Assembly: GCA_947307015.1 (NCBI GenBank) | Contig: CAMZHV010000001.1 | Location: 12,846 to 76,845 of the forward strand | Length of the DNA: 64,000 nt | Source: an uncultured Prevotellaceae bacterium | GTDB lineage: Bacteria; Bacteroidota; Bacteroidia; Bacteroidales; Bacteroidaceae | Direction: 5' to 3' | Shown: one piece after another, positions 1-64,000 of the stretch | Position numbering within the stretch: the first letter of the stretch is position 1 | How the letters are laid out: each line of letters opens with the position of its first letter | Notes under the pieces: model-generated | The model's database searches: none | The model's input: only the letters and a program-made list of their open reading frames with translations | What the model was told of the DNA's origin: nothing | Position numbers and translations under genes: made by a program

Positions 1-31
1 CTATAGGTCAACACCGTTTAGATTAGCGCCG

Positions 32-39
32 CAAAGGTA
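32..39 (-). promoter_or_regulatory. Putative -7 promoter box TACCTTTG (TAnnTTTG) pointing out of the window
   Basis: Exact match to the Bacteroides-type -7 consensus on the minus strand. It lies downstream of the stop of the 100..4404 gene. The target gene is not in the window. Confidence 0.3.
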
Positions 40-99
40 CTCATTATTTCTTAAATAAAAGTCATAAAGTGGTAGAAAAAAGAAAGAGGAGGTCATTTC

Positions 100-3000
100 T
101 TATCGCCTTGACGTATTATAATTATATAGGAGGCCGCCGTTGGCTGTCTGACCTGCTGCATCGATGGCGATAGTGGTCTTCTGCGAGTTATTGAAGAGGC
201 GGACGTGGGCATGTCCGTTGGCGTCGAGCTTCAGTTCGGGATTCCAATAGAGCGTACGGCGGTAGTCCTTCTGACCTTCCTTGGGCGGATTGCGCTGATA
301 GTCGGGGCTGTAGAAATCCTCCTGGAAGGCAAAGCCGTCGAGGATGTAACGGCGGTCGCGGTAGGTGGCACGCTGGGAACCGTCCTTATAGCGATGGATG
401 TCCACGATGACTTCGGGCTGGTTGCTCTGCTCGTAACGCTCGTCGCCCTCACGGCGCGGCGAATAGTCGGTGTAGATGTAAATCTTGTCGAGGTTGCTCA
501 GCAGGCTGAAGCGCGCGCGCTCCAAAGGACCGTACCAGAAACTTGCAGGTTTGCCGTCTAAATAAGTCTTTGAGGTGTAGTGACGGTACATGCCCATATC
601 GCCTATCTTGACGCCTGTTATGCCACTGGTGGCATTGGAATAACCGCCGAAGAATCCAGCATCCATGGACTCGTTATGGGCTTGGTAAGCATCAATGACG
701 TAGGCGGGTTTGGAGAGGTCGACGTGCCGTAAGCCGCCGTGGCGGGTGCGCACGGTGATCTGGTCGAGCAGATGAGTGCCGTCGGTTAGCAGACGGGGTG
801 ATAAGTAGGTGGTATCGCGCAGTGGCGCATTGTGTACCTGATAATAGGTATAGGGCTTAATCCAGCGGGGGTAGGGAAAGTTGAGACGCACATAGTATTC
901 GGGGAAATCGCCGAGGCGCCCTGCCATGAGGTCGTATTCCGTCTGCCTGTCTATCTGTACCCAAGCGTGTGGTTTACGACGGTGTAATCCATCCCATTTC
1001 TTCTTCCATTTGGTGGTGTCGCTGGCACCGAGGAAGAATTCGCATTGCCCCTCGAAGCGCGGCAGATCGATTTGGAAAGTGCCGTTTGTGGTCTCCGTCT
1101 CGCCGACGAGGAAGTCGTTGGGGTCGTAGAGATTGATGAACTCGGCGTGTACGCGCACCTCCTTCTTCACGGTGCCACGCTCGATATAACGCCGTGCGGC
1201 GAGTTTGCGTTGCCTGCGCTGCTGCTCCTGATAGAGACGGTTGGTGCGGAAGCTGAGAACGTTGTAGTCCGTAGATTCCCAGTCGTTCCCTTGTAGAGAA
1301 TATATGCCATGCCAAGTGTCGGAGATGGCACCTATATTACTGCGCTGCTCGTAGATAGGGCTGAGGTTCCAAGCCATATTCCTGCGGCTATAGCCCACGG
1401 GCAAGCCTTGATGAAAATCGTTGGCATGGAAAGCTGTCGGACGGCCGTCGGCCTCGAAGAGCGGGTTCGACTGTTGCTCGCTCAGCGAAGGCGTCTGTTC
1501 CATCATGAAGCGCTCATGGTCGGCAGCCACATCTTGGAAAATATTGTCGCGCTCTTCCATAAGGCTCCAGTAGCGGTTCACGGTGCCGGTGACAATTTGC
1601 GTGTGTTCGGCGGGATGCGTGATGTCCCAAGCTCCCTTGATGGCCATATCCTGCCAGTTGAAGCGTCGCCAGCCCTGTGTCAGCATGAGCAGGTCGAGGG
1701 CGCGTCGGTGTTCCTCGTCGTCTTTTTCAAAGAAGTAATCGGGTTGCGGCACGAAGCCCTTGATTTCTGAGGCTAAGAGCAGCTCGGTCATGATGTTTCC
1801 GCTGTCGAAGGTGTTGTCGGAGTGGATGACATCGCGTACTGTCAGCGACACGGTTTGATCGGGCATGAGATGGGCAGAAGTGACGTCGAAGTCGATGCGT
1901 TCGAACGGCTCATACTGCTCCTTCTGACCCGTGAACTGTAGCGTTGGCTGCATGAGCTCAGGGTTGGTGACGAAGAAGAGTCGGTCGGCGTAGATATGAC
2001 CGATGGAATCGAAGACGGTGATCTGGTAGACGCCTGGGGAAGACTCTCCCCCCGCCCTCCCTGTTAGGGAGGGAGTAAAATGAATTTGAGAATGGGGGGT
2101 GGGGCTCATTTCTTCGAAGAACGCCACCTTCCCTTCGTTCATCACGGTGATGCCCAAGGGCTGTTGGGCAGCGAGACCTGCTGCGGCGATGTCGAAGAGC
2201 CAGTCTCCTGTAATCGTGTCACGGCGCACCTGCAAAGCCACGCCTTCGGACTTGATGTCTTTGATGTCCTGACTGACGGTCACTGGCTTCTTTGTGTCCT
2301 TGGGCTGCTCGTCGGGTGTGAAAACTGCCTCGTATTTCACCCCTTCCTGGGGCGTGAAGATGAAGGTGCCGCGGCCTCGGTTCTCAGTTATCACGGAGTC
2401 TACTACCTCGCCTTGATCGTTTTTGACTTTTATGATGTCTTTTTTCACGCGAAGGCATAGTGAGCCTTCCTTCATTTCACCCTCACTCGTTGCCGCCTCA
2501 AAGGCTACGCGGCAGGGCACACCTGCAACGAGATTGCCTCCCTCGGGGAAGAGGGAGAGGCGCAGTTCGGGGGCTTTAGGTTCGCTCTTAAAGTAGCGGC
2601 GCAACGGACGGAAGGTCATATCGCGGTAGAAATCACCCTCCTCCTTGGGTTTGTCGTAGACGGGGAAGACGCGCGAGTAGAGCTTCTCGTAATCGCGGAA
2701 GAAGTCCTTGGCCATTGCCTTGTTGTAGAAGCTGTATTCCGTTGACCACGCATGGAAGTGCTCCGTCTGCCCCCAGTTGAGCTGCCAGCGCGTGTAGGCA
2801 CGAAGCTCGAAGTAACCGGAATAGAGCGTGTCGGGCAGGGCAAAGAAGCCGTGACCGCGGCCTTCCTTCATCTCCACCAGCTTACGTTCGACCATGTAGC
2901 CGTCGTGGTTCCATAGCTCGGCATACAGCACGCGGGAGATGCGGCTTGGTTTGTCGTCGTTCGTACGGCGGGTGTAGGCAGCAAACCAGATGGTGTCGCC

Positions 3001-4404
3001 GAGGAAATAACTGGTGTTGTCCATGTGAACATAGACCTTCTCCTGTGGGATGAAGGTGCCGAAGCGTTCGAGGCGATCAACCAGGCGTTCCATTGGCGGT
3101 AGTGAAGCCTGATAGGCTGCGACGCTGTCGAGGCGCGCCTGCAGCAGATCCACAGTACCTTGCGCGATGGCCTGTTCCTCTGCAGTGCGTTTGATAATTT
3201 CATTATTGGCCCAGAAGGTGCTGTCGTATCCTGCTTCAGAAATGGCACTAAGCATATTCTCACGTGCACGCGCGCTTTTCTTTATTTTAAGGTGCGACTG
3301 GCCTTCCGTATTGAAGAGCATCGTGCGCGTCTGGAAGTCTCCCCATTTGGTTTGCATAGACAGGTCAGCGACTTCGGGGTATTTGTGGTCATAGCGATAG
3401 TCGATATGGAAATCCAGCGTCACGGGTATTACCGTAGCACTACGCAGGCTCCCCTTGCCGAAACTGATTTTCATGTTTTCCACTTGTCCGTCGAAAGCCA
3501 GCACGCTGAGCGTCCTGCGGTCGACATAGAGCGTACCTGTCATGATTGGCTGCTGGATGTCAAGGTTTTCGTTGCGTTTGAAATGGACGATATAGAGCTG
3601 TTGATCGGCATCTGCCGCTTCCTCGAAGGTAATATCGTAGTATTTTTTGAAGTATGAGATATTGCTGGTCTTCCTTTCTTTTTTTGCAGCACGATGTGCC
3701 CAGTCGTAGTAGTAGCTTTGCTGATGGTTGTAACCCGTGAAGCCCTTCTCGGGCAACGGAGTCAGCAGACGGTGCCAGAAGCTGGCATCGAGCGTCATTG
3801 GGCCTAACTCCAGGACGTGATGCAGGTTCATGTCGCTCAAATTGGACTCTGCCCACTGCTTCTGTGTTAATGCACCATGACGCCCTGTGAGGAAGGTCAG
3901 TTCGCGTAGGTTTACTGCCGAGCGTGCGCTGATGAATGCCTCCACGATGTCCTGCTTGCGGCTGATGACCGATGTTTGACGGTAGAAGAACTGTGCTGTC
4001 TTCGATTTCTTGCGATTGAAGGCTTTCTCCATCTGCTTGGCCACTTGTGCCAGGATGCTCTCGATGGCAGTCACCGTCACCTCGGAGAGCGTCGATGAGA
4101 GCATCTTCATCTTGATGGTTTTCGGTAGTTTGTTGGCGCGCAGGGTCAAGGTTTCACGGCCAATGCACGTCAGGCGCACGACATCCGAGGAATCAGCAGT
4201 GATGCTGAATTCTCCATCGAAGTTCGTCAGCGTGTTGTTCTCCTCGCTGACATAAACGCCCACTAACGGCAATGCCTCACCCGATTCAGCATCGATCACG
4301 CGTGCTGAGAAGGTTGCTTGCGCCATCGTGGTAAGGGTGGCTGCCAGCAACAAACAAACTGCCAGCACGCGTCGCCATTCTATAATAAAAACCTTCGTTT
4401 CCAT
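100..4404 (-). CDS. Large secreted protein: CarboxypepD_reg-like N-terminal domain followed by an MG2/alpha-2-macroglobulin-like region
   Basis: 1434-aa ORF. Signal-like N-terminus (LLLAATLTTMAQA), then ARVIDAESGEALPLVGVYV...NFDGEFSI, typical of carboxypeptidase-regulatory-like domains. Carries a 66-nt in-frame module at 2042-2107. Confidence 0.6.
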   Translation of the reverse strand: METKVFIIEWRRVLAVCLLLAATLTTMAQATFSARVIDAESGEALPLVGVYVSEENNTLTNFDGEFSITADSSDVVRLTCIGRETLTLRANKLPKTIKMKMLSSTLSEVTVTAIESILAQVAKQMEKAFNRKKSKTAQFFYRQTSVISRKQDIVEAFISARSAVNLRELTFLTGRHGALTQKQWAESNLSDMNLHHVLELGPMTLDASFWHRLLTPLPEKGFTGYNHQQSYYYDWAHRAAKKERKTSNISYFKKYYDITFEEAADADQQLYIVHFKRNENLDIQQPIMTGTLYVDRRTLSVLAFDGQVENMKISFGKGSLRSATVIPVTLDFHIDYRYDHKYPEVADLSMQTKWGDFQTRTMLFNTEGQSHLKIKKSARARENMLSAISEAGYDSTFWANNEIIKRTAEEQAIAQGTVDLLQARLDSVAAYQASLPPMERLVDRLERFGTFIPQEKVYVHMDNTSYFLGDTIWFAAYTRRTNDDKPSRISRVLYAELWNHDGYMVERKLVEMKEGRGHGFFALPDTLYSGYFELRAYTRWQLNWGQTEHFHAWSTEYSFYNKAMAKDFFRDYEKLYSRVFPVYDKPKEEGDFYRDMTFRPLRRYFKSEPKAPELRLSLFPEGGNLVAGVPCRVAFEAATSEGEMKEGSLCLRVKKDIIKVKNDQGEVVDSVITENRGRGTFIFTPQEGVKYEAVFTPDEQPKDTKKPVTVSQDIKDIKSEGVALQVRRDTITGDWLFDIAAAGLAAQQPLGITVMNEGKVAFFEEMSPTPHSQIHFTPSLTGRAGGESSPGVYQITVFDSIGHIYADRLFFVTNPELMQPTLQFTGQKEQYEPFERIDFDVTSAHLMPDQTVSLTVRDVIHSDNTFDSGNIMTELLLASEIKGFVPQPDYFFEKDDEEHRRALDLLMLTQGWRRFNWQDMAIKGAWDITHPAEHTQIVTGTVNRYWSLMEERDNIFQDVAADHERFMMEQTPSLSEQQSNPLFEADGRPTAFHANDFHQGLPVGYSRRNMAWNLSPIYEQRSNIGAISDTWHGIYSLQGNDWESTDYNVLSFRTNRLYQEQQRRQRKLAARRYIERGTVKKEVRVHAEFINLYDPNDFLVGETETTNGTFQIDLPRFEGQCEFFLGASDTTKWKKKWDGLHRRKPHAWVQIDRQTEYDLMAGRLGDFPEYYVRLNFPYPRWIKPYTYYQVHNAPLRDTTYLSPRLLTDGTHLLDQITVRTRHGGLRHVDLSKPAYVIDAYQAHNESMDAGFFGGYSNATSGITGVKIGDMGMYRHYTSKTYLDGKPASFWYGPLERARFSLLSNLDKIYIYTDYSPRREGDERYEQSNQPEVIVDIHRYKDGSQRATYRDRRYILDGFAFQEDFYSPDYQRNPPKEGQKDYRRTLYWNPELKLDANGHAHVRLFNNSQKTTIAIDAAGQTANGGLLYNYNTSRR
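2042..2107 (+). repeat. Type-A GC module (GACTCTCCCCCCG + CCCTCCCT-GTT-AGGGAGGG) plus degenerate partner tail GGGGGGTGGGGCTC, in frame in a CDS
   Basis: Near-identical to the arms at 21852, 21951, 34589 and 34696. Translated on the minus strand as [22 protein letters not shown]. Confidence 0.85.
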
Positions 4405-4480
4405 AATATTGTAATCTTTACGTTATATCGATATTTTGAATTTCATTATTTTGGTATTATCCTCTAAGGAGGCAGGAGTT

Positions 4481-5263
4481 TCACTTTACCCTTGTTTCCT
4501 GTAGCATCTTTTGTTCAAAGCGTGAGAGGGGACGGGGCTTGTGAGAGGTAACGGGCGGATTCTTTTCTTCTTTCTTCTTTTTGGAGAAGAGGCGCTGGAA
4601 GAAGGACTGTCGTGGTTGGGGCATTCGGCTGTTGACAAAAGTGCGCGCGCTACTTGTTGGTGTCTGGAGGGTGGCAGTTGGAACCCTTACCACTTCGGTC
4701 ATTGGTCTTTCCTGCTCATGTCGTAGCACGTATGCCTCATGCGGTGTCAGTTTCCATTTCCACACGACATAGTCGCGGAAGCGGGGCAAAAGGTCTTTTA
4801 ATGTGGTGTATATTGAGTCATCGACGAGCAACTCTGTAAGGCTGTTTGTGTGGATGATTCTCTCGATGGAATCAGGGATTTCTGCATCAGGATTGAACAC
4901 AGGACGCACCGTGGGGATATGCAGGCTTCGGATAGCACTATGCACGCCCATCCATCGGTGTTGCTCGTCGGCAATGAAGTCGAAGATGCGCGTTGTCGTT
5001 GGTAAAGGCTCAAACACCAACACGATGTCCTCGTTCAGCGTGTCGATGCGAAGCAAGGGATGGTGGCTGTCGGCCTCATCGGAGAGGGAAGCTGTTGAGG
5101 GTACCGTCCACATGGCGTCGCTGCCGCCGTTCTGCAGGCGCAGACGTGTTTCCGTCTGTCCCAACTCCACGGCAGCTATGCTCCCGCCCCCGCCCGTCTC
5201 AATGATTGCTTCGGGTTGGAACATCGTGATAATCTGCATCATTATGATTCCAAGTGTCATCAT
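4481..5263 (-). CDS. Hypothetical protein
   Basis: 260-aa ORF between two co-directional genes. I recognise no motif. Several candidate Met starts. Confidence 0.45.
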   Translation of the reverse strand: MMTLGIIMMQIITMFQPEAIIETGGGGSIAAVELGQTETRLRLQNGGSDAMWTVPSTASLSDEADSHHPLLRIDTLNEDIVLVFEPLPTTTRIFDFIADEQHRWMGVHSAIRSLHIPTVRPVFNPDAEIPDSIERIIHTNSLTELLVDDSIYTTLKDLLPRFRDYVVWKWKLTPHEAYVLRHEQERPMTEVVRVPTATLQTPTSSARTFVNSRMPQPRQSFFQRLFSKKKKEEKNPPVTSHKPRPLSRFEQKMLQETRVK

Positions 5264-5272
5264 GAACTTAAT

Positions 5273-6667
5273 TTATATCGTGAGCAGTACGTCATCCAAG
5301 GGCCGCTCGGGATCTGTCTCGCCAAAACCGTCCTTCTTCAATTTGAGCTTGCGGTGTTTTACGGCTGACACAGTGATGAGGTAAATGCTGGCTATCACCT
5401 GATTAGTAAGCTTCATGCGGGTGAGCATACAGAGCTGGATGTCCTCCTCGCTGAACTCGGGGTGCCGTGTCCGCAGGCGTGTCACGAAGCCGCTCGTGGT
5501 GCTGTCGAGAAGTTGCTCCACGTCGAGCCATTCCCTGGCGCTGAGTTGTTTTTTTCTGTCACCCTCTTCGCGCAGCCGCCGTAATACCTCGTTTTTCTCG
5601 AGGATGAAATGTTGTAGCAGCTGTATCTTTTGTCCCTGTTGTAGCAATCGTTCCTCCATTAGCTCGCGCTCGCGCAGTTCTGCCTGCAGGCGCTGTTGGT
5701 GCATCATTCGGCGATGACGGCTAAGCATGATGAGGAAAGCAACGGTCATCATGGCCACTACGCTGATGCCTATAAGCATCCATTGTGAAAGCTTTTGGCG
5801 GTAGGCCATCCGCTCTGCCTTGCGTTCCTGTTCGAGTGTGGCACGGAAGTAGACATCTTTCTGTTGCAATGCCGCAAAGAACACCGCTTCGGCGCTTGCA
5901 AAGGCTGAGTCTAAGAGCACAGGTAATCCCTCGAGGTCACTTTCCATGATGGCGATTTCGGCTAAATGGCGCTCTGCAATATACTGTGTCTTTGCATTAG
6001 GCAGTCGCCGCAAGTCCTCGTAGATGGCTCGTGCCTGTGCCAGCGAGTCGCACTGTAGGTAGCAGTTGGCTAAGATGAAACGTGGCTCGATGTCGGTGCT
6101 GTCCGTACCTTTCATGTTGATTTCACGTGCGATGCGCAACGCTTCCATAGCATCACCTTCAACCAAGCTGAGGTTTGCAAGTCGGCTGACGGCTATCTGA
6201 TGACTTGCGCTGTCAGAGAGGCATAGATTATATAAGGAACGTGCGCGAGTGTTGTCACCCGTCTGCTCGTACAAACCTGCTAACGTTAGTTTGATGGCAT
6301 AACTTAATTTTGCGATTTCATCGGCGCTTTTGACATTCTTTGTGGTCGCTTCATTCTCTGCGCGCTTCACAGCCTCTTGTGCTTGCTCGGCCAAAGCGAT
6401 TGCCTCATGTTCGTCTGTCCATTGCAGCTGTGCTGACAACAGGAGGCAAGCACGAGCTCCTGTCATCTGATCTTTGGCTGTTTCTGCCTCGCGAATGGTT
6501 GTACGCAGCAGGTCTTCGTAGGCTTTCACGCTGTCTGGCGAAGTCTGATGAAGTTGCTCTGCTGCCGCTAAGCAGGCCGCTGGCGACAGCTGGGCATCCC
6601 TCGTTTCGCAGGCAGCAAAAATTGCTGTCAGTGCGAGAAAGCAGTATGTAAGAAGGGCCTTTTTCAT
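5273..6667 (-). CDS. TPR-repeat lipoprotein-like regulator with a TM helix, coiled coil and C-terminal LuxR-like HTH
   Basis: Start moved to MKKALLTYCFLALTAIFAAC (lipobox-like), because a TACCTTTG box lies at 6690-6697, inside the longer ORF. C-terminus EEDIQLCMLTRMKLTNQVIASIYLITVSAVKHRKLKL resembles an HTH. Confidence 0.55.
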   Translation of the reverse strand: MKKALLTYCFLALTAIFAACETRDAQLSPAACLAAAEQLHQTSPDSVKAYEDLLRTTIREAETAKDQMTGARACLLLSAQLQWTDEHEAIALAEQAQEAVKRAENEATTKNVKSADEIAKLSYAIKLTLAGLYEQTGDNTRARSLYNLCLSDSASHQIAVSRLANLSLVEGDAMEALRIAREINMKGTDSTDIEPRFILANCYLQCDSLAQARAIYEDLRRLPNAKTQYIAERHLAEIAIMESDLEGLPVLLDSAFASAEAVFFAALQQKDVYFRATLEQERKAERMAYRQKLSQWMLIGISVVAMMTVAFLIMLSRHRRMMHQQRLQAELRERELMEERLLQQGQKIQLLQHFILEKNEVLRRLREEGDRKKQLSAREWLDVEQLLDSTTSGFVTRLRTRHPEFSEEDIQLCMLTRMKLTNQVIASIYLITVSAVKHRKLKLKKDGFGETDPERPLDDVLLTI

Positions 6668-6689
6668 AGCCTTTGCGATTTTTTCGCTG

Positions 6690-6697
6690 CAAAGGTA
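6690..6697 (-). promoter_or_regulatory. Putative -7 box TACCTTTG for the TPR/HTH regulator gene
   Basis: TAnnTTTG match 22 nt upstream of ATG 6667. Confidence 0.5.
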
Positions 6698-6854
6698 CGG
6701 CCTTTTCCGCAACCCACCAAAAGAAAGGTGTGGAAAAATCACATTCCACACCTTGCAGTCTTTCGTCTCATTTTCAGCTTTATAAATGCAACACTACCAT
6801 AAATAGGTGTGGAAAAGTGCAAAAACGGGCGAAAAAGGTACTTCTCATAGATGC

Positions 6855-8702
<1,848 letters not shown>

Positions 8703-8824
8703 AGTTTAATTGGATTTTTTCGTTCTTCTATTTACAGTCTTTGTATATATCTTTTGTATTTGTAGGGACACAACGAATGCGCTGCAAGCTTTCCTTTTGA
8801 TAGTGCTACTGCTGAAAACGGCGG

Positions 8825-8832
8825 CAAAGGTA
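8825..8832 (-). promoter_or_regulatory. Putative -7 box TACCTTTG for glmS
   Basis: TAnnTTTG match 122 nt upstream of the glmS ATG. Confidence 0.4.
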
Positions 8833-8902
8833 GCAAAAAGAAAGCAAACAGCCATGCTTTTAGAGCAAAAAGTTTGCTAATGTTGTATTTTTCTATTCTT
8901 TG

Positions 8903-9556
8903 TCAGACAATGATGTTCCCGTCCTTCATGTGAATAGTGCGGTCGGTGGTGGCGGCGAGTTGCTCGTCGTGGGTGACGATGACGAAGGTTTGGTGCATCT
9001 CGTCGCGGAGGCGGAAGAAGAGGGCATGAAGCTCGGCTTTGTTGGCGCTGTCGAGGCTGCCACTGGGCTCATCGGCAAGGACGACGGCGGGCTTGTTGAT
9101 GAGGGCTCGTGCCACGGCGACGCGCTGTTTCTCACCGCCGGAGAGTTCGGCGGGCTTGTGAGTGGCACGCTCGCTGAGCCCCATGAATGACAGAAGTTCT
9201 TCGGCGCGCTGACGTGCCTCGCGGCGGCTGGTTCCAGCGATGAGTGCTGGTATCATGACATTCTCCAATGCTGTGAATTCGGGCAGGAGCTGATGGAACT
9301 GGAAGACGAAGCCGATATGCTGGTTGCGAAAGCGTGCCAGGGCTTTCTGCGAGAGGCGGCTGACATCCGTGTCGTTTATGACAATGGTGCCGCTGTCGGC
9401 GCGGTCGAGGGTTCCCATAATCTGCAGCAATGTGGTCTTGCCAGCACCGCTGGGGCCAACGATGCTGACGACCTCGCCCTGTGCGATGTCGAGGTCAATG
9501 CCTTTGAGCACTTGCAATGAGCCGAAGCTTTTGGTGATATTCCTGAGTGTTATCAT
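8903..9556 (-). CDS. ABC transporter ATP-binding protein (LolD/MacB-type)
   Basis: 217 aa. Walker [10 protein letters not shown], signature [15 protein letters not shown], Walker B VVLADEP. Confidence 0.9.
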
Positions 9557-11649
9557 TTTCTAATCTTATTGAGCCATTCTTCGAAGAGGAGTTGGCGCTG
9601 GGTGACGCTCTGTCCGTTGGGTGCGAAGACAGAGAGTGATTCCTGCGGGTCGCCGTACTGGTCGGGATAGAGGAGAATGACGTTGTGGTTGGCGAAATGG
9701 CGGGCGATGTAGGCGGGCAAGGTGCCCTGAGCGGGCGTATGAGATATGAATCCCGCGCGCGCGGTGACGATGACGAGGAGCTGGTCGGTGTTGACTTCCG
9801 AGGGCAGGCGTGTCAGTAGGTTGCCGAAACCTGATTCCACCTTCACTTCCATCATCACGGAGGGATGGTGTTGGGTGAGATAATCTCGGATGTAGTAACC
9901 CGTGTCATCGAGGGTGTGGAAGCGCATTGGCTGCCCCGTGAGCTCGCCGATGCGGCAGAGGTGTTCGAGCCATTTGTAGAAACCTACTTCGTACTCGGCC
10001 TTGGCGGGTACGGCCACGACGATGCGCCGCAGTGTGCCAAGGGGCACGAGCAGGCGCACGATGAGTGCTTCGCGGTGTGTCGTGGCGAGTACGCTTTGTG
10101 CTACGATGCCGAGTTTTCCCGCAGGTTTACCATCCTCGTCTTCGTGCAACCCTAAGATGATTTCGCCAGCATCGACTTCCTTCATCGTATGGGTGATGGC
10201 GCTGGCCACGTTGGAACTGACGCGGCTCATGGTGGACATCGTCACGTTGGCAGCGGCGGCTATCTTACGCGCTTTCTCCAAATTGCGCTGTCCCTGTGCC
10301 CGCAGCACGTCGTCGGGGTCATCGTCCATGGAAACGGCGAGTCCCATGACGCTGTCGGCGATGTGCGGATTGCGTATCATGATGGAGAGCTGTGTCATGG
10401 CATCCACGGTCTTGGGATAGGCGTAAGCCGTGAGGCACTTGCCGTGGTAGCTGCCTCGGTTACGATCCAGCTCATTGGTGCGCAGGGCCAACTCACGTGC
10501 GGCCTTGCCAGTAGCCAGTGAGCTGATGATGCAGGAGCAGAGGATGAGAATCACGGTAGTGTTGAGCACCTGGGCATCCATCAGTTCCACACCAGGTTGT
10601 GTGCCGATCATGACGATGGCGAGGGCTCCGGCAGCGTGGGAGTTGGTGAGGCCGAACATCATCAGGCGGTCGGCGCGCGGCAGTTTGCACAAGCGCTGCA
10701 TCAGGAGTGCCGGCAGCCATTTCCCGAATGTTGCCACGGCGATGATGATGGCGCAGAGCATCAGGATGCGGGTGTCGTGGACGAGAATACCGACATCGAT
10801 AAGCATTCCCACACCGATGAGGAACCACGGCACGAAGAGGGCATTGCCGACGAACTCGATACGTGTCATCAGTGGTCCACCGTGGGGCACAACGCGGTTC
10901 AGGACAAGGCCGGCAAGGAAGGCACCCAAGAGACCTTCGAGGCCTACGAAGACGGCGAGGAAGGCGCTGATGAACACCATGGCGAGGATGAAAACATACT
11001 GCGTCACGGCATCTTCATTGCGACGCAGGAACCAGCGACCTATCTTCGGGAAGGCATAGGACACGCAGGTTATATACAGCACAATACCCACGGAGAAACG
11101 CACCCAGTACCACGCATCGCCACCACCGCGTTCATGTTGCACGACGATGGCCAGCATGAGCAGGGCACCGAAGGAGGCCATAGCCGTGCCGAGGATAGAG
11201 TAGACGACACTTGGATGCTTACCCAAGCCGTAGCGGCCGACGATGGGATAGGTGACGAGGGTGTGAGAGGCGAGTATACAGCTCAGCAACAGTGAAGCTG
11301 GCACGGTAAAATGTAGGGCGTAGCGCGCCACGAGATACCCCAGTACACCCGGCACGAGGAAGGTGAGAAAGCCGAAGCCTACGCCTGCATGCCCGTGTCG
11401 ACGGAAACTGCCCATATCCATCTCCAAGCCGGCGAGGAACATGATATAGTAGATGCCGACCTGTCCGAAGAGTTCGAACGAAGCATCGCGAGCCAGTACA
11501 TTGAAACCATGTTCACCCAGCACTACACCAGCCAGGATGAGGCCGATGATGTGCGGCACATGCAGACGCCTGAAGATGATGGGCGCCAGTAGCAAAACGA
11601 GCAACATGACGAGGAAAATCCACGTCGGATTGGTGATCAAAGGTTCCAT
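9553..11649 (-). CDS. Cation:proton antiporter (CPA family) with a large C-terminal cytoplasmic domain
   Basis: 698 aa. About 12 predicted TM helices of the Na+/H+ exchanger type, then a soluble C-terminal half. 4-nt overlap with the downstream ABC ATPase gene. Confidence 0.85.
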
Positions 11650-11656
11650 TGCGGTG

Positions 11657-11664
11657 CAAAGGTA
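11657..11664 (-). promoter_or_regulatory. Putative -7 box TACCTTTG only 7 nt upstream of the antiporter ATG (leaderless geometry)
   Basis: Minus strand reads TACCTTTG-CACCGCA-ATG. Confidence 0.45.
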
Positions 11665-11668
11665 GTAA

Positions 11669-11703
11669 AAAGTTTAAAGTTTAAAGGTCAAAGTGTGAAG
11701 TTT
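11669..11703. repeat. Five tandem AAAGTTT-like heptamers directly upstream of the antiporter -7 box
   Basis: aaagttt aaagttt aaaggtc aaagtgt gaagttt, read directly from the sequence. Confidence 0.7.
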
Positions 11704-11864
11704 TTGTTGTTTGCATGGCAATTTGTCGTTCATCTGCGGAAAATGTTAAGCTTTTTCGATAAAAAGATGCAAAAAAGAGCGGTGGCACTTGTTTTGTGTC
11801 ATGAAAAGGGACGCTTTTGTGATATTTTGGAATGTGATACCCCGCGTATTTTATAAAAAAGATG

Positions 11865-11872
11865 TACTTTTG
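11865..11872 (+). promoter_or_regulatory. Putative -7 box TACTTTTG for korA
   Basis: TAnnTTTG match 40 nt upstream of ATG 11913. Confidence 0.5.
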
Positions 11873-11912
11873 CAGCGTTAAGTCAGATTATATCAAACCT
11901 TAAAGTCATTAT

Positions 11913-13802
11913 ATGGCAGATAGTTTAAACATCCAAGAGCTGGAGCAGGTGGTGGTCCGCTTCTCCGGCGACAGCGGCGACGGTATGCAGCTCGCCGGCA
12001 ACATCTTCTCCACGGTATCGGCTACCGTGGGCAACAGTATCTCCACGTTCCCCGACTATCCCGCCGACATCCGCGCTCCGCAAGGCTCGCTGACGGGTGT
12101 GAGCGGCTTTCAGGTGCACATCGGTGCTGCTCAGGTCTATACGCCTGGTGACCAGTGCGACGTCTTAGTGGCAATGAACGCAGCAGCCTTCAAGACACAA
12201 CTGCGTTATGCCAAGCCTAACGCCACGATCATCATCGACACCGACTCCTTCACGAAGAAGGACCTCGACAAGGCGGAATTCAAGACCGACGACTACATCG
12301 CTGAGATGGGCGTTGACCCCGACCGTGTCATCGCCTGTCCGCTGACCACGATGGTCAAAGACGCGCTGGCCGACACGGGTATGGATGCGAAGAGCGTGCT
12401 CAAGTGCCGCAATATGTTTGCGCTGGGCCTCGTCTGCTGGCTGTTCAGCCGCGACCTGAACGTGGCTTTCAACTTCCTGCGTGAGAAGTTCGCCAAGAAG
12501 CCGGCCATCGCCGAGGCTAACATCAAGGTGATTCAGGCAGGTTACGACTACGGTCACAATACGCACTCCAGCGCGATGAACGTCTATCGCATTGAGTCGA
12601 AGGAAAAGAAGCCCGGACGCTACATGGATATCACAGGCAACAAGGCCACAGCTTACGGCTTCATCGCTGCTGCCGAGAAGGCTGGCTTGCAGCTCTACCT
12701 CGGCTCCTATCCCATCACCCCTGCTACGGATGTGCTTCATGAACTTTCGAAGCATAAGAGCCTAGGTGTGAAGACGGTGCAGTGTGAGGACGAAATTGCA
12801 GGTTGCTCATCGGCTGTTGGTGCAAGCTTTGCCGGTGCATTGGCTGTGACCTCCACCTCCGGTCCTGGCATCTGCCTCAAAAGCGAGGCAATGAACCTGG
12901 CGGTCATCATGGAATTGCCACTCGTCGTCCTCGACGTACAGCGCGGAGGTCCTGCTACGGGTCTCCCCACGAAATCGGAACAGACGGACCTCTTGCAGGT
13001 ACTCTTCGGTCGCAACGGTGAGAGCCCGATGCCTGTGATGGCAGCTCTCTCACCAACGGACTGCTTCGCAGCGGCTTACGACGCTTCGAAGATGGCGTTG
13101 GAGCACATGACGCCCGTCGTGCTCTTGACCGATGCTTTCATCGCCAACGGCAGCGGCGCCTTCAAACTGCCTGACCTCGAAAAGATGCCTGCCATCAAGC
13201 CGCCGTATGTGCCCGAGGAGCTGCGCGGCAGTTGGACGCCTTATATGCGTGCTGAAAACGGCGCCCGCTACTGGGCTGTACCGGGGCGCGAGGGCTTTGA
13301 ACATATTCTCGGCGGACTGGAGAAGGACAACAAGACAGGTGCCATCAGTACCAATCCCGAGAACCACGACCTCATGACGCGTCTGCGTGCTGAGAAGGTG
13401 GCCAAGATCCAAGTCCCCGACCTCGAAGTGGAAGGTGATACCGCAGACGCCGACCTGCTGATAGTAGGCTTCGGTAGCACCTACGGACATCTGCACGCGG
13501 CAATGGATGAACTGAGAGGAGTGGCGGCCCCCCATTCGGCCCCCAGGGGGGCTACGGATGTTAATCCCTATAAAGTGGCTCTTGCACAATTCCGTTATCT
13601 GAATCCCTTACCCGCAAATACAGCAGAGGTACTGAAGCGTTACCCAAAAGTAGTTGTCGCCGAACAGAACATGGGACAATTGGCTTCATATCTTCGCATG
13701 AAAATTGATAATTTTGTTCCCAAACAGTTTAACCAAGTCAAGGGCCAACCTTTCGTTGTTAGCGAATTGGTAGAAGCATTCAAGCAAATATTGGATGAAT
13801 AA
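11913..13802 (+). CDS. korA: 2-oxoglutarate/2-oxoacid:ferredoxin oxidoreductase subunit alpha (fused gamma-alpha type)
   Basis: 629 aa. FSGDSGDGMQLAG..., PITPATD and QRGGPATGLPTKSEQTDL motifs. Carries an in-frame module (VAAPHSAPRGATDV) at 13526-13560. Confidence 0.9.
   Translation: MADSLNIQELEQVVVRFSGDSGDGMQLAGNIFSTVSATVGNSISTFPDYPADIRAPQGSLTGVSGFQVHIGAAQVYTPGDQCDVLVAMNAAAFKTQLRYAKPNATIIIDTDSFTKKDLDKAEFKTDDYIAEMGVDPDRVIACPLTTMVKDALADTGMDAKSVLKCRNMFALGLVCWLFSRDLNVAFNFLREKFAKKPAIAEANIKVIQAGYDYGHNTHSSAMNVYRIESKEKKPGRYMDITGNKATAYGFIAAAEKAGLQLYLGSYPITPATDVLHELSKHKSLGVKTVQCEDEIAGCSSAVGASFAGALAVTSTSGPGICLKSEAMNLAVIMELPLVVLDVQRGGPATGLPTKSEQTDLLQVLFGRNGESPMPVMAALSPTDCFAAAYDASKMALEHMTPVVLLTDAFIANGSGAFKLPDLEKMPAIKPPYVPEELRGSWTPYMRAENGARYWAVPGREGFEHILGGLEKDNKTGAISTNPENHDLMTRLRAEKVAKIQVPDLEVEGDTADADLLIVGFGSTYGHLHAAMDELRGVAAPHSAPRGATDVNPYKVALAQFRYLNPLPANTAEVLKRYPKVVVAEQNMGQLASYLRMKIDNFVPKQFNQVKGQPFVVSELVEAFKQILDE
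13526..13560 (+). repeat. Type-B GC module, left end (GGCCCCCCATTC + GGCCCCCAGGGGGGCT + ACGGATG), in frame in korA
   Basis: Differs at 3 of 35 positions from the corresponding end of the 90-nt element in thrC (28400-28434, reverse complement). Confidence 0.85.
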
Positions 13803-14170
13803 TGAGCTACGACTACCAGACTGCCGATTCTGCTCTATATCACATATTGCGTGAAAATGCTGCATACAATAGGAATCACCCCACAGAAGCAGAAGCACTG
13901 CTTTGGGAATTCTTGGGTGCGGATGGACTGGGAGTTACATTCAAAAGCCAACATATTATAGGTGATTATATCGCGGATTTTGTATGTTTGACTTCCAAGT
14001 TAATCGTTGAACTCGACGGTGGATACCATCAACTCGCACAACAGCAAATAAGTGATGAGCAACGTACAGAATGGTTAGAAAGCAGAGGCTTCAAAATCAT
14101 CCGATTCACAAACGAAGAACTATTTCACAACGTTGACAAAGTATTAGATACGATAAAAGATAATCTATAA
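13802..14170 (+). CDS. DUF559 / Vsr-like endonuclease-domain protein
   Basis: 122 aa. DFVCLTSKLIVELDGGYHQ...EQRTEWLESRGFKIIRFTNEEL matches the DUF559 (PD-(D/E)xK, Vsr-like) pattern. TAATG overlaps with the korA stop and with the korB start. Confidence 0.85.
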   Translation: MSYDYQTADSALYHILRENAAYNRNHPTEAEALLWEFLGADGLGVTFKSQHIIGDYIADFVCLTSKLIVELDGGYHQLAQQQISDEQRTEWLESRGFKIIRFTNEELFHNVDKVLDTIKDNL

Positions 14171-15231
14171 TGAATACTAATTCCAATGCAAACGTAGCCC
14201 CCTCGGGGGCCGAAGGGGGGGCCGCTACTTGGATGGCTTCCGATTATAAGAAAGGGCAGCCGAGGTGGTGCCCGGGATGCGGAGATCATTTCTTCCTGGC
14301 ATCTTTGCATAAGGCGCTGGCCGAAATTGGCGTAGCGCCCAAGGACATCGCCGTCATCAGCGGTATCGGTTGCAGCAGTCGTCTGCCCCATTACATGGCC
14401 ACCTACGGCATGAACACCATTCACGGTCGTGCTGCCGCCATCGCCACTGGTGCGAAGGTGACGAATCCCAAGCTGGATGTGTGGCAGATCAGCGGCGACG
14501 GCGACGGCTTAGCCATTGGCGGTAACCATTTCATCCACGCCAACCGCCGAAACATCGACCTGAACATAATCCTGCTGAACAACCGTATCTACGGTTTGAC
14601 GAAGGGTCAGTACTCGCCCACCAGCCCTCGTGGCTTCGTCTCGAAGTCCAGCCCTTATGGCACTGTCGAGGATCCCTTCCGCCCCGCTGAGCTATGCTTT
14701 GGTGCCCGTGGTCATTTCTTCGCTCGTGCCGTGGCCACTGATGCTCCTGGTACCATCGAGGTACTGAAGGCTGCCCATGACCATAAGGGTGCCAGTGTCA
14801 CCGAGATCCTTCAAAATTGCGTCATCTTCAACAATGGTACGCACGATAGCGTCTATGACAAGGACGGCCGCAAGAAGAACGCCATCTACGTGCGTCACGG
14901 CGAGAAGCTCGTCTTTGGCGAGAACAACGAATTCGGTCTCGTGCAGCAGGGCTTTGGTCTCAAGGTCGTGGAGATTGGCAAGGACGGCTACACGCTCGAC
15001 GACGTTCTTGTCCACGATGCACACTGCGAGGACAACACGCTGCAGCTGAAGCTCGCCCTCATGGGCGATGGCGACGGTTTCCCCATCGCCCTCGGCGTCA
15101 TTCGCGATGTGGCAGCGCCCACCTATGATGATGCTGTCACCGCACAGATCGCAGAGGTCAGCGCCGCGAAGAAGTATCACAACTTCGCCGAGCTCCTCGA
15201 AACAAACGATATTTGGGAAGTTCGCGAGTAA
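14170..15231 (+). CDS. korB: 2-oxoglutarate/2-oxoacid:ferredoxin oxidoreductase subunit beta (TPP-binding)
   Basis: 353 aa. WCPGCGDH and GDGDGLAIGGNH motifs. An alternative in-frame ATG at 14233 lies just after the type-B module. Confidence 0.9.
   Translation: MNTNSNANVAPSGAEGGAATWMASDYKKGQPRWCPGCGDHFFLASLHKALAEIGVAPKDIAVISGIGCSSRLPHYMATYGMNTIHGRAAAIATGAKVTNPKLDVWQISGDGDGLAIGGNHFIHANRRNIDLNIILLNNRIYGLTKGQYSPTSPRGFVSKSSPYGTVEDPFRPAELCFGARGHFFARAVATDAPGTIEVLKAAHDHKGASVTEILQNCVIFNNGTHDSVYDKDGRKKNAIYVRHGEKLVFGENNEFGLVQQGFGLKVVEIGKDGYTLDDVLVHDAHCEDNTLQLKLALMGDGDGFPIALGVIRDVAAPTYDDAVTAQIAEVSAAKKYHNFAELLETNDIWEVRE
14194..14223 (-). repeat. Type-B GC module, right end (GTAGCCCCCTCGGGGGC + CGAA + GGGGGGGCC)
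   Basis: Inverted partner of 13526-13560. Resembles the other end of the thrC element (28345-28373). Read as VAPSGAEGGAA if korB starts at 14170. Confidence 0.8.
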
Positions 15232-15238
15232 TTTATTC

Positions 15239-15366
15239 ACAACGAATTTCACGAATTAAACGAATTCAGGTTGCGCAGTGTAAGAATGATCTTCGAATAG
15301 GTGTCATTCGTTATCAATCTTTGCTACACATAGAAAGTAATTCGTAAAATTCGTGTAATTCGTTGT
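15239..15366. repeat. AT-rich inverted-repeat element; each arm is three ACGAATT-type repeats
   Basis: Left arm acaacgaatttcacgaattaaacgaattc (15239-15267). The right arm (15337-15366) is its reverse complement, 26/30 by hand alignment. 69-nt spacer. Confidence 0.7.
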
Positions 15367-15385
15367 TCTAAAAGAAATATTTGAA

Positions 15386-16249
15386 GTGGACATCATCACC
15401 AGTACACAGAACCCTAAGATCAAGTTCTTGTTGGCGCTTCAGCAGAAATCGTCGGAGCGCCGCAAGAGTGGATTGTTCGTGGTCGAGGGACGGCGTGAAC
15501 TGGAACATTGTTTGGAGGCTGGTTACGAGGTGGAGAGCATATTTACGGACTCTCCCCCCGAACCAGTCCAGTCGGAACACTTAATAGTTCCGTCTTTCAG
15601 GCACCCTATAAGGGAGGGAGTGGTTACCTATGCTGTTTCCCGCCATGTGTACGAGCGTATCGCCTATCGAGGTAGCACTGAAGGTGTCATCGCTGTGGTG
15701 CGTGCCAAAGAGCACACTCTCGAGGATCTGCTCCCCTCCTTGACGGAAAAGGCTACGGGTAGGCAAGCTTTGCTCGGGAATGGGGTTGGGGGTGAGTCTT
15801 TATTTATTGTTTTGGAATCCGTGGAGAAGCCCGGTAATCTCGGCGCTGTGTTGCGCTCTGCTGATGCCGCTTCTGCCACTGCTGTCATCGTCTGCGACCC
15901 GCTGACCGATCTCTACAACCCCAACCTCATCCGTGCCTCCATCGGTGCCTGCTTCACTGTACCTACCGTAGCGTGCACGTCCGAGGAGTGTATCACGTTC
16001 ATGAAAACGCACGGTGTGCAGATCCTTACGGCACAGCTACAGGATTCCGAACTCTACTACGACACCGATATGACTGGCCCTACCGCCATTGTCATGGGCA
16101 CCGAATCTACAGGCCTCACCGACCTCTGGCGCCAAGCAGCAGATGCTCACATCCGCATCCCCATGCTTGGACACCTTGACTCTCTCAACGTCAGCGTTAG
16201 CGCAGCCATCCTCCTGTTCGAGGCGGTGCGCCAACGCTCTTCTCATTGA
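15386..16249 (+). CDS. TrmH/SpoU-family RNA 2'-O-methyltransferase
   Basis: 287 aa, GTG start. LESVEKPGNLGAVLRSADA, MGTESTGL and LNVSVSAAILLFE SpoU motifs. Two in-frame module insertions. Confidence 0.85.
   Translation: MDIITSTQNPKIKFLLALQQKSSERRKSGLFVVEGRRELEHCLEAGYEVESIFTDSPPEPVQSEHLIVPSFRHPIREGVVTYAVSRHVYERIAYRGSTEGVIAVVRAKEHTLEDLLPSLTEKATGRQALLGNGVGGESLFIVLESVEKPGNLGAVLRSADAASATAVIVCDPLTDLYNPNLIRASIGACFTVPTVACTSEECITFMKTHGVQILTAQLQDSELYYDTDMTGPTAIVMGTESTGLTDLWRQAADAHIRIPMLGHLDSLNVSVSAAILLFEAVRQRSSH
15548..15620 (+). repeat. Type-A module interrupted by a ~41-nt insert with its own hairpin (CGGAAC...GTTCCG), in frame in trmH
   Basis: GACTCTCCCCCCG ... CCCTATAAGGGAGGGAG. Translated as DSPPEPVQSEHLIVPSFRHPIREGV. 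Confidence 0.65.
15731..15798 (-). repeat. Degenerate, expanded type-A module in inverted orientation, in frame in trmH
   Basis: CTCCCCTCC...GGGGTTGGGGGTGAGTC. Translated as PSLTEKATGRQALLGNGVGGES (compare [11 protein letters not shown]). Confidence 0.55.
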
Positions 16250-16429
16250 CTACCAATCGATTTCCCATTCGCCTTTGACGCGATTTTCTTCATCGCTGTC
16301 ATCGGCATTGGGATCTATCTGTGGGTCGCCTTGGCCTTTACCACCACCATTGTAGGAGCTGTTGACCATGACGTGCTGACTTTCTATATTGACCACTTGA
16401 GTCATTGGTTGAAAATATATCTTTTTCAT
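16250..16429 (-). CDS. Small hypothetical protein (59 aa), doubtful
   Basis: ATG 12 nt after the stop of the 1337-aa gene. MKKIYFQPMTQVVNIESQHVMVNSS..., Gly-rich middle, acidic C-terminus ending EWEIDW. No recognisable domain. Confidence 0.3.
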   Translation of the reverse strand: MKKIYFQPMTQVVNIESQHVMVNSSYNGGGKGQGDPQIDPNADDSDEENRVKGEWEIDW

Positions 16430-16441
16430 AGTCAAGCCTTT

Positions 16442-19400
16442 TTATCTGATTGCAACCTTGTGACCATTGACAATATAAATACCGGGAGCCAATGGTTCAC
16501 GTTTCACTTTCCTTCCGCTCAGATCATATATCACGCCACTCTCTTCACTTGCGATAGTGGGTTTGATACCATCTATGCTTTCTTCTCCGTCGAAATGAAG
16601 GACAAAGTCCTTGACGTTCTGAGTAATGGATGATGGGAACTGGAAGTAGGCGCGGCAAGCCTTGAGGGTACGAGCCTTTGCTGTGTGCTTCAGGAGGTTG
16701 CCGGCAGTCAAGTAGTAGATGTCATCGTTGGCGGGCGTAATATTGAAGGCATCGTAGTAGCCGATGAACTTTACATTACCTTCTGCCATCGAGATGGTCC
16801 GATCTGCGAGGGCGGTGTTGACGAGGGTGACATTCATGAATGTCGGCGCTACAATTTCCTCATTACTTTCATTCCATTTGATGATATACGGTACACCAGC
16901 TTGTAATTCATTCACGTCTGCAAAGGTGAGGCTGACGGTGGTGCCGTCCATTGTGGCATCGCTGAGCGTCTTAGCCACTGCACCTTCTATTGGTGTCCCT
17001 GTGAAAGATATGTTGTCATCGGGATTGCTGTCGCTCACAATGAAAGGCAGGCAGATGGTGTTCCATTCGCCATCCCTGTACAGTGTGCGGTCGCTGAGTG
17101 TCACGTTACAGAGTTGTTGATCATTGTTTGCAATAATAGCACTATTCTGTTCCGAAGCATCTGCCAGTGTGATGGTGACTCGTTCCGAACTCTGCTTCTG
17201 GCGGTAGATTTGCGGTAGATTTCCTGTAGCAGAACTATAGCATGAGAAGATTGGAGTCCCGTTATTGGGGTTGTAACGGATGATATTCCGAGTATAAGCC
17301 CCCTGGAATGTAATGGTAGCCGTTCCCGAATTTATCGAAATGGACGCCTTGGCATTATCATCGGCTGTCTCTTCTGTTCGAAGGTAATTTTTACTGCTGC
17401 TGGCCGCATAGAGATAGCCATTGCCCACGTTGAACAAGAAATTATCTCCGTTTTTCTCCAAAGTGATGACCTGCGCATTATTATCAGGTGTCAGGGTTCC
17501 ATCACTATTCTTCGTAATGGATACAGCAGCACGATTGTTGTCGTTCTGAGTTGTTCCCAATACCATAGATTTATCGTTGTCTACGTCTGATGCAATTAGA
17601 ATTTTGTCTCCTTCCGCCAACGTGCTGGCATCAGTTACTAATTCGTAGCCATTGCTAACTATTGTCTCCTCATTATCGTAATCTTCATCTGTCGGACATA
17701 CATAATTATTGCAGCTAAAAGCCTCGTCAGCCTTCTTACCCCAGATGTACACTTCCAAACCGGGATAGTCAATGAAGGGGTTGCGGTTTTTCTGAAGGGC
17801 GTAGACTGCCTCGTTGCGTGCCGTCTCCTTATCGCTGACGGGGTCGTTCTTTGCCCATTTGATCAGCATCTTCAGCTGCCATTCTGAGAGACCTGGATAA
17901 GTGTTGCCGTCGAGGGTGGGACGAGATTCGGTATAGTTTGTGTACCAGTCGTGCAGCTTCTCCTCATAGCATATCACCATATAAAAATAGGTACGCGCAA
18001 AGTCACCCTTGTACTCATCGGCGGGTTCAAATACTGTGCCCTTGTATCCGGGGTCTGTACATGAGCCGAGTTTGCTGAAATCGTTGGTCGACTTATAGCT
18101 GTCGCCCGCTGTTTCACCGAGGGGATAGTTGGCGCGCTTGCCGTTGACGAAGCCGTCGGTGGGATAGATATGATGGAGGTCTGTATACATCGGTGTGTTA
18201 CTACCGAACCAGCTCTGTGGGAAGGAGTGTTCGCGGTTGTAGCAGTCGCCTTCTTTGCTATAATTGGAACCGCTTGTTACGGGATCATAGTTGGTGATAT
18301 TGGAGTACATATCCCATATCTTGCCATCGCTGCGTATATCGGTGGTCATGAAGGCTGACCAAAGATTGTCATATTGCAGTTCGGTTCGGTTGTAGATGAT
18401 TCCACTGAGGGCTGTCTTCAATTCCGCGCCTTTCTTACCGTCGGCTGCCAGATAGTATGTCAGTGCCGAGGGCTCATCGCCGCCGCCACCTGTGCCATTG
18501 TCAACATAGGTGACCTTCACCTGCTTAATTCGTCGGTGCCCACTCGTACCACTGATGGTGAATGTGACAGACGAGGCGCTACCTGTCCATGTACCATCGT
18601 CGTTGTATGTCCCAATATTTGTCGTGATTGAGTTGTTGGTCTTATCACCCGAACCGAAATTGAGTTCAATCTTGACGATAGTCTTGGAAGACGCAACTGT
18701 CATGGAGTTACTACCGTAGAGACGGATGGCTGTTCCCTCAGTATAATAGGTCGGTGTGTTGCTATTTGTCCCTTTGTCGAACGTGATGGAGCAATTCGTT
18801 CCTGTGACGTTTTCGATCTTTTGGGCATTTGCATAGCCCTTTTGCGAGAAGTCAAAGCTCTCTTTCGTTTCCTGGTCTTCCTCCTCAGTATTGCTTGCTT
18901 CCTCCCCTTTGAAATTAAAGGATATGGTGCCGTCAGCGTTCTGTGTGATATCTTCGACTGACGCGTTCAGGTAATTAGTGCCGTCGGTGTTTGCGTTATA
19001 GAGTTTTGCAGCAGGCGTTGTGTTCTTACCAAACGAATTGACAGCCCCATAAGGATAGGGATCGGTGGCCATACCTGCAGTAGTATAATACTTAGTGTCA
19101 TTATACATGGTATATTGATAATTATTGTCTGCTGCAATCCACGTCATACGCTGATGGCTGGGAACATCGTTCGGCGTATTACTCGCCCAAATGCTTGCAT
19201 CGTAGTCCACATGGAGGATGAGCAGCCCCTCGCCAGGCAGAGCGGCATCCCATCCCATCTTTTGACGGTTCTCCAAGAGTAAGTATTCGTCGCGATTCCC
19301 TGGGTTGTAGATGACATAGCTCTCGCCTTCCGCTGTTAATGCCTTCATGTTGCTAATGGTCTGCGTCGTGGTCAGCTCGATGGGCGTTTTCCAACCAGCC

Positions 19401-20455
19401 ACCCAGCGCTCGTAGCTGGTGTAGCCTGCGGGCTGGTGACCGTTGCCGTTGTATGATCCGCTGTCCATGAGATCCCAGTAGCCCATACCCTGACCGCCGC
19501 TGTAGTCCGTGTCGTAGAAGTCGGGATATCCGAGGCAATGGCTGAACTCATGGCACATCGTACCTATGCCGGCAATCTCGCCTGAACCGCTCAACTCGCC
19601 GCCACAGGCATAGGTGTTGATTTTCACACCGTCGAGCGTCTGTGCCCCACTGCCATCATTATAGTATTTAGCTTCGTTAAGTGTCCACTCATGTGGCCAA
19701 ATGGTAGATGAGGCACCGCCGTCGGCCTCTCCTTTACCAGCATAGACCACGTAGACCTGCTCCACTTCGCCATCGTCATTCCAGTCGTAGTTGGCGTAGT
19801 CGACCTGCGAATCGGCCAGCTTTAGTGCTTCAATAACCATCTCTGCTGGGTGCTTGTCGTTCCCCTCGCTGTCGTTCTCCCCATAGTAACTCCGAGCTTT
19901 CGACACTGTGACAGGTCCCACGACATCGAAATTCAACTTAAACTGTCCATCGCTCTGCGCATAGAAATAGTCGTACATCGACCCTTTGAAATCTCCCTCG
20001 GAGAGACCCACTTCATTGGCGATGCGCTGGTAGAGCGCATTATCATTGGCTTCCTGGAAAGAGGCATTAGAGAAATTAACCAGGATAATCAAACCCTTCT
20101 TCTCGCCTATAATTCCGCCAATCTCGCCGACACGCTTCGGCGCCAGGCGCCTCATACGGCGGCTGTTGACCTGTGAGCGGCGAGCCTGCGCCTTCTTAAC
20201 CACCTCTTGTCGATTCACTTGCTGGAATATTTCCGTACCGTCGACATCGAGGTATGCCTTGCCGTTGGAGGCCAGCCAGTAGTGACCGTGTTCGTCGCCC
20301 ACGAGTGTCGCCGTGACTGTGGTGTTGTCTGTCAATGTGAGTTTCTTGGTGATGCCGGGTTTGGCCGGCACGGCAAATGCGCTCAGCGCTATCAGCGCCA
20401 TCATGAGCGTGCAAAAGAATTGTTTCTTCATATAGATTGGATAGGATATAATCAT
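16442..20455 (-). CDS. Secreted fusion protein: M6 (immune inhibitor A-like) metalloprotease + endonuclease I domain + T9SS C-terminal sorting domain
   Basis: 1337 aa with a signal peptide. HEFSHCLGYPDFYD zinc site. NREHSFPQSWFG...LHHIYPTDGFVNGKRANYPLG...RNPFIDYP (endonuclease I). C-terminus VIYDLSGRKV...GIYIVNGHKVAIR (T9SS CTD). Confidence 0.85.
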   Translation of the reverse strand: MIISYPIYMKKQFFCTLMMALIALSAFAVPAKPGITKKLTLTDNTTVTATLVGDEHGHYWLASNGKAYLDVDGTEIFQQVNRQEVVKKAQARRSQVNSRRMRRLAPKRVGEIGGIIGEKKGLIILVNFSNASFQEANDNALYQRIANEVGLSEGDFKGSMYDYFYAQSDGQFKLNFDVVGPVTVSKARSYYGENDSEGNDKHPAEMVIEALKLADSQVDYANYDWNDDGEVEQVYVVYAGKGEADGGASSTIWPHEWTLNEAKYYNDGSGAQTLDGVKINTYACGGELSGSGEIAGIGTMCHEFSHCLGYPDFYDTDYSGGQGMGYWDLMDSGSYNGNGHQPAGYTSYERWVAGWKTPIELTTTQTISNMKALTAEGESYVIYNPGNRDEYLLLENRQKMGWDAALPGEGLLILHVDYDASIWASNTPNDVPSHQRMTWIAADNNYQYTMYNDTKYYTTAGMATDPYPYGAVNSFGKNTTPAAKLYNANTDGTNYLNASVEDITQNADGTISFNFKGEEASNTEEEDQETKESFDFSQKGYANAQKIENVTGTNCSITFDKGTNSNTPTYYTEGTAIRLYGSNSMTVASSKTIVKIELNFGSGDKTNNSITTNIGTYNDDGTWTGSASSVTFTISGTSGHRRIKQVKVTYVDNGTGGGGDEPSALTYYLAADGKKGAELKTALSGIIYNRTELQYDNLWSAFMTTDIRSDGKIWDMYSNITNYDPVTSGSNYSKEGDCYNREHSFPQSWFGSNTPMYTDLHHIYPTDGFVNGKRANYPLGETAGDSYKSTNDFSKLGSCTDPGYKGTVFEPADEYKGDFARTYFYMVICYEEKLHDWYTNYTESRPTLDGNTYPGLSEWQLKMLIKWAKNDPVSDKETARNEAVYALQKNRNPFIDYPGLEVYIWGKKADEAFSCNNYVCPTDEDYDNEETIVSNGYELVTDASTLAEGDKILIASDVDNDKSMVLGTTQNDNNRAAVSITKNSDGTLTPDNNAQVITLEKNGDNFLFNVGNGYLYAASSSKNYLRTEETADDNAKASISINSGTATITFQGAYTRNIIRYNPNNGTPIFSCYSSATGNLPQIYRQKQSSERVTITLADASEQNSAIIANNDQQLCNVTLSDRTLYRDGEWNTICLPFIVSDSNPDDNISFTGTPIEGAVAKTLSDATMDGTTVSLTFADVNELQAGVPYIIKWNESNEEIVAPTFMNVTLVNTALADRTISMAEGNVKFIGYYDAFNITPANDDIYYLTAGNLLKHTAKARTLKACRAYFQFPSSITQNVKDFVLHFDGEESIDGIKPTIASEESGVIYDLSGRKVKREPLAPGIYIVNGHKVAIR

Positions 20456-20471
20456 AAGTAGGTGTTCGTCC

Positions 20472-21074
20472 TTACTTTGTTCGCGTCAGCGTGAACTTTT
20501 GGGGCTTCTTGCCCTTACCGTTGTCCAAGATGCCGGAGAGCTTCTTGCCGTCAGGGCTGAGGTAAAGCGTATCGAGCTCACCGCTGCTGTCTTTTAGGAT
20601 GACGAGGTTGCCCTTGACCTGATAGGTGGCTTTCTCCGATGAAGGTGCCACAGCCAACGCCGCCTTCATGGCCTTACGCTTCGCCCAGCCTATACCTGCG
20701 GCTTTCATTGCGTCTTCGCTGACGGACATATCCACCTTCATCACAGCTTTCTCCTCGGTTTTGAAATTGAGGGTGATGGCGGTTTTCATACCTTTCTGGA
20801 GAGCAATCATCATGTTTTGAGCATCCTTAATCTGCTTTTCCACTTCAGCTATCTCCTCTGCGGTGAGCTCGCGCCCTTTTTTCTCTTTAAACTTGGTATA
20901 GGCTGTTGTTCTGAGGGAGTCCAGTTTCTGGTCCATCTCGCTCTTCAGCTTGTTCATTTCATCAGCGAGGATATTTGCGTTGTAATAAGTGCGTCCGACC
21001 AGATTGGTCTGTGCCGAGGTACTCATGGCTACCATCATGGCGACGAACAGCCAAACGAAACGATATTTCATCAT
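20472..21074 (-). CDS. Secreted hypothetical protein
   Basis: Start moved to MMKYRFVWLFVAMMVAMSTSAQ (signal peptide). Lys/Glu-rich helical region. No motif recognised. Confidence 0.55.
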   Translation of the reverse strand: MMKYRFVWLFVAMMVAMSTSAQTNLVGRTYYNANILADEMNKLKSEMDQKLDSLRTTAYTKFKEKKGRELTAEEIAEVEKQIKDAQNMMIALQKGMKTAITLNFKTEEKAVMKVDMSVSEDAMKAAGIGWAKRKAMKAALAVAPSSEKATYQVKGNLVILKDSSGELDTLYLSPDGKKLSGILDNGKGKKPQKFTLTRTK

Positions 21075-21157
21075 TATTGTTGGTATCTTGTTGTTGAATA
21101 GGATATGCTTATCGAAGAAAAAAGGCGTGTGGGAAGTATCGTGGTAAGCGTTGATCC

Positions 21158-21916
21158 TCAAGAGGCTTCTGCTTTCAGCAAGGCTTCAGCGATGATGAGG
21201 TCGAAAGGTGTGGTGATCTTGATATTCTCACGGTTGCCATCGACGAGGGTGACGGGATGCCCCAGGGCTTCGACGACAGAGGCATCGTCGGTAAAGGTGT
21301 CGCAGTAGGGCTGCTTGTAGGCTTGGAGAAGGAGGGAGTGCGTGAAGACCTGTGGGGTTTGGACAAGGCGCAGCTTCGAGCGGTCAATGGTAGCGGACAC
21401 CCCCTCCCCAGTGTGAGAGGGAAGAAGTTGGCGCACGGTCTCGACGACAGGGACGACGGGGACGACGGCGGCGTGCTCACGGGCAGCTTCGAAACAACGA
21501 CGGATAACATCAACGGAGACGAAGGGGCGCACGCCGTCGTGGACAGCAACCAAACTCCCCTCCCTCACGGGGGCGGGGGAGAGGCTTCTTAACCCGTTCT
21601 TTACACTATGAAACCGTGTTTCGCCGCCATCGACGATAGTATGTGGCAGGGTGAAAGCGTGCTGACGGCAGAGGTCGCGCCAAAAGTCCTGCTGGTCATG
21701 TGGCAGGACAAGCACGATGCGTATGCCAGAAATAGCACGCTCGAAAGCTTCAAGCGTGTGCATCAGCACGGGACGTCCCCCGATAGGAAGGAACTGCTTA
21801 GGCAGGTCGCTGCCCATCCGCAGTCCTTTGCCTCCGGCAACGATGATGACAGACTCTCCCCCCGCCCTCCCTATTAGGGAGGGAGTAGATTGTTTTGCTA
21901 TTGGATTATCTTCCAT
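21158..21916 (-). CDS. ispD: 2-C-methyl-D-erythritol 4-phosphate cytidylyltransferase
   Basis: 252 aa. [43 protein letters not shown] and LVQTPQVF motifs. The N-terminal 22 aa are encoded by repeat spacer + arm. Confidence 0.9.
21555..21585 (-). repeat. Short type-A variant in frame in ispD
   Basis: Reverse complement GCCTCTCCCCCGCCCCCGTGAGGGAGGGGAG. Translated as [10 protein letters not shown]. Confidence 0.6.
21852..21885 (+). repeat. Type-A module (left arm of the DJ-1|ispD doublet), translated in ispD
   Basis: GACTCTCCCCCCGCCCTCCCTATTAGGGAGGGAG. 33/34 identical to the reverse complement of 21951-21984. Confidence 0.9.
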
Positions 21917-21950
21917 AAAAAGATAATAATCAGTTCTTGTTAGGTAACCG

Positions 21951-21984
21951 CTCCCTCCCTAACAGGGAGGGCGGGGGGAGAGTC
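21951..21984 (-). repeat. Type-A module (right arm of the DJ-1|ispD doublet)
   Basis: CTCCCTCCCTAACAGGGAGGGCGGGGGGAGAGTC. Ends 5 nt from the DJ-1 stop codon. Confidence 0.9.
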
Positions 21985-21989
21985 TGTTT

Positions 21990-22532
21990 TTATCTATACA
22001 ACATCCCCTGTCTGAGCGCGTCGGCGGTGGCCTTGTCCTTCATCATCTCAACGATGGTATAGCCGAACTCGAAGACGGCGGCTGGACCTTTACCGGTGAT
22101 GTATTGTCCGTCAACTTCGACGAGGGCACCGGTGCAGGTGGCTCCCTTGAGCTCGTCCTCGAAGCCGGGATAGCAGGTGGCACGCTTGCCGTCGAGCAGA
22201 CCGATACGTCCAAGCACGAGGGGGGCGGCACAGATAGCTGCTATGGGACGTCCGATGTAGGCGTGGTCGCGGACACGTTCCACGAGGGCGTGACATTCGG
22301 CGAAGTTCTTTGCACCAGGCATACCGCCGGGCAGCACAAGCAGTTCAGCATCGAAGAAGTCGATATCCTTGAGCAGGGCATCACATTCGACGCGGATGCC
22401 ATGAGCACCCGTGATGATGCGCTCGTCGGTGATAGAAACGATCTGCAGGTCGAGGCCTGCGCGGCGGATGATGTCTGCAGTGCCGAGGGCTTCTATTTCC
22501 TCAGTGCCAGTGGTAAAGAATAGATAAATCAT
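21990..22532 (-). CDS. DJ-1/PfpI (ThiJ) family protein
   Basis: 180 aa. LVLPGGMPGA and AAICAAP (nucleophile-elbow Cys) motifs. Confidence 0.9.
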   Translation of the reverse strand: MIYLFFTTGTEEIEALGTADIIRRAGLDLQIVSITDERIITGAHGIRVECDALLKDIDFFDAELLVLPGGMPGAKNFAECHALVERVRDHAYIGRPIAAICAAPLVLGRIGLLDGKRATCYPGFEDELKGATCTGALVEVDGQYITGKGPAAVFEFGYTIVEMMKDKATADALRQGMLYR

Positions 22533-22543
22533 AGTAATTTGAC

Positions 22544-22572
22544 AATTATACGATTTTACGATTTAACAATTA
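22544..22572 (+). repeat. ACGATTT tandem motif (contains the 16-mer ACGATTTTACGATTTA) upstream of the DJ-1 gene
   Basis: The identical 16-mer recurs at 23387-23402 in the same orientation. Confidence 0.75.
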
Positions 22573-22586
22573 CGGGAATTGATAAG

Positions 22587-23348
22587 TTATTTCAAACAAG
22601 CAAGATATCTCTTGATAGTCTCTTCGAGGCCAAGGTAAAGGGCGTCGCAGATGAGGGCGTGACCGATGCTCACCTCGTCTGTCCAGGGTATCTGCTGGTG
22701 AAAGTAGGCGAGGTTGTTGAGGCTGAGGTCGTGGCCGGCGTTGAGGCCGAGGCCGAGGTCGCGGGCTGTTTGGGCGGCGCGGATAAAGGGGGCGATGGCG
22801 GCAGCACGGAGGCGATTACCCTCGGAAGAACCCTCGGAAACCGTGATGGCGGCCATTGCGGCGGCGTAGGGCTCGGTGTAGAGCTCCACGCGGTCAGCAC
22901 CGGCACGGGCAGCGTAGTCAACCATCGCTTCGTCGGCGTTGACGAAGATGCTCACGCGGATGCCAGCGGCCTTGAAGCGGGCTGTGACGTCGGTGAGGAA
23001 GTCGAGGTGTGTGCGGGTGTCCCAACCGTGGTTCGAGGTGATCTGGTCATGGCCGTCGGGCACGAGGGTGACCTGGGTGGGGCGGTTCTCAAGGACGAGG
23101 GCGATGAATTCCGAGATGGGATTGCCCTCGATGTTGAACTCCGTTGTCAGCAGCGGCTTCAAATCGCGCACGTCCTGATAGCGGATGTGGCGCTGGTCAG
23201 GACGGGGATGTACGGTGATACCCTGTGCGCCGAAGCGCTCGCAGTCCTGTGCCACACGCAGCACGTCGGGATTGTTACCGCCGCGTGCATTGCGGATGGT
23301 GGCCACTTTATTGATGTTTACGCTGAGTTTTGTAGGCATAACAGTCAA
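22587..23348 (-). CDS. pdxJ: Pyridoxine 5'-phosphate synthase
   Basis: 253 aa. [29 protein letters not shown] and NAGHDL motifs. The start could be the Met 3 codons downstream. Confidence 0.93.
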
Positions 23349-23368
23349 ATATAATCCTATTCTCGGCG

Positions 23369-23376
23369 CAAAGGTA
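23369..23376 (-). promoter_or_regulatory. Putative -7 box TACCTTTG for pdxJ
   Basis: TAnnTTTG match 20 nt upstream of ATG 23348. Confidence 0.5.
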
Positions 23377-23380
23377 ATGC

Positions 23381-23408
23381 AATTTTACGATTTTACGATT
23401 TACAATCT
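23381..23408 (+). repeat. ACGATTT tandem motif (16-mer ACGATTTTACGATTTA) directly upstream of the pdxJ -7 box
   Basis: Second copy of the 22550-22565 16-mer. Confidence 0.75.
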
Positions 23409-23446
23409 ACTATTTATTTGTTTTTTTCGGGTAAATAAGCAAATTA

Positions 23447-23473
23447 TCTATTGTCCATTGTCCATAATCCATT
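23447..23473 (-). repeat. Solo ATTGTCC-heptamer arm related to the argB element
   Basis: tctattgtccattgtccataatccatt; compare 54284-54317. Confidence 0.55.
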
Positions 23474-23482
23474 AAAAAGACG

Positions 23483-23490
23483 TACCTTTG
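23483..23490 (+). promoter_or_regulatory. Putative -7 box TACCTTTG for tRNA-Ala
   Basis: 26 nt upstream of the mature tRNA 5' end. Confidence 0.5.
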
Positions 23491-23516
23491 CACTGCCAAA
23501 GCCAGAAATGGCGCAT

Positions 23517-23590
23517 GGGGATATAGCTCAGCTGGCTAGAGCGCGGCGTTCGCATCGCCGAGGTCGCGGGTTCGAATCCCGTTATCTCCA
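23517..23590 (+). tRNA. tRNA-Ala (anticodon CGC)
   Basis: Cloverleaf read by eye. Acceptor stem GGGGATA/TATCTCC with a G3:U70 pair. Anticodon stem CGGCG/CGCCG with loop TTCGCAT. T-arm GCGGGTTCGAATCCCGT. No encoded CCA. Confidence 0.9.
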
Positions 23591-23641
23591 CTCCTGTGGG
23601 CTGCCTCGTCAGCCATTTTCCCCTTTTTGATTTCCCCGCCT

Positions 23642-24526
23642 ATGCGCAAGCTTCGTTTTGCCCTCTTTGGTAATGTTTTTCAAGCCAAAAAATCATCGTC
23701 CGTGCAGAAGCTCCTCTGCCTGTTGGAAGAGCGGGAGGCTGATTTGCTGGTCGATGCCAACTTCTATCATTTCCTTATCGATGACCTACAGATTGCCATG
23801 CCGCCGTCGGCACGCGTGATCAACGATGATGTCTTCGATGCGGATGTGCTCATCTCCATGGGCGGCGACGGCTCGTTCCTTGAGGCTGCTCGGCGCGTGG
23901 GCGACAAGGGCATCCCCATTGTCGGCGTGAACATGGGCCGTTTAGGTTTCTTGGCGGACATCGTCCCCGAGGACATCGAGACCGTCATACAGCAGATCTA
24001 CGACGAGGACTGCTGTGTCGAGGAGCGCTGCGTGTTGCAATTATCATACGACCAGGGTGCGCCCGAAGGCTATCCATACGCGCTCAACGAGGTGGCTGTG
24101 CTCAAGCGCGAGCTCTCGTCGATGATTTCCATCCGCGTGGATATCAATGGCGAATACCTGACCACATATCAGGCTGACGGTCTGATTATCAATACGCCGA
24201 CGGGCTCTACAGGTTATGCCCTCTCTGTCGGCGGACCTATCATGCAGCCTGGCAGCCGCACGCTGGGCCTGGTGCCTGTGGCGCCTCATTCGCTGACGGT
24301 GCGTCCGTTGACGCTGACTGATGATGCGGTGATCACGCTCACGGTGTCATCACGCAACCATCGCTTCCTCGTGGCGCTCGACGGTCGCAGCGAGCAATGC
24401 AGTGAGGACGTGCGGCTGACTATTCGTCGCGCTCCCTACACCGTCAAAGTGCTTAAACGCCCAGGTCAGAGCTTCTTCCGCACACTAAGAACAAAGCTCA
24501 TGTGGGGAACGGATGTTAGGGAATAA
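23642..24526 (+). CDS. nadK: NAD kinase
   Basis: The track ORF starts at a TTG; the first ATG gives MRKLRFALFGN. GGDGSFL and TPTGSTGYALSVGGPI motifs. Confidence 0.9.
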   Translation: MRKLRFALFGNVFQAKKSSSVQKLLCLLEEREADLLVDANFYHFLIDDLQIAMPPSARVINDDVFDADVLISMGGDGSFLEAARRVGDKGIPIVGVNMGRLGFLADIVPEDIETVIQQIYDEDCCVEERCVLQLSYDQGAPEGYPYALNEVAVLKRELSSMISIRVDINGEYLTTYQADGLIINTPTGSTGYALSVGGPIMQPGSRTLGLVPVAPHSLTVRPLTLTDDAVITLTVSSRNHRFLVALDGRSEQCSEDVRLTIRRAPYTVKVLKRPGQSFFRTLRTKLMWGTDVRE

Positions 24527-24555
24527 CACCCACCCCTGCCTCTACCTTTCGGGAG
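24527..24555 (+). repeat. Degenerate C-tail module (left arm of the nadK|ABC doublet)
   Basis: CACCCACCCCTGCCTCTACCTTTCGGGAG. Fills the gap between the nadK stop and ATG 24556. Confidence 0.5.
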
Positions 24556-26340
24556 ATGTGTTATTACCATAATAATATGACAGGAAAAGGAAACAATCAG
24601 CCAAAGGATACTGCTCCCCTCCCCGCAAAAGATAAGCGGGGGGGTGGGTCTGCTTATTTGACACGACAGCTGATAGCCTGGTTCTGGCATATTTTCATGC
24701 AGGTGAAGCTGCAGTCGTTCATCAATGCGATGAGCGGCATTATCCGTGTGGCGCTTGATTTTGCTTTCATCTGGGCCACGAAGGTGACCATCGATATAGC
24801 CACAGGCAATTTCTCGCCTTCATCCTTTATCCCCAAACCCTCCACCTTATTCAGTGCTGGCGTTCTGCTCATCAGCATCATGGTGCTGCAGATGGCTTTG
24901 GGCTATCTAAGGCGCTGGATTGCTGCACTTTTGGGCGTTGAGGCGCAGAACAGGATGCAACGCCACATCTTCGAGCATCTGTTGCGCAGCGAATGGCACG
25001 GTAAAGAGCGCCGTCACAGCGGCGATGTCCTCAACCGTTTGATCAGCGACAGCACCACGGTTGTCACCGTGGTCACGGATACGGTACCGCAGGCGTTGGC
25101 CGTGCTGGTGCGCCTCGTGTGTGCATTCTTTTTTCTTTACTCCATGGATGCCATGCTGGCGGTGGGCGTTATTGTCATCCTGCCGCTCTTCATCCTGCTC
25201 AGCCGCCTCTATGTCCATCGGATGCGTGCCATCACGCGTGAAGTGCGGAAGACCGACAGCCGCGTGCAGGCCATCTTGCAGGAGAGCGTGCAGCACCGCC
25301 TCGTACTGAAGACCTTGGAGCGTGTGCCGCTCCTTGTCCAAGCGCTGTCTGATTTGCAAGCCACACTACGCAGTCAAGTGCGCCACCGTACGCTCTTCTC
25401 CTCCACTTCCAACCTGGTGGTTAACATCGGTTTCGGTGCAGCCTATCTCTTCACCTTCCTCTGGAGTGTGAACCGTCTTTCTGATGGCACCATCACCTTT
25501 GGCATGATGACCGCCTTCATCCAGTTGTGTGGTCAGATACAAGGCCCCTTCCGCGAACTGACACGTTTCATCCCGGCCATCATCAGCAGCTTTACGTCAG
25601 CCGAACGTCTCATGGAGCTCGAAGAAACGCCCCTCGAGGAAGACGGTGAGCCTATTCGTTTCGAACGCGGTGCAGGCATACGTCTCACTGATGTCACTTT
25701 CGCCTATGACGACTACAGCCGTACCATCCTCAGCCATGCCACCTACGATTTTGCGCCCGGCTCCACAACAGCCGTCCTGGGCGAGACGGGGGCGGGCAAG
25801 ACAACACTGCTCAGGCTGGTGCTCGCCCTGCTAAAACCGCAACAGGGGACGGTGGAGATCTACGAACCTGCCACAGGGCGCGCCGTACAGGTCAGCGCCC
25901 GCACACGTTGCAACCTCGTCTATGTGCCACAAGGCAATTCACTCTTCAGTGGCACCTTGCGCTGGAACCTGCAGATGGGTAAGCCCGAGGCGACGGACGA
26001 AGAGCTGCATGAGGCGTTGCGCTTGGCCTGTGCCGATTTCGTGCAGACGTTGCCCGATGGCCTCGACACGCGCATCGGCGAGGGTGGCGCAGGTCTCTCT
26101 GAAGGACAGGCGCAGCGCATAGCCATCGCCCGTGCTCTCCTGCGTCAAGGTTCGGTGTTACTGCTCGACGAAGCCACCAGTGCCCTCGACCAGCAAACAG
26201 AGAAGCAACTGATAGAGAACCTTGTGGAACACCATAGCCACCTCTCCGTGAAGCCTACGCTCATTTTCATCACTCACCGCCCTGCCATCGTGAACTACTG
26301 CTCGCAGGTCATCACGTTTAAGAAATGTTCAGCTTCCTGA
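24556..26340 (+). CDS. ABC exporter, fused permease/ATPase (MsbA-like)
   Basis: 594 aa. Six-TM ABC_membrane region, Walker A GETGAGKTT, LSEGQAQRIAIARAL, Walker B LLLDEATSALD. The N-terminus contains a repeat arm, so the start is uncertain. Confidence 0.85.
   Translation: MCYYHNNMTGKGNNQPKDTAPLPAKDKRGGGSAYLTRQLIAWFWHIFMQVKLQSFINAMSGIIRVALDFAFIWATKVTIDIATGNFSPSSFIPKPSTLFSAGVLLISIMVLQMALGYLRRWIAALLGVEAQNRMQRHIFEHLLRSEWHGKERRHSGDVLNRLISDSTTVVTVVTDTVPQALAVLVRLVCAFFFLYSMDAMLAVGVIVILPLFILLSRLYVHRMRAITREVRKTDSRVQAILQESVQHRLVLKTLERVPLLVQALSDLQATLRSQVRHRTLFSSTSNLVVNIGFGAAYLFTFLWSVNRLSDGTITFGMMTAFIQLCGQIQGPFRELTRFIPAIISSFTSAERLMELEETPLEEDGEPIRFERGAGIRLTDVTFAYDDYSRTILSHATYDFAPGSTTAVLGETGAGKTTLLRLVLALLKPQQGTVEIYEPATGRAVQVSARTRCNLVYVPQGNSLFSGTLRWNLQMGKPEATDEELHEALRLACADFVQTLPDGLDTRIGEGGAGLSEGQAQRIAIARALLRQGSVLLLDEATSALDQQTEKQLIENLVEHHSHLSVKPTLIFITHRPAIVNYCSQVITFKKCSAS
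24614..24650 (-). repeat. C-tail module variant (right arm of the nadK|ABC doublet), in frame
   Basis: CTCCCCTCCCCGCAAAAGATAAGCGGGGGGGTGGGTC. Translated as APLPAKDKRGGGSA. Confidence 0.6.
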
Positions 26341-27308
26341 AGAATTGGACGTTGCCTGTGGCCATCACCGTGGGTGCCGTCGCCTATCTTGTGTTCGCCC
26401 TTGTGCCGGAACTCGATTCAGCAGGCGATGCGCTCTGTCCTGTCTTCGAGACGTTGCTGCCCATCACCATCTTCTTCACCCTCTTTGTCACCTTCTCCAA
26501 AGTGGACTTTCACCTGATGCGCCTGCGCCGCTGGCATCTCTACATCCTGCTGACGCAGCTGTTGCTTATTGCTGCGTTGGTTTCCGCCGTCCTATTCCTT
26601 TCCTCTGAGGGGCTAGGAAACTCCCCCTTTTCAGGGGAAAAGCTTCTTCTCGAAGCCATCCTCATCTGTGTCATTGCTCCCTGCGCTGCAGCTTCGCCCG
26701 TGGTGACGGCCAAACTCGGAGGCGACCTCACCCAGATGACGACCTTCGTGCTGCTCTCTTCCGTTGTGATGGCTGTGCTCATCCCCGCCGTCTTTCCCCT
26801 CTTGGAGCCTCATGAGGGTGCCACCTTCCTTACGGCTTTTCTGACTATTCTGCAACGCCTCTCGTTTGTCCTGCTATTGCCATTGGCTTTAGGTGCCGTG
26901 GTGCACCATTGGGTCAAACCGCTCTACGAATGGTTTAAACGAACGCCAGACTTAGGTTTCTATCTCTGGAGTGTGTCGCTGGCCATAACTTCCGGCATCA
27001 CTATCCGCAATATCAACCTTAGCCACGATGCCAGCCATATATTAGGTGATATTGCATTGCTGACGCTCATCACCGCCGTGGCGCAGTTCGCCATCGGTCG
27101 TCTGATTGGATGGATAGTTGGGGAGAAGGTTTGTACGGGACAGGCTATGTTTCAGAAAAACACGGGCTTGGCCATCTGGATAGCCTACACCTATCTCACC
27201 CCTGATGCCAGCATCGGGGCGGGATGTTATGTATTGTGGCAGAATATCATCAATTCCTATGAGCTTTGGCAGCACCGGCGCGCAACCAAAGGTCATAGGA
27301 ATAAGTGA
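26325..27308 (+). CDS. Polytopic membrane transporter (bile acid:Na+ symporter/SBF-like; function uncertain)
   Basis: 327 aa, about 9-10 hydrophobic helices. Overlaps the ABC gene by 16 nt. Confidence 0.5.
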   Translation: MFSFLKNWTLPVAITVGAVAYLVFALVPELDSAGDALCPVFETLLPITIFFTLFVTFSKVDFHLMRLRRWHLYILLTQLLLIAALVSAVLFLSSEGLGNSPFSGEKLLLEAILICVIAPCAAASPVVTAKLGGDLTQMTTFVLLSSVVMAVLIPAVFPLLEPHEGATFLTAFLTILQRLSFVLLLPLALGAVVHHWVKPLYEWFKRTPDLGFYLWSVSLAITSGITIRNINLSHDASHILGDIALLTLITAVAQFAIGRLIGWIVGEKVCTGQAMFQKNTGLAIWIAYTYLTPDASIGAGCYVLWQNIINSYELWQHRRATKGHRNK

Positions 27309-27309
27309 G

Positions 27310-27342
27310 ATAACGACCTTTGAGAGGGGAAAAGGAGGTTAT
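27310..27342. terminator. Possible bidirectional hairpin between convergent genes
   Basis: ataacgaccttt / aaaggaggttat arms (10/12 complementary), 9-nt loop. Overlaps the thrC stop. Confidence 0.3.
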
Positions 27343-28799
27343 TGCTGGAGGAGGAAAGCTTTGAAGTCGGCAAAATCCTTGCTCATGGCGACCGACTTCT
27401 TCTCGCCGCGCATGAAAGCCTGCAGCTTTTCGGGGATGGGAAGATCGATGCCGAGGATGCGGTCTACGGTGTCCTTGAATTTGGCGGGATGAGCGGTCTC
27501 AAGGAAGACGCCGACTTCGCCGTCTTGCAGCTGCTCTTTCAAGGCGCGATAACCGCACGCGCCGTGAGGATCAAGGATATAACCCGTGCGAGCATAACAA
27601 TCACGCATTGTCTCGGCAATCTGGTCGTCGGTGTAGGTGGCGCCGGAGATAAGGGGCCTCTCCCCCAACCCCTCCCCCGAGAGGGAGGGGAGTGGCTGTG
27701 CATAGCCTCTTTTACTTAACACTTCCATGACATCCTCACGACTGTAGAGGTCGAGGATGCGGGCGAAATTTGAGGGATCACCGACATCCATTGCATTGGC
27801 AATGGTCTGTTTCGAGGCTTTCGGCGTATACACACCTGTCTGGAGGTAGTTGTAGAACACGTCGTTGGCGTTGTTCGCCGCAATGAAACGTTTCACGGGC
27901 AGCCCCATGACGTGGCCGAACAGTGCCGAACAGATATTGCCGAAATTGCCGGAGGGGACGCAGATGACACAATCGGCTGCCCCACCGCCAACCCCTCTTC
28001 TCGTCAGGGAGGGGATAAGTTGCGCGTAAGCATAGAAATAATAAAACGCCTGCGGCAGGAAGCGGGCCACGTTGATGCTGTTGGCCGAGGTGAGGCGCAT
28101 GTGGGTATTCAGCTCCTGATCCATAAACGCCGACTTCACCAGTGCTTGGCAGTCATCGAAGACGCCATCGACCTCAATGGCCGTGATGTTTTGGCCGAGC
28201 GTCGTGAACTGACACTCCTGAATGGGCGACACCTTACCCTTCGGATAGAGCACATAAACATGTATACCCTCCACGCCGAGGAAGCCGTTGGCCACAGCCG
28301 AACCAGTGTCGCCGGAAGTGGCTACGAGTACATTAACCATGGAAGCCCCCCCTACTGCCCCCGAGGGGGCTTCTATTGTTTTGCGATTAGAGGACTTTAC
28401 ATCCGTAGCCCCCTCGGGGGCTGAATGGGGGGCCAACATATACTGAAGCAGGCGTGCCATAAATCTCGCACCCACATCTTTAAAAGCCAGCGTGGGGCCG
28501 TGGAAGAGCTCGAGGGCATAGATATTGTCCTCGACTTTCACGACAGGACAGTCGAAGGAGAGGGTGTCATAGACGATACGACGGAGGGCATCGGCTTCGA
28601 CATCTTCGCCGAAGAAGGCATCAGCGACGCGATAGGCCACCTCCTGGAATGTGAGGCCTGCCATTTCGTCCCAGAACGATTCAGGCAGTTGCTTGATGAC
28701 TTCGGGCATATACAGGCCGCGATCTTCGGCAAGGCCGCGGACGACAGCATCACGCAAAGTAGCGCGGGCAGCGGTATGGTTGGTGGAGTAGTAGAGCAT
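27339..28799 (-). CDS. thrC: Threonine synthase
   Basis: Start moved to MLYYSTNH. FKDVGARFMARLL, ATSGDTGSAVANGF and VPSGNFGN motifs. Three in-frame repeat insertions. Confidence 0.93.
   Translation of the reverse strand: MLYYSTNHTAARATLRDAVVRGLAEDRGLYMPEVIKQLPESFWDEMAGLTFQEVAYRVADAFFGEDVEADALRRIVYDTLSFDCPVVKVEDNIYALELFHGPTLAFKDVGARFMARLLQYMLAPHSAPEGATDVKSSNRKTIEAPSGAVGGASMVNVLVATSGDTGSAVANGFLGVEGIHVYVLYPKGKVSPIQECQFTTLGQNITAIEVDGVFDDCQALVKSAFMDQELNTHMRLTSANSINVARFLPQAFYYFYAYAQLIPSLTRRGVGGGAADCVICVPSGNFGNICSALFGHVMGLPVKRFIAANNANDVFYNYLQTGVYTPKASKQTIANAMDVGDPSNFARILDLYSREDVMEVLSKRGYAQPLPSLSGEGLGERPLISGATYTDDQIAETMRDCYARTGYILDPHGACGYRALKEQLQDGEVGVFLETAHPAKFKDTVDRILGIDLPIPEKLQAFMRGEKKSVAMSKDFADFKAFLLQQ
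27656..27692 (+). repeat. C-tail + hairpin module variant in frame in thrC
   Basis: GCCTCTCCCCCAACCCCTCCCCCGAGAGGGAGGGGAG. Translated as PLPSLSGEGLGERP. Confidence 0.65.
27979..28015 (+). repeat. C-tail + hairpin module variant in frame in thrC
   Basis: GCCCCACCGCCAACCCCTCTTCTCGTCAGGGAGGGGA. Translated as PSLTRRGVGGGA. Confidence 0.6.
28345..28434. mobile_element. 90-nt type-B doublet (REPIN/MITE-like), in frame in thrC
   Basis: Two inverted type-B ends (28345-28373 and 28400-28434) separated by 26 nt. 30 codons (PHSAPEGATDVKSSNRKTIEAPSGAVGGA) inserted between LQYMLA and MVNVLVATSGDTG. Confidence 0.8.
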
Positions 28800-28811
28800 A
28801 CTATAAAAAAA

Positions 28812-28844
28812 CCACCCCAACCTTCCCTGTGAGGGAGGGGGTGG
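28812..28844 (+). repeat. Type-A variant (arm of the apgM-like|thrC doublet)
   Basis: CCACCCCAACCTTCCCTGTGAGGGAGGGGGTGG. Lies 12 nt upstream of the thrC ATG. Confidence 0.7.
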
Positions 28845-28861
28845 AATGATTTGTATAATGG

Positions 28862-30172
28862 TTATTGATTATCTAATGTATCTACTCCCTCCCTCACAGG
28901 GAGGGTAAGGGGTGGGTCTGTCATAAACAACTTAATGAATTCATCGCCTTCGATGAGACCATAGGCGCCTTCGCGGGCAGCATCCTCGTCGAAGGTCTGC
29001 ACACTATCTGGCTCTATGCCGGGGTAGTAGATGGCAAAGGGGATGGGCTCGGCGGTGTGAGTGCGTAGCTCGCAGGGCGTGGGATGGTCGGGTAAAAGAG
29101 CAATGGCGAGGTCATCCGTCATTTCGAACGCATGAAGGATAGGCTGAATGAGCCGATGGTCGAGGTCTTCGATGGTCTGGAGCTTGAGGGGGACTGAACC
29201 ATCGTGACCAGCCTCGTCGCTGGCTTCGACGTGGAGATAGACGAAGTCATCACCGCTGCGAAGGGCCTCGATGGCAGCCTGTGCCTTACCCTCGAAGTTA
29301 GTGTCATAGAGACCTGTAGCACCAGGGACGTTGATGACGCGCAACCCGGCATAATGTCCGATGCCGCGGATGAGGTCTACGGCCGTGATCACGGAGCCAC
29401 GACGAATCTGCGGGAAGCGTTCGGTGAGCGGCACCATCTGCGGACGATAGCCGCCGCCCCATGGCCAGATGCTCGAAGCCATATCTTTACCCTCGCGCGC
29501 GCGTTCTTTATTTAATTCATGCAAAGGCAGAAGTTCTTGGGAACGGCGAATGAGGTCGCATAGCAGGTCGGCGGTCTCAGCGGGGGACAGGACCTCTCTT
29601 TGCTTCCCCTCAAAGGGGAGGGTGGAATCTTCAGCGCAGGTATCTGCCGAGGGGACCTTGTCGCGCCATGTCTGAAGGGGCACATCGTGTGGCGGTGTAC
29701 ATTTAAGGTGCTTGTTGCCGCCTTTGATGACCAACAGGTGACGGTACTGCACGCCCGTATAGAAATGTACGCGGTCGTTGGCTAAGTGTTCGTTGAGGTA
29801 TCGGATGAGGACGTCGCCTTCCTCCGTTTCGAGGCGTCCGCAGGAGTGGTTCTTGATGATGTCACCCTCGATGCAAACGAGGTTACAGCGTAGGGCAAGG
29901 TCACCTTCTTCCAGTTCCACGCCTATGCTGGCGGCTTCCAGCGGTCCACGACCCTCGTAAACGACGTGTTGGTCGTAGCCCATGATGCTGCTGTTGGCCA
30001 CTTCACTACCCGGATGAAAACCATCGGGAATGGTCTTCAACAATCCGCAACGACCATTACGCGCCAACCAGTCCATGGCGGGCGTGTCGGCGTATTGAAG
30101 GAGTGTCTTGTCACCGAGTGAAGGCACGTGCCAGTCGGCCATGCCGTCGCCAAGGATGATTAGATGTTTCAT
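28862..30172 (-). CDS. Cofactor-independent phosphoglycerate mutase-like (apgM family) protein; probable non-canonical homoserine kinase of the thr operon
   Basis: 436 aa. MKHLIILGDGMAD... metalloenzyme-superfamily N-terminus. Sits between thrA and thrC. The C-terminus runs into a repeat arm. Confidence 0.8.
   Translation of the reverse strand: MKHLIILGDGMADWHVPSLGDKTLLQYADTPAMDWLARNGRCGLLKTIPDGFHPGSEVANSSIMGYDQHVVYEGRGPLEAASIGVELEEGDLALRCNLVCIEGDIIKNHSCGRLETEEGDVLIRYLNEHLANDRVHFYTGVQYRHLLVIKGGNKHLKCTPPHDVPLQTWRDKVPSADTCAEDSTLPFEGKQREVLSPAETADLLCDLIRRSQELLPLHELNKERAREGKDMASSIWPWGGGYRPQMVPLTERFPQIRRGSVITAVDLIRGIGHYAGLRVINVPGATGLYDTNFEGKAQAAIEALRSGDDFVYLHVEASDEAGHDGSVPLKLQTIEDLDHRLIQPILHAFEMTDDLAIALLPDHPTPCELRTHTAEPIPFAIYYPGIEPDSVQTFDEDAAREGAYGLIEGDEFIKLFMTDPPLTLPVREGVDTLDNQ
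28885..28918 (-). repeat. Type-A module (arm of the apgM-like|thrC doublet), forms the C-terminus of the apgM-like protein
   Basis: Reverse complement GACCCACCCCTTACCCTCCCTGTGAGGGAGGGAG. Translated as DPPLTLPVREGV. Confidence 0.85.
29592..29624 (+). repeat. Hairpin module variant in frame in the apgM-like gene
   Basis: CCTCTCTTTGCTTCCCCTCAAAGGGGAGGGTGG. Translated as STLPFEGKQRE. Confidence 0.5.
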
Positions 30173-32598
30173 ATATTAGCAATAGACATGATGTCCGCAA
30201 ACACACCGGCGGCAGTGACGCTGGCACCGGCTCCGTAACCCTGGATGAGCATGGGATATTCGCGGTAGCGCTCAGTGGTGAGCATGACGATATTATTGCT
30301 GCCTTCGAGGCTGTAGAAAGGATGACCTTGAGGTATCTCGGCCAGCGACACGGAGGCCTTGCCGTCTTCGAACTTAGCCACGAAACGCCAGCGCTTGCCT
30401 TCGGACTCGATCTGACTGCGGCGTGCCTCAAAGTCGGCGTCGAGCGATGGCAGGTCGTGCCAGAACTGCTCCACATCGCCGGCGAAGAATGCTTCGGGGA
30501 TGAACAGATGAGCGTCCACATCGACCTGCTCCACACGGTAGCCGGCCTCGCGAGCCAGGATCACCAGCTTGCGGATCACGTCCGTACCGCTGAGGTCGAT
30601 GCGCGGGTCGGGTTCGCTGTAGCCCTCGGCCTTGGCCATTTTCACGGTCTGGCTGAAGGGCACGTCGGCGCTGATTTTGTTGAAGATAAAGTTCAGCGTG
30701 CCGCTGAGGACGGCCTCGATGCGCAGGATCTTGTCGCCGCTGTGGATGAGGTCGTTGATGGTGCGGATGATGGGCAGACCGGCTCCCACATTCGTCTCGA
30801 AGAGGAACTTGACACCGCGCTTCTGGGCGATGGTCTTCAGCTCGTGGTAGTTCTCATAGTCGCTGCTGGCTGCCAGTTTGTTCGCGGCGACAACGTTGAT
30901 GTTATGCTCCAGGAAGTCCTTGTACAGGCTGGCCACCTCGGGCGAAGCTGTGCAGTCGACGAAGACGGAATTGAAGATGTTCATCCCCACGACCTCGTCG
31001 CGCAGGCGCTGCACGTCGCTTTCCGGCGCGCTGTCCAACTGTTCGCGCCAATTACCAAGGCTGAGACCCTCGCGGGAGAAGATGGCTTTCTTGCTGCTGG
31101 CAAGACCCACGACGTTGAGCTTCAGGCCGTGCTCCTGCTTCAGTTTCTCCTGCTGCTGTGCAATCTGTTCGATGAGCGAGCGCCCTACGGTGCCTACGCC
31201 GCACAGGAAGAGGTTCAGCACCTGATATTCGGAGAGGAAGAACGCATCGTGGATGACATTCAGCGTCTTGCGGAGATACTGCGAGTTGACGACAAACGAG
31301 ATGTTGGTCTCCGAAGCACCTTGGGCACAGGCAATGACGCTGATACCCGAACGTCCAAGCGTCCCGAAGAGTTTACCTGCAATACCGGGCGTGTGTTTCA
31401 TGTTCTCGCCCACGACAGCCACTGTTGCCAGCCCGCCCTCGGCTTGCATACGGAACATGGCTCCCGTCTCGATCTCCTTGGCAAACTCCTCGTTGAGCAC
31501 GCGGCACGCCTCGCGGGCATCCTCGTCGCGAACACCGATACTGGTGCTGTTCTCCGAAGAGGCCTGCGATACCATGAACACCGAGATACCGTTTTCGGCC
31601 AGCACGGAGAAGATGCGGCGGTTGACACCGATGACACCGACCATCGAAAGACCCGACACGGTGATGAGCGTCGAACCCTTGATGCTGGAGATGCCTTTGA
31701 TGAGGCGGTTGTCAACGGCCACGTCCTTGGTGATGATGGTGCCGGGAGCCTCGGGGTTGAAGGTATTCTTGATGCGGATGGGGATATTCTTGACGCAGAC
31801 AGGATAGATGGTCGGGGGGTAGACTACCTTGGCACCGAAGTTGCACAGCTCCATGGCCTCGATATACGAGAGTTCGGGGATGACGTAAGCCGATGAGATG
31901 ACGCGCGGGTCGGCAGTCATGAAGCCGTCGACATCCGTCCAGATCTCCAGCACGCTGGCATCGAGGGCGGCGGCGATGATGCTGGCGGTGTAGTCCGAAC
32001 CGCCGCGACCGAGGTTCGTCACCTCGCCGCTCTCAGCGTCGGTGGAGATGAAACCCGGCACGAGGGAAACTTGAGGCAGCGTCTGCCACGTCTTGCGAAC
32101 AAGCTCGTTGGTGAGCTCGCTGGCCAGTAGGGAGCGTCCGCCCTTGACCTCCGTCTTGATGAACTCGCGGCTGTCATACCAGCGTGCACCGTTGATGAGC
32201 GTCGCCACGATATAGCTGCTGAGGCGCTCGCCGTAGCTGACGATGGCAGCCTGGGTCTTCGGCGAGAGGTCGCGGATAAGGTACACGCCCTGGAAGATGG
32301 AGCGCAGCTCCTCGAGGAGACCGTCGATGAGGCCGATGAGCTCGTCGCGCTTGGAACCCGCTGGGATGACGGTGTTGATCATCGCGTGATGGCGCTGCGC
32401 AATTTCTGCGAATGCCGTCAGGTAGGTCACGTCGCCGGCAAGGGCCAGCTGCGAGGTCTGGAGGAGCTTGTCGGTGATGCCGCCGAGTGCCGAGACAACC
32501 ACGATGACGGGTTCCGTCTCTGCCTCAACGATACGTTTGACACTGAGTATGCTATCTGCGGAGCCCACGCTGGTTCCGCCAAACTTAAGAACTTTCAT
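30169..32598 (-). CDS. thrA: Bifunctional aspartokinase / homoserine dehydrogenase
   Basis: 809 aa. MKVLKFGGTSVG aspartokinase N-terminus, ACT region, homoserine dehydrogenase C-terminal half. Confidence 0.95.
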   Translation of the reverse strand: MKVLKFGGTSVGSADSILSVKRIVEAETEPVIVVVSALGGITDKLLQTSQLALAGDVTYLTAFAEIAQRHHAMINTVIPAGSKRDELIGLIDGLLEELRSIFQGVYLIRDLSPKTQAAIVSYGERLSSYIVATLINGARWYDSREFIKTEVKGGRSLLASELTNELVRKTWQTLPQVSLVPGFISTDAESGEVTNLGRGGSDYTASIIAAALDASVLEIWTDVDGFMTADPRVISSAYVIPELSYIEAMELCNFGAKVVYPPTIYPVCVKNIPIRIKNTFNPEAPGTIITKDVAVDNRLIKGISSIKGSTLITVSGLSMVGVIGVNRRIFSVLAENGISVFMVSQASSENSTSIGVRDEDAREACRVLNEEFAKEIETGAMFRMQAEGGLATVAVVGENMKHTPGIAGKLFGTLGRSGISVIACAQGASETNISFVVNSQYLRKTLNVIHDAFFLSEYQVLNLFLCGVGTVGRSLIEQIAQQQEKLKQEHGLKLNVVGLASSKKAIFSREGLSLGNWREQLDSAPESDVQRLRDEVVGMNIFNSVFVDCTASPEVASLYKDFLEHNINVVAANKLAASSDYENYHELKTIAQKRGVKFLFETNVGAGLPIIRTINDLIHSGDKILRIEAVLSGTLNFIFNKISADVPFSQTVKMAKAEGYSEPDPRIDLSGTDVIRKLVILAREAGYRVEQVDVDAHLFIPEAFFAGDVEQFWHDLPSLDADFEARRSQIESEGKRWRFVAKFEDGKASVSLAEIPQGHPFYSLEGSNNIVMLTTERYREYPMLIQGYGAGASVTAAGVFADIMSIANI

Positions 32599-32621
32599 GA
32601 ATACTTTTTCTATTTGGGATG

Positions 32622-32629
32622 CAAAAGTA
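32622..32629 (-). promoter_or_regulatory. Putative -7 box TACTTTTG for the thrA operon
   Basis: 23 nt upstream of ATG 32598, downstream of the recQ terminator hairpin. Confidence 0.5.
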
Positions 32630-32631
32630 GT

Positions 32632-32651
32632 GAAAAACGCCCGAAGGGCGT
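32632..32651 (-). terminator. Rho-independent terminator after recQ
   Basis: Minus strand reads ACGCCC-TTC-GGGCGT followed by TTTTT. Confidence 0.6.
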
Positions 32652-32700
32652 GCCCTGCGTCAAAGAATTACGCCTTTTGCCCTCAAAAAAGCAATTTATA

Positions 32701-34656
32701 TCAAGAGGCAGCGGCCTCCTGCGGCGTCGAAAGCGCGATTTCCTCTTCCTCCATCATCTGATGGAGCACGCGGCCCACGACGCTGTCGGGGATGTCTGGG
32801 AAATGGAAGTCGAGGAATGATGTCGGCTTCTGCTCGGCAACGAAGGCGAGGATGCGCTGGCGCACGAAAGCGTCGTCAATGCGCGGCAGCGGGCTCCGCT
32901 CGGTGCAGTTGTCGCAATGTCCGCAGTCTTGAGCATCCTTCTCGCCGAAGTAACGCAGGAGGTAGCGGCTGTGGCATTCCGAGGTCTCGAGGTAGCCGAT
33001 CATCGTCTGAATGCGTTGTTCGAGTTCGCGCTTGCGGTCGCGATAAACGGATGGCGGCAGCACGATGTCGTCACTCTCGACGCGCCGCTGTCTGAAGGTG
33101 ATATAGGGGATGAACTTACGCGGCACGAACTGCAGGATATGCCGGCGGCTGAGCTCCACGAGCTGCTCGCTGACCTCTGCCTCACCTACGCTTAGGGCGT
33201 GGGCTATCTCGCCTTCGTCGATGTAGGCATACTCGCTGAAGATGCCTGTACACGTCCGCAGCAGGTGCTGCAACACGCGCTCCATCAGGGGCGGAAGATG
33301 ATAGGTGTAGAGCTCTTCGCGGTGGCAGCTCATCATCACGCGGCTGTGGTTTTCCTCCGCATCGGCCCATTCGATATAGCCGGCTCGCGACAGCAGCTGC
33401 AAGGCGTTGTAAGCCCGCACGGGAAAATGGTGGAACGTGCGACAGAACTCCTCCAGATTGAACTCTCGCGTGATGCCAAAGCCGTCGCCCATGGCTAACT
33501 GCAGGAAATAGCAGGCATCCTCGTAGACCTTCCTGACGTAATCCTCTGGCGGGTAGGTGTCTTCGATGCGGCGGCGTAGCACAGCGATGGAGCGGCTGTC
33601 GTAGAGAAGCACGGCATGAGCCTGCTGGCCATCGCGGCCGGCACGCCCTGCCTCTTGGAAATACGCTTCGGGGGAGTCGGGGACGTCGGTGTGGACGATG
33701 AGCCGCACGTCGGCCTTGTCAATACCCATGCCAAAGGCGTTTGTGGCCACCATCACGCGGATCTCGCCGTGCTGCCACGCCGCCGCCCGCTCGTTCTTCT
33801 CGCGATTCGTCAGGGCGGCATGGTAGTGAGTTGCCGTGATGCCCTGCGACACGAGCCACGAGGCCAGTTCGCGCGTAGCCTGACGGCTGCGGGTATAGAC
33901 GATGGCAGAACCGGGCACGCGGATAAGCAATTCCTGCAGCTCCTGTTCACGCGACTGTCGGATGCGGCGGACGGAATAGATCAGGTTCTTGCGTTCGAAG
34001 CTCATCCGCTTGACATTAGGCTCACGGAAGCCTAATTGCCGTTGGATATCTTCGACGACGGGCGGTGTGGCGGTGGCCGTCAGGGCAAGCACTGGCGCGT
34101 CGGGCAGCAGCTTGCGGATTTGGGAAATCTCGGTGTAAGACGGGCGGAAGTCGTAACCCCATTGCGAGATGCAGTGGGCCTCGTCCACCGTGATGAAGCT
34201 TACCTGCATGTGTCTGAGCTTGGCCTGAAAAAGCTCCGAGGACAGGCGCTCGGGCGAGACATAGAGGAATTTGTAATTGCCAAAAATGCAGTTCTCCAAC
34301 GCCGTAATCACCTCGTCGCGCGTCATGCCCGTATAGACGGCAGTGGCCTTGATGCCTTTCTCGCGGAGGTGCATCACCTGATCCTTCATCAAGGAGATCA
34401 GCGGGCTGATGACCAGGCACAACCCCTCCTGCGCCAATGCCGGCACCTGAAAGGTGATGCTCTTGCCGCCGCCCGTAGGCATAAGCCCTAAGGTATCCCT
34501 TCCCGCCCCAATACTCTCAATGATGTCCTGCTGAATACCACGGAAGGAAGAGAAACCGAAATAATGGTGTAAGATAGAACAATAAACAGACTCTCCCCCC
34601 GCCCTCCCTATCAGGGAGGGAGCAGTCACATGCGCCAGTTGCTCCTTTCCGTTCAT
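32701..34656 (-). CDS. recQ: RecQ-family ATP-dependent DNA helicase
   Basis: 651 aa. FRGIQQDII (Q motif), MPTGGGKS, DEAHCISQWGYDFRP, ATNAFGMGIDK and QEAGRAGRDG motifs. The N-terminal 23 aa are encoded by spacer + repeat arm. Confidence 0.92.
   Translation of the reverse strand: MNGKEQLAHVTAPSLIGRAGGESVYCSILHHYFGFSSFRGIQQDIIESIGAGRDTLGLMPTGGGKSITFQVPALAQEGLCLVISPLISLMKDQVMHLREKGIKATAVYTGMTRDEVITALENCIFGNYKFLYVSPERLSSELFQAKLRHMQVSFITVDEAHCISQWGYDFRPSYTEISQIRKLLPDAPVLALTATATPPVVEDIQRQLGFREPNVKRMSFERKNLIYSVRRIRQSREQELQELLIRVPGSAIVYTRSRQATRELASWLVSQGITATHYHAALTNREKNERAAAWQHGEIRVMVATNAFGMGIDKADVRLIVHTDVPDSPEAYFQEAGRAGRDGQQAHAVLLYDSRSIAVLRRRIEDTYPPEDYVRKVYEDACYFLQLAMGDGFGITREFNLEEFCRTFHHFPVRAYNALQLLSRAGYIEWADAEENHSRVMMSCHREELYTYHLPPLMERVLQHLLRTCTGIFSEYAYIDEGEIAHALSVGEAEVSEQLVELSRRHILQFVPRKFIPYITFRQRRVESDDIVLPPSVYRDRKRELEQRIQTMIGYLETSECHSRYLLRYFGEKDAQDCGHCDNCTERSPLPRIDDAFVRQRILAFVAEQKPTSFLDFHFPDIPDSVVGRVLHQMMEEEEIALSTPQEAAAS
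34589..34629 (+). repeat. Type-A module (arm of the recJ|recQ doublet), translated in recQ
   Basis: GACTCTCCCCCCGCCCTCCCTATCAGGGAGGGAGCAGTCAC. 39/41 complementary to 34689-34729. Confidence 0.9.
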
Positions 34657-34688
34657 TAACTATCAAAAAATGAAAACAAATCTTGAAG

Positions 34689-34729
34689 GTGACTGCTCCC
34701 TCCCTTTTAGGGAGGGCGGGGGGAGAGTC
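34689..34729 (-). repeat. Type-A module (arm of the recJ|recQ doublet)
   Basis: GTGACTGCTCCCTCCCTTTTAGGGAGGGCGGGGGGAGAGTC. Ends 6 nt from the recJ stop. Confidence 0.9.
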
Positions 34730-34735
34730 TTCTCC

Positions 34736-36457
34736 TTATTCCTCGCTCGGCCTGATATCCTCAATCTGCAACTGCACCTCGCCCCGCTTATGCGTGTTCT
34801 CCTCCACCGTGTAGCAGATGTCGAACGCCCGGCGACTCTTGATGAAGCGAGCCTGCGAGCTCTGGCCGAAAGCGATGCCGCTGACGACGTTGTGGCTCTT
34901 GTTGTCCACCAGCTCCAGCTTGATGTGTTCCTGGTGATGACCTACCACCTTGCTGGTGCCGTAGTCGTACACATGCTCCGTGCAGAACAGCGGCTTCTGA
35001 TTGTCCGGGCCGAAAGGTTGGAACTTGCGCAGGTCGTTGAAGAAGCGATGGCTGATGTCCTTGAAGTCCAACATTCCGTCGATATTCAGGTCGGGCTGGA
35101 TCTGCGATTCGAGGATGTTCTCATTGACATATTCCTCGAAGCGGCGCTTGAATTCGGGCACGTTCTCCACCTTCATCGATAGACCGGCAGCGTAGGTGTG
35201 ACCGCCGAAGTTCTCTAAGAGGTCGCGGCAGCTGTCGATGGCGCGGTAGACATCGAAGCCTCCGACGGAGCGTGCCGAGCCCGTGGCCATATCGTCGGTA
35301 CGGGTGAGTACGACAGCCGGACGGCAGTACACCTCTGTCAGTCGCGAGGCCACGATGCCGATGACGCCTTTGTGCCACTCCTCGTTGTAGATGACGATGG
35401 CGCGCTGCTCGTGGTTGTGGTCGAGCTTCTCCACGATGTCGTTGGCTTCCTGCGTCATCTCCTTGTCGAGGTCTTTGCGCTGGTCGTTATAGGCGTTAAT
35501 CTGCAGGGCCATGCGATGTGCACGGTACGGGTCACGCTCCACAAGCAGGGCCACGGCTTCGCTGCCCTTCTGCATACGTCCCGAGGCGTTGATGCGCGGG
35601 CCGATCTTAAAAATGATGTCGCTCATCGTGATCTCGCGATCCAGCAGGCCGCAGATCTCGATGATAGCCTTCAGCCCCACGCTCGCCTTCGAGTTGATCT
35701 GCTTCAGGCCGTGATAGGCCAGCACGCGGTTCTCGCCTAAGATAGGTACGATGTCCGAGGCGATGCTCACGGCGCACAAGTCCAGCAGCGGCACCAACTG
35801 CGAGAAGGGGATACCGTTGTCGATGGCAAAAGCCTGCATCAGCTTGAAGCCCACACCGCAGCCCGACAGGTGTTCGTAGGGGTAAGTGGCATCTACGCGC
35901 TTGGCGTTGAGGATAGCCACGGCGGGCGGCAGCTCATCATCCGGCACGTGGTGGTCGCAGATGATGAAGTCGATGCCTAACTCCTTGGCGTAGGCAATCT
36001 CCTCGTTGGCCTTAATGCCACAGTCCAGGACGATGATAAGTCCCACGCCCGTCTCATGAGCGAAGTCCACGCCCTGTTTGCTCACGCCATACCCCTCCTC
36101 GTAGCGGTCGGGGATGTAAAAATCGATGTTGGTTGTGAACTGTTGCAGGAAACGGTAGACCAAAGCTACCGCCGTGCAACCATCCACGTCGTAGTCTCCA
36201 TACACTAAGATACGTTCCTTGCGTCCGAGAGCCAGGTTCAGCCGATCGACAGCAACCCGCATATCACGGAAAAGAAAAGGATCAAGCAGTTCGTTGAGCT
36301 GCGGCCGGAAGAAACGTCGCGCCTCCAACGAATTGGTGATGCCGCGATCCAGTAGTAGCAGGCCGAGAGCGGGGTGAATACCCACGTCGGCGGCCAAGGC
36401 CTCAGCTGCTTCCTGTCGTTCGGGTGTAGGAGGTTCGTAATTCCATTTGTAGTTCAT
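34736..36457 (-). CDS. recJ: Single-stranded-DNA-specific exonuclease RecJ
   Basis: 573 aa. DHH motifs (VYGDYDVDG, DCG, ICDHH) and DHHA1 (GGHTYAAG). Confidence 0.93.
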   Translation of the reverse strand: MNYKWNYEPPTPERQEAAEALAADVGIHPALGLLLLDRGITNSLEARRFFRPQLNELLDPFLFRDMRVAVDRLNLALGRKERILVYGDYDVDGCTAVALVYRFLQQFTTNIDFYIPDRYEEGYGVSKQGVDFAHETGVGLIIVLDCGIKANEEIAYAKELGIDFIICDHHVPDDELPPAVAILNAKRVDATYPYEHLSGCGVGFKLMQAFAIDNGIPFSQLVPLLDLCAVSIASDIVPILGENRVLAYHGLKQINSKASVGLKAIIEICGLLDREITMSDIIFKIGPRINASGRMQKGSEAVALLVERDPYRAHRMALQINAYNDQRKDLDKEMTQEANDIVEKLDHNHEQRAIVIYNEEWHKGVIGIVASRLTEVYCRPAVVLTRTDDMATGSARSVGGFDVYRAIDSCRDLLENFGGHTYAAGLSMKVENVPEFKRRFEEYVNENILESQIQPDLNIDGMLDFKDISHRFFNDLRKFQPFGPDNQKPLFCTEHVYDYGTSKVVGHHQEHIKLELVDNKSHNVVSGIAFGQSSQARFIKSRRAFDICYTVEENTHKRGEVQLQIEDIRPSEE

Positions 36458-36507
36458 TTATGTTGTTTTTTATCCTATTTCTTTTCACGCTGCCCTATAA
36501 TGAGCGC

Positions 36508-36515
36508 CCAAAAGT
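36508..36515 (-). promoter_or_regulatory. Putative -7 box TACTTTTG for recJ
   Basis: 50 nt upstream of ATG 36457. Confidence 0.45.
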
Positions 36516-36702
36516 ACACAAAATATCGCAAAACTGTGCAAAAACTAATGCTAATAAACGCTAAACACCCTCATTTTACCTATTTTCAATGAAAATAGTG
36601 TCCCTTCAGACACGTTGCAGCTAAATTAATCCACGATTCACACTTTGATTACCTACTCTTTTCAGGTTCCAGGAAACTCTTGAACTCTTAGTAAAATTGT
36701 TT

Positions 36703-36764
36703 GCAGCATCGTGAATCTGCAATTGACGATTCACGATGCTGCAATTGACGGTTCGCGATGCTGC
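36703..36764. repeat. 15-bp perfect inverted repeat (GCAGCATCGTGAATC / GATTCACGATGCTGC) overlapping a 22-nt tandem duplication
   Basis: aattgacgattcacgatgctgc (36721-36742) is followed by aattgacggttcgcgatgctgc (36743-36764). Confidence 0.75.
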
Positions 36765-36791
36765 AACAAAAAGTTATAGGCGTTGAGGCGT

Positions 36792-36845
36792 ACAAAGCTG
36801 GACGTTCGCCCAAAGCTGGACGCTTGTCCAAAGTTGGAGGTTTGC
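36792..36845. repeat. Three tandem 18-nt repeats (CCAAAGCTGGACGnTTGn)
   Basis: acaaagctggacgttcgc / ccaaagctggacgcttgt / ccaaagttggaggtttgc, directly downstream of the alkaline phosphatase stop. Confidence 0.75.
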
Positions 36846-36857
36846 CTATTTGCTTGC

Positions 36858-38282
36858 CTATTCCACTTCGTAGCCGGCAATCTTAGCCATGCCCGGAGCT
36901 ATCTCGATGTTGTCGATACGGCCTTGGAAGATCTCGGTGCCAGGGCCAACAGCAAAGATGGGGACGTAGCCGTTGGAGTGTCCGCCGCTGGCCCAGCTGA
37001 TCATGGCGACCTCAGAGAGGATGTGCTTCGTGGTCTCGCAGAGGTCACCGATGCGGTCGCGCACAGCCTTGCTGTCGGGGTCGGCGTTGCTTTCAGTGAC
37101 GGCTTTCTCGATGTCGTTCCAACGACGCTGTATGCGCTCCTGCTGGGCATCCTTGAGCTTGATGCCTGCTCCGAAGCCCATGAGGTCGCGCAGCTGCTTC
37201 TCGACAGCAGTCCACGTGAACTTCTTCGGTGCCTTTTTGTATTGGTCGCGCAGGATGGACTTGAACTCATTGATGCTGCGACGCTGGTACTTGAGCAGGT
37301 CGGTGTGGATCTCGTAGGGACCTACGCCCATAGCCATACCGCCCGTCTCATGGTCGGCGCTGATGACGATGATGGTCTCGTCGGGGTGCTGCTGATAGAA
37401 TTCGTAGGCGACCTTGACAGCCTTGTCCATATCAAGCACCTCGTTGATGGCGGTGCCGATGTCGTTGCTGTGGCATGCCCAGTCAATCATGCCGCCTTCA
37501 ATCTGGAAGAAGAAGCCATCGGTGCCTTTATTCGAGAGATAGTTGATGCCGGCACGAACAATCTGCTCGAGGGTGAGGTCGTCCTTGTTCTGGTCGAGAG
37601 AGTAGGGCAGCTGATCGCTGGTGAGATGCTCGTTCCTCTTGTCGCTCTGGAAGAGGATGAGCTTGTCAGCCTTCAGGCCTTTCTTCTGATACTCCTTGTA
37701 GCCTTTTAGGATGGTGTAGCCTGCAGCCTTAGCCTGCTCATGCAGCGAAGGGCCGCCGTCCTTGACATGGGGCGTATGGAAGTCTGCTGCGGAAAAGAAG
37801 TCGAAGCCGCTCTTGCACAAGTCCTGACCAATCTCGTAGTACATGTTACGGTTGGGCTGGTGGCCGTAGAAGGAAGCGGGCGTAGCGTGCGTGATGGATA
37901 CTGTCGTGGCGATGCCCACGGCTTTGCCAGCTTTCTTGGCCCAGGTGGCAATGCTGGTGCAGGGCGTCTCCAGGTCTTCAAGCACGCCGATGGCGCCGTT
38001 CTTGGTCTTCTTGCCCGTAGCGAGCGCCGTGCCGCCAGCAGCGGAGTCGGTGACGCCATTGGTGGCAGAATAGGTGTTGACAAGTCCCACAACGGGGAAG
38101 CTGGCCATGAGGATAGGTTCGATACCAATCTTGCCCTTCAAGGCTGCCTGATAGGTCTCGGTGACGTTGATCTGGTTGACGCCCATGCCGTCGCCGATGA
38201 AATAAAATACATACTTGACCTCAGCGGAAGCCGTGAGGGCGATGAGTGTTGCCAATAGGCAACTGAGAAGACGATGTTTCAT
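36858..38282 (-). CDS. Alkaline phosphatase (PhoA family)
   Basis: 474 aa with a signal peptide. FIGDGMG, TDSAAGGTALATG (active-site Ser) and ADHETGG motifs. Confidence 0.9.
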   Translation of the reverse strand: MKHRLLSCLLATLIALTASAEVKYVFYFIGDGMGVNQINVTETYQAALKGKIGIEPILMASFPVVGLVNTYSATNGVTDSAAGGTALATGKKTKNGAIGVLEDLETPCTSIATWAKKAGKAVGIATTVSITHATPASFYGHQPNRNMYYEIGQDLCKSGFDFFSAADFHTPHVKDGGPSLHEQAKAAGYTILKGYKEYQKKGLKADKLILFQSDKRNEHLTSDQLPYSLDQNKDDLTLEQIVRAGINYLSNKGTDGFFFQIEGGMIDWACHSNDIGTAINEVLDMDKAVKVAYEFYQQHPDETIIVISADHETGGMAMGVGPYEIHTDLLKYQRRSINEFKSILRDQYKKAPKKFTWTAVEKQLRDLMGFGAGIKLKDAQQERIQRRWNDIEKAVTESNADPDSKAVRDRIGDLCETTKHILSEVAMISWASGGHSNGYVPIFAVGPGTEIFQGRIDNIEIAPGMAKIAGYEVE

Positions 38283-38285
38283 TAT

Positions 38286-38320
38286 AGTTAAGAGTTAAAA
38301 GTTAGGTGTTTAAGGTTTAA
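38286..38320. repeat. Five tandem AGTTAAN/GTTTAA-type heptamers directly upstream of the alkaline phosphatase ATG
   Basis: agttaag agttaaa agttagg tgtttaa ggtttaa. Confidence 0.6.
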
Positions 38321-38368
38321 GAGGGGAGGGGACCTCGGCTGGTGCCGAGGGCACGGTGGTGGGGTTGG
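38321..38368 (-). repeat. Single C-tail + hairpin module variant at the PPIase|alkaline phosphatase junction
   Basis: Minus strand reads CCAACCCCACCACCGTG-CCCTCGGCACCAGCCGAGG-TCCCCTCCCCTC, starting right after the PPIase stop. Confidence 0.4.
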
Positions 38369-39067
38369 TTATTCGACGATTGTTTTGATGATCATGACAT
38401 CCTCAAGGGGGCGGTCGTTCTTGTCTGTGGCTACGGCCTGTATAGCCTTGACGACCTTCATGCCGTCGATGACGCGACCGAAGACGGTGTAGGTGCCGTC
38501 AAGGTGAGGCGAGCCGCCATATTGCAGGTAGTCGTTCCACATATCGCGTGTCATCTCAATGCCCTGCTCGGCGAGGGCAGCACGCTGCTTGCCCAAGGAA
38601 CTTTCACCCCACGAGCGGCCATAAACGATGTAGAACTGCGAGCCGCTACTGCGCATCTCGGGATTCACATCGTCGCTTTCGCGGGCTGCTGCCAGCGCTC
38701 CGCGCACATGATAAAGCCAGGGGAGGTCGAACTCGGCAGGAAGCGTATAGCCTGTATCTCCTTCACCCAAAGGCTTCTCGCGTGAGGGCGATACAAGTTG
38801 CCCGTCCACCGTCTTCACGCGGCTGTCGGGATCGCCGCCCTGAATCATGAAGTCCTTGATGACGCGGTGGAAGAGTGTGCTGTCATAGAAACCTGCACGA
38901 CAGAGTTTCACGAAGTTATCGCGGTGCTTCGGCGTCTCGTCGCTCAGCTCTACGCGTATGGTGCCTGCCGTTGTCTCTATACGAATACGCTGCTTCTTCG
39001 GCTTGGCCTGAAGAGCCATACCGAAGAGCAGCGTAAGCGTGATAATCAGCGCGATTCGTTGTTTCAT
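38369..39067 (-). CDS. Peptidyl-prolyl cis-trans isomerase (cyclophilin type), secreted
   Basis: 232 aa with a signal peptide. FHRVIKDFMIQGGDP and SGSQFYIV motifs. Confidence 0.92.
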   Translation of the reverse strand: MKQRIALIITLTLLFGMALQAKPKKQRIRIETTAGTIRVELSDETPKHRDNFVKLCRAGFYDSTLFHRVIKDFMIQGGDPDSRVKTVDGQLVSPSREKPLGEGDTGYTLPAEFDLPWLYHVRGALAAARESDDVNPEMRSSGSQFYIVYGRSWGESSLGKQRAALAEQGIEMTRDMWNDYLQYGGSPHLDGTYTVFGRVIDGMKVVKAIQAVATDKNDRPLEDVMIIKTIVE

Positions 39068-39071
39068 GCCG

Positions 39072-39079
39072 CAAAGGTA
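39072..39079 (-). promoter_or_regulatory. Putative -7 box TACCTTTG only 4 nt upstream of the PPIase ATG (leaderless geometry)
   Basis: Minus strand reads TACCTTTG-CGGC-ATG. Confidence 0.45.
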
Positions 39080-39158
39080 AACTTTTTTTGGCAGAAACCG
39101 ACCATCATTCCCTAAAAAAATGATGATGGACGCGCAGAAAGATGATTGAGCGGCCTCG

Positions 39159-42100
39159 TCAACGCACTACCTTGCGGCCATTGATGACGTAGATGCCCGG
39201 ACGAACGATGCTGGTGACACGGCGTCCTGAGAGGTCATAGATGGCGTCGGACGGTGTATGAATGTCTTTCACAACGTCTGAGATGGCATCGGTGAAGTCG
39301 CTGCCGAAGGTGACCATGATATTCTCGTTCATCGAGGCCATGTAGATGCTGATGGAGGTGAAGAAGGCAGACTCTGCAATCTTACCTGACATAGACACAG
39401 GAAACTCGCCGAGGTAGGGACCTATCCATTCGATAGAGGAATCGCTGCCCGGCTGAATTGTGATGTTGTTGGAGGCCATGAACATATACAAGTCCTTGTC
39501 AGCCACCTGGACGGGCAGGATGTTCGTCAGCAGGATGGTGCCGATGGGTGTCTTTACGCCATCCTCGGTGGCGAGCCAGAAGTCGTTGAGCGAGAGGTTG
39601 ATCGTGCCGTCCTCGTTGACGGTCATCGTCACACTGGCATCTTCAGGATAGCTTGTCTCGCCGTTGACCGTGACGAAGATCGTGGATGTATAGGTGCAAT
39701 CGCGAAGGATTTTGTCCTTCTCTTCACCGCCGCCGCCGATTTCCGGCCAACCCTGGTCGGTGCCGAAGGTGACGTGGATGACGCCTACGCCAGCCATATT
39801 GATGTCGATGACGCAGTAGAGCTTGTCCTCGCCGACCTTACCATTGAGCGACACGGGAATAGTGCCGAGCATGGGACCCATCCACATCACGTTCGGGTCG
39901 TCGCCAGCGCTGATGGTGACGTTCTCGGAGGTCTTGAACGTAGCATAGGCTTTACCGGCACGAATCACGTAAGGCACGCTCTGCAACACGATATTACCGA
40001 CGCCCATGACCTCACCGTCCTGTTCCATCTGGAAGTTCTCAAGCATAAGATCCAGCGTTTTGTTTTCATCGTTGAAGACGACTTTGATGTTCGTCTGAAT
40101 CGGCTCATTAGCCATACCGTTGAGGGTGACGACGAGGTTGTCTGTGTAGACATGCGTGCCCTTCAACTCAATCATCTCGTCGTGATCGGGATTGGGATCG
40201 TGATCAATGAGGTCTGGGTCATCCAACTCGTTGATGAGCGATTCGCCGAAGATGACTTCAATATTCTGATTCAGTTTGGACATCATGTCAATAGTGATCT
40301 TCACGAGCAGCGAGTCGTTGCGGATGAGGCCGTCCATTACGATGGGCACATCTCCCAAGGCGGGCCCCATCCACGTGACACCGCTGGGCATGTCGCCGTC
40401 CTGTATCACGATATTGCGTTCCTCGTGGAAAGTCATGTCGCTGTTGAAGTGCATGTCTTCCACCTTAATCGTACCAACGTAGGTGGGATTGTCCACATCG
40501 CCCATCGTGAAGTTGCGCAGGATAAAGTTTGTCACGCCGTTGTCCATCTCCTCGAGAGTGATGGTGGCGCGTTTGGGCGTGCTGGAATAGTCGTTGACTG
40601 TGACCTTGATGAGGTCAGGATAGTCTTTGGAGTTGACAACCTGCGGGCCGAAGAGCACGGTGTAGGTGTTCTGGTTGGAGGGATTCTCGGCGATGTCAGA
40701 GCCACTCACCGTGATGGTCAGCAGTTTCTGCACCTCATCGAAGCTCGTCGTGATGGTGGCACCGCGGCCGTTGCTCTTCAGCGTGAGGAGCGACGGATCA
40801 TAGTCCGTCATCACACGTGCCTGACCGCCAATAAATTCTAACGTCGTGCCGTTGTAGGTTGCCTCGCTGAGCTCGCTATTGTACACAAATTCGAGGTCAT
40901 CCACCTCAAGGATGTTGTTATCCTTCATGTTGTCATGAGTCCAGTAGTCGGCACTGGAGATGATGATGTTCATCTTCTCAGGCAGTTCGGAAGCCGCAGC
41001 CGGCACATAGTTGAGGGGCACCGTGATGGCCTGCCAATTGCTGTTCTGCGTCGTGGTGAAGGCGTAGTCGCAGTAAGCGATGAGCTGCCCGTCGCCAGTG
41101 ACGTTGTTGTCCTTGCCCATGATGGCGCGGTCAACATTCTCGGCTTCGGTGTTGGGCGAACCGTTCTTACCGATCTTGCTCTTGAAGGTTCCCTTCCAGA
41201 GATAGACGATGATGCGTGCTGCCTCGTCGCCATCATTCAATGTACGACGGAACATTCCGCGGATGGCATCGGGACGACGGTTGAAGCTCTGACCGCCGTA
41301 AGTGCCGCCGTCGTGATCGCTAAGCGATGTCGAGGTGTGATAGAACCAGGGCGTACCAAGGGTGATATAGGCAGGATGGACGTAGTGATCCCACATAAAG
41401 ATGGTAGGATCCGTGGTCTTGTTCGTGAGCTTCACCGCATTGCCGGACAAGCCATCCGTTTTCTCTACCATTTCTGCCCTCTTGGTGCTCAGCAACACCT
41501 TATATTCCACGCTGCTGCCATTCCACCCCTCGGGTTCTATGCCTGGACGCTTCTGCTCGTTAGCTCCAACGAGGATGGTCTTGTCACAAGCTTCCTTCCA
41601 CAGTTCGAAGGAGCCGTTGGGAATAAGCGCACTGCCTGTGGTGGGTTCATCAGGATCAATGATCGGACCTACTGGCTCATCGGGATTCTCGTTGCCTGTG
41701 AAGGTGATGGTGTAGGAATGTTTGTTCTCGGGGTTGATACTGATGTCATCACCCTCAATGAGGATGCTCAGCGTGAGGCTGCCCTCGTCATAGCTGCGCG
41801 TGACCTTGGCACCCTGTCCCTTGATGCGCAAGCGCAGGAGCGTCTCGTCATACTGGCCGTCGATGGTAGCCGTGTTGCCTGTGAAGTTCACAGCACTGCC
41901 ATTCCAGATGGCGTTCTCCAACTCACTGTAGTAGAGGAACTCCACGTCGTCGGCAATCATCCAGTCGTTCTTGTTGCCCTTGCCGGGCTGACCGCTCGTC
42001 ATCAATGAGATGAGGGCGTAGGCAGGACGTGTGCCGTCGGTGACATCGTAGGTCAAGGGGATGATGACCTCCTGCCAGTCGTCGCTGTTGGGGATGGCCG

Positions 42101-42626
42101 CATGTTCGCCCTTAGCGATACGCACTGCCGTGATATTGTTCGCAGCGGGATCCTGGAAGTAACCGTCGGTATGCAGACTACAGCTGGCACCGGCACCATA
42201 TTCACACGATGACTTTGCCCAGAAGCGGAGAGCATCGGGAAGGCCCGTGAAAGGCTGGTTGAAGTCAGGGTCGGACGTGTCAGAGTAGTTGTAGTTGCCC
42301 GTGGCATCGGTAGCACTCGTGCTGCCCATATTGATGCGGCCAGTGGTCAGGTTGCCCTGTGCTACCACGCCGAAAACCGATCGTCCAAAGATGCGGGCGG
42401 CAGCCGAACCGGAGTGAGCGTCGGAGGATTTCTCGACCTGCTTACCTCCCATACTGGAAAGTCCTCCAGAGGCCGTCAGGAACGAATTCCAATGTGCGGG
42501 CTCAATGCTGTTTTCGCCCTCGCGCTCCCACTGTTCAAAACTACCGTTCTGGATCTGATACTGCGCCTGCACCGTCATAGCGGAAGCCAACGCAGCAACT
42601 AAGAAACATAATTTTTTCATTTTCAT
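39159..42626 (-). CDS. Large T9SS-secreted protein: two PCMD-like N-terminal modules, repeated lipocalin/calycin-like modules, C-terminal sorting domain
   Basis: About 1155 aa from MKMKKLCFLVAALASAMTVQAQ (the ORF extends to 42662). IQNGSFEQWE and IPNGSFELWK PCMD-type openings. Three similar LxNFxM...VG.I modules. C-terminus AIYDLSGRRV...GIYVINGRKVVR. Confidence 0.75.
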   Translation of the reverse strand: MKMKKLCFLVAALASAMTVQAQYQIQNGSFEQWEREGENSIEPAHWNSFLTASGGLSSMGGKQVEKSSDAHSGSAAARIFGRSVFGVVAQGNLTTGRINMGSTSATDATGNYNYSDTSDPDFNQPFTGLPDALRFWAKSSCEYGAGASCSLHTDGYFQDPAANNITAVRIAKGEHAAIPNSDDWQEVIIPLTYDVTDGTRPAYALISLMTSGQPGKGNKNDWMIADDVEFLYYSELENAIWNGSAVNFTGNTATIDGQYDETLLRLRIKGQGAKVTRSYDEGSLTLSILIEGDDISINPENKHSYTITFTGNENPDEPVGPIIDPDEPTTGSALIPNGSFELWKEACDKTILVGANEQKRPGIEPEGWNGSSVEYKVLLSTKRAEMVEKTDGLSGNAVKLTNKTTDPTIFMWDHYVHPAYITLGTPWFYHTSTSLSDHDGGTYGGQSFNRRPDAIRGMFRRTLNDGDEAARIIVYLWKGTFKSKIGKNGSPNTEAENVDRAIMGKDNNVTGDGQLIAYCDYAFTTTQNSNWQAITVPLNYVPAAASELPEKMNIIISSADYWTHDNMKDNNILEVDDLEFVYNSELSEATYNGTTLEFIGGQARVMTDYDPSLLTLKSNGRGATITTSFDEVQKLLTITVSGSDIAENPSNQNTYTVLFGPQVVNSKDYPDLIKVTVNDYSSTPKRATITLEEMDNGVTNFILRNFTMGDVDNPTYVGTIKVEDMHFNSDMTFHEERNIVIQDGDMPSGVTWMGPALGDVPIVMDGLIRNDSLLVKITIDMMSKLNQNIEVIFGESLINELDDPDLIDHDPNPDHDEMIELKGTHVYTDNLVVTLNGMANEPIQTNIKVVFNDENKTLDLMLENFQMEQDGEVMGVGNIVLQSVPYVIRAGKAYATFKTSENVTISAGDDPNVMWMGPMLGTIPVSLNGKVGEDKLYCVIDINMAGVGVIHVTFGTDQGWPEIGGGGEEKDKILRDCTYTSTIFVTVNGETSYPEDASVTMTVNEDGTINLSLNDFWLATEDGVKTPIGTILLTNILPVQVADKDLYMFMASNNITIQPGSDSSIEWIGPYLGEFPVSMSGKIAESAFFTSISIYMASMNENIMVTFGSDFTDAISDVVKDIHTPSDAIYDLSGRRVTSIVRPGIYVINGRKVVR

Positions 42627-42645
42627 TTCATATTTCATGTTTGAT

Positions 42646-43419
42646 TCAATATCTGTAAGCAACGCCTATCTTGGCGTAAAGGGGATACATGTTAAACGGC
42701 ACCGTTTCAAAGGAGTCTGGGAAAATGCTGCTCAAACTCCAGTCGAAGGCACCGAAGACGTTCAAGTGTTTCATCGCCTTGTACTCGAACATAAACTCCA
42801 GGCCCCAATAAAAATGGTTCATGTTGCCGGAGAAATCGTAGGTCGCGGGGTTGTCGTCCGTGATCTCGATCTTCTGTCCCGTGGGATCGCCCTCGCGGAG
42901 GTAGCCGTCGGTGACCTCGCCGTCGAATGTTCCTTTGGCAAGGAATGAGAAGAAGGGACCGACACCGATATTCCAGCGTGGCGACAGACGGCACGTGGCT
43001 GTCACAGGCACGGAGATGCCCGTCATCGTCGTATTCGTTATGTCCACGCCCGTGAAATTACCTTCCATGTAATTGTTACCCTGAGTAATACCCATACGGT
43101 AGTTCTTGACATTTGCATTCGTGCTGAAGCCTTCATGGAAGAAATGGACGCCAGCCTGTAGGCCGAAGCGACGGGAGAACATGTGATAGTAGTCGGCGCC
43201 AAAAGTGATGCCGCCCAAAGGCTCGAAAGCATTGATGGAACGAATCTCAGGAGGAACGGGCAACGGCGATGTGCCGCCGAGGACGAAGCCTACGCGGACA
43301 ATCCATCCGCCGTTTGTCAGACCGCCGGGACCCCAAGTTGTCCATTTGTCATTCTCTTGTGCAACCAGTGCTGTCGAAAGGCTGAGCAGCACGGCGAAGA
43401 GCGATATCTTGTGTCTCAT
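42646..43419 (-). CDS. Outer-membrane beta-barrel (porin-like) protein
   Basis: 257 aa, signal peptide ending VAQ, alternating beta-strand pattern, C-terminal aromatic residue (GVAYRY). Confidence 0.65.
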   Translation of the reverse strand: MRHKISLFAVLLSLSTALVAQENDKWTTWGPGGLTNGGWIVRVGFVLGGTSPLPVPPEIRSINAFEPLGGITFGADYYHMFSRRFGLQAGVHFFHEGFSTNANVKNYRMGITQGNNYMEGNFTGVDITNTTMTGISVPVTATCRLSPRWNIGVGPFFSFLAKGTFDGEVTDGYLREGDPTGQKIEITDDNPATYDFSGNMNHFYWGLEFMFEYKAMKHLNVFGAFDWSLSSIFPDSFETVPFNMYPLYAKIGVAYRY

Positions 43420-43441
43420 ACGTACCTATATATTTATCTTA

Positions 43442-44653
43442 TCAATACTCACATTCTATCGTTACATTGTCTATCCACAGCGTGCTGCCCACGGCACCAC
43501 AGAAATTGCCTCCGTCGGCACTCGAAGTGAAGACGATGGCCATCGAATAGTTCTCGCCCTCTACATCTTCCTGGCTGAGTTCAGTTGTATAGACGATGGG
43601 CAGTTCGAACTTTGTCCACTCCGAACTGTTCATGACCACGTCCTCGCTATTGATGCGGGCCTTACCCACTACATATTCTGCGTTGGGATTCTTCTGGGGA
43701 TTGGTCTCCAAGATGTTTCCATCCATCTGTATACGATTGCCCTGCGCATCCGCATTGCGATAGATGACGCAATAGATGTCGGGGTAGTCGATCTCGCCAG
43801 GCAAGGCATTACCCTGACGATCCTGCTTCGTAGCGCCGGGCTGATATTTATAGTAGCCTGACATCTTCACTGGCTTATGGGCATAGGGATGGCCCATCTT
43901 TGTGGCTGCCAATGCATTGCGCAAGGCATTCGCCACGTCAAAGCTTCCGGCGAATAGGTTGCCGGCAGCGATTCTCATATTGACCATCGCACCGAAGCCC
44001 TTCGTATCACTGGTTGTCAAACGGACGCAGTTCTTACCGTCGACACCCGTATGCTCCTCGGGGCAAGTGGGATATTCCTGCGGTTTAGCCGAGCTTACGC
44101 TGAGACGGTAGCCAGGATTGCCTGTAGCCCACCACGGCGATACGGGAACGTTGGGTTCATGCCATTCGTAGAAGCTGCCACGCTCGTCTAACTGGTAATA
44201 GTCGTCAAAAGAGAAATAGAGGTCACCGCCGCCACGGACACGTGGCATGACGCTGACGCCATAGTCGCGGTGGTAGTTTCCATCTTCGGAGTGTACGCGG
44301 AACATCACGACCTGGGCATTGGAAAAATCGACGACGTCACCGTTCACGAAGGGCACTTCGCGGTTGTTCAACGCATCTAAGCGGAAGATTTGCGCACCAG
44401 GCGTGACCTGCATATACAGGGGCATCTGCGTCACTACGACATCATAACGTGTCTGGAAGACTATCGCGGTCTCCGCCGAGGGCACCTCATAGAGGGTGTC
44501 ATAAGAATGGAAGAACATCTCTTCCGGCACGTCCGTATGAACCCATATTTTTTCGATGTCGCACTCGGCATTGGCCGGTTCGTCGCCGAAGCACGAGGCG
44601 AATTGCAGGGCACCCACAATGGGCAAAAGGGCGATGATATGTGTTTTCTTCAT
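43442..44653 (-). CDS. PCMD-domain lipoprotein
   Basis: Start at MKKTHIIALLPIVGALQFASC (lipobox). WWATGNPGY...IAAGNLFAGSF...MSGYYKYQPG pattern of the putative carbohydrate metabolism domain. Confidence 0.7.
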   Translation of the reverse strand: MKKTHIIALLPIVGALQFASCFGDEPANAECDIEKIWVHTDVPEEMFFHSYDTLYEVPSAETAIVFQTRYDVVVTQMPLYMQVTPGAQIFRLDALNNREVPFVNGDVVDFSNAQVVMFRVHSEDGNYHRDYGVSVMPRVRGGGDLYFSFDDYYQLDERGSFYEWHEPNVPVSPWWATGNPGYRLSVSSAKPQEYPTCPEEHTGVDGKNCVRLTTSDTKGFGAMVNMRIAAGNLFAGSFDVANALRNALAATKMGHPYAHKPVKMSGYYKYQPGATKQDRQGNALPGEIDYPDIYCVIYRNADAQGNRIQMDGNILETNPQKNPNAEYVVGKARINSEDVVMNSSEWTKFELPIVYTTELSQEDVEGENYSMAIVFTSSADGGNFCGAVGSTLWIDNVTIECEY

Positions 44654-44742
44654 GTTCTCTGCAATCAAAAAATGTGTGAAGTGTGATGTGAGTAAAAGCT
44701 ATTAAATGTGTAAATCTTGTTAACGTAGCCATAAAAACGGCA

Positions 44743-44750
44743 CAAAGGTA
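44743..44750 (-). promoter_or_regulatory. Putative -7 box TACCTTTG for the PCMD / beta-barrel / T9SS-protein operon
   Basis: 89 nt upstream of ATG 44653. Confidence 0.4.
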
Positions 44751-44885
44751 ATACTTTCTCCTTAAATAATATCAAAAAAACGGTAATATCGGCGTTTTGT
44801 ACCGAATTTTCCCTTCTCTACGCATTATTTTCACGACAGAGGAAAAGATTTTTGCGATTCCTTTCGCTTTTTTTGATTTTCTATA

Positions 44886-44893
44886 TATCTTTG
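44886..44893 (+). promoter_or_regulatory. Putative -7 box TATCTTTG for DUF4492-cydAB
   Basis: 74 nt upstream of ATG 44968. Confidence 0.45.
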
Positions 44894-44967
44894 TCCCGCA
44901 ATCGAATCACTCGAGCCCATTTCTAAACATCTTGACCTAACAAACCTACATTCCTAACCACCTGATA

Positions 44968-45237
44968 ATGTCCAAAGAAAGCTTTTGGCGCCGTGCCATC
45001 AACCTCTACTATGATGGTTTCCGACAGATGACGCTGGGTCGCACGCTCTGGCTCATCATCGGCATCAAGCTTTTCGTCATCTTTGTTATCCTCAAAATCT
45101 TCTTTTTCCCCGATTTCATCGGGCAAAATGCCGAAAAAGGCAAGGAAGCAGAGTTCGTGGCTGGGGAGTTGAGTAAAAGAACAGACCCACCTCCTGCCCT
45201 CCCTGTGAGGGAGGGTGATAATACCTGTCAAGAATAA
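44968..45237 (+). CDS. DUF4492-like small membrane protein preceding cydAB
   Basis: 89 aa. WRRAINLYYDGFRQMTLGRTLWLIIGIKLFVIF, position upstream of cydA. The C-terminal part is encoded by a repeat arm. Confidence 0.75.
   Translation: MSKESFWRRAINLYYDGFRQMTLGRTLWLIIGIKLFVIFVILKIFFFPDFIGQNAEKGKEAEFVAGELSKRTDPPPALPVREGDNTCQE
45184..45217 (+). repeat. Type-A module (left arm of the DUF4492|cydA doublet), translated
   Basis: GACCCACCTCCTGCCCTCCCTGTGAGGGAGGGTG. Translated as [11 protein letters not shown]. Confidence 0.85.
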
Positions 45238-45297
45238 TAAACTAATTAACAATTTAAAAGAATGACCCTAATAGCCTCCTTTACTCTAAACATTCAA

Positions 45298-45330
45298 CTC
45301 TCCCCATATAGGGGGAGCGGGGAGGGGGTC
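45298..45330 (-). repeat. C-tail module variant (right arm of the DUF4492|cydA doublet)
   Basis: CTCTCCCCATATAGGGGGAGCGGGGAGGGGGTC. Ends 10 nt before the cydA ATG. Confidence 0.6.
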
Positions 45331-45340
45331 TTTTAAACCT

Positions 45341-46900
45341 ATGAACCTTTTATCTATCGACCCTGCAGCCATCGACTGGGCGCGAGCGCAGTTTGCCCTC
45401 ACGGCCATCTATCACTGGCTCTTTGTCCCATTAACTTTGGGAGTTGGCCTCATCATGGCCATCATTGAAACAAAGTACTACCGCACAGGTGACGCGTTCT
45501 GGCGTCGTGCGGCACAATTCTGGCAGCGCCTCTTTGGCATCAACTTCGCCATGGGCGTAGCCACGGGCATCATCCTCGAGTTCGAGTTTGGCACTAACTG
45601 GTCCAACTACTCCTGGTTTGTCGGCGACATCTTCGGTGCGCCTTTAGCCATCGAGGGTATCGTGGCGTTCTTCATGGAATCGACCTTCGTGGCCGTTATG
45701 TATTTCGGTTGGGAGAAAGTGTCGCGAGGCTTCCACTTGGCTTCGACTTGGCTCACCTGGCTCGGCGCCACCATCTCGGCGTGGTGGATCCTCGTCGCCA
45801 ACTCATGGATGCAATATCCCGTGGGCTGCGAATTCAACCCCGACACCATGCGCAATGAGATGACTTCGTTCCTCGATGTGGCTCTCTCGCCCTTTGCCAT
45901 CGACAAGTTCTGCCACACCGTCATCTCATCTTGGATTGTCGGCGCCGTCTTCGTAGTGGCTGTTTCGGCATGGTACCTCCTCAAGAAACGCGAAGCCGAG
46001 CGCGCGCTGGCACTCAAGAGCTTACGCATCGGAGCCATCGTGGGACTCATCGCTGCTGTGCTGGCTGGTGCTACGGGCCACAAGTCGGCACAGACAGTCG
46101 CCGCCGTGCAACCCATGAAGCTCGCCGCCATGGAGGCGCTCTACGACGGCGGCAACGCTCAGGGACTCAAAATTATAGAAGGCATCGAGGTGCCCTACGC
46201 CCTCTCCTTCATGGCTACCAACGACTTCAACGGCTTCGTGCCCGGTATTAATGATATATTAAAAGGTTACACGCGCGAGGACGGCACAGTAGAACCGTCA
46301 GCTCAGGAGAAGCGCGAGCGTGGGCAGATGGCCATCACAGCCCTCGAGAACTACCGCCGCCTCAAGGCTGACGAGAAAACCTTTGCCGACCAGGATCCCG
46401 ACGGCTACATCACCGCTGCCAAGGAAAAACAGCTGGCTATACTCAAAGAGAATATGCCCTACTTCGGCTACGGGTATATCAAGGACGAGGCCGAATTGGT
46501 GCCTCCCGTGGCAGTCAATTTCTGGGCTTTCCGCGTGATGGTTGGCTTCGGCGGTCTCTTCATCCTCTTCTTCGCCTACATTCTTTTCCTCAACTGGCGC
46601 AAAAAAGATATTTCCTCGATGAAATGGCTACTTTGGCTCAGCATCATCCTCGTGCCCTGCGCATACATCTGCTCTGAAAGCGGCTGGCTCGTGGCAGAGT
46701 TTGGACGCCAGCCCTGGACGATACAAGATATGCTACCCGTCGCTGCCTCCGTCTCGGACATCGGTTCTGGCGCCGTCGCCACGACCTTCTGGCTTTTCCT
46801 CGCGCTCTTCACCACGATGCTTGCCGTGGAAATCAATATCATGTTGAAACAGATTAAAAAGGGAGATCCCCTCCTCACTCCCCCTCAAGGGGGAGAGTAG
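45341..46900 (+). CDS. cydA: Cytochrome bd ubiquinol oxidase subunit I
   Basis: 519 aa. ARAQFALTAIYHWLFVPLTLG and GRQPWTIQDMLP motifs. The last 11 codons are a repeat arm. Confidence 0.95.
   Translation: MNLLSIDPAAIDWARAQFALTAIYHWLFVPLTLGVGLIMAIIETKYYRTGDAFWRRAAQFWQRLFGINFAMGVATGIILEFEFGTNWSNYSWFVGDIFGAPLAIEGIVAFFMESTFVAVMYFGWEKVSRGFHLASTWLTWLGATISAWWILVANSWMQYPVGCEFNPDTMRNEMTSFLDVALSPFAIDKFCHTVISSWIVGAVFVVAVSAWYLLKKREAERALALKSLRIGAIVGLIAAVLAGATGHKSAQTVAAVQPMKLAAMEALYDGGNAQGLKIIEGIEVPYALSFMATNDFNGFVPGINDILKGYTREDGTVEPSAQEKRERGQMAITALENYRRLKADEKTFADQDPDGYITAAKEKQLAILKENMPYFGYGYIKDEAELVPPVAVNFWAFRVMVGFGGLFILFFAYILFLNWRKKDISSMKWLLWLSIILVPCAYICSESGWLVAEFGRQPWTIQDMLPVAASVSDIGSGAVATTFWLFLALFTTMLAVEINIMLKQIKKGDPLLTPPQGGE
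46865..46897 (+). repeat. C-tail module variant (left arm of the cydA|cydB doublet), forms the cydA C-terminus
   Basis: GATCCCCTCCTCACTCCCCCTCAAGGGGGAGAG. Translated as DPLLTPPQGGE, then stop. Confidence 0.65.
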
Positions 46901-46965
46901 TCACCTCTAAGAATCGATTCAAACTACTCATCTCTCATCTTTAATCTCTCATCTTTTCTCATATT

Positions 46966-48228
46966 ATGATTACTTTTAGTTCTCTCATAAGTCTATTACA
47001 AACCGCCCTTCCCATTGCGGGGGAGCAGGAAGGGTGGCTGTCTTATTCCTTTCTCCAACACTATTGGTGCTTCGTTGTCGCACTGCTCGGCGCCATCCTC
47101 GTGTTCCTGCTCTTCGTCCAGGGTGCCAACTCTGTAGCCGGCAGCCTTGGATACACAGAGGAGGGCCGTCGCCTCGTCTATAACTCCACGGGCCGCAAGT
47201 GGGAGTTCACCTTCACCACGCTCGTCACCTTTGGCGGTGCTTTCTTTGCATCATATCCCCTGTTCTACAGTACTTCATTCGGCAGTGCTTATTGGCTGTG
47301 GATGCTCATCTTGTTCACTTTCGTGGTTCAGGCGGTGAGCTACGAGTTCCAGAACAAACTTGGCAACTTCTTCGGCCCTAAACCCTTCCAGTTCTGCCTT
47401 ACCCTCAACGGCATCCTCGGCCCGCTACTCCTCGGCGGCGCCGTTGCCACTTTCTTCGAAGGTAGTAATTTTATTGTAGAAAAAGGAAACCTCATCACTG
47501 GGGCTGGGGGTGGGTCTCTCGTTATCTCCCACTGGGCCAACGCTTCTCACGGTCTTGACGCCCTACTCAACCCCTGGGTGCTTGTTTTCGGCTTTGCTGT
47601 CGTCTTCTTGGCTCGCACGTTAGGCATCCTCTACGTCATGAACAATGTCGATGACGAGGACATCCGCAGTCGTGGCAGTGTGCGTCTTATCGGCGCCGCC
47701 GTGCCCTTCGTCATCCTCTTCGTGGCCTACCTCGTACACTTGCTCCTTAAGGACGGCTATGCCTACGACCCCACCACCGGTGTTATCTTCATGGAGCCCT
47801 ATAAGTACCTGCACAACCTGCTCGACATGTGGTACCTCCTTATTATATTATTAACAGGTGTAGTCCTCGTGCTCTACGGCATCGCCATCGAAATCTTCGG
47901 TCGGTCAGATAAATTGTCAAATCGTAAATGGTTAAATAGTCAAATCAACAAGGGTATCTGGCCTGCTGGTATCGGTACCGTGCTTACCGTGCTCGCCCTG
48001 CTGCTTTGCTCCGCTTGGAACAACACCGCCTACTACCCCTCTACCGCTGACCTGCAGTCGTCGCTCACCATGCAAAACTCCTGCAGCAGCGAATTCACCC
48101 TACGCACCATGTTCTACGTCTCTCTCCTCGTCCCCTTCGTTCTGGCTTACATCATCTACTGCTGGCGAGCCATTGATGCTAAAAAGATCACCAAGGAGGA
48201 GATCATGGAAGGAGAGCATACGTATTGA
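46966..48228 (+). CDS. cydB: Cytochrome bd ubiquinol oxidase subunit II
   Basis: 420 aa. FLQHYWCFVVALLGAILVFLLFVQG is a typical CydB N-terminus. It is preceded by 24 codons from spacer + repeat arm that supply the only usable ATG. Confidence 0.9.
   Translation: MITFSSLISLLQTALPIAGEQEGWLSYSFLQHYWCFVVALLGAILVFLLFVQGANSVAGSLGYTEEGRRLVYNSTGRKWEFTFTTLVTFGGAFFASYPLFYSTSFGSAYWLWMLILFTFVVQAVSYEFQNKLGNFFGPKPFQFCLTLNGILGPLLLGGAVATFFEGSNFIVEKGNLITGAGGGSLVISHWANASHGLDALLNPWVLVFGFAVVFLARTLGILYVMNNVDDEDIRSRGSVRLIGAAVPFVILFVAYLVHLLLKDGYAYDPTTGVIFMEPYKYLHNLLDMWYLLIILLTGVVLVLYGIAIEIFGRSDKLSNRKWLNSQINKGIWPAGIGTVLTVLALLLCSAWNNTAYYPSTADLQSSLTMQNSCSSEFTLRTMFYVSLLVPFVLAYIIYCWRAIDAKKITKEEIMEGEHTY
47003..47037 (-). 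repeat. C-tail module variant (right arm of the cydA|cydB doublet), translated in cydB
   Basis: CCGCCCTTCCCATTGCGGGGGAGCAGGAAGGGTGG. Translated as ALPIAGEQEGW. Confidence 0.6.
47907..47945. repeat. AT-rich tandem NNNAAAT repeats in frame in cydB
   Basis: gtcaaat cgtaaat ggttaaat agtcaaat. Translated as DKLSNRKWLNSQI. Resembles the AAATCGTAAA motif upstream of pdxJ and the DJ-1 gene. Confidence 0.45.
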
Positions 48229-48803
48229 TGATTGTACGATTGCCGACGGCATATCTGGGGCCTGTGTCGTGGTATGCGGCATGGGCGAAGGCCGACGCAG
48301 TGATCGTGGAACAGCACGAGCACTACGTCAAGCAGACTTGGCGCAATCGCTGCCGCATCGCTATGCCCGACGGACCGCAGGACCTGATCGTACCCGTGGA
48401 GGCGGCAGCCAATCACACGCCTATCCGCGACATACGCCTCAGCGACCACGGCAACTGGCGCCACCACCACTGGAGCGCCCTGCGCACGGCCTACGGTAAG
48501 AGCCCCTTTTTTGAATACTACGCCGACGACTTCGCGCCCCTCTATGCACAGCGCTTCACCTTTCTCATCGATTTCAATGAGGCGCTGCGCGAGGTCGTCG
48601 GGCAGTTGTTGGATCTCGATGTTCCCGTACGCCGCAGTACGGCCTACGCCCCCACAGTACCATTCGCCGACTTGCCCGTGCCGGCAAAACATTACTATCA
48701 AGTCTTCAACCAACGTTTAGGCTTCCTGCCTAACCTAAGCATCGCCGACCTTCTCTTCAACCTCGGTCCTGAAGGCCTCCTCTACTTGACGTGTACTGAA
48801 TAA
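48225..48803 (+). CDS. WbqC-family protein
   Basis: 192 aa. PTAYLGPVSWY...QTWRNRCRI...HW.ALRTAYGKSPFFEYY pattern. ATGA overlap with cydB. Confidence 0.75.
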   Translation: MMIVRLPTAYLGPVSWYAAWAKADAVIVEQHEHYVKQTWRNRCRIAMPDGPQDLIVPVEAAANHTPIRDIRLSDHGNWRHHHWSALRTAYGKSPFFEYYADDFAPLYAQRFTFLIDFNEALREVVGQLLDLDVPVRRSTAYAPTVPFADLPVPAKHYYQVFNQRLGFLPNLSIADLLFNLGPEGLLYLTCTE

Positions 48804-48853
48804 GCTGACACTTTCTTGATTTCAAGAGTGTGTCAGCTTATTCAGTACACGTC
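48788..48853. terminator. 66-nt near-perfect palindrome (24-bp perfect arms) between convergent genes; probable bidirectional terminator
   Basis: gacgtgtactgaataagctgacac / gtgtcagcttattcagtacacgtc. The 18-nt spacer contains tcttga-tt-tcaaga. The left arm encodes the last 5 codons and stop of the WbqC-like gene. Confidence 0.5.
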
Positions 48854-48875
48854 AGATTATAGGTCAAGGGAAAGG

Positions 48876-51557
48876 CTATTCCTCTTGAATCAGGTGTACA
48901 TCACACTGCGGGAAGGCGATGGTGATACCCGCAGCGGTGAGGGCATCGTAGATGACTTCCTTTGCACGGTCGACGTATGCAATTTTCTCGGCAACGAGCA
49001 CTTGTTGCTTCACGCCGATGTCCACCGCGCTGTCGCTCATGTTGCTAACAATGACGTTGATGCCATACTTGGGATCCACAATCTCGCGGCCGTACTTGTC
49101 CTTGGTGCGCATCTTCTGCATAGCTTCCACCAGTACCTCGCGCACGTGCTTAACCTCCGTGCCGTAGGCCACACCCACTATCAGTGTGGTGAGCTCGTAG
49201 GAATTGTTGCGTGTGAGGTTGTTGAAGTTCTTGCCGAAGAGCGACGAGTTGAGGAACGACATCTCCGTACCTTCGATGGTCTCAGCCAGCACACACTGAT
49301 AGTTGATGGCAGTCACCTTACCTCGAATGCCGTCGCACTCAATCCAGTCGCCAACACGCAAACGTCCGCCCATCAGTTGGATACCATAGATGAAGTTGTT
49401 GATGACATCTTTCAGTGCAAGACCGATACCTGCCGACAGACCTCCCGCCACCAGGCCCAGCGAGCCTGTAGGTATTTTCCAAACGGAGATGACCACCATG
49501 ACAAATGACATCCAGATGATCACGCTGATGATGCTGTTGCCCAAAGAGAGGTTGATTTCATTGGGTCGGATAGAGGTGCGCTTGTGCCTACGCATGAAGG
49601 CAGCATAGCGTAAATACTGCCAGATGGCATGGACGGCCCGGCTGAAATAACACAGGACAAAGTAAAGGATCAAGAGGTAGATGATGCTCTGGCAGGAGAT
49701 CTGCAACATCACTGCACCATTCTTGTCGAAGAACAGGATGAAAGGATTCTCGTAGATCTTCACGTACAGGTCGTCGAAGTCGAACATTCCTAATGACAGG
49801 CGGACGCATAGCGGCAGGGAGAGCAGCACCATGACGGGTATGCCCACCTGACGGATGAGGTCGTAGAGCCAAGTGGCACCTAACAGCAACGACTCTCGGT
49901 CCTCGCCCGACACGTAGGTGATGCGGCTGCGCATGGCATCCAAGCGCTTGTCCAACCACCGCTGCTTATACTGGCTCATCAAATCCAGGAGGCAGAACAC
50001 GGTGAGCCATGCAGCCAACAGGAAATACCACCACACGAGAATGAGCAGCGCCACAAAGGTGTAGCCTAAAAAAGCAAAGACGAAGGCACCGAAGTAGACC
50101 GCCAGCGACACCCATCCCAGGGTGCTATCGATGGAGGCGGCCTTGCCGTTGACCTTGATACAGCAGAACAGCTGCCATACCACTACCAGAAACAAGATGG
50201 GCGGGAAGAGGAATACCATGAGCTTGTCTGGCATAAAGGTAATGCGGCAGGAGATGATGACCAGTACGATCAGGAAGGTGGCAGAATAGAGCAGGAAACC
50301 TGGACGGAACTGATCGGGCTTCACGCGCAGCAGCAGCGAGCCCGAAATCGCAATGAGCAGCCATAGGAAGGTGTTAACGTGCTTGACACCCAGATAGATA
50401 TATTCATCTCCAGATAAGCCATATAAGGAGAATCCAAAGACCAGAAAATAGACGATGGTGCCCGTTAGTATCGAAATGATGGACAATTTTGTCTTGGGGA
50501 CATAGCGTTTCAACCTCGTGAAACGGTAGAGCAATTTAAGCACCAAGAGGGTCATGAGCCAGAAAAAGAACAGCACGACCACTTGAATGATACAGAGGAG
50601 CAACAGCAAGGTGTTTTCAGCCTTGCTGGACCACTGCTGAGTGACTACTTCGCTACTGTTTTCGTCAGCCACTTTTTGCTCAGCATCATCATTACCCAGA
50701 CCCTCCGTCAATTCTTTCAGGCTATACTGCCCTCGCACATCCACCATCGCCTTGCTCCAATAGTAGTCGGGATTGGCGAGGATGTCGAGGAAGGGCGTCT
50801 GCCCCTCCACAAAGACATAGTGCTCAAGCGCGTGATAACGCTTCTCGGCATAGTCGTAGGTCTCCTTCATGCGCAAATAGGCCTCCTGATAATGCGAGCT
50901 GTCGGCAATCACGGTGGCGCGGTTGTCGGCGTTCTTCTTCAGGATCTCTGAGGCAAAGAAGATGCATGAATCACGCAGCGACTGACCTATTGAATCGAGG
51001 ATGAAGGGTGCCGAGAGCGAATCCTTGAAGGCAATCCTGATGATTTCTTTTTCGACCGAGGAGATGGAATCCGAGAAGTGAAGGTCCAACGAGTCGTTAT
51101 GATAGAGGAGGCTGTCGGGTACGATCTCCACCTCTATCTCCTTCATCATCGGCGGCAGCCTGCGCAGGGCTTCGATGAGGCGGGCATAGCGGTCTATCTC
51201 GTAGTTGAGGCTGTTGACGATGTTGTCGTAAGGTCCTCTGTCCTTACTGAAAGCCTGGTATGAGGCCGTCACCTTCTTCAAGGCGTATGCGAGGTCGAAC
51301 GTCATCTCCTGCTCCTGCGTGTAGAGGAGGATGGAGAGTTCGTTCGATTCGTTGATGACGTCAATCATCCGTTGATGTTGGCGCTCATAATCGTCATTGA
51401 ACCGCTGCTGGGCCTCAGCCCGCTGCTGAGAAGTCTTTTGCAGCTCCGTGCAAAGCTCCAGAAGGGTATTTGACAATGAACGCCCGCTAACGATGGCCCA
51501 AAGCGGAATGGCGCACAGGCAGAGGGCAATGGCGAGTGCCAGTAGTTTCTTTCTCAT
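48876..51557 (-). CDS. Mechanosensitive ion channel (MscS family, MscK-like large form)
   Basis: 893 aa. Signal peptide, periplasmic helical domain, about 11 TM helices, MscS core (GDWIECDGIRGKVTAINYQCVLAET). Confidence 0.85.
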   Translation of the reverse strand: MRKKLLALAIALCLCAIPLWAIVSGRSLSNTLLELCTELQKTSQQRAEAQQRFNDDYERQHQRMIDVINESNELSILLYTQEQEMTFDLAYALKKVTASYQAFSKDRGPYDNIVNSLNYEIDRYARLIEALRRLPPMMKEIEVEIVPDSLLYHNDSLDLHFSDSISSVEKEIIRIAFKDSLSAPFILDSIGQSLRDSCIFFASEILKKNADNRATVIADSSHYQEAYLRMKETYDYAEKRYHALEHYVFVEGQTPFLDILANPDYYWSKAMVDVRGQYSLKELTEGLGNDDAEQKVADENSSEVVTQQWSSKAENTLLLLLCIIQVVVLFFFWLMTLLVLKLLYRFTRLKRYVPKTKLSIISILTGTIVYFLVFGFSLYGLSGDEYIYLGVKHVNTFLWLLIAISGSLLLRVKPDQFRPGFLLYSATFLIVLVIISCRITFMPDKLMVFLFPPILFLVVVWQLFCCIKVNGKAASIDSTLGWVSLAVYFGAFVFAFLGYTFVALLILVWWYFLLAAWLTVFCLLDLMSQYKQRWLDKRLDAMRSRITYVSGEDRESLLLGATWLYDLIRQVGIPVMVLLSLPLCVRLSLGMFDFDDLYVKIYENPFILFFDKNGAVMLQISCQSIIYLLILYFVLCYFSRAVHAIWQYLRYAAFMRRHKRTSIRPNEINLSLGNSIISVIIWMSFVMVVISVWKIPTGSLGLVAGGLSAGIGLALKDVINNFIYGIQLMGGRLRVGDWIECDGIRGKVTAINYQCVLAETIEGTEMSFLNSSLFGKNFNNLTRNNSYELTTLIVGVAYGTEVKHVREVLVEAMQKMRTKDKYGREIVDPKYGINVIVSNMSDSAVDIGVKQQVLVAEKIAYVDRAKEVIYDALTAAGITIAFPQCDVHLIQEE

Positions 51558-51569
51558 TTTGTCAATGGT

Positions 51570-52301
51570 TTACCAGTCGTCATCCTCGTTGCCCACAATG
51601 CCGTTCTTCACCGCCTCCTCGACCTTGTCCAGGATAGCGTTGGAATAGGCATGTGTCATCACTAGGGCCTTGGCACAGGTGCGCTTCTGGGCATCTTTCT
51701 CAACGAAGGGATAGTGCTTAGCTATTTCCCACTGCTCATCGTAGAGATTGGCATTGGTCTTGTCGTCGGCCTTGCGCTTGCCGTCCTGATTCGGCTTGTC
51801 ATTATTGTCGGTAGGGCTAAGCCATCCGCCACTTGTGTCCTGCAGGACATCGTAGTTCTGAACCGTATAGGTCACTCGCACACGTCCTTCCTTAATATCA
51901 AGACGTATGAGGGGGGTGATGCTGACGGTGTACTTGCTGAGGGTACCCATGTGTTCTACGATGCTGCGAATCGTCGAGGAGATGATGATGCAGCCTGCTT
52001 CCTTGTCGTTGAGGGTGATGGCATGCTTGTCCTTGAAAGTGGCCGTCGCCCAGTAGTTCAAGGCTACATAAAGTTGCTCCTTCGTTTTACCAGGCACCTC
52101 GATGACCTCCTGATACGTTAGACTGGCGTTCTTGTCGAGGGTCAGACTTTTGGCCAGATTAGCGGCTGCACTGAGCCACTTGTCGCCATATTTTTCCTTA
52201 GCATACTTTTCCAGGTCTTCGGTTTTCATCACCTGTGCCTGAACTCCGACCGCAGCTCCACACACACACAGGAGGACGGTCAACATCCATTTCTTAATCA
52301 T
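51570..52301 (-). CDS. Secreted protein, DUF4468-like (uncertain)
   Basis: 243 aa, signal peptide ending VQAQ. The TKEQLYVALNYWATATFKD...LNDKEAGCII pattern resembles DUF4468. Confidence 0.45.
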   Translation of the reverse strand: MIKKWMLTVLLCVCGAAVGVQAQVMKTEDLEKYAKEKYGDKWLSAAANLAKSLTLDKNASLTYQEVIEVPGKTKEQLYVALNYWATATFKDKHAITLNDKEAGCIIISSTIRSIVEHMGTLSKYTVSITPLIRLDIKEGRVRVTYTVQNYDVLQDTSGGWLSPTDNNDKPNQDGKRKADDKTNANLYDEQWEIAKHYPFVEKDAQKRTCAKALVMTHAYSNAILDKVEEAVKNGIVGNEDDDW

Positions 52302-52343
52302 AGTGCTCTTTTTTATGAGTTATTACTTAGTGATGTTTATGAT

Positions 52344-53459
52344 TTAAAAACTGTATCCGAGGCCGAGGCCAAGGACAGACTTGAACTGTATGCGCTCCTT
52401 CCTGATGCCATCTCTCTCGATGAGGGTTCCGTTGTAGTATTTCAGATGGGTTCCGAGCGTCACATTCAGCATCTTGAGAAGCTGGTAGGAGACATTGACA
52501 TCCCAATCTATATCAAAACGCCCAAACTGGCGGTTCAAATTGGAGTACTGGTAGTAGCCCTCATACACGTATGTAGGATCCTCTTTCTGAATTTCCTGCT
52601 CAAACGCTTCCTTGAGGGGGTATCCTTTACCTTGATATGGTGTGAAGAACGCGAGCGAGGAGCGGAGTGTCAGTTTCTCGTATTTGTAGTCGATAGCACC
52701 CTTGAAAGAGAGGCCGAACTCGCAACGGTAATTGCGTAACTCCAAGGCGGGTTCCTTGTTGTCGAGCTTAATAAACTTGTAAGTACCGTATTTAATCTGC
52801 ATATCCGTGCGGAAATCGAAGTAGTCGTCAGGTAACGGTTTGCCTGCCGCCGTCATGGCCTCCTTATATTCCTCGGTGTATTTCTTGTTCCACGCCTCGC
52901 TGACGTAGGCTGTGGTGATACGTCCCGCTACAGGTGACAGATACACGGAGAAGTCGCAACCGTTCACGCTCTTCTTCCAATCCAGACCGATGGAGATGTC
53001 GGTATAGGAAGGAGACAGCCACTTGGAGATGACAGGGTCGTATTCTTCACTTTTATACTCCCGACCGAGTGCATATTGGCTTTGGAAACTAGCGAGAACG
53101 GTAAGGTACCAATTCTTATGAAACTCCCAGCCGAACTTGGTGGCAAGCTTGATATTGTCGGAGGTTTTTTGAATCTGGTCATCAGCCTGGTCGATCCAGG
53201 TCAGGCCGAAATCGGTGTCGAAATGGGTTTCCCACGCGATGACGTCCTTCTTGTAGAGCAGGTGCAGCTTCGCAAATGTGAGGCCGTTGACATTGTTGTT
53301 ACCGCCAGAAGACCAATTGACCAGACTTGTCGCCGCCGCATTAAGCCCCAACTGGCCATCGAATGTCCACGCCTTCGCGCCCGTCTCTGCTTTTGCTTGC
53401 GCATACAAAGCGGAGACGGTCAGCATACAAAGAACGACAAAGACACTTATTCGTTTCAT
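52344..53459 (-). CDS. Outer-membrane beta-barrel protein, DUF3078-like
   Basis: 371 aa with a signal peptide. WTFDGQLGLNAAATSLVNWSSGGNN opening. C-terminal GLGLGYSF. Confidence 0.55.
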   Translation of the reverse strand: MKRISVFVVLCMLTVSALYAQAKAETGAKAWTFDGQLGLNAAATSLVNWSSGGNNNVNGLTFAKLHLLYKKDVIAWETHFDTDFGLTWIDQADDQIQKTSDNIKLATKFGWEFHKNWYLTVLASFQSQYALGREYKSEEYDPVISKWLSPSYTDISIGLDWKKSVNGCDFSVYLSPVAGRITTAYVSEAWNKKYTEEYKEAMTAAGKPLPDDYFDFRTDMQIKYGTYKFIKLDNKEPALELRNYRCEFGLSFKGAIDYKYEKLTLRSSLAFFTPYQGKGYPLKEAFEQEIQKEDPTYVYEGYYQYSNLNRQFGRFDIDWDVNVSYQLLKMLNVTLGTHLKYYNGTLIERDGIRKERIQFKSVLGLGLGYSF

Positions 53460-53482
53460 TTGTTTCAGAAGGTATGAGACGT

Positions 53483-53989
53483 TCAGAGGCCGAAGCCTTG
53501 GATAGCAGTGTATTGCTCGCGAAGCTTGGTGCGGGCACGGTGAAGGTAGACGCGCACCTGATCTTCGGAGAGGTTGAGCTGGACGGCAATCTCGTGGTAA
53601 GTGAAGCCTTCCACATCGCGGAGTCGGATGATGTCATCTTGCGGCGGTGTCAGCTGTGCGATGAGGTTGGCAATGAGTGCAGAATCGCCGATTTCATCGG
53701 GAGATTGAGTCGCCACGAGGGTATGTTCTACATCCGATTCGCCTTTGGGGGACATAGGCAGGGGAGCCATGCGGTCCATTTTTTTTCGACGGTCTAATGC
53801 CAGGTTCTTGGCAATCTGCATAAGCCAGTTAGGCATACTCTGTATCTGCGGCCATTCGCTGCGCCGCTCCCAGGCCTTGAGCATCGTGTCCTGCACCACA
53901 TCCTCTGCCTCAGCCTTGTCGACCGTGATGCTGAGCGCAAGACGATAGAGGCGATCGCGATGGGGAAGGATGGTGGTGCGGAAATCCAT
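53483..53989 (-). CDS. RNA polymerase ECF-type sigma-70 factor
   Basis: 168 aa. Region 2 (AEDVVQDTMLKAWE) and region 4 (RDVEGFTYHEIAVQLNLSEDQVRVYLHRARTKL). Confidence 0.9.
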   Translation of the reverse strand: MDFRTTILPHRDRLYRLALSITVDKAEAEDVVQDTMLKAWERRSEWPQIQSMPNWLMQIAKNLALDRRKKMDRMAPLPMSPKGESDVEHTLVATQSPDEIGDSALIANLIAQLTPPQDDIIRLRDVEGFTYHEIAVQLNLSEDQVRVYLHRARTKLREQYTAIQGFGL

Positions 53990-54888
53990 TATATCACTGT
54001 GCCGCCCTGAAGGTCATGGATGTTGGTGATGCGGACGCTGGCGACCCCTGCTCGCAAAGCTGCAAAAGCGTTCTCGAGCTTGGGGATCATTCCACCTGCA
54101 ATCGTACCGTCAGCCACAAAAGCGCGGAACTCAGGTTCTGTGAGATGCGGGATGAGAGTCGAGGAATCGGCGGGGTCGCGCATGACGCCGGGGAGCTCGA
54201 AGCAGAAGGTTAAAGTTAATGGACAATGGACAATGGACAATGGGCAATGAGTCCCATGCTTGTTCACTACTATTGCAGAAGCGTCATTGTCCATTGTCCA
54301 TTGTCCATTGTCGCATTTTGCCAAAGCGACAGCTACCGTCTGTGCCATCGTGTCGGCATTGATATTAAGCATATTGCCCTGACCGTCGTGCGTGAGGGGT
54401 GCGATGACGGGGGTGATGCCCATCTGGAGTAGTTGCAGGAGTTGGGTGCCGTCGGCACTGTCCACATCGCCAACAAAGCCGAAGTCGATGCCTTCGGGGG
54501 TGATTGGACGGCGATGGGCACGGATGAGGTTGAGGTCGGCACCGGTGAGTCCTAAGGCATTGACACCACGTGCCTGCAATTGTGCTACGATATTCTTATT
54601 GACAAGTCCGCCATAGACCATCGTCACAACGCGCAGCATCGCTGCATCCGTGATGCGGCGGCCGTCTACCATCTGACTCTCAATGCCAAGCTGTGCCGCT
54701 AACTTCGTCGCCGAGCGTCCACCGCCATGCACAAGCACCTTAGGCCCTTCAATTTTGACGAATTCATCGAGGAGAACGGCCAACTGCTCAGGGTCTTCAA
54801 CAACAGCGCCACCAACTTTTATCAAAGAAATGCTCCGACCTACGTGCGTGGGCTGGGACTCTTCTTTATTCAAGATACGTGTATCCAT
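53989..54888 (-). CDS. argB: Acetylglutamate kinase
   Basis: Start at MDTRILNK; the longer ORF to 55164 overlaps speA. IKVGGAVV, LVHGGG, NINADT and GGMIPK motifs. Carries a ~100-nt in-frame insertion. Confidence 0.88.
   Translation of the reverse strand: MDTRILNKEESQPTHVGRSISLIKVGGAVVEDPEQLAVLLDEFVKIEGPKVLVHGGGRSATKLAAQLGIESQMVDGRRITDAAMLRVVTMVYGGLVNKNIVAQLQARGVNALGLTGADLNLIRAHRRPITPEGIDFGFVGDVDSADGTQLLQLLQMGITPVIAPLTHDGQGNMLNINADTMAQTVAVALAKCDNGQWTMDNDASAIVVNKHGTHCPLSIVHCPLTLTFCFELPGVMRDPADSSTLIPHLTEPEFRAFVADGTIAGGMIPKLENAFAALRAGVASVRITNIHDLQGGTVI
54218..54317. mobile_element. MITE-like palindromic element with arms of four GGACAAT heptamers, in frame in argB
   Basis: Left arm aatggacaatggacaatggacaatgggcaatga (54218-54250). 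The right arm (54284-54317) is its reverse complement apart from 2-3 positions. 33-nt spacer. Confidence 0.8.
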
Positions 54889-56758
54889 AAAGTCCTGCTC
54901 TGTAATTGCTGATAAATTCTTTGCCTTCGGCTTCGGTGATCTTGCCATCCTTGATAGCGCGGCTGACCCATATCTCGAGTCGGCGGACGAGCTTCTTGGG
55001 ATCGTACTGCACATATTCGAGCACATCGGCAACGGTCTCGCCGTCAATAATCTGTTCGATGTCATAGCCCTCGCGATTGACCGTGATATGTACGGCGTTG
55101 GTGTCGCCGAAAAGGTTGTGCATATTGCCGAGAATCTCCTGATAGGCACCGACGAGGAAAACACCGATGTAGTAGTGCTCGCCTACTTTCACAGAATGCA
55201 AGGGGATATAGTTGGTCTGATGGCCACCGTTGACGTAGGTCGTAATCTTGCCGTCGGAGTCGCAGGTGATATCTTGCAGGGTTGCACTGCGCGTGGGCTG
55301 CTCACCCAGACGGGCGATAGGCATGATGGGGAAAAGCTGGTCGAGAGCCCATGAGTCGGGCATCGACTGGAAGAGGGAGAAGTTGCAGAAATACTTGTCG
55401 GCCATCTGCTTATCCAAGGCACGCAGCTCGTCGGGGACGTGCTTTTGGTGGTGTGCAAGCTCGGCAACCTCGTGACTGATAGCCCAATAGATGGACTCAA
55501 TCTGTGCGCGTGTCTTGAGGTCGATGATGCCGTGACGGAACAGGTCGAGGGCTTCCTCTCGGATGTCCTCAGCATCATGCCAGTCTTCGAGCAGCGAGCG
55601 GTTGGAGAGTTTGTCCCAGATCTCCGTGAGGTCGTGAACAAGCTTGTGGTCGGCTTCGCTCGGCTCAAAGTCTTCAGGCATCTGCGGCGCACAGACGCTC
55701 TCGAGGACATCGACGATGAGCACGCTGTGGTGTGCAGTCAGCGAACGTCCGCCCTCAGTGATGATGTTGGGATGAGGTATGTCGTTCTTGTTAGCTGTCT
55801 CGACGAGGTTGTAAACACAGTCGTTGACATACTCCTGAATGCTATAGTTGACCGAACTCTCTGAGTTAGAGGAGCGTGTGCCGTCGTAATCGACACCGAG
55901 GCCACCACCACAGTCAATAAACTCTATGCCGAAGCCCATGGCATGGAGCTGCGCATAGAACTGAGCGGCCTCGCGCAGGGCGGTACTGATGCGACGTATT
56001 TTGGTGATCTGGCTACCGATATGAAAGTGAAGGAGCTTCAGGCAGTCACGCAGGCCCATCTCGTCAAGCAGCTGCAGGGCCATGAGCAGCTCGGAGCTGT
56101 TGAGGCCAAACTTGGAGGCATCGCCGCCGCTCTCACTCCACTTGCCAGAACCGTTGGCGGCCAACTTGATGCGAATGCCAAGGTTGGGACGTACGCCTAA
56201 ACGCTGTGCGGTCTCGGCGATGATCTTCAATTCGGGCAGTTTCTCAATGACGAGGAATACGCGCTTGCCCATCTTCTGCGCCAGCAGCGCCAGCTCGATG
56301 AAGTTCTGGTCCTTGTGGCCGTTGCAGATAATGAGGCTGTCGGAGTCCATATTCGTGGCGAGCACGGCATGGAGCTCAGGCTTGGAGCCGGCTTCAAGAC
56401 CGAGGTTGTAGCGCTTACCGTGGCTGATAATCTCTTCGACAACGGGTCGCATCTGATTGACTTTCACGGGGAAGATGATGAAATGCTCGGCCTGGTAATC
56501 GTACTCTTTGGCAGCCTTTCGGAAACATTCGTCGGTCTTCTCGATACGGTTGTCAAGGATGTCGGGGAAGCGCAGGAGCACGGGCGCCGTAACGTGCCGC
56601 GTGGACAGTTCGTCGATGACGTCTTTCAAATCTATCTGCACGCCATTCTTCTTGGGCGTCACGTAGACATGTCCCTTGTCGTTAATACCAAAATAGTTGA
56701 CACCCCAGCCCTTGATGTTATAGAGCTCTTCGGAGTCTTCAATACGCCACTTTTTCAT
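54866..56758 (-). CDS. speA: Biosynthetic arginine decarboxylase
   Basis: 630 aa. Full-length SpeA-type PLP decarboxylase (FPVKVNQ, GLEAGSKPEL, CGGGLGVDYDG). Confidence 0.95.
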   Translation of the reverse strand: MKKWRIEDSEELYNIKGWGVNYFGINDKGHVYVTPKKNGVQIDLKDVIDELSTRHVTAPVLLRFPDILDNRIEKTDECFRKAAKEYDYQAEHFIIFPVKVNQMRPVVEEIISHGKRYNLGLEAGSKPELHAVLATNMDSDSLIICNGHKDQNFIELALLAQKMGKRVFLVIEKLPELKIIAETAQRLGVRPNLGIRIKLAANGSGKWSESGGDASKFGLNSSELLMALQLLDEMGLRDCLKLLHFHIGSQITKIRRISTALREAAQFYAQLHAMGFGIEFIDCGGGLGVDYDGTRSSNSESSVNYSIQEYVNDCVYNLVETANKNDIPHPNIITEGGRSLTAHHSVLIVDVLESVCAPQMPEDFEPSEADHKLVHDLTEIWDKLSNRSLLEDWHDAEDIREEALDLFRHGIIDLKTRAQIESIYWAISHEVAELAHHQKHVPDELRALDKQMADKYFCNFSLFQSMPDSWALDQLFPIMPIARLGEQPTRSATLQDITCDSDGKITTYVNGGHQTNYIPLHSVKVGEHYYIGVFLVGAYQEILGNMHNLFGDTNAVHITVNREGYDIEQIIDGETVADVLEYVQYDPKKLVRRLEIWVSRAIKDGKITEAEGKEFISNYRAGLYGYTYLE

Positions 56759-56799
56759 TTTATTATTGGGGGAGGTAAAAGGTTATGGGGATGGGGGCA

Positions 56800-57327
56800 T
56801 TAAATTTTCAGCATTTGTCGGATGAGTGTTACGCTCTCCTGGATTTTGGTGAAGTTGTCGAGGAGAGAGACGTCAAGGGAGTATTTGGCCTTGGAATAGA
56901 AGGCTTCGCGCTGTGACACAGTCTCGCGAACATAAGCTTCCAGCTCTTCGGGGCTCTTGCCCTCGATGAGCGGCCGCTTACCCTTGCCCATGCGGAGGTG
57001 CATGGCGAGGACTTCGGGCTCGGCCTTGAGATAAACGGTGTCGGCCAGCGAGTTCATATAATCCATGTTGTCGTAGAAGCAGGGCGTACCGCCGCCGCAG
57101 CTGACAACGACATTCTCGAACTCAGCCACTTCATGCAGCATACGACGTTCGAGGTCGCGAAAGCCCTGCTCGCCTCGCTCGGCAAAGATTTCGGGGACGC
57201 TCTTGTGGTAGCGCATGGTGATGTACCAGTCGAGGTCGTAGAAATAGACACCCAGTTCCTGTGCCAGCGCCTTACCGACAGTCGTCTTGCCGGCACCCAT
57301 GAAACCAATAAGAATAATCCTGATCAT
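56800..57327 (-). CDS. aroK: Shikimate kinase
   Basis: 175 aa. GFMGAGKTTVG Walker A, FRDLE, GGG. Confidence 0.92.
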   Translation of the reverse strand: MIRIILIGFMGAGKTTVGKALAQELGVYFYDLDWYITMRYHKSVPEIFAERGEQGFRDLERRMLHEVAEFENVVVSCGGGTPCFYDNMDYMNSLADTVYLKAEPEVLAMHLRMGKGKRPLIEGKSPEELEAYVRETVSQREAFYSKAKYSLDVSLLDNFTKIQESVTLIRQMLKI

Positions 57328-59675
57328 GACTTGCGACGGATAAAACGGCGTTTAGTCGTGGGATTTGCCTTGGACTTCTCGTCCGCCTCGCGGATAACGG
57401 TCATGCACTCTTCGAGGGTCAGCTCCTGCGCATGTTCCTGCTGCGCCTTAGTAAGGCGGTAGTTGTCCCCTTTGTAGATCATGTAAGGCCCGAAGCGTCC
57501 GTTTACAATCTCAAGGTCGGGCTCCCCATCGAAAGACTTGATATGACGATCGGTATCGTTGCGCCGTCTCTCCTCGATGTGTGCAATGGCCTCTTCGAGC
57601 GTGATAGCCAACGGATCGGTCTGCGGGGGCAATGAGATGAATTTCTTCTGGAACAAAACGTAGTTGCCATAACGTCCCGTGCCCACGGTGATGTCCTCGC
57701 CCTCGAACTGTCCGAGCAGGCGCGGCAGGCGGAAGAGCTCCAGCACCTCGTCGAGGGTGACGGTCTCTATACTCTGTCCCTTCCTGAGCTGTGCGAAGCG
57801 TGGCTTCTCCGTATCCTCGGCAGAGCCGATCTGCGCCACGGGTCCGAAGCGCCCTATCTTCACACTAACGCACTTGCCCGTCGCGGGGTCGGTGCCCAGC
57901 ACACGCTCGCCTGCCCTCAGTTCGTTTTTGACGTGAAGCGAGGTCTCTACCTGAGGCTCAAACTCCGTCCAGAACTGACGTATCATCTCCGTCCAGGCTT
58001 CCTTGCCGTCGGCAATGGCATCGAATTCCTTCTCAACGTCGGCAGTGAAGTTGTAATCCATGATTTTTGGAAAGTATTCCATGAGGAAGTCGTTGACGAC
58101 GAGACCGATGTCAGTGGGCAGCAGGCGTCCGCGTTCAGCGCCGAAGACGGCGGTGTTCTGTTCGGCTGTTACATTTTGGTCGCGCAAGTAGAGCGTCGTG
58201 AACGTGCGCTCGTCGCCGCTCTTGTCACCTTTGACGACATATTCGCGCTGTTGGATGGTGCTGATGGTGGGTGCGTAGGTCGAAGGACGTCCAATGCCCA
58301 GCTCCTCAAGCTTGCGCACAAGGCTGGCTTCGTTGAAACGTGAAGGACGCTGCGTGAAGCGCTCCATGGCCTGCACCTCGACGCGCTGTAGGCTGTCACC
58401 CGCAGTGAGTGGAGGAAGGATGACGGCGCTCTCGTTCTGGCGTTCTTCGGCCTCGTCGTTGTCGGTCTCGCGATAGACCTTGAGGAAGCCGTCGAATTTG
58501 ATGACCTCACCTGTGGCCACGAACTGCTCGTCGCGGTTGCTGATGGTGATGGTGGCTACGGTCTTCTCCATCTCTGCATCGGCCATCTGGCTGGCAATGG
58601 TGCGCTTCCAGATAAGGTCGTAGAGGCGGCGCTCCTGTGTCGTTCCCTCGGTGAGCTCGGTGCGATCCATATAGGTGGGGCGGATGGCTTCGTGTGCCTC
58701 CTGAGCGCCTTTAGAGGAGGTGTGGAACTGGCGCGTCTTGACGTATTCCTCGCCCATGATCTCCGTGATGACATTGCGACTGGTGCCGAGAGCAAGCGAA
58801 GAGAGGTTGACGCTGTCCGTACGCATATACGTGATGAGTCCGCTCTCATAGAGGTGCTGCGCCACAAGCATGGTCTGCGAGACGGGGAAGCCCAGCTTGT
58901 GGGCCGCTTCCTGCTGCAAGGTGCTCGTCGTAAAAGGCGGTGCGGGTGAGCGGTGTACGGGGCGCATCTGGATATCCTCGACGGTCAGTTTGGCATCCTT
59001 GATGCTGTTAAGGAAGGCCTCAGCCTCCTTACGGGTGGCAAAGCGGCGGTTGAGTTCAGCGCGCAGCTGGCTGCCGTCGGCTTTGGCGAGGATGGCCGTC
59101 ACACGGAACCAAGCCTCGCTCTGGAAAGCCTGCACTTCGCGCTCGCGCTCCACGATGAGGCGCACGGCGACGCTTTGCACGCGACCAGCGCTGAGGCTGG
59201 GCTTCACCTTACGCCAGAGCACGGGTGAGAGCTTGAAACCTACGATGCGGTCAAGCACGCGGCGTGCCTGTTGGGCATTGACAAGTCCCATCTCCACCTG
59301 TCGCGGGTGCTCGATGGCTTCGAGGATGGCGGGTTTGGTGATCTCGTGGAACACGATGCGCCGCGTCGTTTCGGGCTTCAAACGCAGCACTTCCTGCAAG
59401 TGCCAAGAGATGGCTTCTCCCTCGCGGTCTTCATCGGATGCGAGCCATACGAGGTCCGCCTTCTTGGCGTTCTGCTTGAGTTGTGATACAATGTGTGTCT
59501 TGTCGGCAGGTATTTCGTACTGCGGCAAGAAAGAATTGAGATCTACGCTGAAGTCTTTCTTCTTCAGGTCGCGGATATGTCCGTATGAGGACATCACTTT
59601 GTAGTCCTTACCAAGGAATTTCTCTATAGTCTTGGCCTTGGCAGGGGACTCTACGATGACGAGATTTTTAGGCAT
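57324..59675 (-). CDS. topA: DNA topoisomerase I
   Basis: Start at MPKNLVIVESPAKAKTIEKFLG (TOPRIM). ITYMRTDS active-site Tyr region. A -7 box at 59706-59713 argues against the longer ORF. Confidence 0.95.
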   Translation of the reverse strand: MPKNLVIVESPAKAKTIEKFLGKDYKVMSSYGHIRDLKKKDFSVDLNSFLPQYEIPADKTHIVSQLKQNAKKADLVWLASDEDREGEAISWHLQEVLRLKPETTRRIVFHEITKPAILEAIEHPRQVEMGLVNAQQARRVLDRIVGFKLSPVLWRKVKPSLSAGRVQSVAVRLIVEREREVQAFQSEAWFRVTAILAKADGSQLRAELNRRFATRKEAEAFLNSIKDAKLTVEDIQMRPVHRSPAPPFTTSTLQQEAAHKLGFPVSQTMLVAQHLYESGLITYMRTDSVNLSSLALGTSRNVITEIMGEEYVKTRQFHTSSKGAQEAHEAIRPTYMDRTELTEGTTQERRLYDLIWKRTIASQMADAEMEKTVATITISNRDEQFVATGEVIKFDGFLKVYRETDNDEAEERQNESAVILPPLTAGDSLQRVEVQAMERFTQRPSRFNEASLVRKLEELGIGRPSTYAPTISTIQQREYVVKGDKSGDERTFTTLYLRDQNVTAEQNTAVFGAERGRLLPTDIGLVVNDFLMEYFPKIMDYNFTADVEKEFDAIADGKEAWTEMIRQFWTEFEPQVETSLHVKNELRAGERVLGTDPATGKCVSVKIGRFGPVAQIGSAEDTEKPRFAQLRKGQSIETVTLDEVLELFRLPRLLGQFEGEDITVGTGRYGNYVLFQKKFISLPPQTDPLAITLEEAIAHIEERRRNDTDRHIKSFDGEPDLEIVNGRFGPYMIYKGDNYRLTKAQQEHAQELTLEECMTVIREADEKSKANPTTKRRFIRRKS

Positions 59676-59705
59676 AACTATCGCTTCTTTTTCGATTAGT
59701 GGGCG

Positions 59706-59713
59706 CAAAACTA
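59706..59713 (-). promoter_or_regulatory. Putative -7 box TAGTTTTG for topA
   Basis: 30 nt upstream of ATG 59675. Confidence 0.45.
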
Positions 59714-59761
59714 CATAAAAAAAGCGAACTATACCTTATATATATAAGAAAAAAACATTTT

Positions 59762-60565
59762 TTAGGCCTTTTCCGTGCCTTTTAACCCTTCTTTTCGCAC
59801 CGCAAGGATGCCCACATAGAGGAAAAAGAGGCTCACGAGACCCAATAGGCCGGCACCCACAGGGCCGCCCACAAAATGGATCAGCGAGTCGTCATCGGGC
59901 GAGAGGAACCCCAGCAGGCAGGCGAAGGAGTTGTTGAAGACGTGGATGCAAACGGGGGCTGCCAGCGAACCCGTCCACCAATAGGCAAAGCCCAACATGA
60001 TGCCGAGGACTAAAGCCACCACCATCTGCGCGGGATTCAGGTGGACGAGCGAGAAGATGGCTGCGCTCAGGCCAATGGAAACCGCCACGCCCTGATGGGC
60101 GTACTTACGCAGCAGACCGTTCATCACACCGCCGCGGAACAATAGTTCCTCGGACAGCGGCCCCAGCACGGCCACCGTGATCAATCCGAAGGGGTTGTAC
60201 ATGATGGTCTCCATATCCTGATCAGAAAGCAGGTTGGGCAGGTCGGGTAAGAACGCTTCCTGAATAAGATTGGTCAGGATGATAAGAGGCAGGGCCAGCA
60301 GAAAGGCCAGCAGCGTGCGGCGCCCCATGCTGCCACGCAAGCCTGCCACGGTGCTTGCCCATGTGATATTGTGTGGACGAAAGAGGAAGAAGAGCAGGAT
60401 AGCCAACACATTAGCCAAGAAGAGCGCCGTGACCATATATTCCCCCGACATACCAACTTGATGGTTCTTGATCAGCGAAAAGGCAAAAGCAAGGACGATG
60501 GCCGTGATCTGACTGACAATAAAGAGGATGATGTATATCCACCAATCTGTACGTAAGTTCTTCAT
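59762..60565 (-). CDS. CPBP-family intramembrane glutamic endopeptidase (CAAX protease-like)
   Basis: 267 aa, polytopic. SEELLFRGG and FSLVHL motifs. Confidence 0.85.
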   Translation of the reverse strand: MKNLRTDWWIYIILFIVSQITAIVLAFAFSLIKNHQVGMSGEYMVTALFLANVLAILLFFLFRPHNITWASTVAGLRGSMGRRTLLAFLLALPLIILTNLIQEAFLPDLPNLLSDQDMETIMYNPFGLITVAVLGPLSEELLFRGGVMNGLLRKYAHQGVAVSIGLSAAIFSLVHLNPAQMVVALVLGIMLGFAYWWTGSLAAPVCIHVFNNSFACLLGFLSPDDDSLIHFVGGPVGAGLLGLVSLFFLYVGILAVRKEGLKGTEKA

Positions 60566-60577
60566 CGTTTCAAAGAT

Positions 60578-61501
60578 TTACAATGTATATTTTTTTGTTT
60601 TCAACGCGTCCAAAGCCTGCACCTTGTCAGCTTCCAGCTGTTTTGCCAGCTCTGCTTCGCTGCTGAACCGTCGCTCCTCGCGCAGGCGGGCGATAAAAGA
60701 TAGGGTGAGGACGTGGTCGTAGAGGTTGCCATGGAAGTCGAAGAGATGGGCTTCGATGCTCACGTCTTCGCCATTGTCTATCGTAGGTCGACAGCCGATA
60801 TTGAGCATTGCAGCTCCTTCCCATCTGTCCCCCAAATGAGAGAAGCAACTAACCCAGACAGCATAGACACCACGCGCAGGCAGCAACTTGGCAGCATCAA
60901 CGGCTTGGAGGTTGGCCGTTGGGAAGCCGAGCTGGCGCCCAACTTCATGCCCATGTACAACGTGCCCCGACCATGTGTAGGACCGTCCGAGCAGCTGGGC
61001 AGCCGTTGCGACATCCCCTTCCTCAAGGGCTCGTCGTATGGCCGAGCTGCTGACATGTCCACCCTCCAACGCCTTCGCCAGCACAACGTCTATGCCCACT
61101 TCGCGCCCATACGCTTGATAATCCGCAAAGGTCTCAGGCACAGCCCCTCGCCGTCCGAAATGATGGTCGTAGCCGATGACGAGCACAGTGGCACCGAGTT
61201 GGTCGCACAACACCTGCTGCATGAAATCACGGGCGCTGAGCGATGCCATCATTTGGTCGAAAGGCAGCACGAAGATGTCATCGACGCCTGTTGCCCTAAG
61301 CAGCGCCATCTTCTCTTCAGCCGTTGTCAGCTGAGGCGGTACGCTGTCAGGGGCAAACACAGCACGAGGATGGCGGTCGAAGGTGATGAGCAACGAGCGT
61401 GCATCGCGCCGCCGTGCCTCGTCCTGCACTTGACGGATGAGGCACTGGTGACCGCGATGCACGCCGTCGAAGAAGCCGATAGAACAAACAGCCCCTCCCA
61501 C
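60578..61501 (-). CDS. ribF: Bifunctional riboflavin kinase / FMN adenylyltransferase
   Basis: 307 aa, GTG start. IGFFDGVHRGHQ; riboflavin kinase C-terminal half (GFPTANL, EAHLFDF). Confidence 0.92.
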   Translation of the reverse strand: MGGAVCSIGFFDGVHRGHQCLIRQVQDEARRRDARSLLITFDRHPRAVFAPDSVPPQLTTAEEKMALLRATGVDDIFVLPFDQMMASLSARDFMQQVLCDQLGATVLVIGYDHHFGRRGAVPETFADYQAYGREVGIDVVLAKALEGGHVSSSAIRRALEEGDVATAAQLLGRSYTWSGHVVHGHEVGRQLGFPTANLQAVDAAKLLPARGVYAVWVSCFSHLGDRWEGAAMLNIGCRPTIDNGEDVSIEAHLFDFHGNLYDHVLTLSFIARLREERRFSSEAELAKQLEADKVQALDALKTKKYTL

Positions 61502-61509
61502 GCTCTTTC

Positions 61510-62409
61510 TTATACCAAATGTCCTACAATTTCCTCCCTATCTCCAGGCAGCAGATCGATGATAGGTATCTCGATCATGGTGTAGCAGCCGGGCTGCTGA
61601 CGCATCGAGGCGCGAGCTACGTTGACGAGCACCTGAGCCGTGAGGGCAGGATTGTTGATCTTCATGTTGAACTCGAAGAGTTGGTTGTGTGTCTGGCCGC
61701 TGACACCCTTGCGCACGAGGTTCACACCGTGACCGACATCGTTCAGGTCCTTGACGCAGGGTACCTGATTGACGTGGGTCTCATCGTTGACGAAATAGGG
61801 GTCTGTGAGGATAGCCTGCTTGACGGTCTCGAAGTCGGCTCCGTCCTCCAGCTCGACATATACCATGCGGCGGTGAATACCCGTGCCAAGGGGGATGGTC
61901 ACGCTCAGCGCATCGCGAACACCTGCAATAGCACGAACAGCTACGCTATGTCCCATCGATCGGCCGGGGCCAAAGTTGGTGTAACTGATGCCCTTGGGTG
62001 CTAGGCTCTCCATGAGGGTACGCACGACGCTGTCCGATCCGGGGTCCCAACCTGCGCTGATGATGCTGACGGCACCGCCGGCCTTGGCGGCAGCGTCCAA
62101 CGAGCGGCGCAGCTCAACAATCTTCGTGTGGATGTCAAAGGAGTCAACGGTGTTGATACCCAGCGCCAGGATGTCCTTGGCATAGGCTTCCACGCTGCGC
62201 GTCGGCGTGGCGAGGATGGCTACATCCACGTCCTGAAGCTCGCGGATATCCTTCACAACCTTGTAGCCTTCGAGTTCTTTGGGCAGATCCTCGGCACCAC
62301 GACGGCGCACGATGCCGGCCACTTCCATATCAGGCGACTCAACGAGCGCCTCCAACGTGTACTTTCCGATATTGCCGTAACCTACTACGGCTGCACGAAT
62401 CTTCTTCAT
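61510..62409 (-). CDS. ddh: meso-Diaminopimelate D-dehydrogenase
   Basis: 299 aa. VVGYGNIGK Rossmann N-terminus and AGWDPGS motif, typical of Ddh. Confidence 0.88.
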
Positions 62410-62502
62410 TGTGTTTGTTCTTTTTTTATTTGTGGGGTTATTCTGTTTATTTGTAGGATTACGCTGTCATTCTCTTAACGGACATTTCTCACTAAGACGC
62501 TG

Positions 62503-62510
62503 CAAAGGTA
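62503..62510 (-). promoter_or_regulatory. Putative -7 box TACCTTTG for ddh
   Basis: 93 nt upstream of ATG 62409. Confidence 0.4.
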
Positions 62511-62626
62511 AACAAAAGTAACGCTTTGGCCAAATCTCAGCCCCAAAATATGTCTCAAAAAGTGCGATGATACGTCAGCAAAAGAGATTGTGACACGAGA
62601 GCGCACTTCCTTTCAGTTTTTTTACC

Positions 62627-62634
62627 TACATTTG
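62627..62634 (+). promoter_or_regulatory. Putative -7 box TACATTTG for the GPH-family transporter gene
   Basis: 38 nt upstream of ATG 62673. Confidence 0.45.
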
Positions 62635-62672
62635 CAGCGCAAAACGACCGTATTCATCAAAAAACAATATTT

Positions 62673-64000
62673 ATGTCAGACAAAAAACAACCCTCTGCCG
62701 CCGCACAGGCCAACGGCTTCTACCGCTTATCGTGGCTGCAGCGCATCGGCTTCGGCTCCGGCGACTTGGCACAGAATCTGATTTTCCAGACGACGTGCAT
62801 GTACCTGCTTTTCTTCTACACCGACATCTATGGTCTGGATGCCGTTGACGTCTCGGTGATGTTCACCATCGGTAATGTGGCCAACGTCATCTGGGATCCT
62901 ATCGTGGGCACCCTCATTGACAAGAGCAACCCGCGGTTAGGCAAGTACCGCTCCTACCTCGTGTTTGTGGGCATCCCGCTCACAGGCTTTGCCATCCTGT
63001 GCTTCTGGAACGGTTTTGCGCCCTCGCTGCTGTATGCCTACGTGACATATATATCCATGACGCTTCTCTATACGTTCATCAACGTGCCCTACGGCGCTTT
63101 GAACTCGTCGCTGACACGCGACACGGACGAGATCACCATCCTGACCTCCGTGCGTATGTTCATGGCGAACTGCGGCGGTCTGGCCGTAGGTTCAGGTCTG
63201 CCCATCCTCATCTCTTATTTCACCAACGAGGCACACGAAGGACTGCCCAAAGACTCAGCGGCGTGGTTCACCACGATGACCATCTACGCCCTCGTCGGCC
63301 TGGCTCTCCTCTTCTTCTGCTTCAGCCAGTGTAAAGAGCGCGTGGTCATGGATGCCAAGGAAAGCGCCAACGTGAAAGTTAGCGACCTGTGGATGGAATT
63401 CGGACACAACCGCCCCCTGCGCGTCATCGCCTTCTTCTTCATTACGGCCTTCGCTATGATGTCCATCGGAAACGCCGCTGGAGCCTATTTCATCAACAGC
63501 AACATGCACGGCTCGGCCGACCAGCTCAGCATCTTCATGGGTCTCGGCTCAGCCCCCTCGTTCATCTTCATGCCACTCGTGCCGATGATCAAGAGATTGG
63601 TGGGCAAGAAGAATATGTTCTACATCTTCCTGACCATCGCCATCGTTGGCATGGGCTTCCTCTATGCTGTAGCCAAGATGGAGAACCCCAGCATGACGCT
63701 CGTCTACATCGCTCAGTTCGTGAAGTCTACGGGTGTCATCGTTTCCACAGGTTATATGTGGGCGTTGGTGCCTGAGGTCATCTCCTATGGTGAATGGAAG
63801 AGCGGCAAGCGCATCGCGGGCATCGTGAACGCCCTTACCGGTATCTTCTTCAAGGCTGGCATGACACTCGGCAGCGTGGTGGCTCCCGCCATCCTAGCCT
63901 ATGTAGCCTACAACCCCGACGTCATCGACCAGACGCCCAAAGCTGAGGAAGGCATCCTCTGGCTCGTTTGCGTCATTCCCGCTGCCCTCCTTCTCCTTGC
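62673..64000 (+). CDS. MFS/GPH-family (glycoside-pentoside-hexuronide:cation symporter-like) transporter, 3'-truncated by the window edge
   Basis: Not in the ORF track because it runs off the end. My own translation gives MSDKKQPSAAAQANGFYRLSWLQRIGFGSGDLAQNLIFQTTCMYLLFFYTDIYGLDAV..., open to position 64000. The GFGSGD / FYTD pattern is typical of GPH transporters. Confidence 0.8.
   Translation, partial: MSDKKQPSAAAQANGFYRLSWLQRIGFGSGDLAQNLIFQTTCMYLLFFYTDIYGLDAVDVSVMFTIGNVANVIWDPIVGTLIDKSNPRLGKYRSYLVFVGIPLTGFAILCFWNGFAPSLLYAYVTYISMTLLYTFINVPYGALNSSLTRDTDEITILTSVRMFMANCGGLAVGSGLPILISYFTNEAHEGLPKDSAAWFTTMTIYALVGLALLFFCFSQCKERVVMDAKESANVKVSDLWMEFGHNRPLRVIAFFFITAFAMMSIGNAAGAYFINSNMHGSADQLSIFMGLGSAPSFIFMPLVPMIKRLVGKKNMFYIFLTIAIVGMGFLYAVAKMENPSMTLVYIAQFVKSTGVIVSTGYMWALVPEVISYGEWKSGKRIAGIVNALTGIFFKAGMTLGSVVAPAILAYVAYNPDVIDQTPKAEEGILWLVCVIPAALLLL

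Follow-up and report, generated by a model that had tools for sequence, protein, structure and literature searches.

The window, a 64,000-nucleotide stretch from an uncultured Prevotellaceae bacterium, carries seven doublets of short GC-rich modules, and the gene identities at these doublets agree with Pfam matches. Each doublet is a cassette of two inverted arms around a variable centre; from the outside inward, an arm has a C-rich tail, a GC hairpin and an extension of ∼15 nt. These cassettes and related copies are located as follows:

2043..2107, reverse strand: family-1 arm and degenerate partner, together 65 nt, in frame in a 1434-aa ORF
13526..13560, forward strand: family-2 arm in frame in korA, encoding AAPHSAPRGATDV; the korA stop lies 243 nt further downstream, and native residues A/K-G-H are replaced
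13802..14170, forward strand: gene for a DUF559 (Vsr-like) nuclease of 122 aa, with a TAATG overlap both with the korA stop and with the korB leader ATG
14170..14223, forward strand: korB leader (MNTNSNANV) and family-2 right arm (14194-14223, read as APSGAEGGA); a native-like korB ATG follows three codons past the arm
15547-15619 and 15730-15798, forward strand: two variant arms, both in frame in a SpoU/TrmH-type methylase gene, each with an additional module between tail and hairpin, flanking ∼110 nt of native coding sequence
21551..21592, reverse strand: decayed arm (LLPSHTGEG) in loop 2 of ispD, matched by an oppositely oriented decayed arm (PAPVREG) in loop 1, near 21395-21420
21852..21984, reverse strand: DJ-1–ispD junction doublet (133 nt; inverted-repeat scan, RNA fold)
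21951-21984, reverse strand: its left arm, 5 nt past the DJ-1 stop
21886-21950, reverse strand: its centre, with an ATG at 21916 and an 11-aa leader
21852-21885, reverse strand: its right arm, translated (11 aa) and fused to ispD at VIIVAGG
24527..24650, forward strand: degenerate doublet between nadK and the ABC exporter gene; the arm directly adjoins the nadK TAA, arm peptide PLPAKDKRGGGS comes after leader MTGKGNNQPKDTA, and the right arm has a collapsed tail-loop-tail form
27656..27697, reverse strand: solo arm in frame in thrC (QPLPSLSGEGLGERP), common to most close orthologues
28345..28433, reverse strand: family-2 doublet in frame in thrC (89 nt; APHSAPEGATD-VKSSNRKTIE-APSGAVGGAS), missing or collapsed in orthologues
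28812..28918, reverse strand: apgM–thrC doublet (107 nt); apgM is translated across the left arm (DPPLTLPVREG) and terminates within the centre, thrC begins at an ATG (28799) 12 nt beyond the right arm, and orthologous doublets occur in L200 and L201
34589..34729, reverse strand: recJ–recQ junction doublet (141 nt; the repeat reaches 53 nt); recJ terminates 6 nt short of the left arm, an ATG at 34656 opens leader MNGKEQLAHVTA, the right arm is translated (11 aa), and recQ has no start codon after this ATG
45184..45330, forward strand: DUF4492–cydA doublet with arms of two different subfamilies; DUF4492 is translated across the left arm (11 aa) and the cydA ATG (45341) lies 10 nt past the right arm
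46865..47037, forward strand: cydA–cydB doublet; cydA terminates within the left arm (DPLLTPPQGGE, then stop), and cydB starts at 46966 with leader MITFSSLISLLQTA, translation continuing across the right arm

The seven doublets had been described in an earlier note made from the window alone, and all were recovered at the positions given there with every tail pointing outward, far above chance. The hairpin core CCCTCCCTNNNAGGGAGGG occurs 11 times in the window versus 0.28 expected, and a generic tail-plus-hairpin scan gave 12 matches, compared with 0-2 in shuffled sequence. An inverted-repeat scan detected the DJ-1–ispD (44 nt, 91%), recJ–recQ (53 nt, 87%), korA–korB (37 nt, 89%), apgM–thrC (31 nt, 84%) and, in degenerate form, nadK–ABC exporter (22 nt, 73%) pairs. 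The spacers are indeed AT-rich, with a GC content of 0.20-0.36 versus 0.54 for the whole window. However, they are neither unrelated between loci nor specific to their junctions, as had been proposed: inner repeat extensions and a leader are common to them, and the stop region, ATG and leader are all borne by the element. Partner arms are also not consistently each other's closest relatives, since a non-partner arm comes out as the nearer match at thr, cydA, cydB and abc, and partners are sometimes only 65-79% alike. Likewise, the modules are not confined to gene junctions, as in-gene copies are present in the same window. Of the seven doublets, six are junction forms without an ORF; the nuclease gene is at the kor locus.

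Flanking genes are read into or through the arms. Upstream, apgM, DUF4492 and cydA reach an arm before their own stop, and in korA the arm is in frame within the gene. Downstream, ispD, recQ and cydB lack an in-frame start between the arm and their first conserved motifs. The ABC exporter, which had also been thought to require translation of its arm, has a TTG start available just past it; korB has an ATG in the equivalent position, and those of thrC and cydA lie 10-12 nt past the arm, so that read-through is obligatory at only three downstream genes.

Across 111 stretches taken from other Bacteroidaceae MAGs of rumen and gut origin, the tails of an arm pair pointed outward in 66 cases, with any other arrangement in 15. 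An identical 21-mer and near-identical arms of 32-36 nt recur at >100 loci, across many genomes and in unrelated genes, and arms are found in untranslated positions too. Approximately 40% of the units are in frame within genes. The compact form (∼113 nt, open centre) sits in frame in protein loops: all 15 doublets of 107-119 nt lie in frame within genes, with one modal length and a partly conserved centre. This exclusively in-gene form is at odds with the tight coupling to gene junctions suggested earlier. Longer doublets straddle gene boundaries in 34 of 41 cases. The length of in-gene doublets is 2 mod 3 in 21/24, and 20/24 share one phase, that of the DSPPALP.REG and PSL.GRAGGES peptides; both recurrent peptides predicted from the window are thus found in other genomes. 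Junction doublets are spread 15/14/13 across the three length residues mod 3. Spacer lengths have a mode of 49 nt, the inner extensions of ∼15 nt are common to copies, and hairpin-loop variants mostly match between the two arms of one copy. These regularities speak for the doublet as the unit.

In the junction form the AT-rich centre closes the upstream frame and provides its own ATG and a leader of ∼10 codons; this leader continues through the distal arm (PSLxGRAGGES) and joins the downstream gene, whose native start it supplants. In 24 of 32 junction doublets the upstream gene stops 2-14 nt ahead of the tail, and in 25 of the 32 the element ATG and leader are translated across the distal arm into the downstream gene. 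The leader is conserved among unrelated host genes, and it faces the downstream gene in all 25 leader-bearing junction copies; the centres of in-gene copies occur in either orientation. The full form is a junction form with an additional gene for a DUF559 (Vsr-like, homing-endonuclease-type) protein of ∼121 aa, located between left arm and leader, whose stop overlaps or abuts the leader ATG.

Alignment with orthologues showed that the arms are insertions rather than native residues. ThrC orthologues range from 435 to 586 aa and IspD orthologues from 211 to 389 aa, with inserts of differing families at the same fixed sites. Where the element is absent, DJ-1 and ispD overlap by ATGA (L114) or are 24 nt apart (L116). 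No target-site duplication was visible at the element copies, and alleles with the element miss 19-48 nt of native sequence, which is not what classical transposition produces. In korA, the ispD loops and the methylase gene, native coding DNA lies between the arms of a pair, which insertion of a unit does not account for.

The DUF559 gene between the kor arms, missed by the earlier note, is likely the partner of the whole family. Centres of ∼420-630 nt encode this nuclease, which matched Pfam DUF559 (9e-31 and 2e-33), PDB 3hrl (3.5e-23) and 3r3p, the homing endonuclease I-Bth0305I (4.9e-7). Among the arm-selected loci, each of the 8 DUF559 ORFs is enclosed by a doublet. In the reverse test, metagenome loci were chosen by DUF559 homology alone, and 51/75 possessed cognate flanking tail-plus-hairpin arms; the other 24/75 had no arms at the threshold used. 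Arms surrounded the gene in 0/25 of the scrambled control and 0/76 distant viral relatives. Arm identity correlated with nuclease identity (Spearman 0.66), which may partly be a product of shared descent, and every DUF559 clade comes with a distinct arm family. The same nuclease–arm architecture with different arm families was observed at korA–korB, leuA–leuC, upstream of argC and upstream of gmk. ORF-less junction doublets align with full elements right up to the ORF edges, L087 retains a half-deleted DUF559 ORF, and in L050 the nuclease gene occurs at several places in one contig.

Beyond the anatomy, distribution, insertion relative to orthologues and two-way nuclease–arm association, which the data show, we consider it probable that the doublets represent a selfish family of palindromic cassettes with a DUF559 homing-type nuclease as its partner. 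It is unlikely that single REP-like arms move independently, by means of an unseen hairpin-specific transposase (RAYT/IS200-IS605 type or other), with doublets arising from paired insertion and DUF559 a mere passenger preferring the inter-arm site. Genuine solo arms, native coding DNA enclosed by some arm pairs, doublets combining different subfamilies and a GTAG at the hairpin foot in 3/4 family-2 arms of the window would suit such movement. Against it stand the excess of tails-outward pairs, the concordant loop variants and the compact doublets with their common extensions, partly conserved centre and single modal length. In addition, no transposase ORF was seen in any long centre, the non-DUF559 long centres contain nested repeats, and arm families differ from one DUF559 clade to the next.

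A host regulatory RNA device appears quite improbable. Here base pairing between the arms in the operon mRNA would leave the stop/start region in a loop, forming an RNase III processing site or controlling translational coupling or insulation of the downstream cistron. Predicted folds of the DJ-1–ispD and recJ–recQ stems put the start codon in the apical loop and are very stable (−94.5 and −103.6 kcal/mol; z −12.6 and −13.3), making a long-range mRNA stem thermodynamically plausible. Correia and ERIC elements act at the RNA level, and orthologous junctions in related species keep doublets; yet other orthologous junctions work without a doublet (L114 and L116) or with one arm deleted (L201). 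The same arms are in frame in dozens of unrelated genes where there is no junction, arms decay, partners may be no more than 65-79% alike, and a search of Rfam gave no family match. A selfish origin accounts for the distribution, and a host role in processing, coupling or insulation is unnecessary to account for the data.

Very improbable is an invertible DNA switch, in which recombination between arms would flip the start-codon-bearing centre and turn the downstream gene on or off. The start codon is flanked by inverted repeats of 34-53 nt and in-gene copies show both centre orientations, but leaders in junction copies invariably face downstream, the downstream genes are housekeeping genes (ispD, recQ, cydB, leuC), no recombinase gene lies alongside, a centre of 40-105 nt makes a very short segment to invert, and in-gene copies could not operate in this way. 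Convergence of native GC-rich, proline/glycine-rich linkers through compositional resemblance is scarcely credible and was rejected: the peptides are of low complexity and lie at permissive loops and termini, but counts well over shuffled expectation, arm identity across genomes and unrelated genes, untranslated arm copies, and close orthologues and orthologous junctions without the element refute it.

The cassette family combines features of known systems, and we found no description of it in the literature. Rickettsia palindromic elements, reportedly described by Ogata and colleagues in 2000 as in-frame palindromic repeats in genes and also named in PMC1779305, likewise comprise ∼100-150-nt repeats in frame in housekeeping genes, with one preferred reading phase and peptides in permissive loops. 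In contrast, the repeats here belong to a different phylum, have no sequence relation to them, are GC-rich in a 54% GC genome, are associated with a nuclease gene and have a dedicated junction form supplying a stop region and start codon. MITEs transcribed within operons, such as Correia/NEMIS of Neisseria and ERIC/IRU of enterobacteria, resemble the cassettes in size (∼100-150 nt), long terminal inverted repeats, a variable-length centre, co-transcription with neighbours and possible long RNA stems, but our elements show no target-site duplication, have no known DDE-transposase parent and are translated in frame with their own stop/start cassette.

REPIN-RAYT systems consist of REP doublets and a REP-associated tyrosine transposase (Bertels & Rainey, PMC3116915, PMC3337134). 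Shared with them are short GC-rich hairpin units in inverted pairs around a short spacer, many ORF-less doublets dispersed in carrier genomes, a small nuclease-type gene flanked by cognate units, one repeat family per gene clade, and chromosomal, partly vertical inheritance. However, the gene here encodes a DUF559/Vsr-like PD-(D/E)XK nuclease, not an HUH Y1 transposase, and can be multi-copy on one contig (L050); the units are not extragenic, and junction copies bring a start codon and leader. A precedent comes from free-standing genes for Vsr-like homing endonucleases, which import hairpins, run into the ORF downstream and lengthen the products of both neighbouring genes by terminal residues (PMC2677866). 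These 'fractured gene' (EDxHD) enzymes, including I-Bth0305I (PMC2677866, PMC3239194), share the nuclease fold family (3r3p match), a position between two coding regions with RNA hairpins imported with the gene, a 3′ end overlapping the downstream ORF start, and residues gained by the upstream C-terminus and downstream N-terminus. Unlike our protein, which is chromosomal and comprises only the nuclease domain (∼121 aa), they are mainly phage-borne, often with split inteins or introns, and have a separate DNA-binding domain; they lack dispersed ORF-less repeats, whereas cognate inverted arms here are numerous also on their own.

The structural likeness to REPINs and to Rickettsia palindromic elements proposed earlier therefore holds, and the best reading combines a REPIN/RAYT-like selfish family with in-frame insertion of the Rickettsia type. 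The DUF559 nuclease would recognize its cognate arms and drive spread, through copying into new sites or, using the arms as homology, through homing from copy to copy. To our knowledge, a 120-aa PD-(D/E)XK nuclease has no means of inserting DNA at new, non-homologous sites; alternatively, the nuclease may be a passenger homing into existing doublets. The element would survive at gene boundaries through its own stop region and start codon, and within genes through its in-frame length. ORF-less junction doublets probably persist because downstream genes now rely on the element start codon. No member of the family was found on viral contigs; it is chromosomal and partly vertically inherited, a probably selfish palindromic element common in rumen and gut Prevotella-like bacteria.

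The seven doublets that the earlier note had placed at operon-internal gene junctions, each a pair of inverted arms with the C-rich tails outward and the hairpins inward, were all found in the window at the positions assigned to them, and Pfam searches confirmed all of their neighbouring genes. In an unbiased inverted-repeat scan the three longest inverted repeats of the window were the doublets at recJ/recQ (53-nt arms, 87% complementary), DJ-1/ispD (44 nt, 91%) and kor (37 nt, 89%); apgM/thrC was recovered too, and nadK/ABC weakly. The hairpin core was present in 11 copies against 0.28 expected, and a sequence-agnostic 'C-rich tail + GC hairpin' pattern matched the window 12 times, compared with 0–2 times in shuffles. 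Together with identical 21-mers in more than 100 loci, these shuffles rule out chance or compositional similarity. As for known RNA families, only a tRNA in the window scored above the Rfam gathering thresholds. The spacers are AT-rich, as had been described, with a centre GC of 0.20–0.36 versus 54% GC for the window. Partner arms measure 32–53 nt and are up to 97% identical, so that terminal inverted repeats are present. Contrary to what had been thought, the closest relative of an arm is in general not its partner: the right arm of apgM/thrC is nearest to the left arm at cydA, and the right arm at cydA to the left arm at cydB. The two arms immediately flanking cydA (45298-45330 and 46865-46897) belong to different doublets yet to the same subfamily; they are 82% identical, and each is closer to the other than to its own partner.

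The window holds further inverted repeats. At 54218-54312, a 7-nt unit (GGACAAT/GACAATG x4) is repeated in two arrays of opposite orientation; their arms of 25–29 nt are 97–100% complementary, lie 33–49 nt apart and are unrelated to the tail-and-hairpin family. Intergenic DNA separating korB from the SpoU-type methylase gene carries a CGAATT-rich 28-nt inverted repeat (15239-15366; 89% complementary, 72 nt apart). Near-perfect palindromes lie just after cydB (48787-48854; 33-nt arms, 2-nt centre) and at 36701-36744 (22-nt arms, no spacer), and these could be terminators or binding sites.

Read-through of the arms by the flanking genes was upheld for some of the genes named: ispD, recQ and cydB have no in-frame start past the arm, and apgM, DUF4492 and cydA each enter an arm. 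It is not obligatory for the ABC gene, where an alternative start lies just past the arm; korB likewise has one directly after its arm. For thrC and cydA the gene's own ATG is found 10–12 nt beyond the arm. The claimed tight coupling to junctions was not borne out, since the same modules occur inside genes, elsewhere and in the window, where the in-gene copies are the following:

2043-2107, a family-1 arm (the family of most junction doublets in the window) with a decayed partner, inside a gene
28345-28433, a family-2 doublet (the family of the kor arms), inside thrC
27656-27697, a solo arm, inside thrC
ispD, two loops with decayed arms
two variant arms inside the SpoU-type methylase gene

In REPIN-RAYT systems a GTAG/GTGG is conserved on the 5' side of the palindrome; three of the four family-2 arms of the window carry GTAG at the hairpin foot, which is absent from family-1 arms. 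Some arms contain, between tail and hairpin, a recurrent module of ∼41 nt with a small hairpin of its own (GGAAC...GTTCC; window 15560-15601 and the comparison stretches L034 and L082), an insertion indicating that the arms are modular. RecQ (32701-34656) has ∼190 amino acids without a Pfam match between its helicase C-terminal and zinc-binding domains; an arm-derived origin of this segment was ruled out, as it holds no arm-derived sequence.

Outside the window, a census with the family-1 21-mer GACTCTCCCCCCGCCCTCCCT matched at least 111 stretches, and all of the matches listed came from rumen, horse or other gut Bacteroidaceae/Prevotellaceae metagenome-assembled genomes (MAGs). When adjacent arms no more than 1.5 kb apart were classified with a relaxed arm pattern, 66 pairs among the matches listed were arranged tails outward, against 7, 4 and 4 in the other arrangements. 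Their spacer lengths showed a sharp mode at 49 nt, a broad range of 36–124 nt and a cluster near 420 nt. The inner spacer ends are conserved (AGCAGAATGTTTTGA... on one side, ...TCAAAGGTAACTGCT on the other), which extends the inverted repeat to ∼50 nt and leaves the centres just partly variable. Lone extra tails (GACTCTCCCCCC... / ...GGGGGGAGAGTC) just outside complete doublets, seen in seven comparison stretches (L035, L030, L042, L006, L043, L089 and L078), suggest nested insertion into or next to older relics.

Doublet length separated two kinds of residence among the matches listed. Compact doublets of 107–119 nt were read through by a single long open reading frame (ORF) in 15 of 15 cases; longer doublets lay at boundaries between co-directional genes 26 times, divergent genes 6 times and convergent genes twice, and inside genes 7 times. 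Overall, one ORF reads through 22 of the 57 classified doublets, and junction copies are partly translated too. Among 24 doublets lying in genes, lengths of 2 mod 3 were found for 21 and a common phase for 20; this phase encodes DSPPALP[VI]REGA...(S/T)APSL[TI]GRAGGES. The two recurrent peptides first noticed in the window are thus confirmed on independent data. The lengths of the junction doublets lack periodicity (15/14/13 across the residues mod 3). Host genes include leuC, purL, polA, priA, feoB, topB and uxaA.

The junction form was characterized in 32 co-directional doublets, of which the window supplied 6 and other genomes 26. An upstream stop codon lies 2–14 nt before the tail in 24 of them, and in 25 a leader of ∼10 codons begins at a central ATG and continues through the right arm into the downstream gene; all 25 leaders point toward that gene. 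Host genes unrelated to one another share a conserved leader (MNTSSQIHSAPS..., MKTSSHNHSAPS..., MNKFSSAQIHTAPS..., MNESNQSKDTAPS...). It follows that the element, rather than the junction, is the source of start codon and leader, which overturns the description of the spacers as unrelated and junction-specific and explains the coupling to junctions: one form of the element carries its own stop region and start. A native origin of the ispD start, considered because an element-free relative (L116) shares the residues 'ME', is rejected on the same conservation. The location at junctions, the variability of the centres and the arm-specific pairing brought integron attC sites into consideration. 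This candidate was set aside because the genes alongside are housekeeping genes in synteny, and because the arms are both translated and members of high-copy families.

Orthologue alignments of ThrC, IspD and LeuC bear out the proposal that the arms are insertions rather than native residues, the in-frame palindromic sequence being absent from orthologues. Close ThrC homologues range from 435 to 586 amino acids, and the differences are inserts at four fixed sites, where translated doublets are visible (for example SPNPSPVREG...SPLPNRGGVGEG) and where the same site is occupied by different arm families in different lineages. Element-free IspD homologues begin M-x-x-x-IIVAGG; element-bearing ones have leader-plus-arm extensions of several families. 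At the DNA level the element-free DJ-1/ispD junction is an ATGA overlap in one relative (L114) and a 24-nt gap in another (L116), while in the window 133 nt replace the native stop through codon 3. The apgM/thrC doublet is common to two related species in diverged form, its right arm having been lost in one. In place of the in-gene thrC doublet, the comparison stretch L201 (1800-1960) has a collapsed derivative in which a hairpin-to-hairpin deletion leaves tail-stem-loop-stem-tail; the right arm of nadK/ABC (24614-24650) has the same shape. An exact empty site for a young in-gene insertion was sought via LeuC, where the nearest insert-free relatives are ∼86% identical and retain a relic at the site. 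No direct repeat that would mark a target-site duplication was found beside 57 doublets; the only regularity there was that GAC is preceded by a purine and GTC followed by a pyrimidine. Native sequence is missing rather than duplicated at occupied sites (19–48 nt).

The spacer between the kor arms contains a 369-nt ORF (13802-14170) encoding a DUF559 protein. The same TAATG stop/start overlap joins this gene to korA (13798-13806) and to the korB leader (14166-14174), and the gene looks like a seamlessly inserted cistron. Centres of ∼420–630 nt encode DUF559 proteins of ∼121 amino acids that are homologous to this one. All 8 DUF559 ORFs of arm-selected loci among the matches listed lie inside doublets, one of them half deleted. 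DUF559 was the only ORF found between arms, and no RAYT (Pfam Y1_Tnp) or other transposase was detected there. The protein matches Pfam DUF559 (9e-31), PDB 3hrl (3.5e-23) and the catalytic domain of I-Bth0305I (3r3p, 4.9e-7), with the D..DF and E.DG..H residues invariant in the alignment. It has 121–122 residues, of which 15–121 form the DUF559 domain, and lacks a separate N-terminal DNA-binding domain (NUMOD or similar). Its NCBIfam name is just 'DUF559 domain-containing protein', and it scores under that model's cut-off.

For the reverse test, 80 metagenome loci were chosen by DUF559 homology alone, 75 of which were testable. GC-rich tail-and-hairpin inverted arms of several families lay ∼10–90 nt from the DUF559 ORF in 51 of the 75; a scrambled control gave arms in none of 25 cases, its highest score being 11. 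Arm identity increased with nuclease identity (Spearman 0.66, 210 pairs). A repeated order was observed, in which an upstream stop, the left arm and 10–90 nt precede DUF559, the DUF559 stop overlaps the leader ATG or lies close to it, and the leader is followed by the right arm, which is translated, and by the host gene. This full architecture occurs at korA/korB (with three arm families), at leuA/leuC and upstream of argC and gmk. The ORF may be present, absent or decayed within the same scaffold, most LeuC homologues are without the DUF559 element, and ORF-less junction doublets match full elements up to the ORF edges on both sides. At leuA/leuC, ∼20 protein clusters (P0292, P0293, P0342 and others) are called as 597-residue DUF559-leader-arm-LeuC fusions (for example L202, 1201-2994) because the nuclease ORF has no stop before the leader ATG; these calls may reflect a real fusion or internal initiation. 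A phage vehicle is ruled out: the family-1 21-mer had no match in 2.9 million viral contigs, and the DUF559 relatives found there are distant (46% identity or less) and arm-flanked in 0 of 76 cases.

These results demonstrate a family of palindromic elements that is high-copy, inserted relative to orthologues and divided into three forms, namely compact in-frame, junction, and junction with nuclease, as well as a specific two-way association of this family with a Vsr-like nuclease. In a survey of programmed inversions, DUF559 proteins are enriched among the inversion targets (PMC9881135); this enrichment, which goes undiscussed there, is independent evidence of such genes lying between inverted repeats.

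The closest known systems are REPIN-RAYT (PMC3116915, PMC3337134), Rickettsia palindromic elements, operon-borne MITEs and free-standing Vsr-like homing endonuclease genes. The earlier note was right in likening the modules to REPINs for their inverted pairs and to Rickettsia palindromic elements for their in-frame residence. As in REPIN-RAYT, the repeated unit is two inverted hairpins with a short spacer (66 versus 15 pairs among the matches listed, modal spacer 49 nt). However, the copies are not extragenic, and the arm-flanked gene is DUF559 and not a RAYT HUH Y1 transposase. Like Rickettsia palindromic elements, with which the comparison is one of features, the host here being a Bacteroidota MAG, the family is a palindromic repeat in frame in coding genes and absent from orthologues. 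MITEs share the terminal inverted repeats, but here there is no target-site duplication and no IS parent, the long versions carrying DUF559 instead of a transposase. Vsr-like (EDxHD) homing endonucleases (PMC3239194) share the nuclease domain with conserved acidic and histidine motifs, the position between conserved coding regions and the sporadic occurrence among orthologous loci, and those of fractured genes arrive with hairpins, have an overlap with the ORF downstream and extend both neighbours by terminal residues (PMC2677866). In contrast, the present family lacks a distinct DNA-binding domain, and its context is not one of phages, introns or inteins. The element family thus fails defining features of each of these systems. 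In the literature searched, no description was found of a partnership between DUF559 and repeats or, for Prevotella, of MITEs within coding sequence or palindromic elements in frame.

We tentatively propose, at somewhat less than even confidence, a class of mobile element in bacteria that has not been described before, in which a minimal DUF559 nuclease of the Vsr-like type and its cognate tail-and-hairpin arms form a RAYT/REPIN-like partnership that colonizes coding DNA. The junction form would be a portable cistron boundary (stop region, start codon and leader). As for how the family works, the nuclease probably acts on its cognate arms and drives spread, ORF-less doublets are probably its non-autonomous or ORF-lost relatives, and junction copies are probably retained because the gene downstream no longer has a start of its own. 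Spread could follow two routes: the ORF might home between existing doublets with the ∼50-nt arms as homology, or breaks made by the nuclease at new sites might be repaired with an element copy as template. Absent target duplications and missing native sequence suggest the second, for which we know of no established mechanism. The mRNA stems predicted for the doublets are very stable. A secondary consequence may be that they are cleaved by RNase III or that they restrain production of the nuclease from read-through transcripts.

Several observations fit this model poorly. At the threshold used, 24 of the 75 DUF559 loci are without arms. Some arm pairs bracket native coding DNA (korA, the ispD loop arms and the methylase-gene arms), and the in-gene copies are dominated by one phase though two phases per arm are open. 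In the window lineage and in L120-L122, a loop of korA harbours the left kor arm (13526-13560), 243 nt before the stop codon; five other lineages (L123, L126, L137, L138 and L141) have this arm at the C-terminal end of korA, adjoining the DUF559 start.

If the proposal is true, a downstream housekeeping gene has been made dependent on the element, and the compact form adds a fixed pair of peptides to hundreds of proteins in rumen bacteria of the Prevotella lineage. A real nuclease-arm partnership would give a function to DUF559, a large orphan family, and a second, unrelated enzyme class to the long-lived intragenomic replicators of the REPIN/RAYT style. The small nuclease, with a probable specificity for hairpins or palindromes, could serve as a laboratory tool. 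For annotation, the pitfalls are mis-called starts, DUF559-LeuC 'fusion' proteins and a protein diversity inflated at 90% clustering. A selfish element can occupy an essential operon without introns or inteins, by means of a stop/restart cassette and an in-frame arm, and much of the variation in length between orthologous proteins of abundant rumen and gut bacteria is explained by the element.

Follow-up and report, generated by a model that had tools for sequence, protein, structure and literature searches.

The genes korA and korB, which encode the two subunits of a 2-oxoacid:ferredoxin oxidoreductase, are separated by a small nuclease gene in an uncultured, Prevotella-like Prevotellaceae bacterium of the rumen, raising the question whether this gene belongs to a mobile element, and why the DNA around it, including the 3' end of korA, is so poor in G+C. 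The window analysed (64,000 nt) corresponds to positions 12,846–76,845 of the forward strand of contig CAMZHV010000001.1 (assembly GCA_947307015.1). An initial annotation of this DNA had described two inverted modules (13526–13560 and 14194–14223, enclosing 633 nt). A repeat search of the window bore them out with refined limits: arms of 37 nt, 89% complementary, lie at 13520–13556 and 14193–14229 with 636 nt between them. A 21-nt arm pattern occurred three times in the 64 kb and the hairpin core GCCCCCNNGGGGGC four times (at 13539, 14197, 28357 and 28408), against 0.01 expected in each case. No arms were found in IMG/VR.

The region 13520–14229 is a single-gene cassette, in which a DUF559 nuclease gene lies between two asymmetric GC-rich hairpin ends. 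As had been described, the arms enclose the 3' end of korA, a DUF559 ORF of 122 aa and the first codons of korB. All of these features are on the plus strand. The alpha subunit gene korA (11913–13802, 629 aa; Pfam POR 4e-28 and POR_N 5.5e-46; 80 orthologous loci) is interrupted in frame by the cassette left end (13521–13571), which was delimited from the inverted repeat and by comparison with relatives, and consists of a two-part GC-rich arm with some 15 nt of inner-left sequence. Its translation, VAAPHSAPRGATDVNPY, stands where KorA lacking the cassette has about three loop codons (ELR-xGH-KVALAQF). The final 77 korA codons, including the stop (13572–13802), follow between the left end and the DUF559 gene (13802–14170). 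The start of the latter overlaps the korA stop, and its own stop overlaps a korB start supplied by the cassette; both junctions are TAATG overlaps (13800–13804 and 14168–14172), as was confirmed by reading the sequence.

The right end (14170–14232) brings the cassette ATG and lengthens KorB by 21 N-terminal codons, MNTNSNANVAPSGAEGGAATW, which include the right arm. From its ancestral start, korB (beta subunit, Pfam TPP_enzyme_C) occupies 14233–15231, and the full ORF including the cassette start 14170–15231. The ATG at 14233, earlier proposed as an alternative start, aligned with the native korB start of the cassette-free relatives L024, L029 and L032. The relatives L010, L014, L017 and L025 have lost the native ATG and retain that of the cassette alone. 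The cassette is integrated into the expression of the operon, its right end providing the KorB start codon together with a leader in frame.

The interior of the cassette differed in composition from its surroundings, in agreement with the initial annotation. The G+C content of 13561–14192 (632 nt) was 39.7%, compared with 59.7% and 56.7% in equal-sized flanks, and only 0.02% of 632-nt windows across the 64 kb were as low (mean 54.3%, sd 3.9), the interior being the lowest such stretch. Third-position G+C (GC3) was 0.38–0.39 for the korA tail and 0.37 for DUF559, whereas plausible long genes of the window had 0.58–0.79. Within korA, it fell abruptly from 0.68 in the body directly past the left arm.

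The sole ORF of the cassette matched the PF04480 HMM over residues 17–121 (score 106.4 bits, curated cut-off 20.6; E 9e-31). Only PF04480 and PF18741 were detected by Pfam in this ORF, and no recognised transposase (DDE, HUH, Ser or Tyr) was found in the cassette. PF04480, comprising DUF559 / Vsr-like PD-(D/E)XK nucleases, is clade 58 in the classification of PMC3424549. Sequence matches in the PDB were 3hrl (1e-19) and 3r3p (I-Bth0305I, 2.9e-4). When the AF2 model (pLDDT 84, pTM 0.79) was used as a Foldseek query, the top matches were again 3hrl (TMt 0.80) and 3r3p (0.77), with Vsr (1vsr) at rank 9 and the AbaSI/PvuRts1I nuclease domains among further matches. The protein is predicted from this model to have a Vsr-type restriction-endonuclease-like fold, and by the same comparison its nearest characterised structural relative is the homing endonuclease I-Bth0305I, in keeping with the homing-endonuclease-like character first suggested for the cassette. 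Residues D59, E70, D72, H76, R101 and N104 were invariant in 24 homologues, as positions of the alignment and not of a mapped Vsr active site. The gene is under strong purifying selection (dN/dS ~0.05).

Comparison with the korA-korB junction of a sister strain had been proposed. The sister-strain contig L230, 98–100% identical per 100-nt window over the aligned stretch (window 12656–14421), shares its arms and its step in GC with the window, indicating that the cassette is not an artefact. Cassettes with both arms were also found in independent rumen Prevotellaceae assemblies having different outer neighbours. In L014, L017, L025, L224 and L226, and judging by arm spacing also in L132 and L159, the arms lie directly around DUF559; in these direct-type lineages KorA is extended in frame by the left end, which also provides its stop, and the korA tails that were measured proved GC-rich. 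On the left side of DUF559, L224 has a full L-R' doublet. A search for DUF559 genes with the same ends elsewhere, likewise proposed, was successful: arm-DUF559-arm units were present at three gene junctions, namely korA|korB, gltX-like|kdtA (in L020; the L184 copy is a pseudogene) and S9-peptidase-like|4HBT (in L228/L229).

The korA|korB junction is a hot spot for three cassette families, each with its own terminal inverted repeats (TIRs). Among 80 species, this junction held DUF559 in 6 (one on a truncated contig), PDDEXK_3 in 13 and 23S_rRNA_IVP (IVP) in 3, and was mostly empty in the remainder. The PDDEXK_3 and IVP cassettes have their own inverted ends, which are AT-rich tandem 7-9-mers. 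Just 3' of korB in the window lies an ORF-less doublet with PDDEXK_3-type ends.

The arms are also the ends of an abundant family of ORF-less palindromic doublets of ~75–90 bp in rumen Prevotellaceae. One of these is the copy in thrC, in which the initial annotation saw an internally deleted, MITE-like derivative. This doublet is real (28342–28437, minus strand) and contains a left and a right end of the family, with the same inner-left sequence as the cassette; the repeat finder placed 35 nt between its arms, not the 26 nt first given. It is read in frame on the minus strand as LAPHSAPEGATDVKSSNRKTIEAPSGAVGGAS, and its fold is a single long hairpin (dG -31.8 kcal/mol, z -5.9). ThrC homologues at an equal level of identity lack it (P0125, 457 aa). 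Other palindrome families without a linked gene occur in the same genomes, and even in the same ThrC loop.

On 120 rumen contigs, 95 doublets but only four DUF559 genes were counted. The doublet length was a multiple of three in 83 of the 95 (p = 1e-27), about 90% were intragenic by ORF overlap, and long ORFs read through 82/91, compared with 74% of random segments. One orientation and frame accounts for 63/95; the family as a whole is dispersed among unrelated genes, in either orientation and in three frames. Lying in frame within protein genes, the doublets are apparently translated; the encoded peptide is AP(L/H/P)S(S/A)PEG(D/A)T...(K)TIEAPSGAVGGA. The flanks of doublets and cassettes are often palindromic themselves (AAG...CTT or GG...CC) or contain repeated AAGCCCCCC units; no consistent direct repeat that would define a target-site duplication could be delimited from these flanks of occupied sites. 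Taken together, the arm-DUF559-arm units at three junctions and the doublet family support the view of a selfish-looking nuclease cassette, fitted seamlessly into korAB, with MITE-like derivatives.

The initial annotation had further regarded the low-GC end of korA as a replacement, carried by the cassette or co-converted from a lower-GC donor. According to this explanation, the korA tail and DUF559 would be one mobile or homing segment, moved as a composite transposon or by endonuclease-triggered co-conversion. The compositional step that coincides exactly with both arms and the matching GC3 of tail and nuclease gene speak for it, as do the relationship of the nuclease to I-Bth0305I and the fact that free-standing homing endonucleases co-convert flanking markers (PMC2988022). 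A local recombination patch was in fact seen beside the cassette (65 nt with 17 differences, L006 vs L007), and in L001 vs L006 DUF559 was less diverged at 4-fold sites than its flanks (0.23 vs ~0.4). The arrangement in most lineages points the other way. There the arms surround DUF559 only, and the tail is GC-rich where measured, which places the tail outside the mobile unit; no displaced original tail was found downstream of the right arm in the window.

The sequence of the tail itself also weakens the donor explanation. The tail is AT-shifted but functional, with normal dN and synonymous sites strongly different from those of relatives. At codon positions 1+2 it was nearest to the same native clade as the korA body, and no low-GC donor was found among the 80 closest GTDB species. 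Differences from GC-rich relatives were mostly C->T and G->A, a transition-dominated, unsaturated spectrum like that of the korA body at about twice the frequency. Among 48 ancestral G/C third positions of the tail, 20 had changed to A/T by transition and 3 by transversion, the body showing 42 and 8 among 180 (Fisher p = 0.014). As a protein sequence the korA tail is native; what sets it apart is an excess of GC->AT transitions, which arose independently in sublineages. The AT-shifted sites common to the window and L010 numbered 8 against 8.2 expected (p = 0.65), which indicates parallel drift in place and not one acquisition; with L006 they were in part common (p = 0.0015). GC-rich mosaic patches were present in the tails of L001, L007 and L010. 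In addition, 4-fold-site divergence of the tail and DUF559 was about equal to that of the flanks, DUF559 tracking korA and korB in 9/10 pairs (L001/L006 being the lower one), and nothing pointed to recent horizontal transfer of DUF559. This fits vertical inheritance, and acquisition of the tail from a donor, already weakened, is considered unlikely. The best reading is that the left end lies in the KorA loop and the trapped tail drifts to AT. Judged by distances of DUF559 and KorA, the window is no farther from the direct-type L025 than from the window-type L010, so the relocated arrangement must have arisen twice, reverted or been exchanged. No intermediate explaining the arrival of the left end in the KorA loop was found among the relatives.

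Whether DUF559 has a part in the spread of the arms was approached by correlation. The type of arm co-varies with the DUF559 clade. Outside the cassettes, 7 arm cores were counted over 124 kb of loci with type-B DUF559 and 1 over 572 kb of DUF559-lacking loci (p = 4e-5), a count made on short loci and not whole genomes. These sequence comparisons suggest a correlative link between DUF559 and arm propagation, and DUF559 may drive the mobility. It is also conceivable that DUF559 has no role in arm mobility, being carried passively or having been domesticated for repair or defence, and that the arms are moved by another enzyme or by replication slippage and recombination, piling up at permissive gene junctions and surface loops and by chance including the DUF559 flanks. 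The palindrome families without a linked gene would agree with such a process, as would the vertical inheritance of the cassette. The IVP cassettes have TIRs without encoding a nuclease, showing that TIR-bounded cassettes are not necessarily self-mobilising, and L199 has a doublet in korA with no DUF559 detected on that contig, implying that a master gene is elsewhere or absent. A passenger role nevertheless seems doubtful in view of the repeated arm-DUF559-arm unit at three unrelated junctions, the co-variation and enrichment just described, and the strong purifying selection acting on the nuclease, which invariably has arms on both sides.

Finally, the arms might be functional elements of the operon, i.e. 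mRNA hairpins regulating korA/korB or useful peptide linkers, and not selfish DNA. They are kept in place across diverged lineages, and in several of these the right arm lies inside the only available KorB start region. However, arms are absent altogether at korA|korB in ~55/80 related species sampled, and their sequence turns up across unrelated genes, in either orientation and in three frames. There was no Rfam match, and single arms were no more stably folded than shuffled controls (z -0.01 and -0.95), making this explanation highly improbable.

No description of such a selfish-DNA system, with a nuclease cassette and in-frame palindromic offspring, was found in the literature. Rickettsia palindromic elements (RPEs) are in-frame palindromes in housekeeping genes (Ogata et al. 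2000, 2002; PMC10969869). The doublets resemble them in arrangement, being short palindromes in frame in unrelated housekeeping genes that encode a conserved peptide; in both, surface loops tolerate the inserts and several families occur per genome. The in-frame fraction of the doublets (82/91) is far above that of RPEs, which is about half. Unlike RPEs (~150 bp), the doublets measure 75–90 bp, have GC-rich two-part arms and reside in the phylum Bacteroidota (rumen Prevotellaceae). Here a gene-bearing version with the same ends (arm-DUF559-arm) exists, whereas to our knowledge none has been reported for RPEs.

In REPIN-RAYT systems, dispersed palindromic doublets accompany a gene flanked by inverted repeats (PMC3116915; bioRxiv 10.1101/2021.07.10.451892). 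As there, the flanked gene is under purifying selection and vertically inherited, with repeat type and protein clade varying together. However, the gene encodes a 122-aa Vsr-fold PD-(D/E)XK nuclease instead of an IS200-like HUH (Y1) transposase, and the doublets are mostly intragenic and apparently translated, while REPIN repeats are extragenic. Free-standing homing endonuclease genes of T4-like phages (seg, mob; PMC2988022) are similar in that a small nuclease gene lies between conserved genes and is present at the site in some relatives but absent in others, and the DUF559 protein is related in predicted fold and in sequence to I-Bth0305I, a Vsr-fold homing endonuclease. The present cassette differs in residing on a bacterial chromosome, not in a phage or intron, and in having terminal inverted repeats and ORF-less derivatives. 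Divergence of the nuclease gene was not decoupled from the host flanks as it would be in homing. TIRs are common to the long gene-bearing and short ORF-less copies, as in a MITE/TIR pair, but a recognised transposase is lacking.

The 23S_rRNA_IVP (four-helix-bundle) ORFs of 23S rRNA intervening sequences and the 'GxxExxY'/PDDEXK_3 small ORFs are, like DUF559, single ORFs bracketed by inverted repeats, with unrelated proteins and different ends. According to database family descriptions these two families are scattered intergenic inserts; no paper on this behaviour was found. The GC clusters of fungal mitochondria (yeast; Neurospora PstI palindromes) are GC-rich mobile palindromes of AT-rich organelle genomes; they can occupy coding sequence in frame, and they mark the limits of recombination. 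The doublets are similarly GC-rich palindromes in frame in coding sequence. We know of no nuclease gene with the same ends linked to the fungal clusters.

We regard as moderately probable an explanation that combines the cassette and its doublet family, a partnership with the nuclease, vertical inheritance and AT drift of the enclosed tail. The DUF559 nuclease would act in trans to maintain the arm family, possibly by nicking or cutting at arms or hairpins, the break being repaired by copying. In the window lineage, the 51-nt left end would have come to lie in a KorA surface loop, 250 bp upstream of its place in relatives, enclosing the native 231-bp korA tail between two structural heterologies. 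A tail so enclosed would rarely be patched by recombination with ordinary korA alleles, and, on general principles, such a recombination-cold pocket may cause drift to AT by GC->AT transitions, independently per sublineage, until the composition of DUF559 is reached, with short recombination patches restoring GC now and then. The low GC would then be a consequence of the enclosure and not a mark of foreign origin. This would amount to a REPIN/RAYT-like or homing-like partnership of one master gene with many non-autonomous doublets, the master cassette probably being passed on vertically in the clade of the window.

In the window, korA (11913-13802), a 122-aa DUF559 ORF (13802-14170) and korB (14170-15231) are joined by TAATG overlaps at both ends of the DUF559 ORF. 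A 37-nt inverted repeat (13520-13556 and 14193-14229; 89% complementary, 636 nt between the arms) forms the left (L) and right (R) ends, of type B, of a cassette that encloses the DUF559 gene together with the last 77 codons of korA (13572-13802, the korA tail). The arm-encoded segments are APHSAPRGATDVNPYK in KorA and NVAPSGAEGGAATW in KorB. The arm pattern occurs three times and its hairpin core GCCCCCNNGGGGGC four times in the window (0.01 expected for each), the remaining copies being a pair within thrC. The stretch 13561-14192 has a GC content of 39.7%, against 59.7% and 56.7% in the flanks, and is the lowest-GC 632-nt stretch of the window, only 0.02% of such windows being equally low. 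The low-GC interior, inverted ends and TAATG junctions described in the initial annotation were thereby confirmed. Because a sister-strain contig (L230; 98–100% identity in each 100-nt window of the 1.77-kb alignment) shows both the arms and the GC step, neither is an assembly artefact.

Single arms folded no better than shuffled sequence and are not followed by a T-run, which ruled them out as stable hairpins or terminators, and no RNA family matched 13300-14400 at E ≤ 1. Elsewhere in the window, a GC content of ≤ 42% over 632 nt is reached only at ~44600-45340, which was rejected as a cassette; it is ordinary-looking intergenic DNA upstream of a cytochrome-bd-like gene (45341-46900) and includes a small membrane-protein ORF (44968-45237).

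DUF559 is a very large family of unknown function. The window protein matched PF04480 far above the cut-off, and its sequence matched PDB entries 3hrl (1e-19) and 3r3p (2.9e-4), the latter being the catalytic domain of the homing endonuclease I-Bth0305I. These two entries were also the top structural matches of a confident AF2 model (pLDDT 84), while Vsr (1vsr) and Vsr-like domains from AbaSI/PvuRts1I ranked lower; Vsr, DUF559 and 3r3p have been placed in one PD-(D/E)XK clade (PMC3424549). Residues D59, E70, D72, H76, R101 and N104 are invariant, and dN/dS is ~0.05. The protein is maintained and is probably an active nuclease.

An exact look-up returned no database record of a protein identical to that of the window, and the analysis therefore used its relatives. 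Rumen and gut metagenomes and Prevotella/Bacteroidaceae MAGs contain many homologues of 62–98% identity. Those of 80–91% identity at korA-korB have differing outer neighbours, and both arms recur there around an interior of low GC (window-type). In direct-type loci (L014, L017, L025 and L226) both arms immediately flank the DUF559 ORF, an arrangement found in more distant relatives and also in relatives of 82% and 85% identity. Here the left arm is read as a short C-terminal extension of KorA, with the stop supplied by the cassette, and the right arm as an N-terminal extension of KorB, with the ATG supplied by the cassette. The search for other DUF559 genes with the same ends, suggested in the initial annotation, was successful both at korA-korB and at two unrelated junctions: gltX-like/kdtA (contig L020, 340-850, intact; contig L184, 1376-1830, a truncated pseudogene) and S9-peptidase-like/4HBT (contigs L228/L229; L228, 2379-2915). 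Since direct-type relatives and these other junctions show arms bracketing DUF559, the mobile unit is concluded to be arm-DUF559-arm, with the korA tail excluded.

In L020, L228 and a further direct-type contig (L224, 1287-1800), the left side is a full doublet (L-R', a left end plus a right end with no ORF), and DUF559 therefore lies between two direct R-type arms. Recombination between these arms would be a simple route from a cassette to an ORF-less doublet. Other contexts implied by JGI gene names (guanylate kinase, metH) were spurious, the gene for homologue P0058 lying at korA-korB and that for P0056 at gltX-like/kdtA. A phage origin was ruled out, as IMG/VR yielded one distant DUF559 protein (37% identity); the arm pattern was not found there. 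Recent horizontal spread of the cassette within this clade was also ruled out by sliding identity and 4-fold divergence that match the flanks. No target-site duplication could be defined.

The left end lies inside a KorA loop only in window-type lineages (the window and contigs L001-L013, L124 and L230), with 17–20 codons in place of ~3 codons of ELR-xGH-KVALAQF. This left end (44–51 nt, arm plus inner-left) shares homology with the left end next to DUF559 in L025 and with the left half of a doublet in the window thrC, and no intermediate on its route into the loop was found. An AT-shifted tail is likewise confined to the window-type lineages; its GC3 is 0.39–0.59, compared with 0.63–0.83 (mostly above 0.7) in close relatives with the tail outside the arms. 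In the initial annotation the low-GC tail had been hypothesised to be a replacement korA 3' end, either brought by the cassette or co-converted from a lower-GC donor. The tail dN against relatives is ordinary, however, at codon positions 1+2 the tail is nearest to the same clade as the korA body, and the 4-fold divergence of both tail and DUF559 tracks the flanks, in line with vertical inheritance. Ranking of tails by identity at positions 1+2 and 3 revealed no low-GC donor among the 80 GTDB species and the metagenome loci. With the tail of native clade and outside the mobile unit, the replacement is to be dropped, and the data do not fit a foreign 3' end acquired in a single event.

With the consensus of GC-rich relatives taken as the ancestral state, G/C third positions of the tail changed to A/T by transition in 20 of 48 cases and by transversion in 3 of 48; the spectrum is no different in the korA body, where such changes are about half as frequent (Fisher p = 0.014). 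AT-shifted tail sites of the window are statistically independent of those of L010 (8 shared, 8.2 expected) and partly shared with those of the closer L006 (19 against 13.3; p = 0.0015). GC-rich patches give the tails of L001, L007 and L010 a mosaic structure. L006 and L007 are ~99.8% identical over korA-DUF559-korB, with 17 substitutions between them inside a single 65-nt patch of the korA tail (QFNQVKGQPFVVSELV; locus 3908-3971, window ~13710-13775), which is a short recombination tract adjoining the cassette. The sequences fit a native tail that would have drifted towards AT in place and in parallel after its enclosure, with occasional recombination patches. As to the cause, we infer that the two heterologies enclosing 231 bp would cut off homologous exchange and, because of this, GC-biased conversion, leaving the universal GC to AT mutation bias unopposed in the tail, as on the DUF559 gene. 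An alternative in-place cause would be deamination of a single-stranded loop held by the paired arms.

A survey covered the korA loci of the 80 nearest species in GTDB, each represented by a Prevotellaceae MAG or isolate from rumen or gut (e.g. Xylanibacter ruminicola). The korA-korB gap is ~40 nt in most of them, and in about a quarter it holds one small low-GC ORF from one of three families: PDDEXK_3 (13 species), DUF559 (6, one on a truncated contig) and 23S_rRNA_IVP (3). Each family bears its own terminal inverted repeats, namely GC-rich two-part arms of two types that track the DUF559 clade, AT-rich 9-mers in inverted arrays (PDDEXK_3), and heptamers in inverted arrays (IVP). The korA-korB junction is thus a hot spot.

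Directly after the korB stop, at 15239-15366, lie ORF-less inverted arrays (ACAACGAATTTCACGAATTAAACGAATT / AATTCGTAAAATTCGTGTAATTCGTTGT), 72 nt apart with a spacer of 33% GC. Their ends are of the same type as those of the PDDEXK_3 cassette at korA-korB in contig L021, and this element is probably a gene-less derivative of that family. Inverted arrays of the heptamer GACAATG at 54218-54312 (97–100% complementary, 33–49 nt apart) share the architecture of the IVP cassette ends in contigs L038 and L042.

An exact-pattern scan of metagenome contigs matched at least 120 rumen contigs, and the matches listed for 120 of them contained 95 left-right doublets versus 4 DUF559 genes. The thrC copy, which had been regarded as a MITE-like derivative, belongs to this population. 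Among the matches listed, doublet length was a multiple of three in 83 of 95 (p = 1e-27), and 82 of the 91 doublets off contig ends were read through by an ORF extending 40 or more open codons to either side, compared with 74% of random segments of the same contigs. A single orientation and frame accounted for 63 of the 95 listed, the peptide of the main frame being AP(L/H/P)S(S/A)PEG(D/A)T...(K)TIEAPSGAVGGA. Outside cassettes, arm cores were enriched in loci with type-B DUF559 (seven in 124 kb) relative to loci without it (one in 572 kb; p = 4e-5; the loci are short).

The doublet in the window thrC (27339-28820, minus strand) reads LAPHSAPEGATDVKSSNRKTIEAPSGAVGGAS, with the arm-encoded stretch APHSAPEGATDVK...EAPSGAVGGAS, and forms one long hairpin (dG -31.8 kcal/mol, z -5.9). 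The insert is absent from homologues of equal identity level. In-frame inserts at no fewer than four sites make the length of ThrC homologues (P0121-P0240) vary between 435 and 586 aa. At least three recognisable palindrome families are among the sources of these inserts (palindrome-like examples are SPVRAGNE..SPLPNRGG and KGESLASLESCAQPHPSLTGG), and the loop after residue 127 is occupied by at least three insert families.

A complete type-B doublet also lies in frame at MVKDAL^ within the body of korA, which makes this a second insertion site in that gene (L124, 2502-2588; L199, 1069-1143); no DUF559 gene was detected on the L199 contig. In other contigs (L140, 59-390; L155, 3176-3331; L173, 265-470; flanks of L150/L176), ORFs contain tandem or nested expansions of the arms and of 9-nt AAGCCCCCC units, yielding repeated peptides (APPSAPEGATIA..., KTIDKSASKTID...); the flanks themselves are palindromic. 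Three further GC-rich doublets, from a different family (GACTCTCCCCCCGCCCTCCCTATCAGGGAGGGAG... and a shorter relative) and probably the 'type A' of the initial annotation, lie at 21842-21994, 34577-34741 and 28815-28911, all at gene junctions on the minus strand and 87–91% complementary. A near-perfect 33-nt palindrome at 48787-48854 (TGACGTGTACTGAATAAGCTGACACTTTCTTGA / TCAAGAGTGTGTCAGCTTATTCAGTACACGTCA; 94% complementary, 2-nt loop) is unrelated in sequence to the arm families.

The DUF559 cassette and its doublets mix features of four known kinds of element. They resemble Rickettsia palindromic elements as in-frame coding palindromes (PMC10969869), REPIN-RAYT systems in combining doublets with a flanked gene that is inherited vertically (PMC3116915; bioRxiv 10.1101/2021.07.10.451892), and IVS-type small-ORF cassettes. 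They also resemble free-standing homing endonuclease genes (PMC2988022), but differ in the absence of horizontal spread. The system has no transposase, is not extragenic, and departs from each of these kinds in defining features. No description of it was found in full-text literature searches on DUF559, PDDEXK_3, GxxExxY and IVP cassettes, in-frame palindromes of Prevotella and Rickettsia palindromic elements outside Rickettsia.

We tentatively propose, at somewhat less than even confidence, that this is an undescribed intragenomic replicator of rumen Prevotellaceae. The gene for the 122-aa Vsr-fold nuclease would persist between operon genes as a master copy with hairpin ends of its own on either side, and the nuclease would propagate populations of ~90-bp palindromic doublets that reside in protein genes and are themselves translated. 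The PDDEXK_3 and 23S_rRNA_IVP cassettes would represent similar systems, in competition with it for these operon junctions, and DNA lying between the ends would form a recombination-cold pocket and decay towards AT.

If true, a REPIN/RAYT-like system would for the first time be seen to depend on a PD-(D/E)XK nuclease as its driver, and DUF559 would gain a concrete, testable role in recognising or cutting a defined hairpin. The system could reveal the enzyme partner of a protein-coding palindrome family; no such partner is known to us for Rickettsia palindromic elements. With its AT shift, the korA tail would offer a natural experiment in which an essential coding segment is cut off from homologous exchange, and would inform the debated question of how GC content is maintained in bacteria; a sharp GC step need not mean horizontal transfer every time. 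In abundant Prevotellaceae of rumen and gut, in-frame palindromes would rank as a major source of variation in protein length, as in ThrC, with effects on gene calling, protein clustering and MAG annotation.

Follow-up and report, generated by a model that had tools for sequence, protein, structure and literature searches.

The closest described systems to the inverted repeat that we analysed between the DJ-1 and ispD genes include the Rickettsia palindromic elements (RPEs), reportedly described by Ogata et al. in 2000. Both RPEs and intragenic REPs are short palindromic repeats, single or in inverted dimers, that lie in frame in protein genes, lengthen the protein by 10-40 residues in a loop or at a terminus (some decorate N-termini), and have lengths and frames compatible with translation (features of intragenic REPs from Di Nocera et al. 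2013, PMC3733652). The family to which the ispD repeat belongs was likewise inserted in frame, with stop-free frames and lengths that are multiples of three: short doublets measured 117 or 120 nt (36-nt arms plus 45- or 48-nt spacers), and 73 of 91 exact units lay within open frames of 150 codons or more. Unlike RPEs, however, which have Rickettsiales hosts, it occurs in Bacteroidota, with a host here from the Bacteroidaceae, is probably unrelated to them in sequence, has a full-length form that encodes a DUF559 protein, carries an ATG at a fixed distance from its right arm, and prefers operon junctions.

REPINs and BIMEs, which RAYT transposases mobilise, resemble the present family in their GC-rich hairpin units, inverted doublets, less conserved spacer, high copy number, and presumed autonomous form, a protein gene flanked by units. 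Our units are also short GC-rich imperfect palindromes in many copies, often as inverted doublets, but most of the copies are coding and not extragenic, and the flanked gene encodes a PD-(D/E)XK DUF559 nuclease and not a Y1 (IS200/IS605-like) RAYT. According to Di Nocera et al. (2013, PMC3733652), one end of a REP unit bears a conserved tetranucleotide, GTAG or CGTC. The CCCTCCC-type units of the present family had no conserved GTAG or CGTC tag, the bases before the stem being variable (CTAC, CCGC, CTGC, TTAC), and GTAG was present only in GCCCCC-type variants. No RAYT gene was seen at the 11 arm-flanked loci outside the window (the window is the whole 64-kb stretch of DNA that was analysed). 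Membership of the RAYT/REP systems was rejected on account of the missing tag and the DUF559 partner.

Homing endonuclease genes, whether free-standing or carried by introns (especially Vsr-like EDxHD, I-Bth0305I, 3R3P), encode a related nuclease with conserved acidic and histidine residues. They share with the present element the patchy occupation of one junction across lineages with empty alleles in sister taxa, a series of states of the gain-decay-loss type, and the preservation of host gene function. The present element differs in having no intron or intein, in providing a stop codon, a start codon and an end that can be translated, in its long terminal inverted repeats, and in its transposon-like dispersal to many unrelated loci. 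MITEs that alter how neighbouring genes are expressed (Correia/NEMIS in Neisseria, ERIC, RUP) are similar as non-autonomous derivatives with terminal inverted repeats that are co-transcribed with their neighbours, and mycobacterial MIRUs, like the present element, lie between operon genes with start and stop codons that overlap those of the neighbours. The ispD copy has terminal repeats around a short core derived from a longer ORF-bearing element, with significant leader homology and identical arms. In contrast to MITEs and MIRUs, no DDE transposase partner is known for it (the partner is a PD-(D/E)XK DUF559 nuclease, which is not a recognised transposase), its arm is itself translated into a host protein, and an essential gene takes its start codon from the element. 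In its behaviour the element resembles Rickettsia palindromic elements, REPINs and remnants of homing endonucleases. For the DUF559 link and the built-in start codon we found no description in the literature, and nothing specific had been published on this repeat family in Bacteroidaceae or Prevotella, or on inverted repeats around DUF559, among the papers searched.

Anatomy and ancestry of the DJ-1/ispD junction

Both DJ-1 and ispD lie on the minus strand, and their junction has the following features.

21990-22532, minus strand: DJ-1/PfpI family gene (Pfam)
21951-21994, minus strand: left terminal inverted repeat (upstream arm, 5' in the mRNA; model R1, 51.6 bits)
21951-21985, minus strand: core unit of the upstream arm, AGACTCTCCCCCCGCCCTCCCTGTTAGGGAGGGAG
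21917-21950, minus strand: spacer leader, CGGTTACCTAACAAGAACTGATTATTATCTTTTT, a homologue of the 25-45 nt leader before DUF559 in full-length elements
21914-21916, minus strand: element-carried ATG, the sole canonical in-frame ispD start
21886-21913, minus strand: spacer linker, comprising ispD codons 2-10 plus the opening base of codon 11
21842-21885, minus strand: right terminal inverted repeat (downstream arm), with its core unit at 21851-21885
21158-21916, minus strand: ispD coding sequence, 252 aa, with the IspD domain at residues 23-248 (Pfam)

The initial annotation had described the arms 21852-21885 (GACTCTCCCCCCGCCCTCCCTATTAGGGAGGGAG) and 21951-21984 as complementary at 33 of 34 positions. 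This was confirmed, with a single mismatch, and a repeat finder lengthened the arms to 21842-21885 and 21951-21994 (44 nt at 91%, with 65 nt between them). The core of the upstream arm ends 5 nt from the DJ-1 stop codon (21990-21992), as had been noted, and weaker complementarity reaches 21994, crossing that stop. The spacer is AT-rich (29% GC versus 66% in the arms) and holds the ispD ATG; as previously read, the first 22 codons of the gene consist of spacer and arm, with the downstream arm translated as codons 11-22. The Pfam IspD match begins at residue 23, corresponding to profile position 3 of 221 (E 1.3e-55), and the earlier view that the conserved core has no start of its own held, as no in-frame ATG, GTG or TTG other than the spacer ATG precedes it. 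At five orthologous junctions (L081, L082, L084, L086 and L136) the frame is also open from the spacer ATG into the IspD core. Since there is no other canonical start and the frame is conserved, the ATG at 21914-21916 is probably used in vivo.

The best-matching locus among GTDB representatives had 79% identity. In the closest element-free relatives (L001, L002, L005, L007, L009 and L088) the DJ-1 and ispD genes overlap as ATGA, and IspD begins with M and 2-3 further residues (e.g., MSDY, MSES, MKY) directly before [AV]IIVAGG. The whole 150 nt is therefore an insertion, and by comparison with these relatives the ancestral state of the junction was evidently the ATGA overlap. This agrees with the original suggestion that the start and first 22 codons of ispD are foreign to the gene: the N-terminal extension is derived, not ancestral to IspD, and is patchily common to many related species. 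The C-terminus of DJ-1 is shortened, ending in GMLYR versus GMLWSEVR in element-free relatives, and filled junctions have a common left boundary after GML(Y). In a neighbour-joining tree the carriers were scattered among non-carriers, so a single ancient gain followed by vertical inheritance without loss was rejected; either repeated gain or repeated loss would fit.

The states of the junction form a series: doublet, right arm only, tail-like sequence, and empty site. L136 has kept the linker ATG and the right arm and lost the left arm; its ispD N-terminus is similar and a long stem is impossible. In L046 and L075 the hairpins lie wholly upstream of an intact native start. Element-free relatives have G(T/A)GAGTC(C/T), which is like the tail of the element, directly before the core, which leaves the exact right boundary indistinct and makes target site and remnant hard to tell apart. 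A comparison of the filled L082 with the empty L087 gave no clear direct repeat, and the empty site already has GGGAGAGTCT, which resembles the right end. An empty site of the DJ-1/ispD type reads TTATGGGAGAGTCTGCC.

A dispersed repeat family and its full-length form

The ispD arms are members of a dispersed repeat family and not a locus-specific structure. The 22-mer AGGGAGGGCGGGGGGAGAGTCT has five copies in the window, compared with none in 100 shuffles, the hairpin core occurs 11 times versus 0.28 expected, and a covariance model recovered approximately 20 units in the 64 kb. The exact 35-nt unit was present in at least 120 metagenome stretches, and the family is found in rumen Bacteroidaceae and Prevotella. 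An Rfam scan of the whole window returned one tRNA only, and the repeat matches no known RNA family. Further members of the family in the window, and the endonuclease gene discussed below, are as follows.

2037-2079, minus strand: single exact unit, in frame within a 1434-aa ORF
13802-14170, plus strand: gene for a DUF559/Vsr-like endonuclease (122 aa), wedged in between the korA-like and korB-like genes
14188-14230, plus strand: GCCCCC-type right arm, 18 nt past the DUF559 stop, forming the N-terminus of the downstream gene (MNTNSNANVAPSGAEGGAA)
21391-21425, minus strand: weak decayed unit inside ispD (16.4 bits, E 0.028)
21552-21594, plus strand: decayed unit inside ispD, in opposite orientation, in a surface-loop region
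28341-28441, minus strand: whole in-frame doublet inside thrC, with GCCCCC-type arms (LAPHSAPEGATDVKSSNRKTIEAPSGAVGGAS)
28803-28923, minus strand: doublet at the junction of a phosphoglycerate-mutase-like gene and thrC
34584-34734, minus strand: second doublet of the family, at the recJ/recQ junction
45179-45335, no strand assigned: doublet of diverged units, intergenic, upstream of cydA
46860-47043, plus strand: diverged doublet at the cydA/cydB junction, with a layout as at ispD

The recJ/recQ doublet is arranged as at ispD: recJ stops (34736-34738) immediately outside the left arm, recQ has its ATG (34654-34656) within the spacer, and translation of the right arm gives 12 residues. An orthologous doublet is present in L109. 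At cydA/cydB the left arm codes for the C-terminus of cydA, the start of the likely cydB ORF (46966) is in the spacer, and the right arm falls at about codon 13 of that ORF. The doublet at 28803-28923 has a left arm that forms the C-terminal tail of the upstream gene (PPLTLPVREGV), a stop codon in the spacer, and a right arm immediately upstream of the thrC ATG. Other IspD homologs carry whole doublets in the surface loop at 21552-21594.

The full-length form of the element is 485-536 bp and consists of a left repeat, an AT-rich leader, a gene for a 121-aa DUF559/Vsr-like endonuclease, a short linker whose ATG lies at the endonuclease stop or overlaps it, and a right repeat whose ORF, (A/T)PSLxGRAGGES, is fused to the downstream host gene. 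At loci outside the window selected by their arms, the left arm was 25-45 nt upstream and the right arm 24-55 nt downstream of the DUF559 gene in nine out of nine cases. Two loci picked by DUF559 homology alone (L210, with 68% identity, and L220) both had the same arm layout, with an ATG(AAT...) overlapping the DUF559 stop. Thus, the arm-flanked gene was DUF559 at all 11 loci outside the window. The gene at 13802-14170, which has TAATGA overlaps at both ends, is the window's copy of the protein found between the arms in full-length elements.

The DUF559 assignment comes from a Pfam match (E 1e-33), and the family profile matches PDB 3HRL (3.8e-23) and the catalytic domain of the homing endonuclease I-Bth0305I (3R3P, 7.8e-8). 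D55, D59, E70, D72 and H76 are invariant across 28 sequences. We propose that the DUF559 nuclease mobilises the element, although we know of no PD-(D/E)XK nuclease that on its own is a transposase. Identical DUF559 proteins were not found in differing genomic contexts, each exact protein being at one locus across samples, and recent transposition of full-length copies is therefore not supported.

The copy at ispD keeps the leader, ATG and linker, and the endonuclease gene is absent. Its leader aligned to the leaders of L099, L132 and L140 with a score reached by none of 1,000 shuffles. The linker occupies the same position as those of full-length elements, with weak homology to them (score reached by 203 of 2,000 shuffles) and no significant homology to the linker of the window's own DUF559 gene. 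Because the linker homology is weak, the ATG could originate from either the DUF559 start or the linker start. The relatives' DJ-1/ispD junctions did not yield a full-length, DUF559-bearing element; for junctions in the doublet state, the nuclease gene was present only at other junctions.

Origin of the ispD start codon

The initial annotation noted that ispD appears to depend on a start codon supplied between the arms. Of the 24 exact units that sit 5'-terminally in an open frame, 19 have a first ATG 9-14 codons ahead of the right arm (10 codons at ispD and about the same at recQ), whereas the nearest ATG of internal copies is spread over 11-303 codons. The spacer ATG is therefore a recurrent feature of the element and no lucky accident. 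The PSLxGRAGGES frame is used in 45 of 48 copies in the same orientation.

Taken together, we consider it likely that the two arms are the terminal repeats of a mobile-element copy that is non-autonomous, has no gene of its own and supplies the start of ispD. The element would have inserted into the ATGA stop/start overlap of DJ-1 and ispD, removing the last DJ-1 codons and the native ispD start, and the endonuclease gene would have been lost later, unless the short form inserted directly. The remnant would comprise the leader, ATG, linker and right arm, with ispD translated from the element's ATG and the right arm read as a Pro/Gly/Ser-rich tail before the enzyme's first beta-strand. The long RNA stem would be a consequence of the inverted ends of the element; it may form on a DJ-1-ispD co-transcript and may expose the AT-rich start region in a loop, with ispD expression probably not needing it.

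A different explanation, which we regard as unlikely, sees the stem-loop (a 34-44 bp stem) of the DJ-1-ispD co-transcript as a regulatory RNA under selection. Its AU-rich start region, held in the loop, might aid Shine-Dalgarno-independent initiation, the structure might uncouple ispD translation from DJ-1, or it might serve in processing or stability, as an RNase III site or by protecting a 3' end. The predicted fold is very stable (MFE -97.7 kcal/mol, z = -10.9), with arms paired at approximately 0.9 and the AUG in the loop and unpaired at approximately 0.77. Long-range pairing of the arms, again with a looped AUG, was predicted for the orthologous junctions of L081, L082 and L086 too, despite differing arm sequences, and the contrast in GC content between spacer and arms points the same way. 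Such a stem would thus be expected on a co-transcript, and to this extent the earlier proposal that the initiation region is the loop of a stable stem stands; the structure is not dedicated to ispD, because the same repeats are found at other junctions and inside genes. Identical arms and stems occur wherever the element sits, even wholly within coding regions, so the stem is accounted for by the ends of the element. Matched arm changes between species follow the family consensus of each genome and not the locus, and the hairpins of L046 and L075 lie entirely 5' of the native start. A long stem is unlikely to be a requirement for ispD, because L136, in which the left arm is missing, still has the ATG and the right arm. 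A processing role is further opposed by the fact that an RNase III cut of the stem would part the AUG from the body of ispD. An internal promoter in the spacer is also not supported, because a scan for sigma-70-type promoters and terminators gave nothing above shuffle expectation near the spacer, and the best Bacteroidetes-type -7 box found by eye, TATCTTTT, ends 1 nt ahead of the ATG and is therefore unable to serve it.

It is less likely still that the spacer ATG is not the true start and that ispD is translated from a non-canonical codon near the core (e.g., ATC or ATA) or by reinitiation after DJ-1, which would make the repeat an untranslated leader. Many REPs annotated at the 5' ends of ORFs may be non-coding (Di Nocera et al. 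2013, PMC3733652), and some gene callers take an internal Met as the first residue of IspD (in P0041, P0095 and others). That Met, however, sits past the conserved nucleotide-binding motif GGKGLRMG, and where checked the shortened calls were caller artefacts, L084 having an open frame from the ATG and L085 a start at an upstream overlapping ATG. In all six of the element-bearing junctions that we examined, no stop interrupts the frame between spacer ATG and core, and an untranslated leader leaves unexplained both the preference for one stop-free frame and the placement of the ATG 9-14 codons upstream.

Phase-variable invertible DNA is common in Bacteroidales and a start-codon-bearing segment is here flanked by inverted repeats, but we rejected an invertible on/off switch of ispD as scarcely credible, given that the inverted spacer has no ATG, that an off state of this essential gene should be lethal because its pathway is, to our knowledge, the sole isoprenoid pathway in Bacteroidota, that 65 bp is very short for recombinase-mediated inversion, that a single orientation was found in five orthologous junctions, and that the repeat family is dispersed within genes. 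A switch would have fitted the report by Milman et al. (2023, PMC9881135) that DUF559 proteins are enriched among predicted targets of programmed inversion.

Implications of a probable gene-less element copy at ispD

With the inverted repeat read as the ends of a gene-less mobile-element copy, ispD and several other housekeeping genes within 64 kb would owe translation signals and N-terminal residues to a selfish element, illustrating a route by which such elements may enter tightly packed operons without killing the host. More tentatively, and with somewhat more doubt than confidence, we suggest that the family represents an undescribed class of selfish elements in Bacteroidota, in which a small DUF559/Vsr-like nuclease with a mobilising or homing role is bounded by hairpin-bearing, low-harm inverted repeats. 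If so, the low-harm design would consist of ends that are stop-free in the preferred frames, derivatives that are multiples of three in length, and a start codon that restarts the downstream gene, and the element could spread into operon junctions and into the coding sequences of essential genes, for example ispD, recQ, fmt, thrC and cydB. The large Bacteroidales DUF559 family would gain a function as mobilising or homing enzymes. Should the DUF559 link hold, it would give the very large family of "endonuclease domain-containing proteins" a testable function and define a new compact type of mobile element, possibly useful as a small site-recognising nuclease or as a strain marker in rumen metagenomes. 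For annotation, gene callers place some IspD starts at the internal Met mentioned above, and repeat-encoded peptides are scattered through rumen Prevotella-like proteomes.

The inverted repeat at the DJ-1/ispD junction

In the window, the start of ispD lies within an inverted repeat doublet (left arm, spacer and right arm, in the sense of the ispD mRNA) in the following gene order:
22587-23348, minus strand: pdxJ
21990-22532, minus strand: DJ-1/PfpI gene
21951-21984: left arm
21852-21885: right arm
21158-21916, minus strand: ispD
next gene after ispD, minus strand: 229-aa ORF

The arms are complementary at 33 of 34 positions, and a repeat finder extended them to 44 nt at 91%, 65 nt apart. The TAA stop codon of DJ-1 (21990-21992) sits 5 nt upstream of the core left arm. 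The spacer holds the ispD ATG (21914-21916), no other in-frame ATG, GTG or TTG occurs between it and the conserved core, and the IspD Pfam match starts at residue 23 of the product. The initial annotation had described the arm pairing, the stop distance, the spacer ATG and a core that starts without its own methionine correctly. Its reading that the DNA between the two arms supplies the ispD start is also borne out, the spacer ATG being the sole canonical start before the core.

Comparison with the ispD 5' regions of relatives, which the initial annotation had suggested, indicates that the N-terminal extension is derived. Among IspD homologs in metagenome-assembled genomes of rumen Bacteroidaceae and Prevotella, the usual N-terminus is a methionine and two to three residues followed by [AVC]I[IV]VAGG. 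In the closest element-free metagenome loci (L001, L002, L005, L007, L009 and L088) the DJ-1 stop and the ispD start overlap as ATGA, and the junction reads ...GMLWSEVR* / MSDYAIIV. Since these loci have no intergenic DNA there, the window's arm-spacer-arm stretch of approximately 150 nt is inserted DNA, whose arrival cost DJ-1 its tail (now ...GMLYR*) and ispD its native start.

Many other IspD homologs have N-terminal extensions encoded by the repeat (e.g., MEANSSLQSQVTTPLPREGGGGGASF). At the DNA level, five junctions (L081, L082, L084, L086 and L136) share the left boundary after GML(Y) and have an in-frame spacer ATG with the frame open through the right arm; in L081 and L082 the DJ-1 stop falls inside the element. 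The L084 ispD had previously been mis-called from an internal methionine. Neighbour-joining of the IspD core intersperses carriers with non-carriers, and several carriers have element-free sisters. The junction states form a series: doublet (the window, L081, L082, L084 and L086), right arm only (L136), tail-like sequence only (L087, ATGGGAGAGTCT, encoding MGES; L003, ATGAGGGGTGGGTCT) and the empty ATGA overlap. The tail-like sequences may be remnants, or target sequence that was already there. GAGTC is present in both element termini (AGACTC...GAGTCT; 21848-21856 and 21980-21988 in the window), and G(T/A)GAGTC(C/T) directly precedes the IspD core in element-free relatives (L085, L087, L088, L089 and L230). 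This motif may be a nuclease target or recognition motif, or a trace of past occupancy. The end-like motif of element-free relatives makes the element boundaries and target site approximate.

Public gene calls for eleven IspD homologs (P0041, P0058, P0060, P0072, P0095, P0104, P0109, P0110, P0113, P0119 and P0120) start at the methionine of GLRMG, which removes the nucleotide-binding motif. In the two cases checked, L084 and L085, the true ispD ORF begins upstream of the called methionine, and gene callers were therefore misled by repeat insertions or overlapping starts.

Other repeats also occupy this junction. A different inverted-repeat family (ATGAGCCCCCAAAGTTAGGGGTTGGGGGTCTGAACAG ... reverse complement) lies upstream of ispD in another Prevotella genome (L048, ~3790-4010), with in-frame ATGs in the spacer and a translated arm. 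A second kind of intergenic repeat, short runs of tandem 6-8 nt units (e.g., GGACAAT or CGAATT) followed by the reverse-complement array, with which they form long hairpins, is found at 54218-54312 and 15239-15366 in the window and at the DJ-1/ispD junction of related species (L011, L013, L015, L023 and L030). Within IspD itself, residues ~108-120 (21552-21594) form a surface loop that is an insertion hot spot across homologs; many share a decayed unit there (SLSPDPSPVREGS), and P0023, P0031 and P0004 contain whole doublets of 30-50 residues.

A dispersed family of translated repeat units

The arms belong to a family dispersed through the window. The 22-mer AGGGAGGGCGGGGGGAGAGTCT has five copies in the window versus none in shuffles, and the hairpin core CCCTCCCT-NNN-AGGGAGGG occurs 11 times versus 0.28 expected. 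Within each arm, an 8-bp hairpin precedes a tail that is rich in G, or in C on the other strand. A covariance model trained on 12 window units recovered approximately 20 units in the 64 kb, and several sites have inverted pairs separated by AT-rich spacers:
28341-28441: doublet inside thrC
28803-28923: doublet at the junction of a phosphoglycerate-mutase-like gene and thrC
34584-34734: doublet at the recJ/recQ junction
45179-45335: doublet upstream of cydA
46860-47043: doublet at the cydA/cydB junction

The recJ/recQ layout matches that of ispD, with the upstream stop just past the left arm and an ATG in the spacer; the right arm is translated into the same peptide, which RecQ carries. The majority of window units are in frame within ORFs. 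Units in gene orientation read (T/A)PSL(I/T)GRAGGES or APSGAxGGA, and one reading of opposite-orientation units is APHSAPEGATD. A weak inverted pair (24521-24655, E about 0.8-1) lies between an ORF labelled NAD-kinase-like from an orthologous relative (23627-24526) and the next gene, whose N-terminus reads ...APLPAKDKRGGGS; this may be an ancient, degraded instance of that layout.

An exact 35-nt unit was found in more than 120 metagenome stretches among the matches listed. These loci were picked by the exact unit, so the census is biased towards young copies. In the first 80 loci, 73 of 91 unit instances lie within open frames of 150 codons or more, and 45 of the 48 same-orientation instances use the PSLxGRAGGES frame. 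Many are doublets with discrete spacer sizes, most commonly 45 or 48 nt, so that, with 36-nt arms, the doublet length (117 or 120 nt) is divisible by three.

Full-length elements with a DUF559 gene and a portable start codon

Several units follow the C-terminal end of a DUF559 protein, and the window has one such gene:
13519-13561: arm, 240 nt upstream of the DUF559 ORF, in frame within korA
13802-14170, plus strand: DUF559 ORF (122 aa), between korA-like and korB-like genes
14188-14230: GCCCCC-type arm, beginning 18 nt downstream of the DUF559 ORF, in the N-terminus of the next gene

The ORF has TAATGA overlaps with its neighbours, the two subunit genes of a 2-oxoacid:ferredoxin oxidoreductase, at both ends. 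Searching all arm-selected loci with it revealed nine further DUF559 genes (121-122 aa in bounded elements), all bounded alike by a left arm, a 25-45 nt leader (CGGTTACCTTTCAAGAAT...), the gene, a linker and a right arm. The linkers are 24-55 nt, with an ATG that overlaps or follows the DUF559 stop (...TTCGAATGAATACA...), and the right arm continues in frame into the downstream host gene (e.g., fmt). Measured full-length elements span 485-536 bp. Two loci picked by DUF559 homology alone share this organisation, each with arm variants of its own: L220 (CLC channel, DUF559, fmt) and L210 (68% identity; regulator, DUF559, AMP-binding enzyme).

The DUF559 family has a PD-(D/E)XK, Vsr-like nuclease fold. 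Its family profile matched PDB entries 3HRL (3.8e-23) and 3R3P, the homing endonuclease I-Bth0305I (7.8e-8), and acidic and histidine residues are invariant across 28 diverse members. Vsr, DUF559 and I-Bth0305I have been placed in one clade (Steczkiewicz et al. 2012, PMC3424549). DUF559 proteins are also among the families enriched for predicted programmed inversions (Milman et al. 2023, PMC9881135), which fits genes bracketed by inverted repeats.

Full-length elements, minus the DUF559 gene, align with the ispD doublet. The 34 nt from the left arm to the ATG (21917-21950) match the leaders of L099, L132 and L140 with a score reached by 0 of 1000 shuffles. The linker (21886-21913) has the same position as full-length linkers and is weakly similar in sequence; its similarity to the linker of the window's own DUF559 element was not significant. 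The ispD ATG is carried by the element, whether it derives from the DUF559 start or the linker start. In a start-codon census of 130 non-redundant exact units, 62 were followed in the PSL frame by 100 or more open codons, and 24 of these lay at the frame's 5' end. The first ATG was 9-14 codons upstream in 19 of these 24 (10 in ispD); for internal units the nearest in-frame ATG was anywhere between 11 and 303 codons distant. Carrying a start codon at a set spacing from the right arm is thus normal for this family and not specific to ispD. The ispD repeat is a copy that lacks the DUF559 gene and belongs to a mobile element family with its own start codon and translatable ends.

Insertion, the RNA stem and known systems

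Most likely, the element entered the DJ-1/ispD overlap by insertion or homing, and ispD translation now starts at the element's ATG. The right arm would give a Pro/Gly/Ser-rich tail before the first beta-strand of the nucleotide-binding fold. As the sole gene between the arms, DUF559 would mobilise the element, and arm type seems to track DUF559 lineage (GCCCCC-type in the window copy, CCCTCCC-type in the L094 type, intermediate in L210); however, no identical DUF559 proteins were seen at more than one locus, which counts against this.

The initial annotation had also proposed that, if both arms are transcribed, a very stable stem holds the initiation region in its loop. Co-transcription is implied by the conserved gene order (pdxJ, DJ-1, ispD) and by the ATGA overlap of the ancestral junction, and therefore both arms are probably on the ispD mRNA. 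Thermodynamic folding predicted a closed stem (arms paired ~0.9, AUG unpaired 0.77, loop 29% GC), with similar long-range arm pairing at orthologous junctions. The loop has ~34 nt before the AUG and 28 nt after it, which makes initiation within it physically plausible. L136 lacks the left arm, so the stem is dispensable, and the same stems occur wherever the element lies; we therefore treat the stem as a by-product that may affect ispD expression, and its regulatory reading as a hypothesis that is probably secondary.

In behaviour, with no sequence link claimed, the family resembles Rickettsia palindromic elements, and it resembles intragenic REPs (Di Nocera et al. 2013, PMC3733652), in its in-frame palindromic insertions, dimers and N-terminal decoration. 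Inverted doublets and an autonomous form with a flanked gene are REPIN-like, and the patchy occupation of a single site with a series of decay states is reminiscent of decaying homing-endonuclease genes. Membership of the RAYT/REP family was rejected, because the units lack a conserved tag and are partnered by DUF559. We found no published description of the element in the literature searched, whose incomplete coverage makes this absence of evidence only; of most interest are its association with DUF559 and its portable start codon.

A 33-nt near-perfect palindrome (48787-48854; 94%, 2-nt loop) between plus-strand ORFs (46966-48228 and 48225-48803) and a minus-strand ORF (48876-51557) is not related to the repeat family and is probably a bidirectional terminator.
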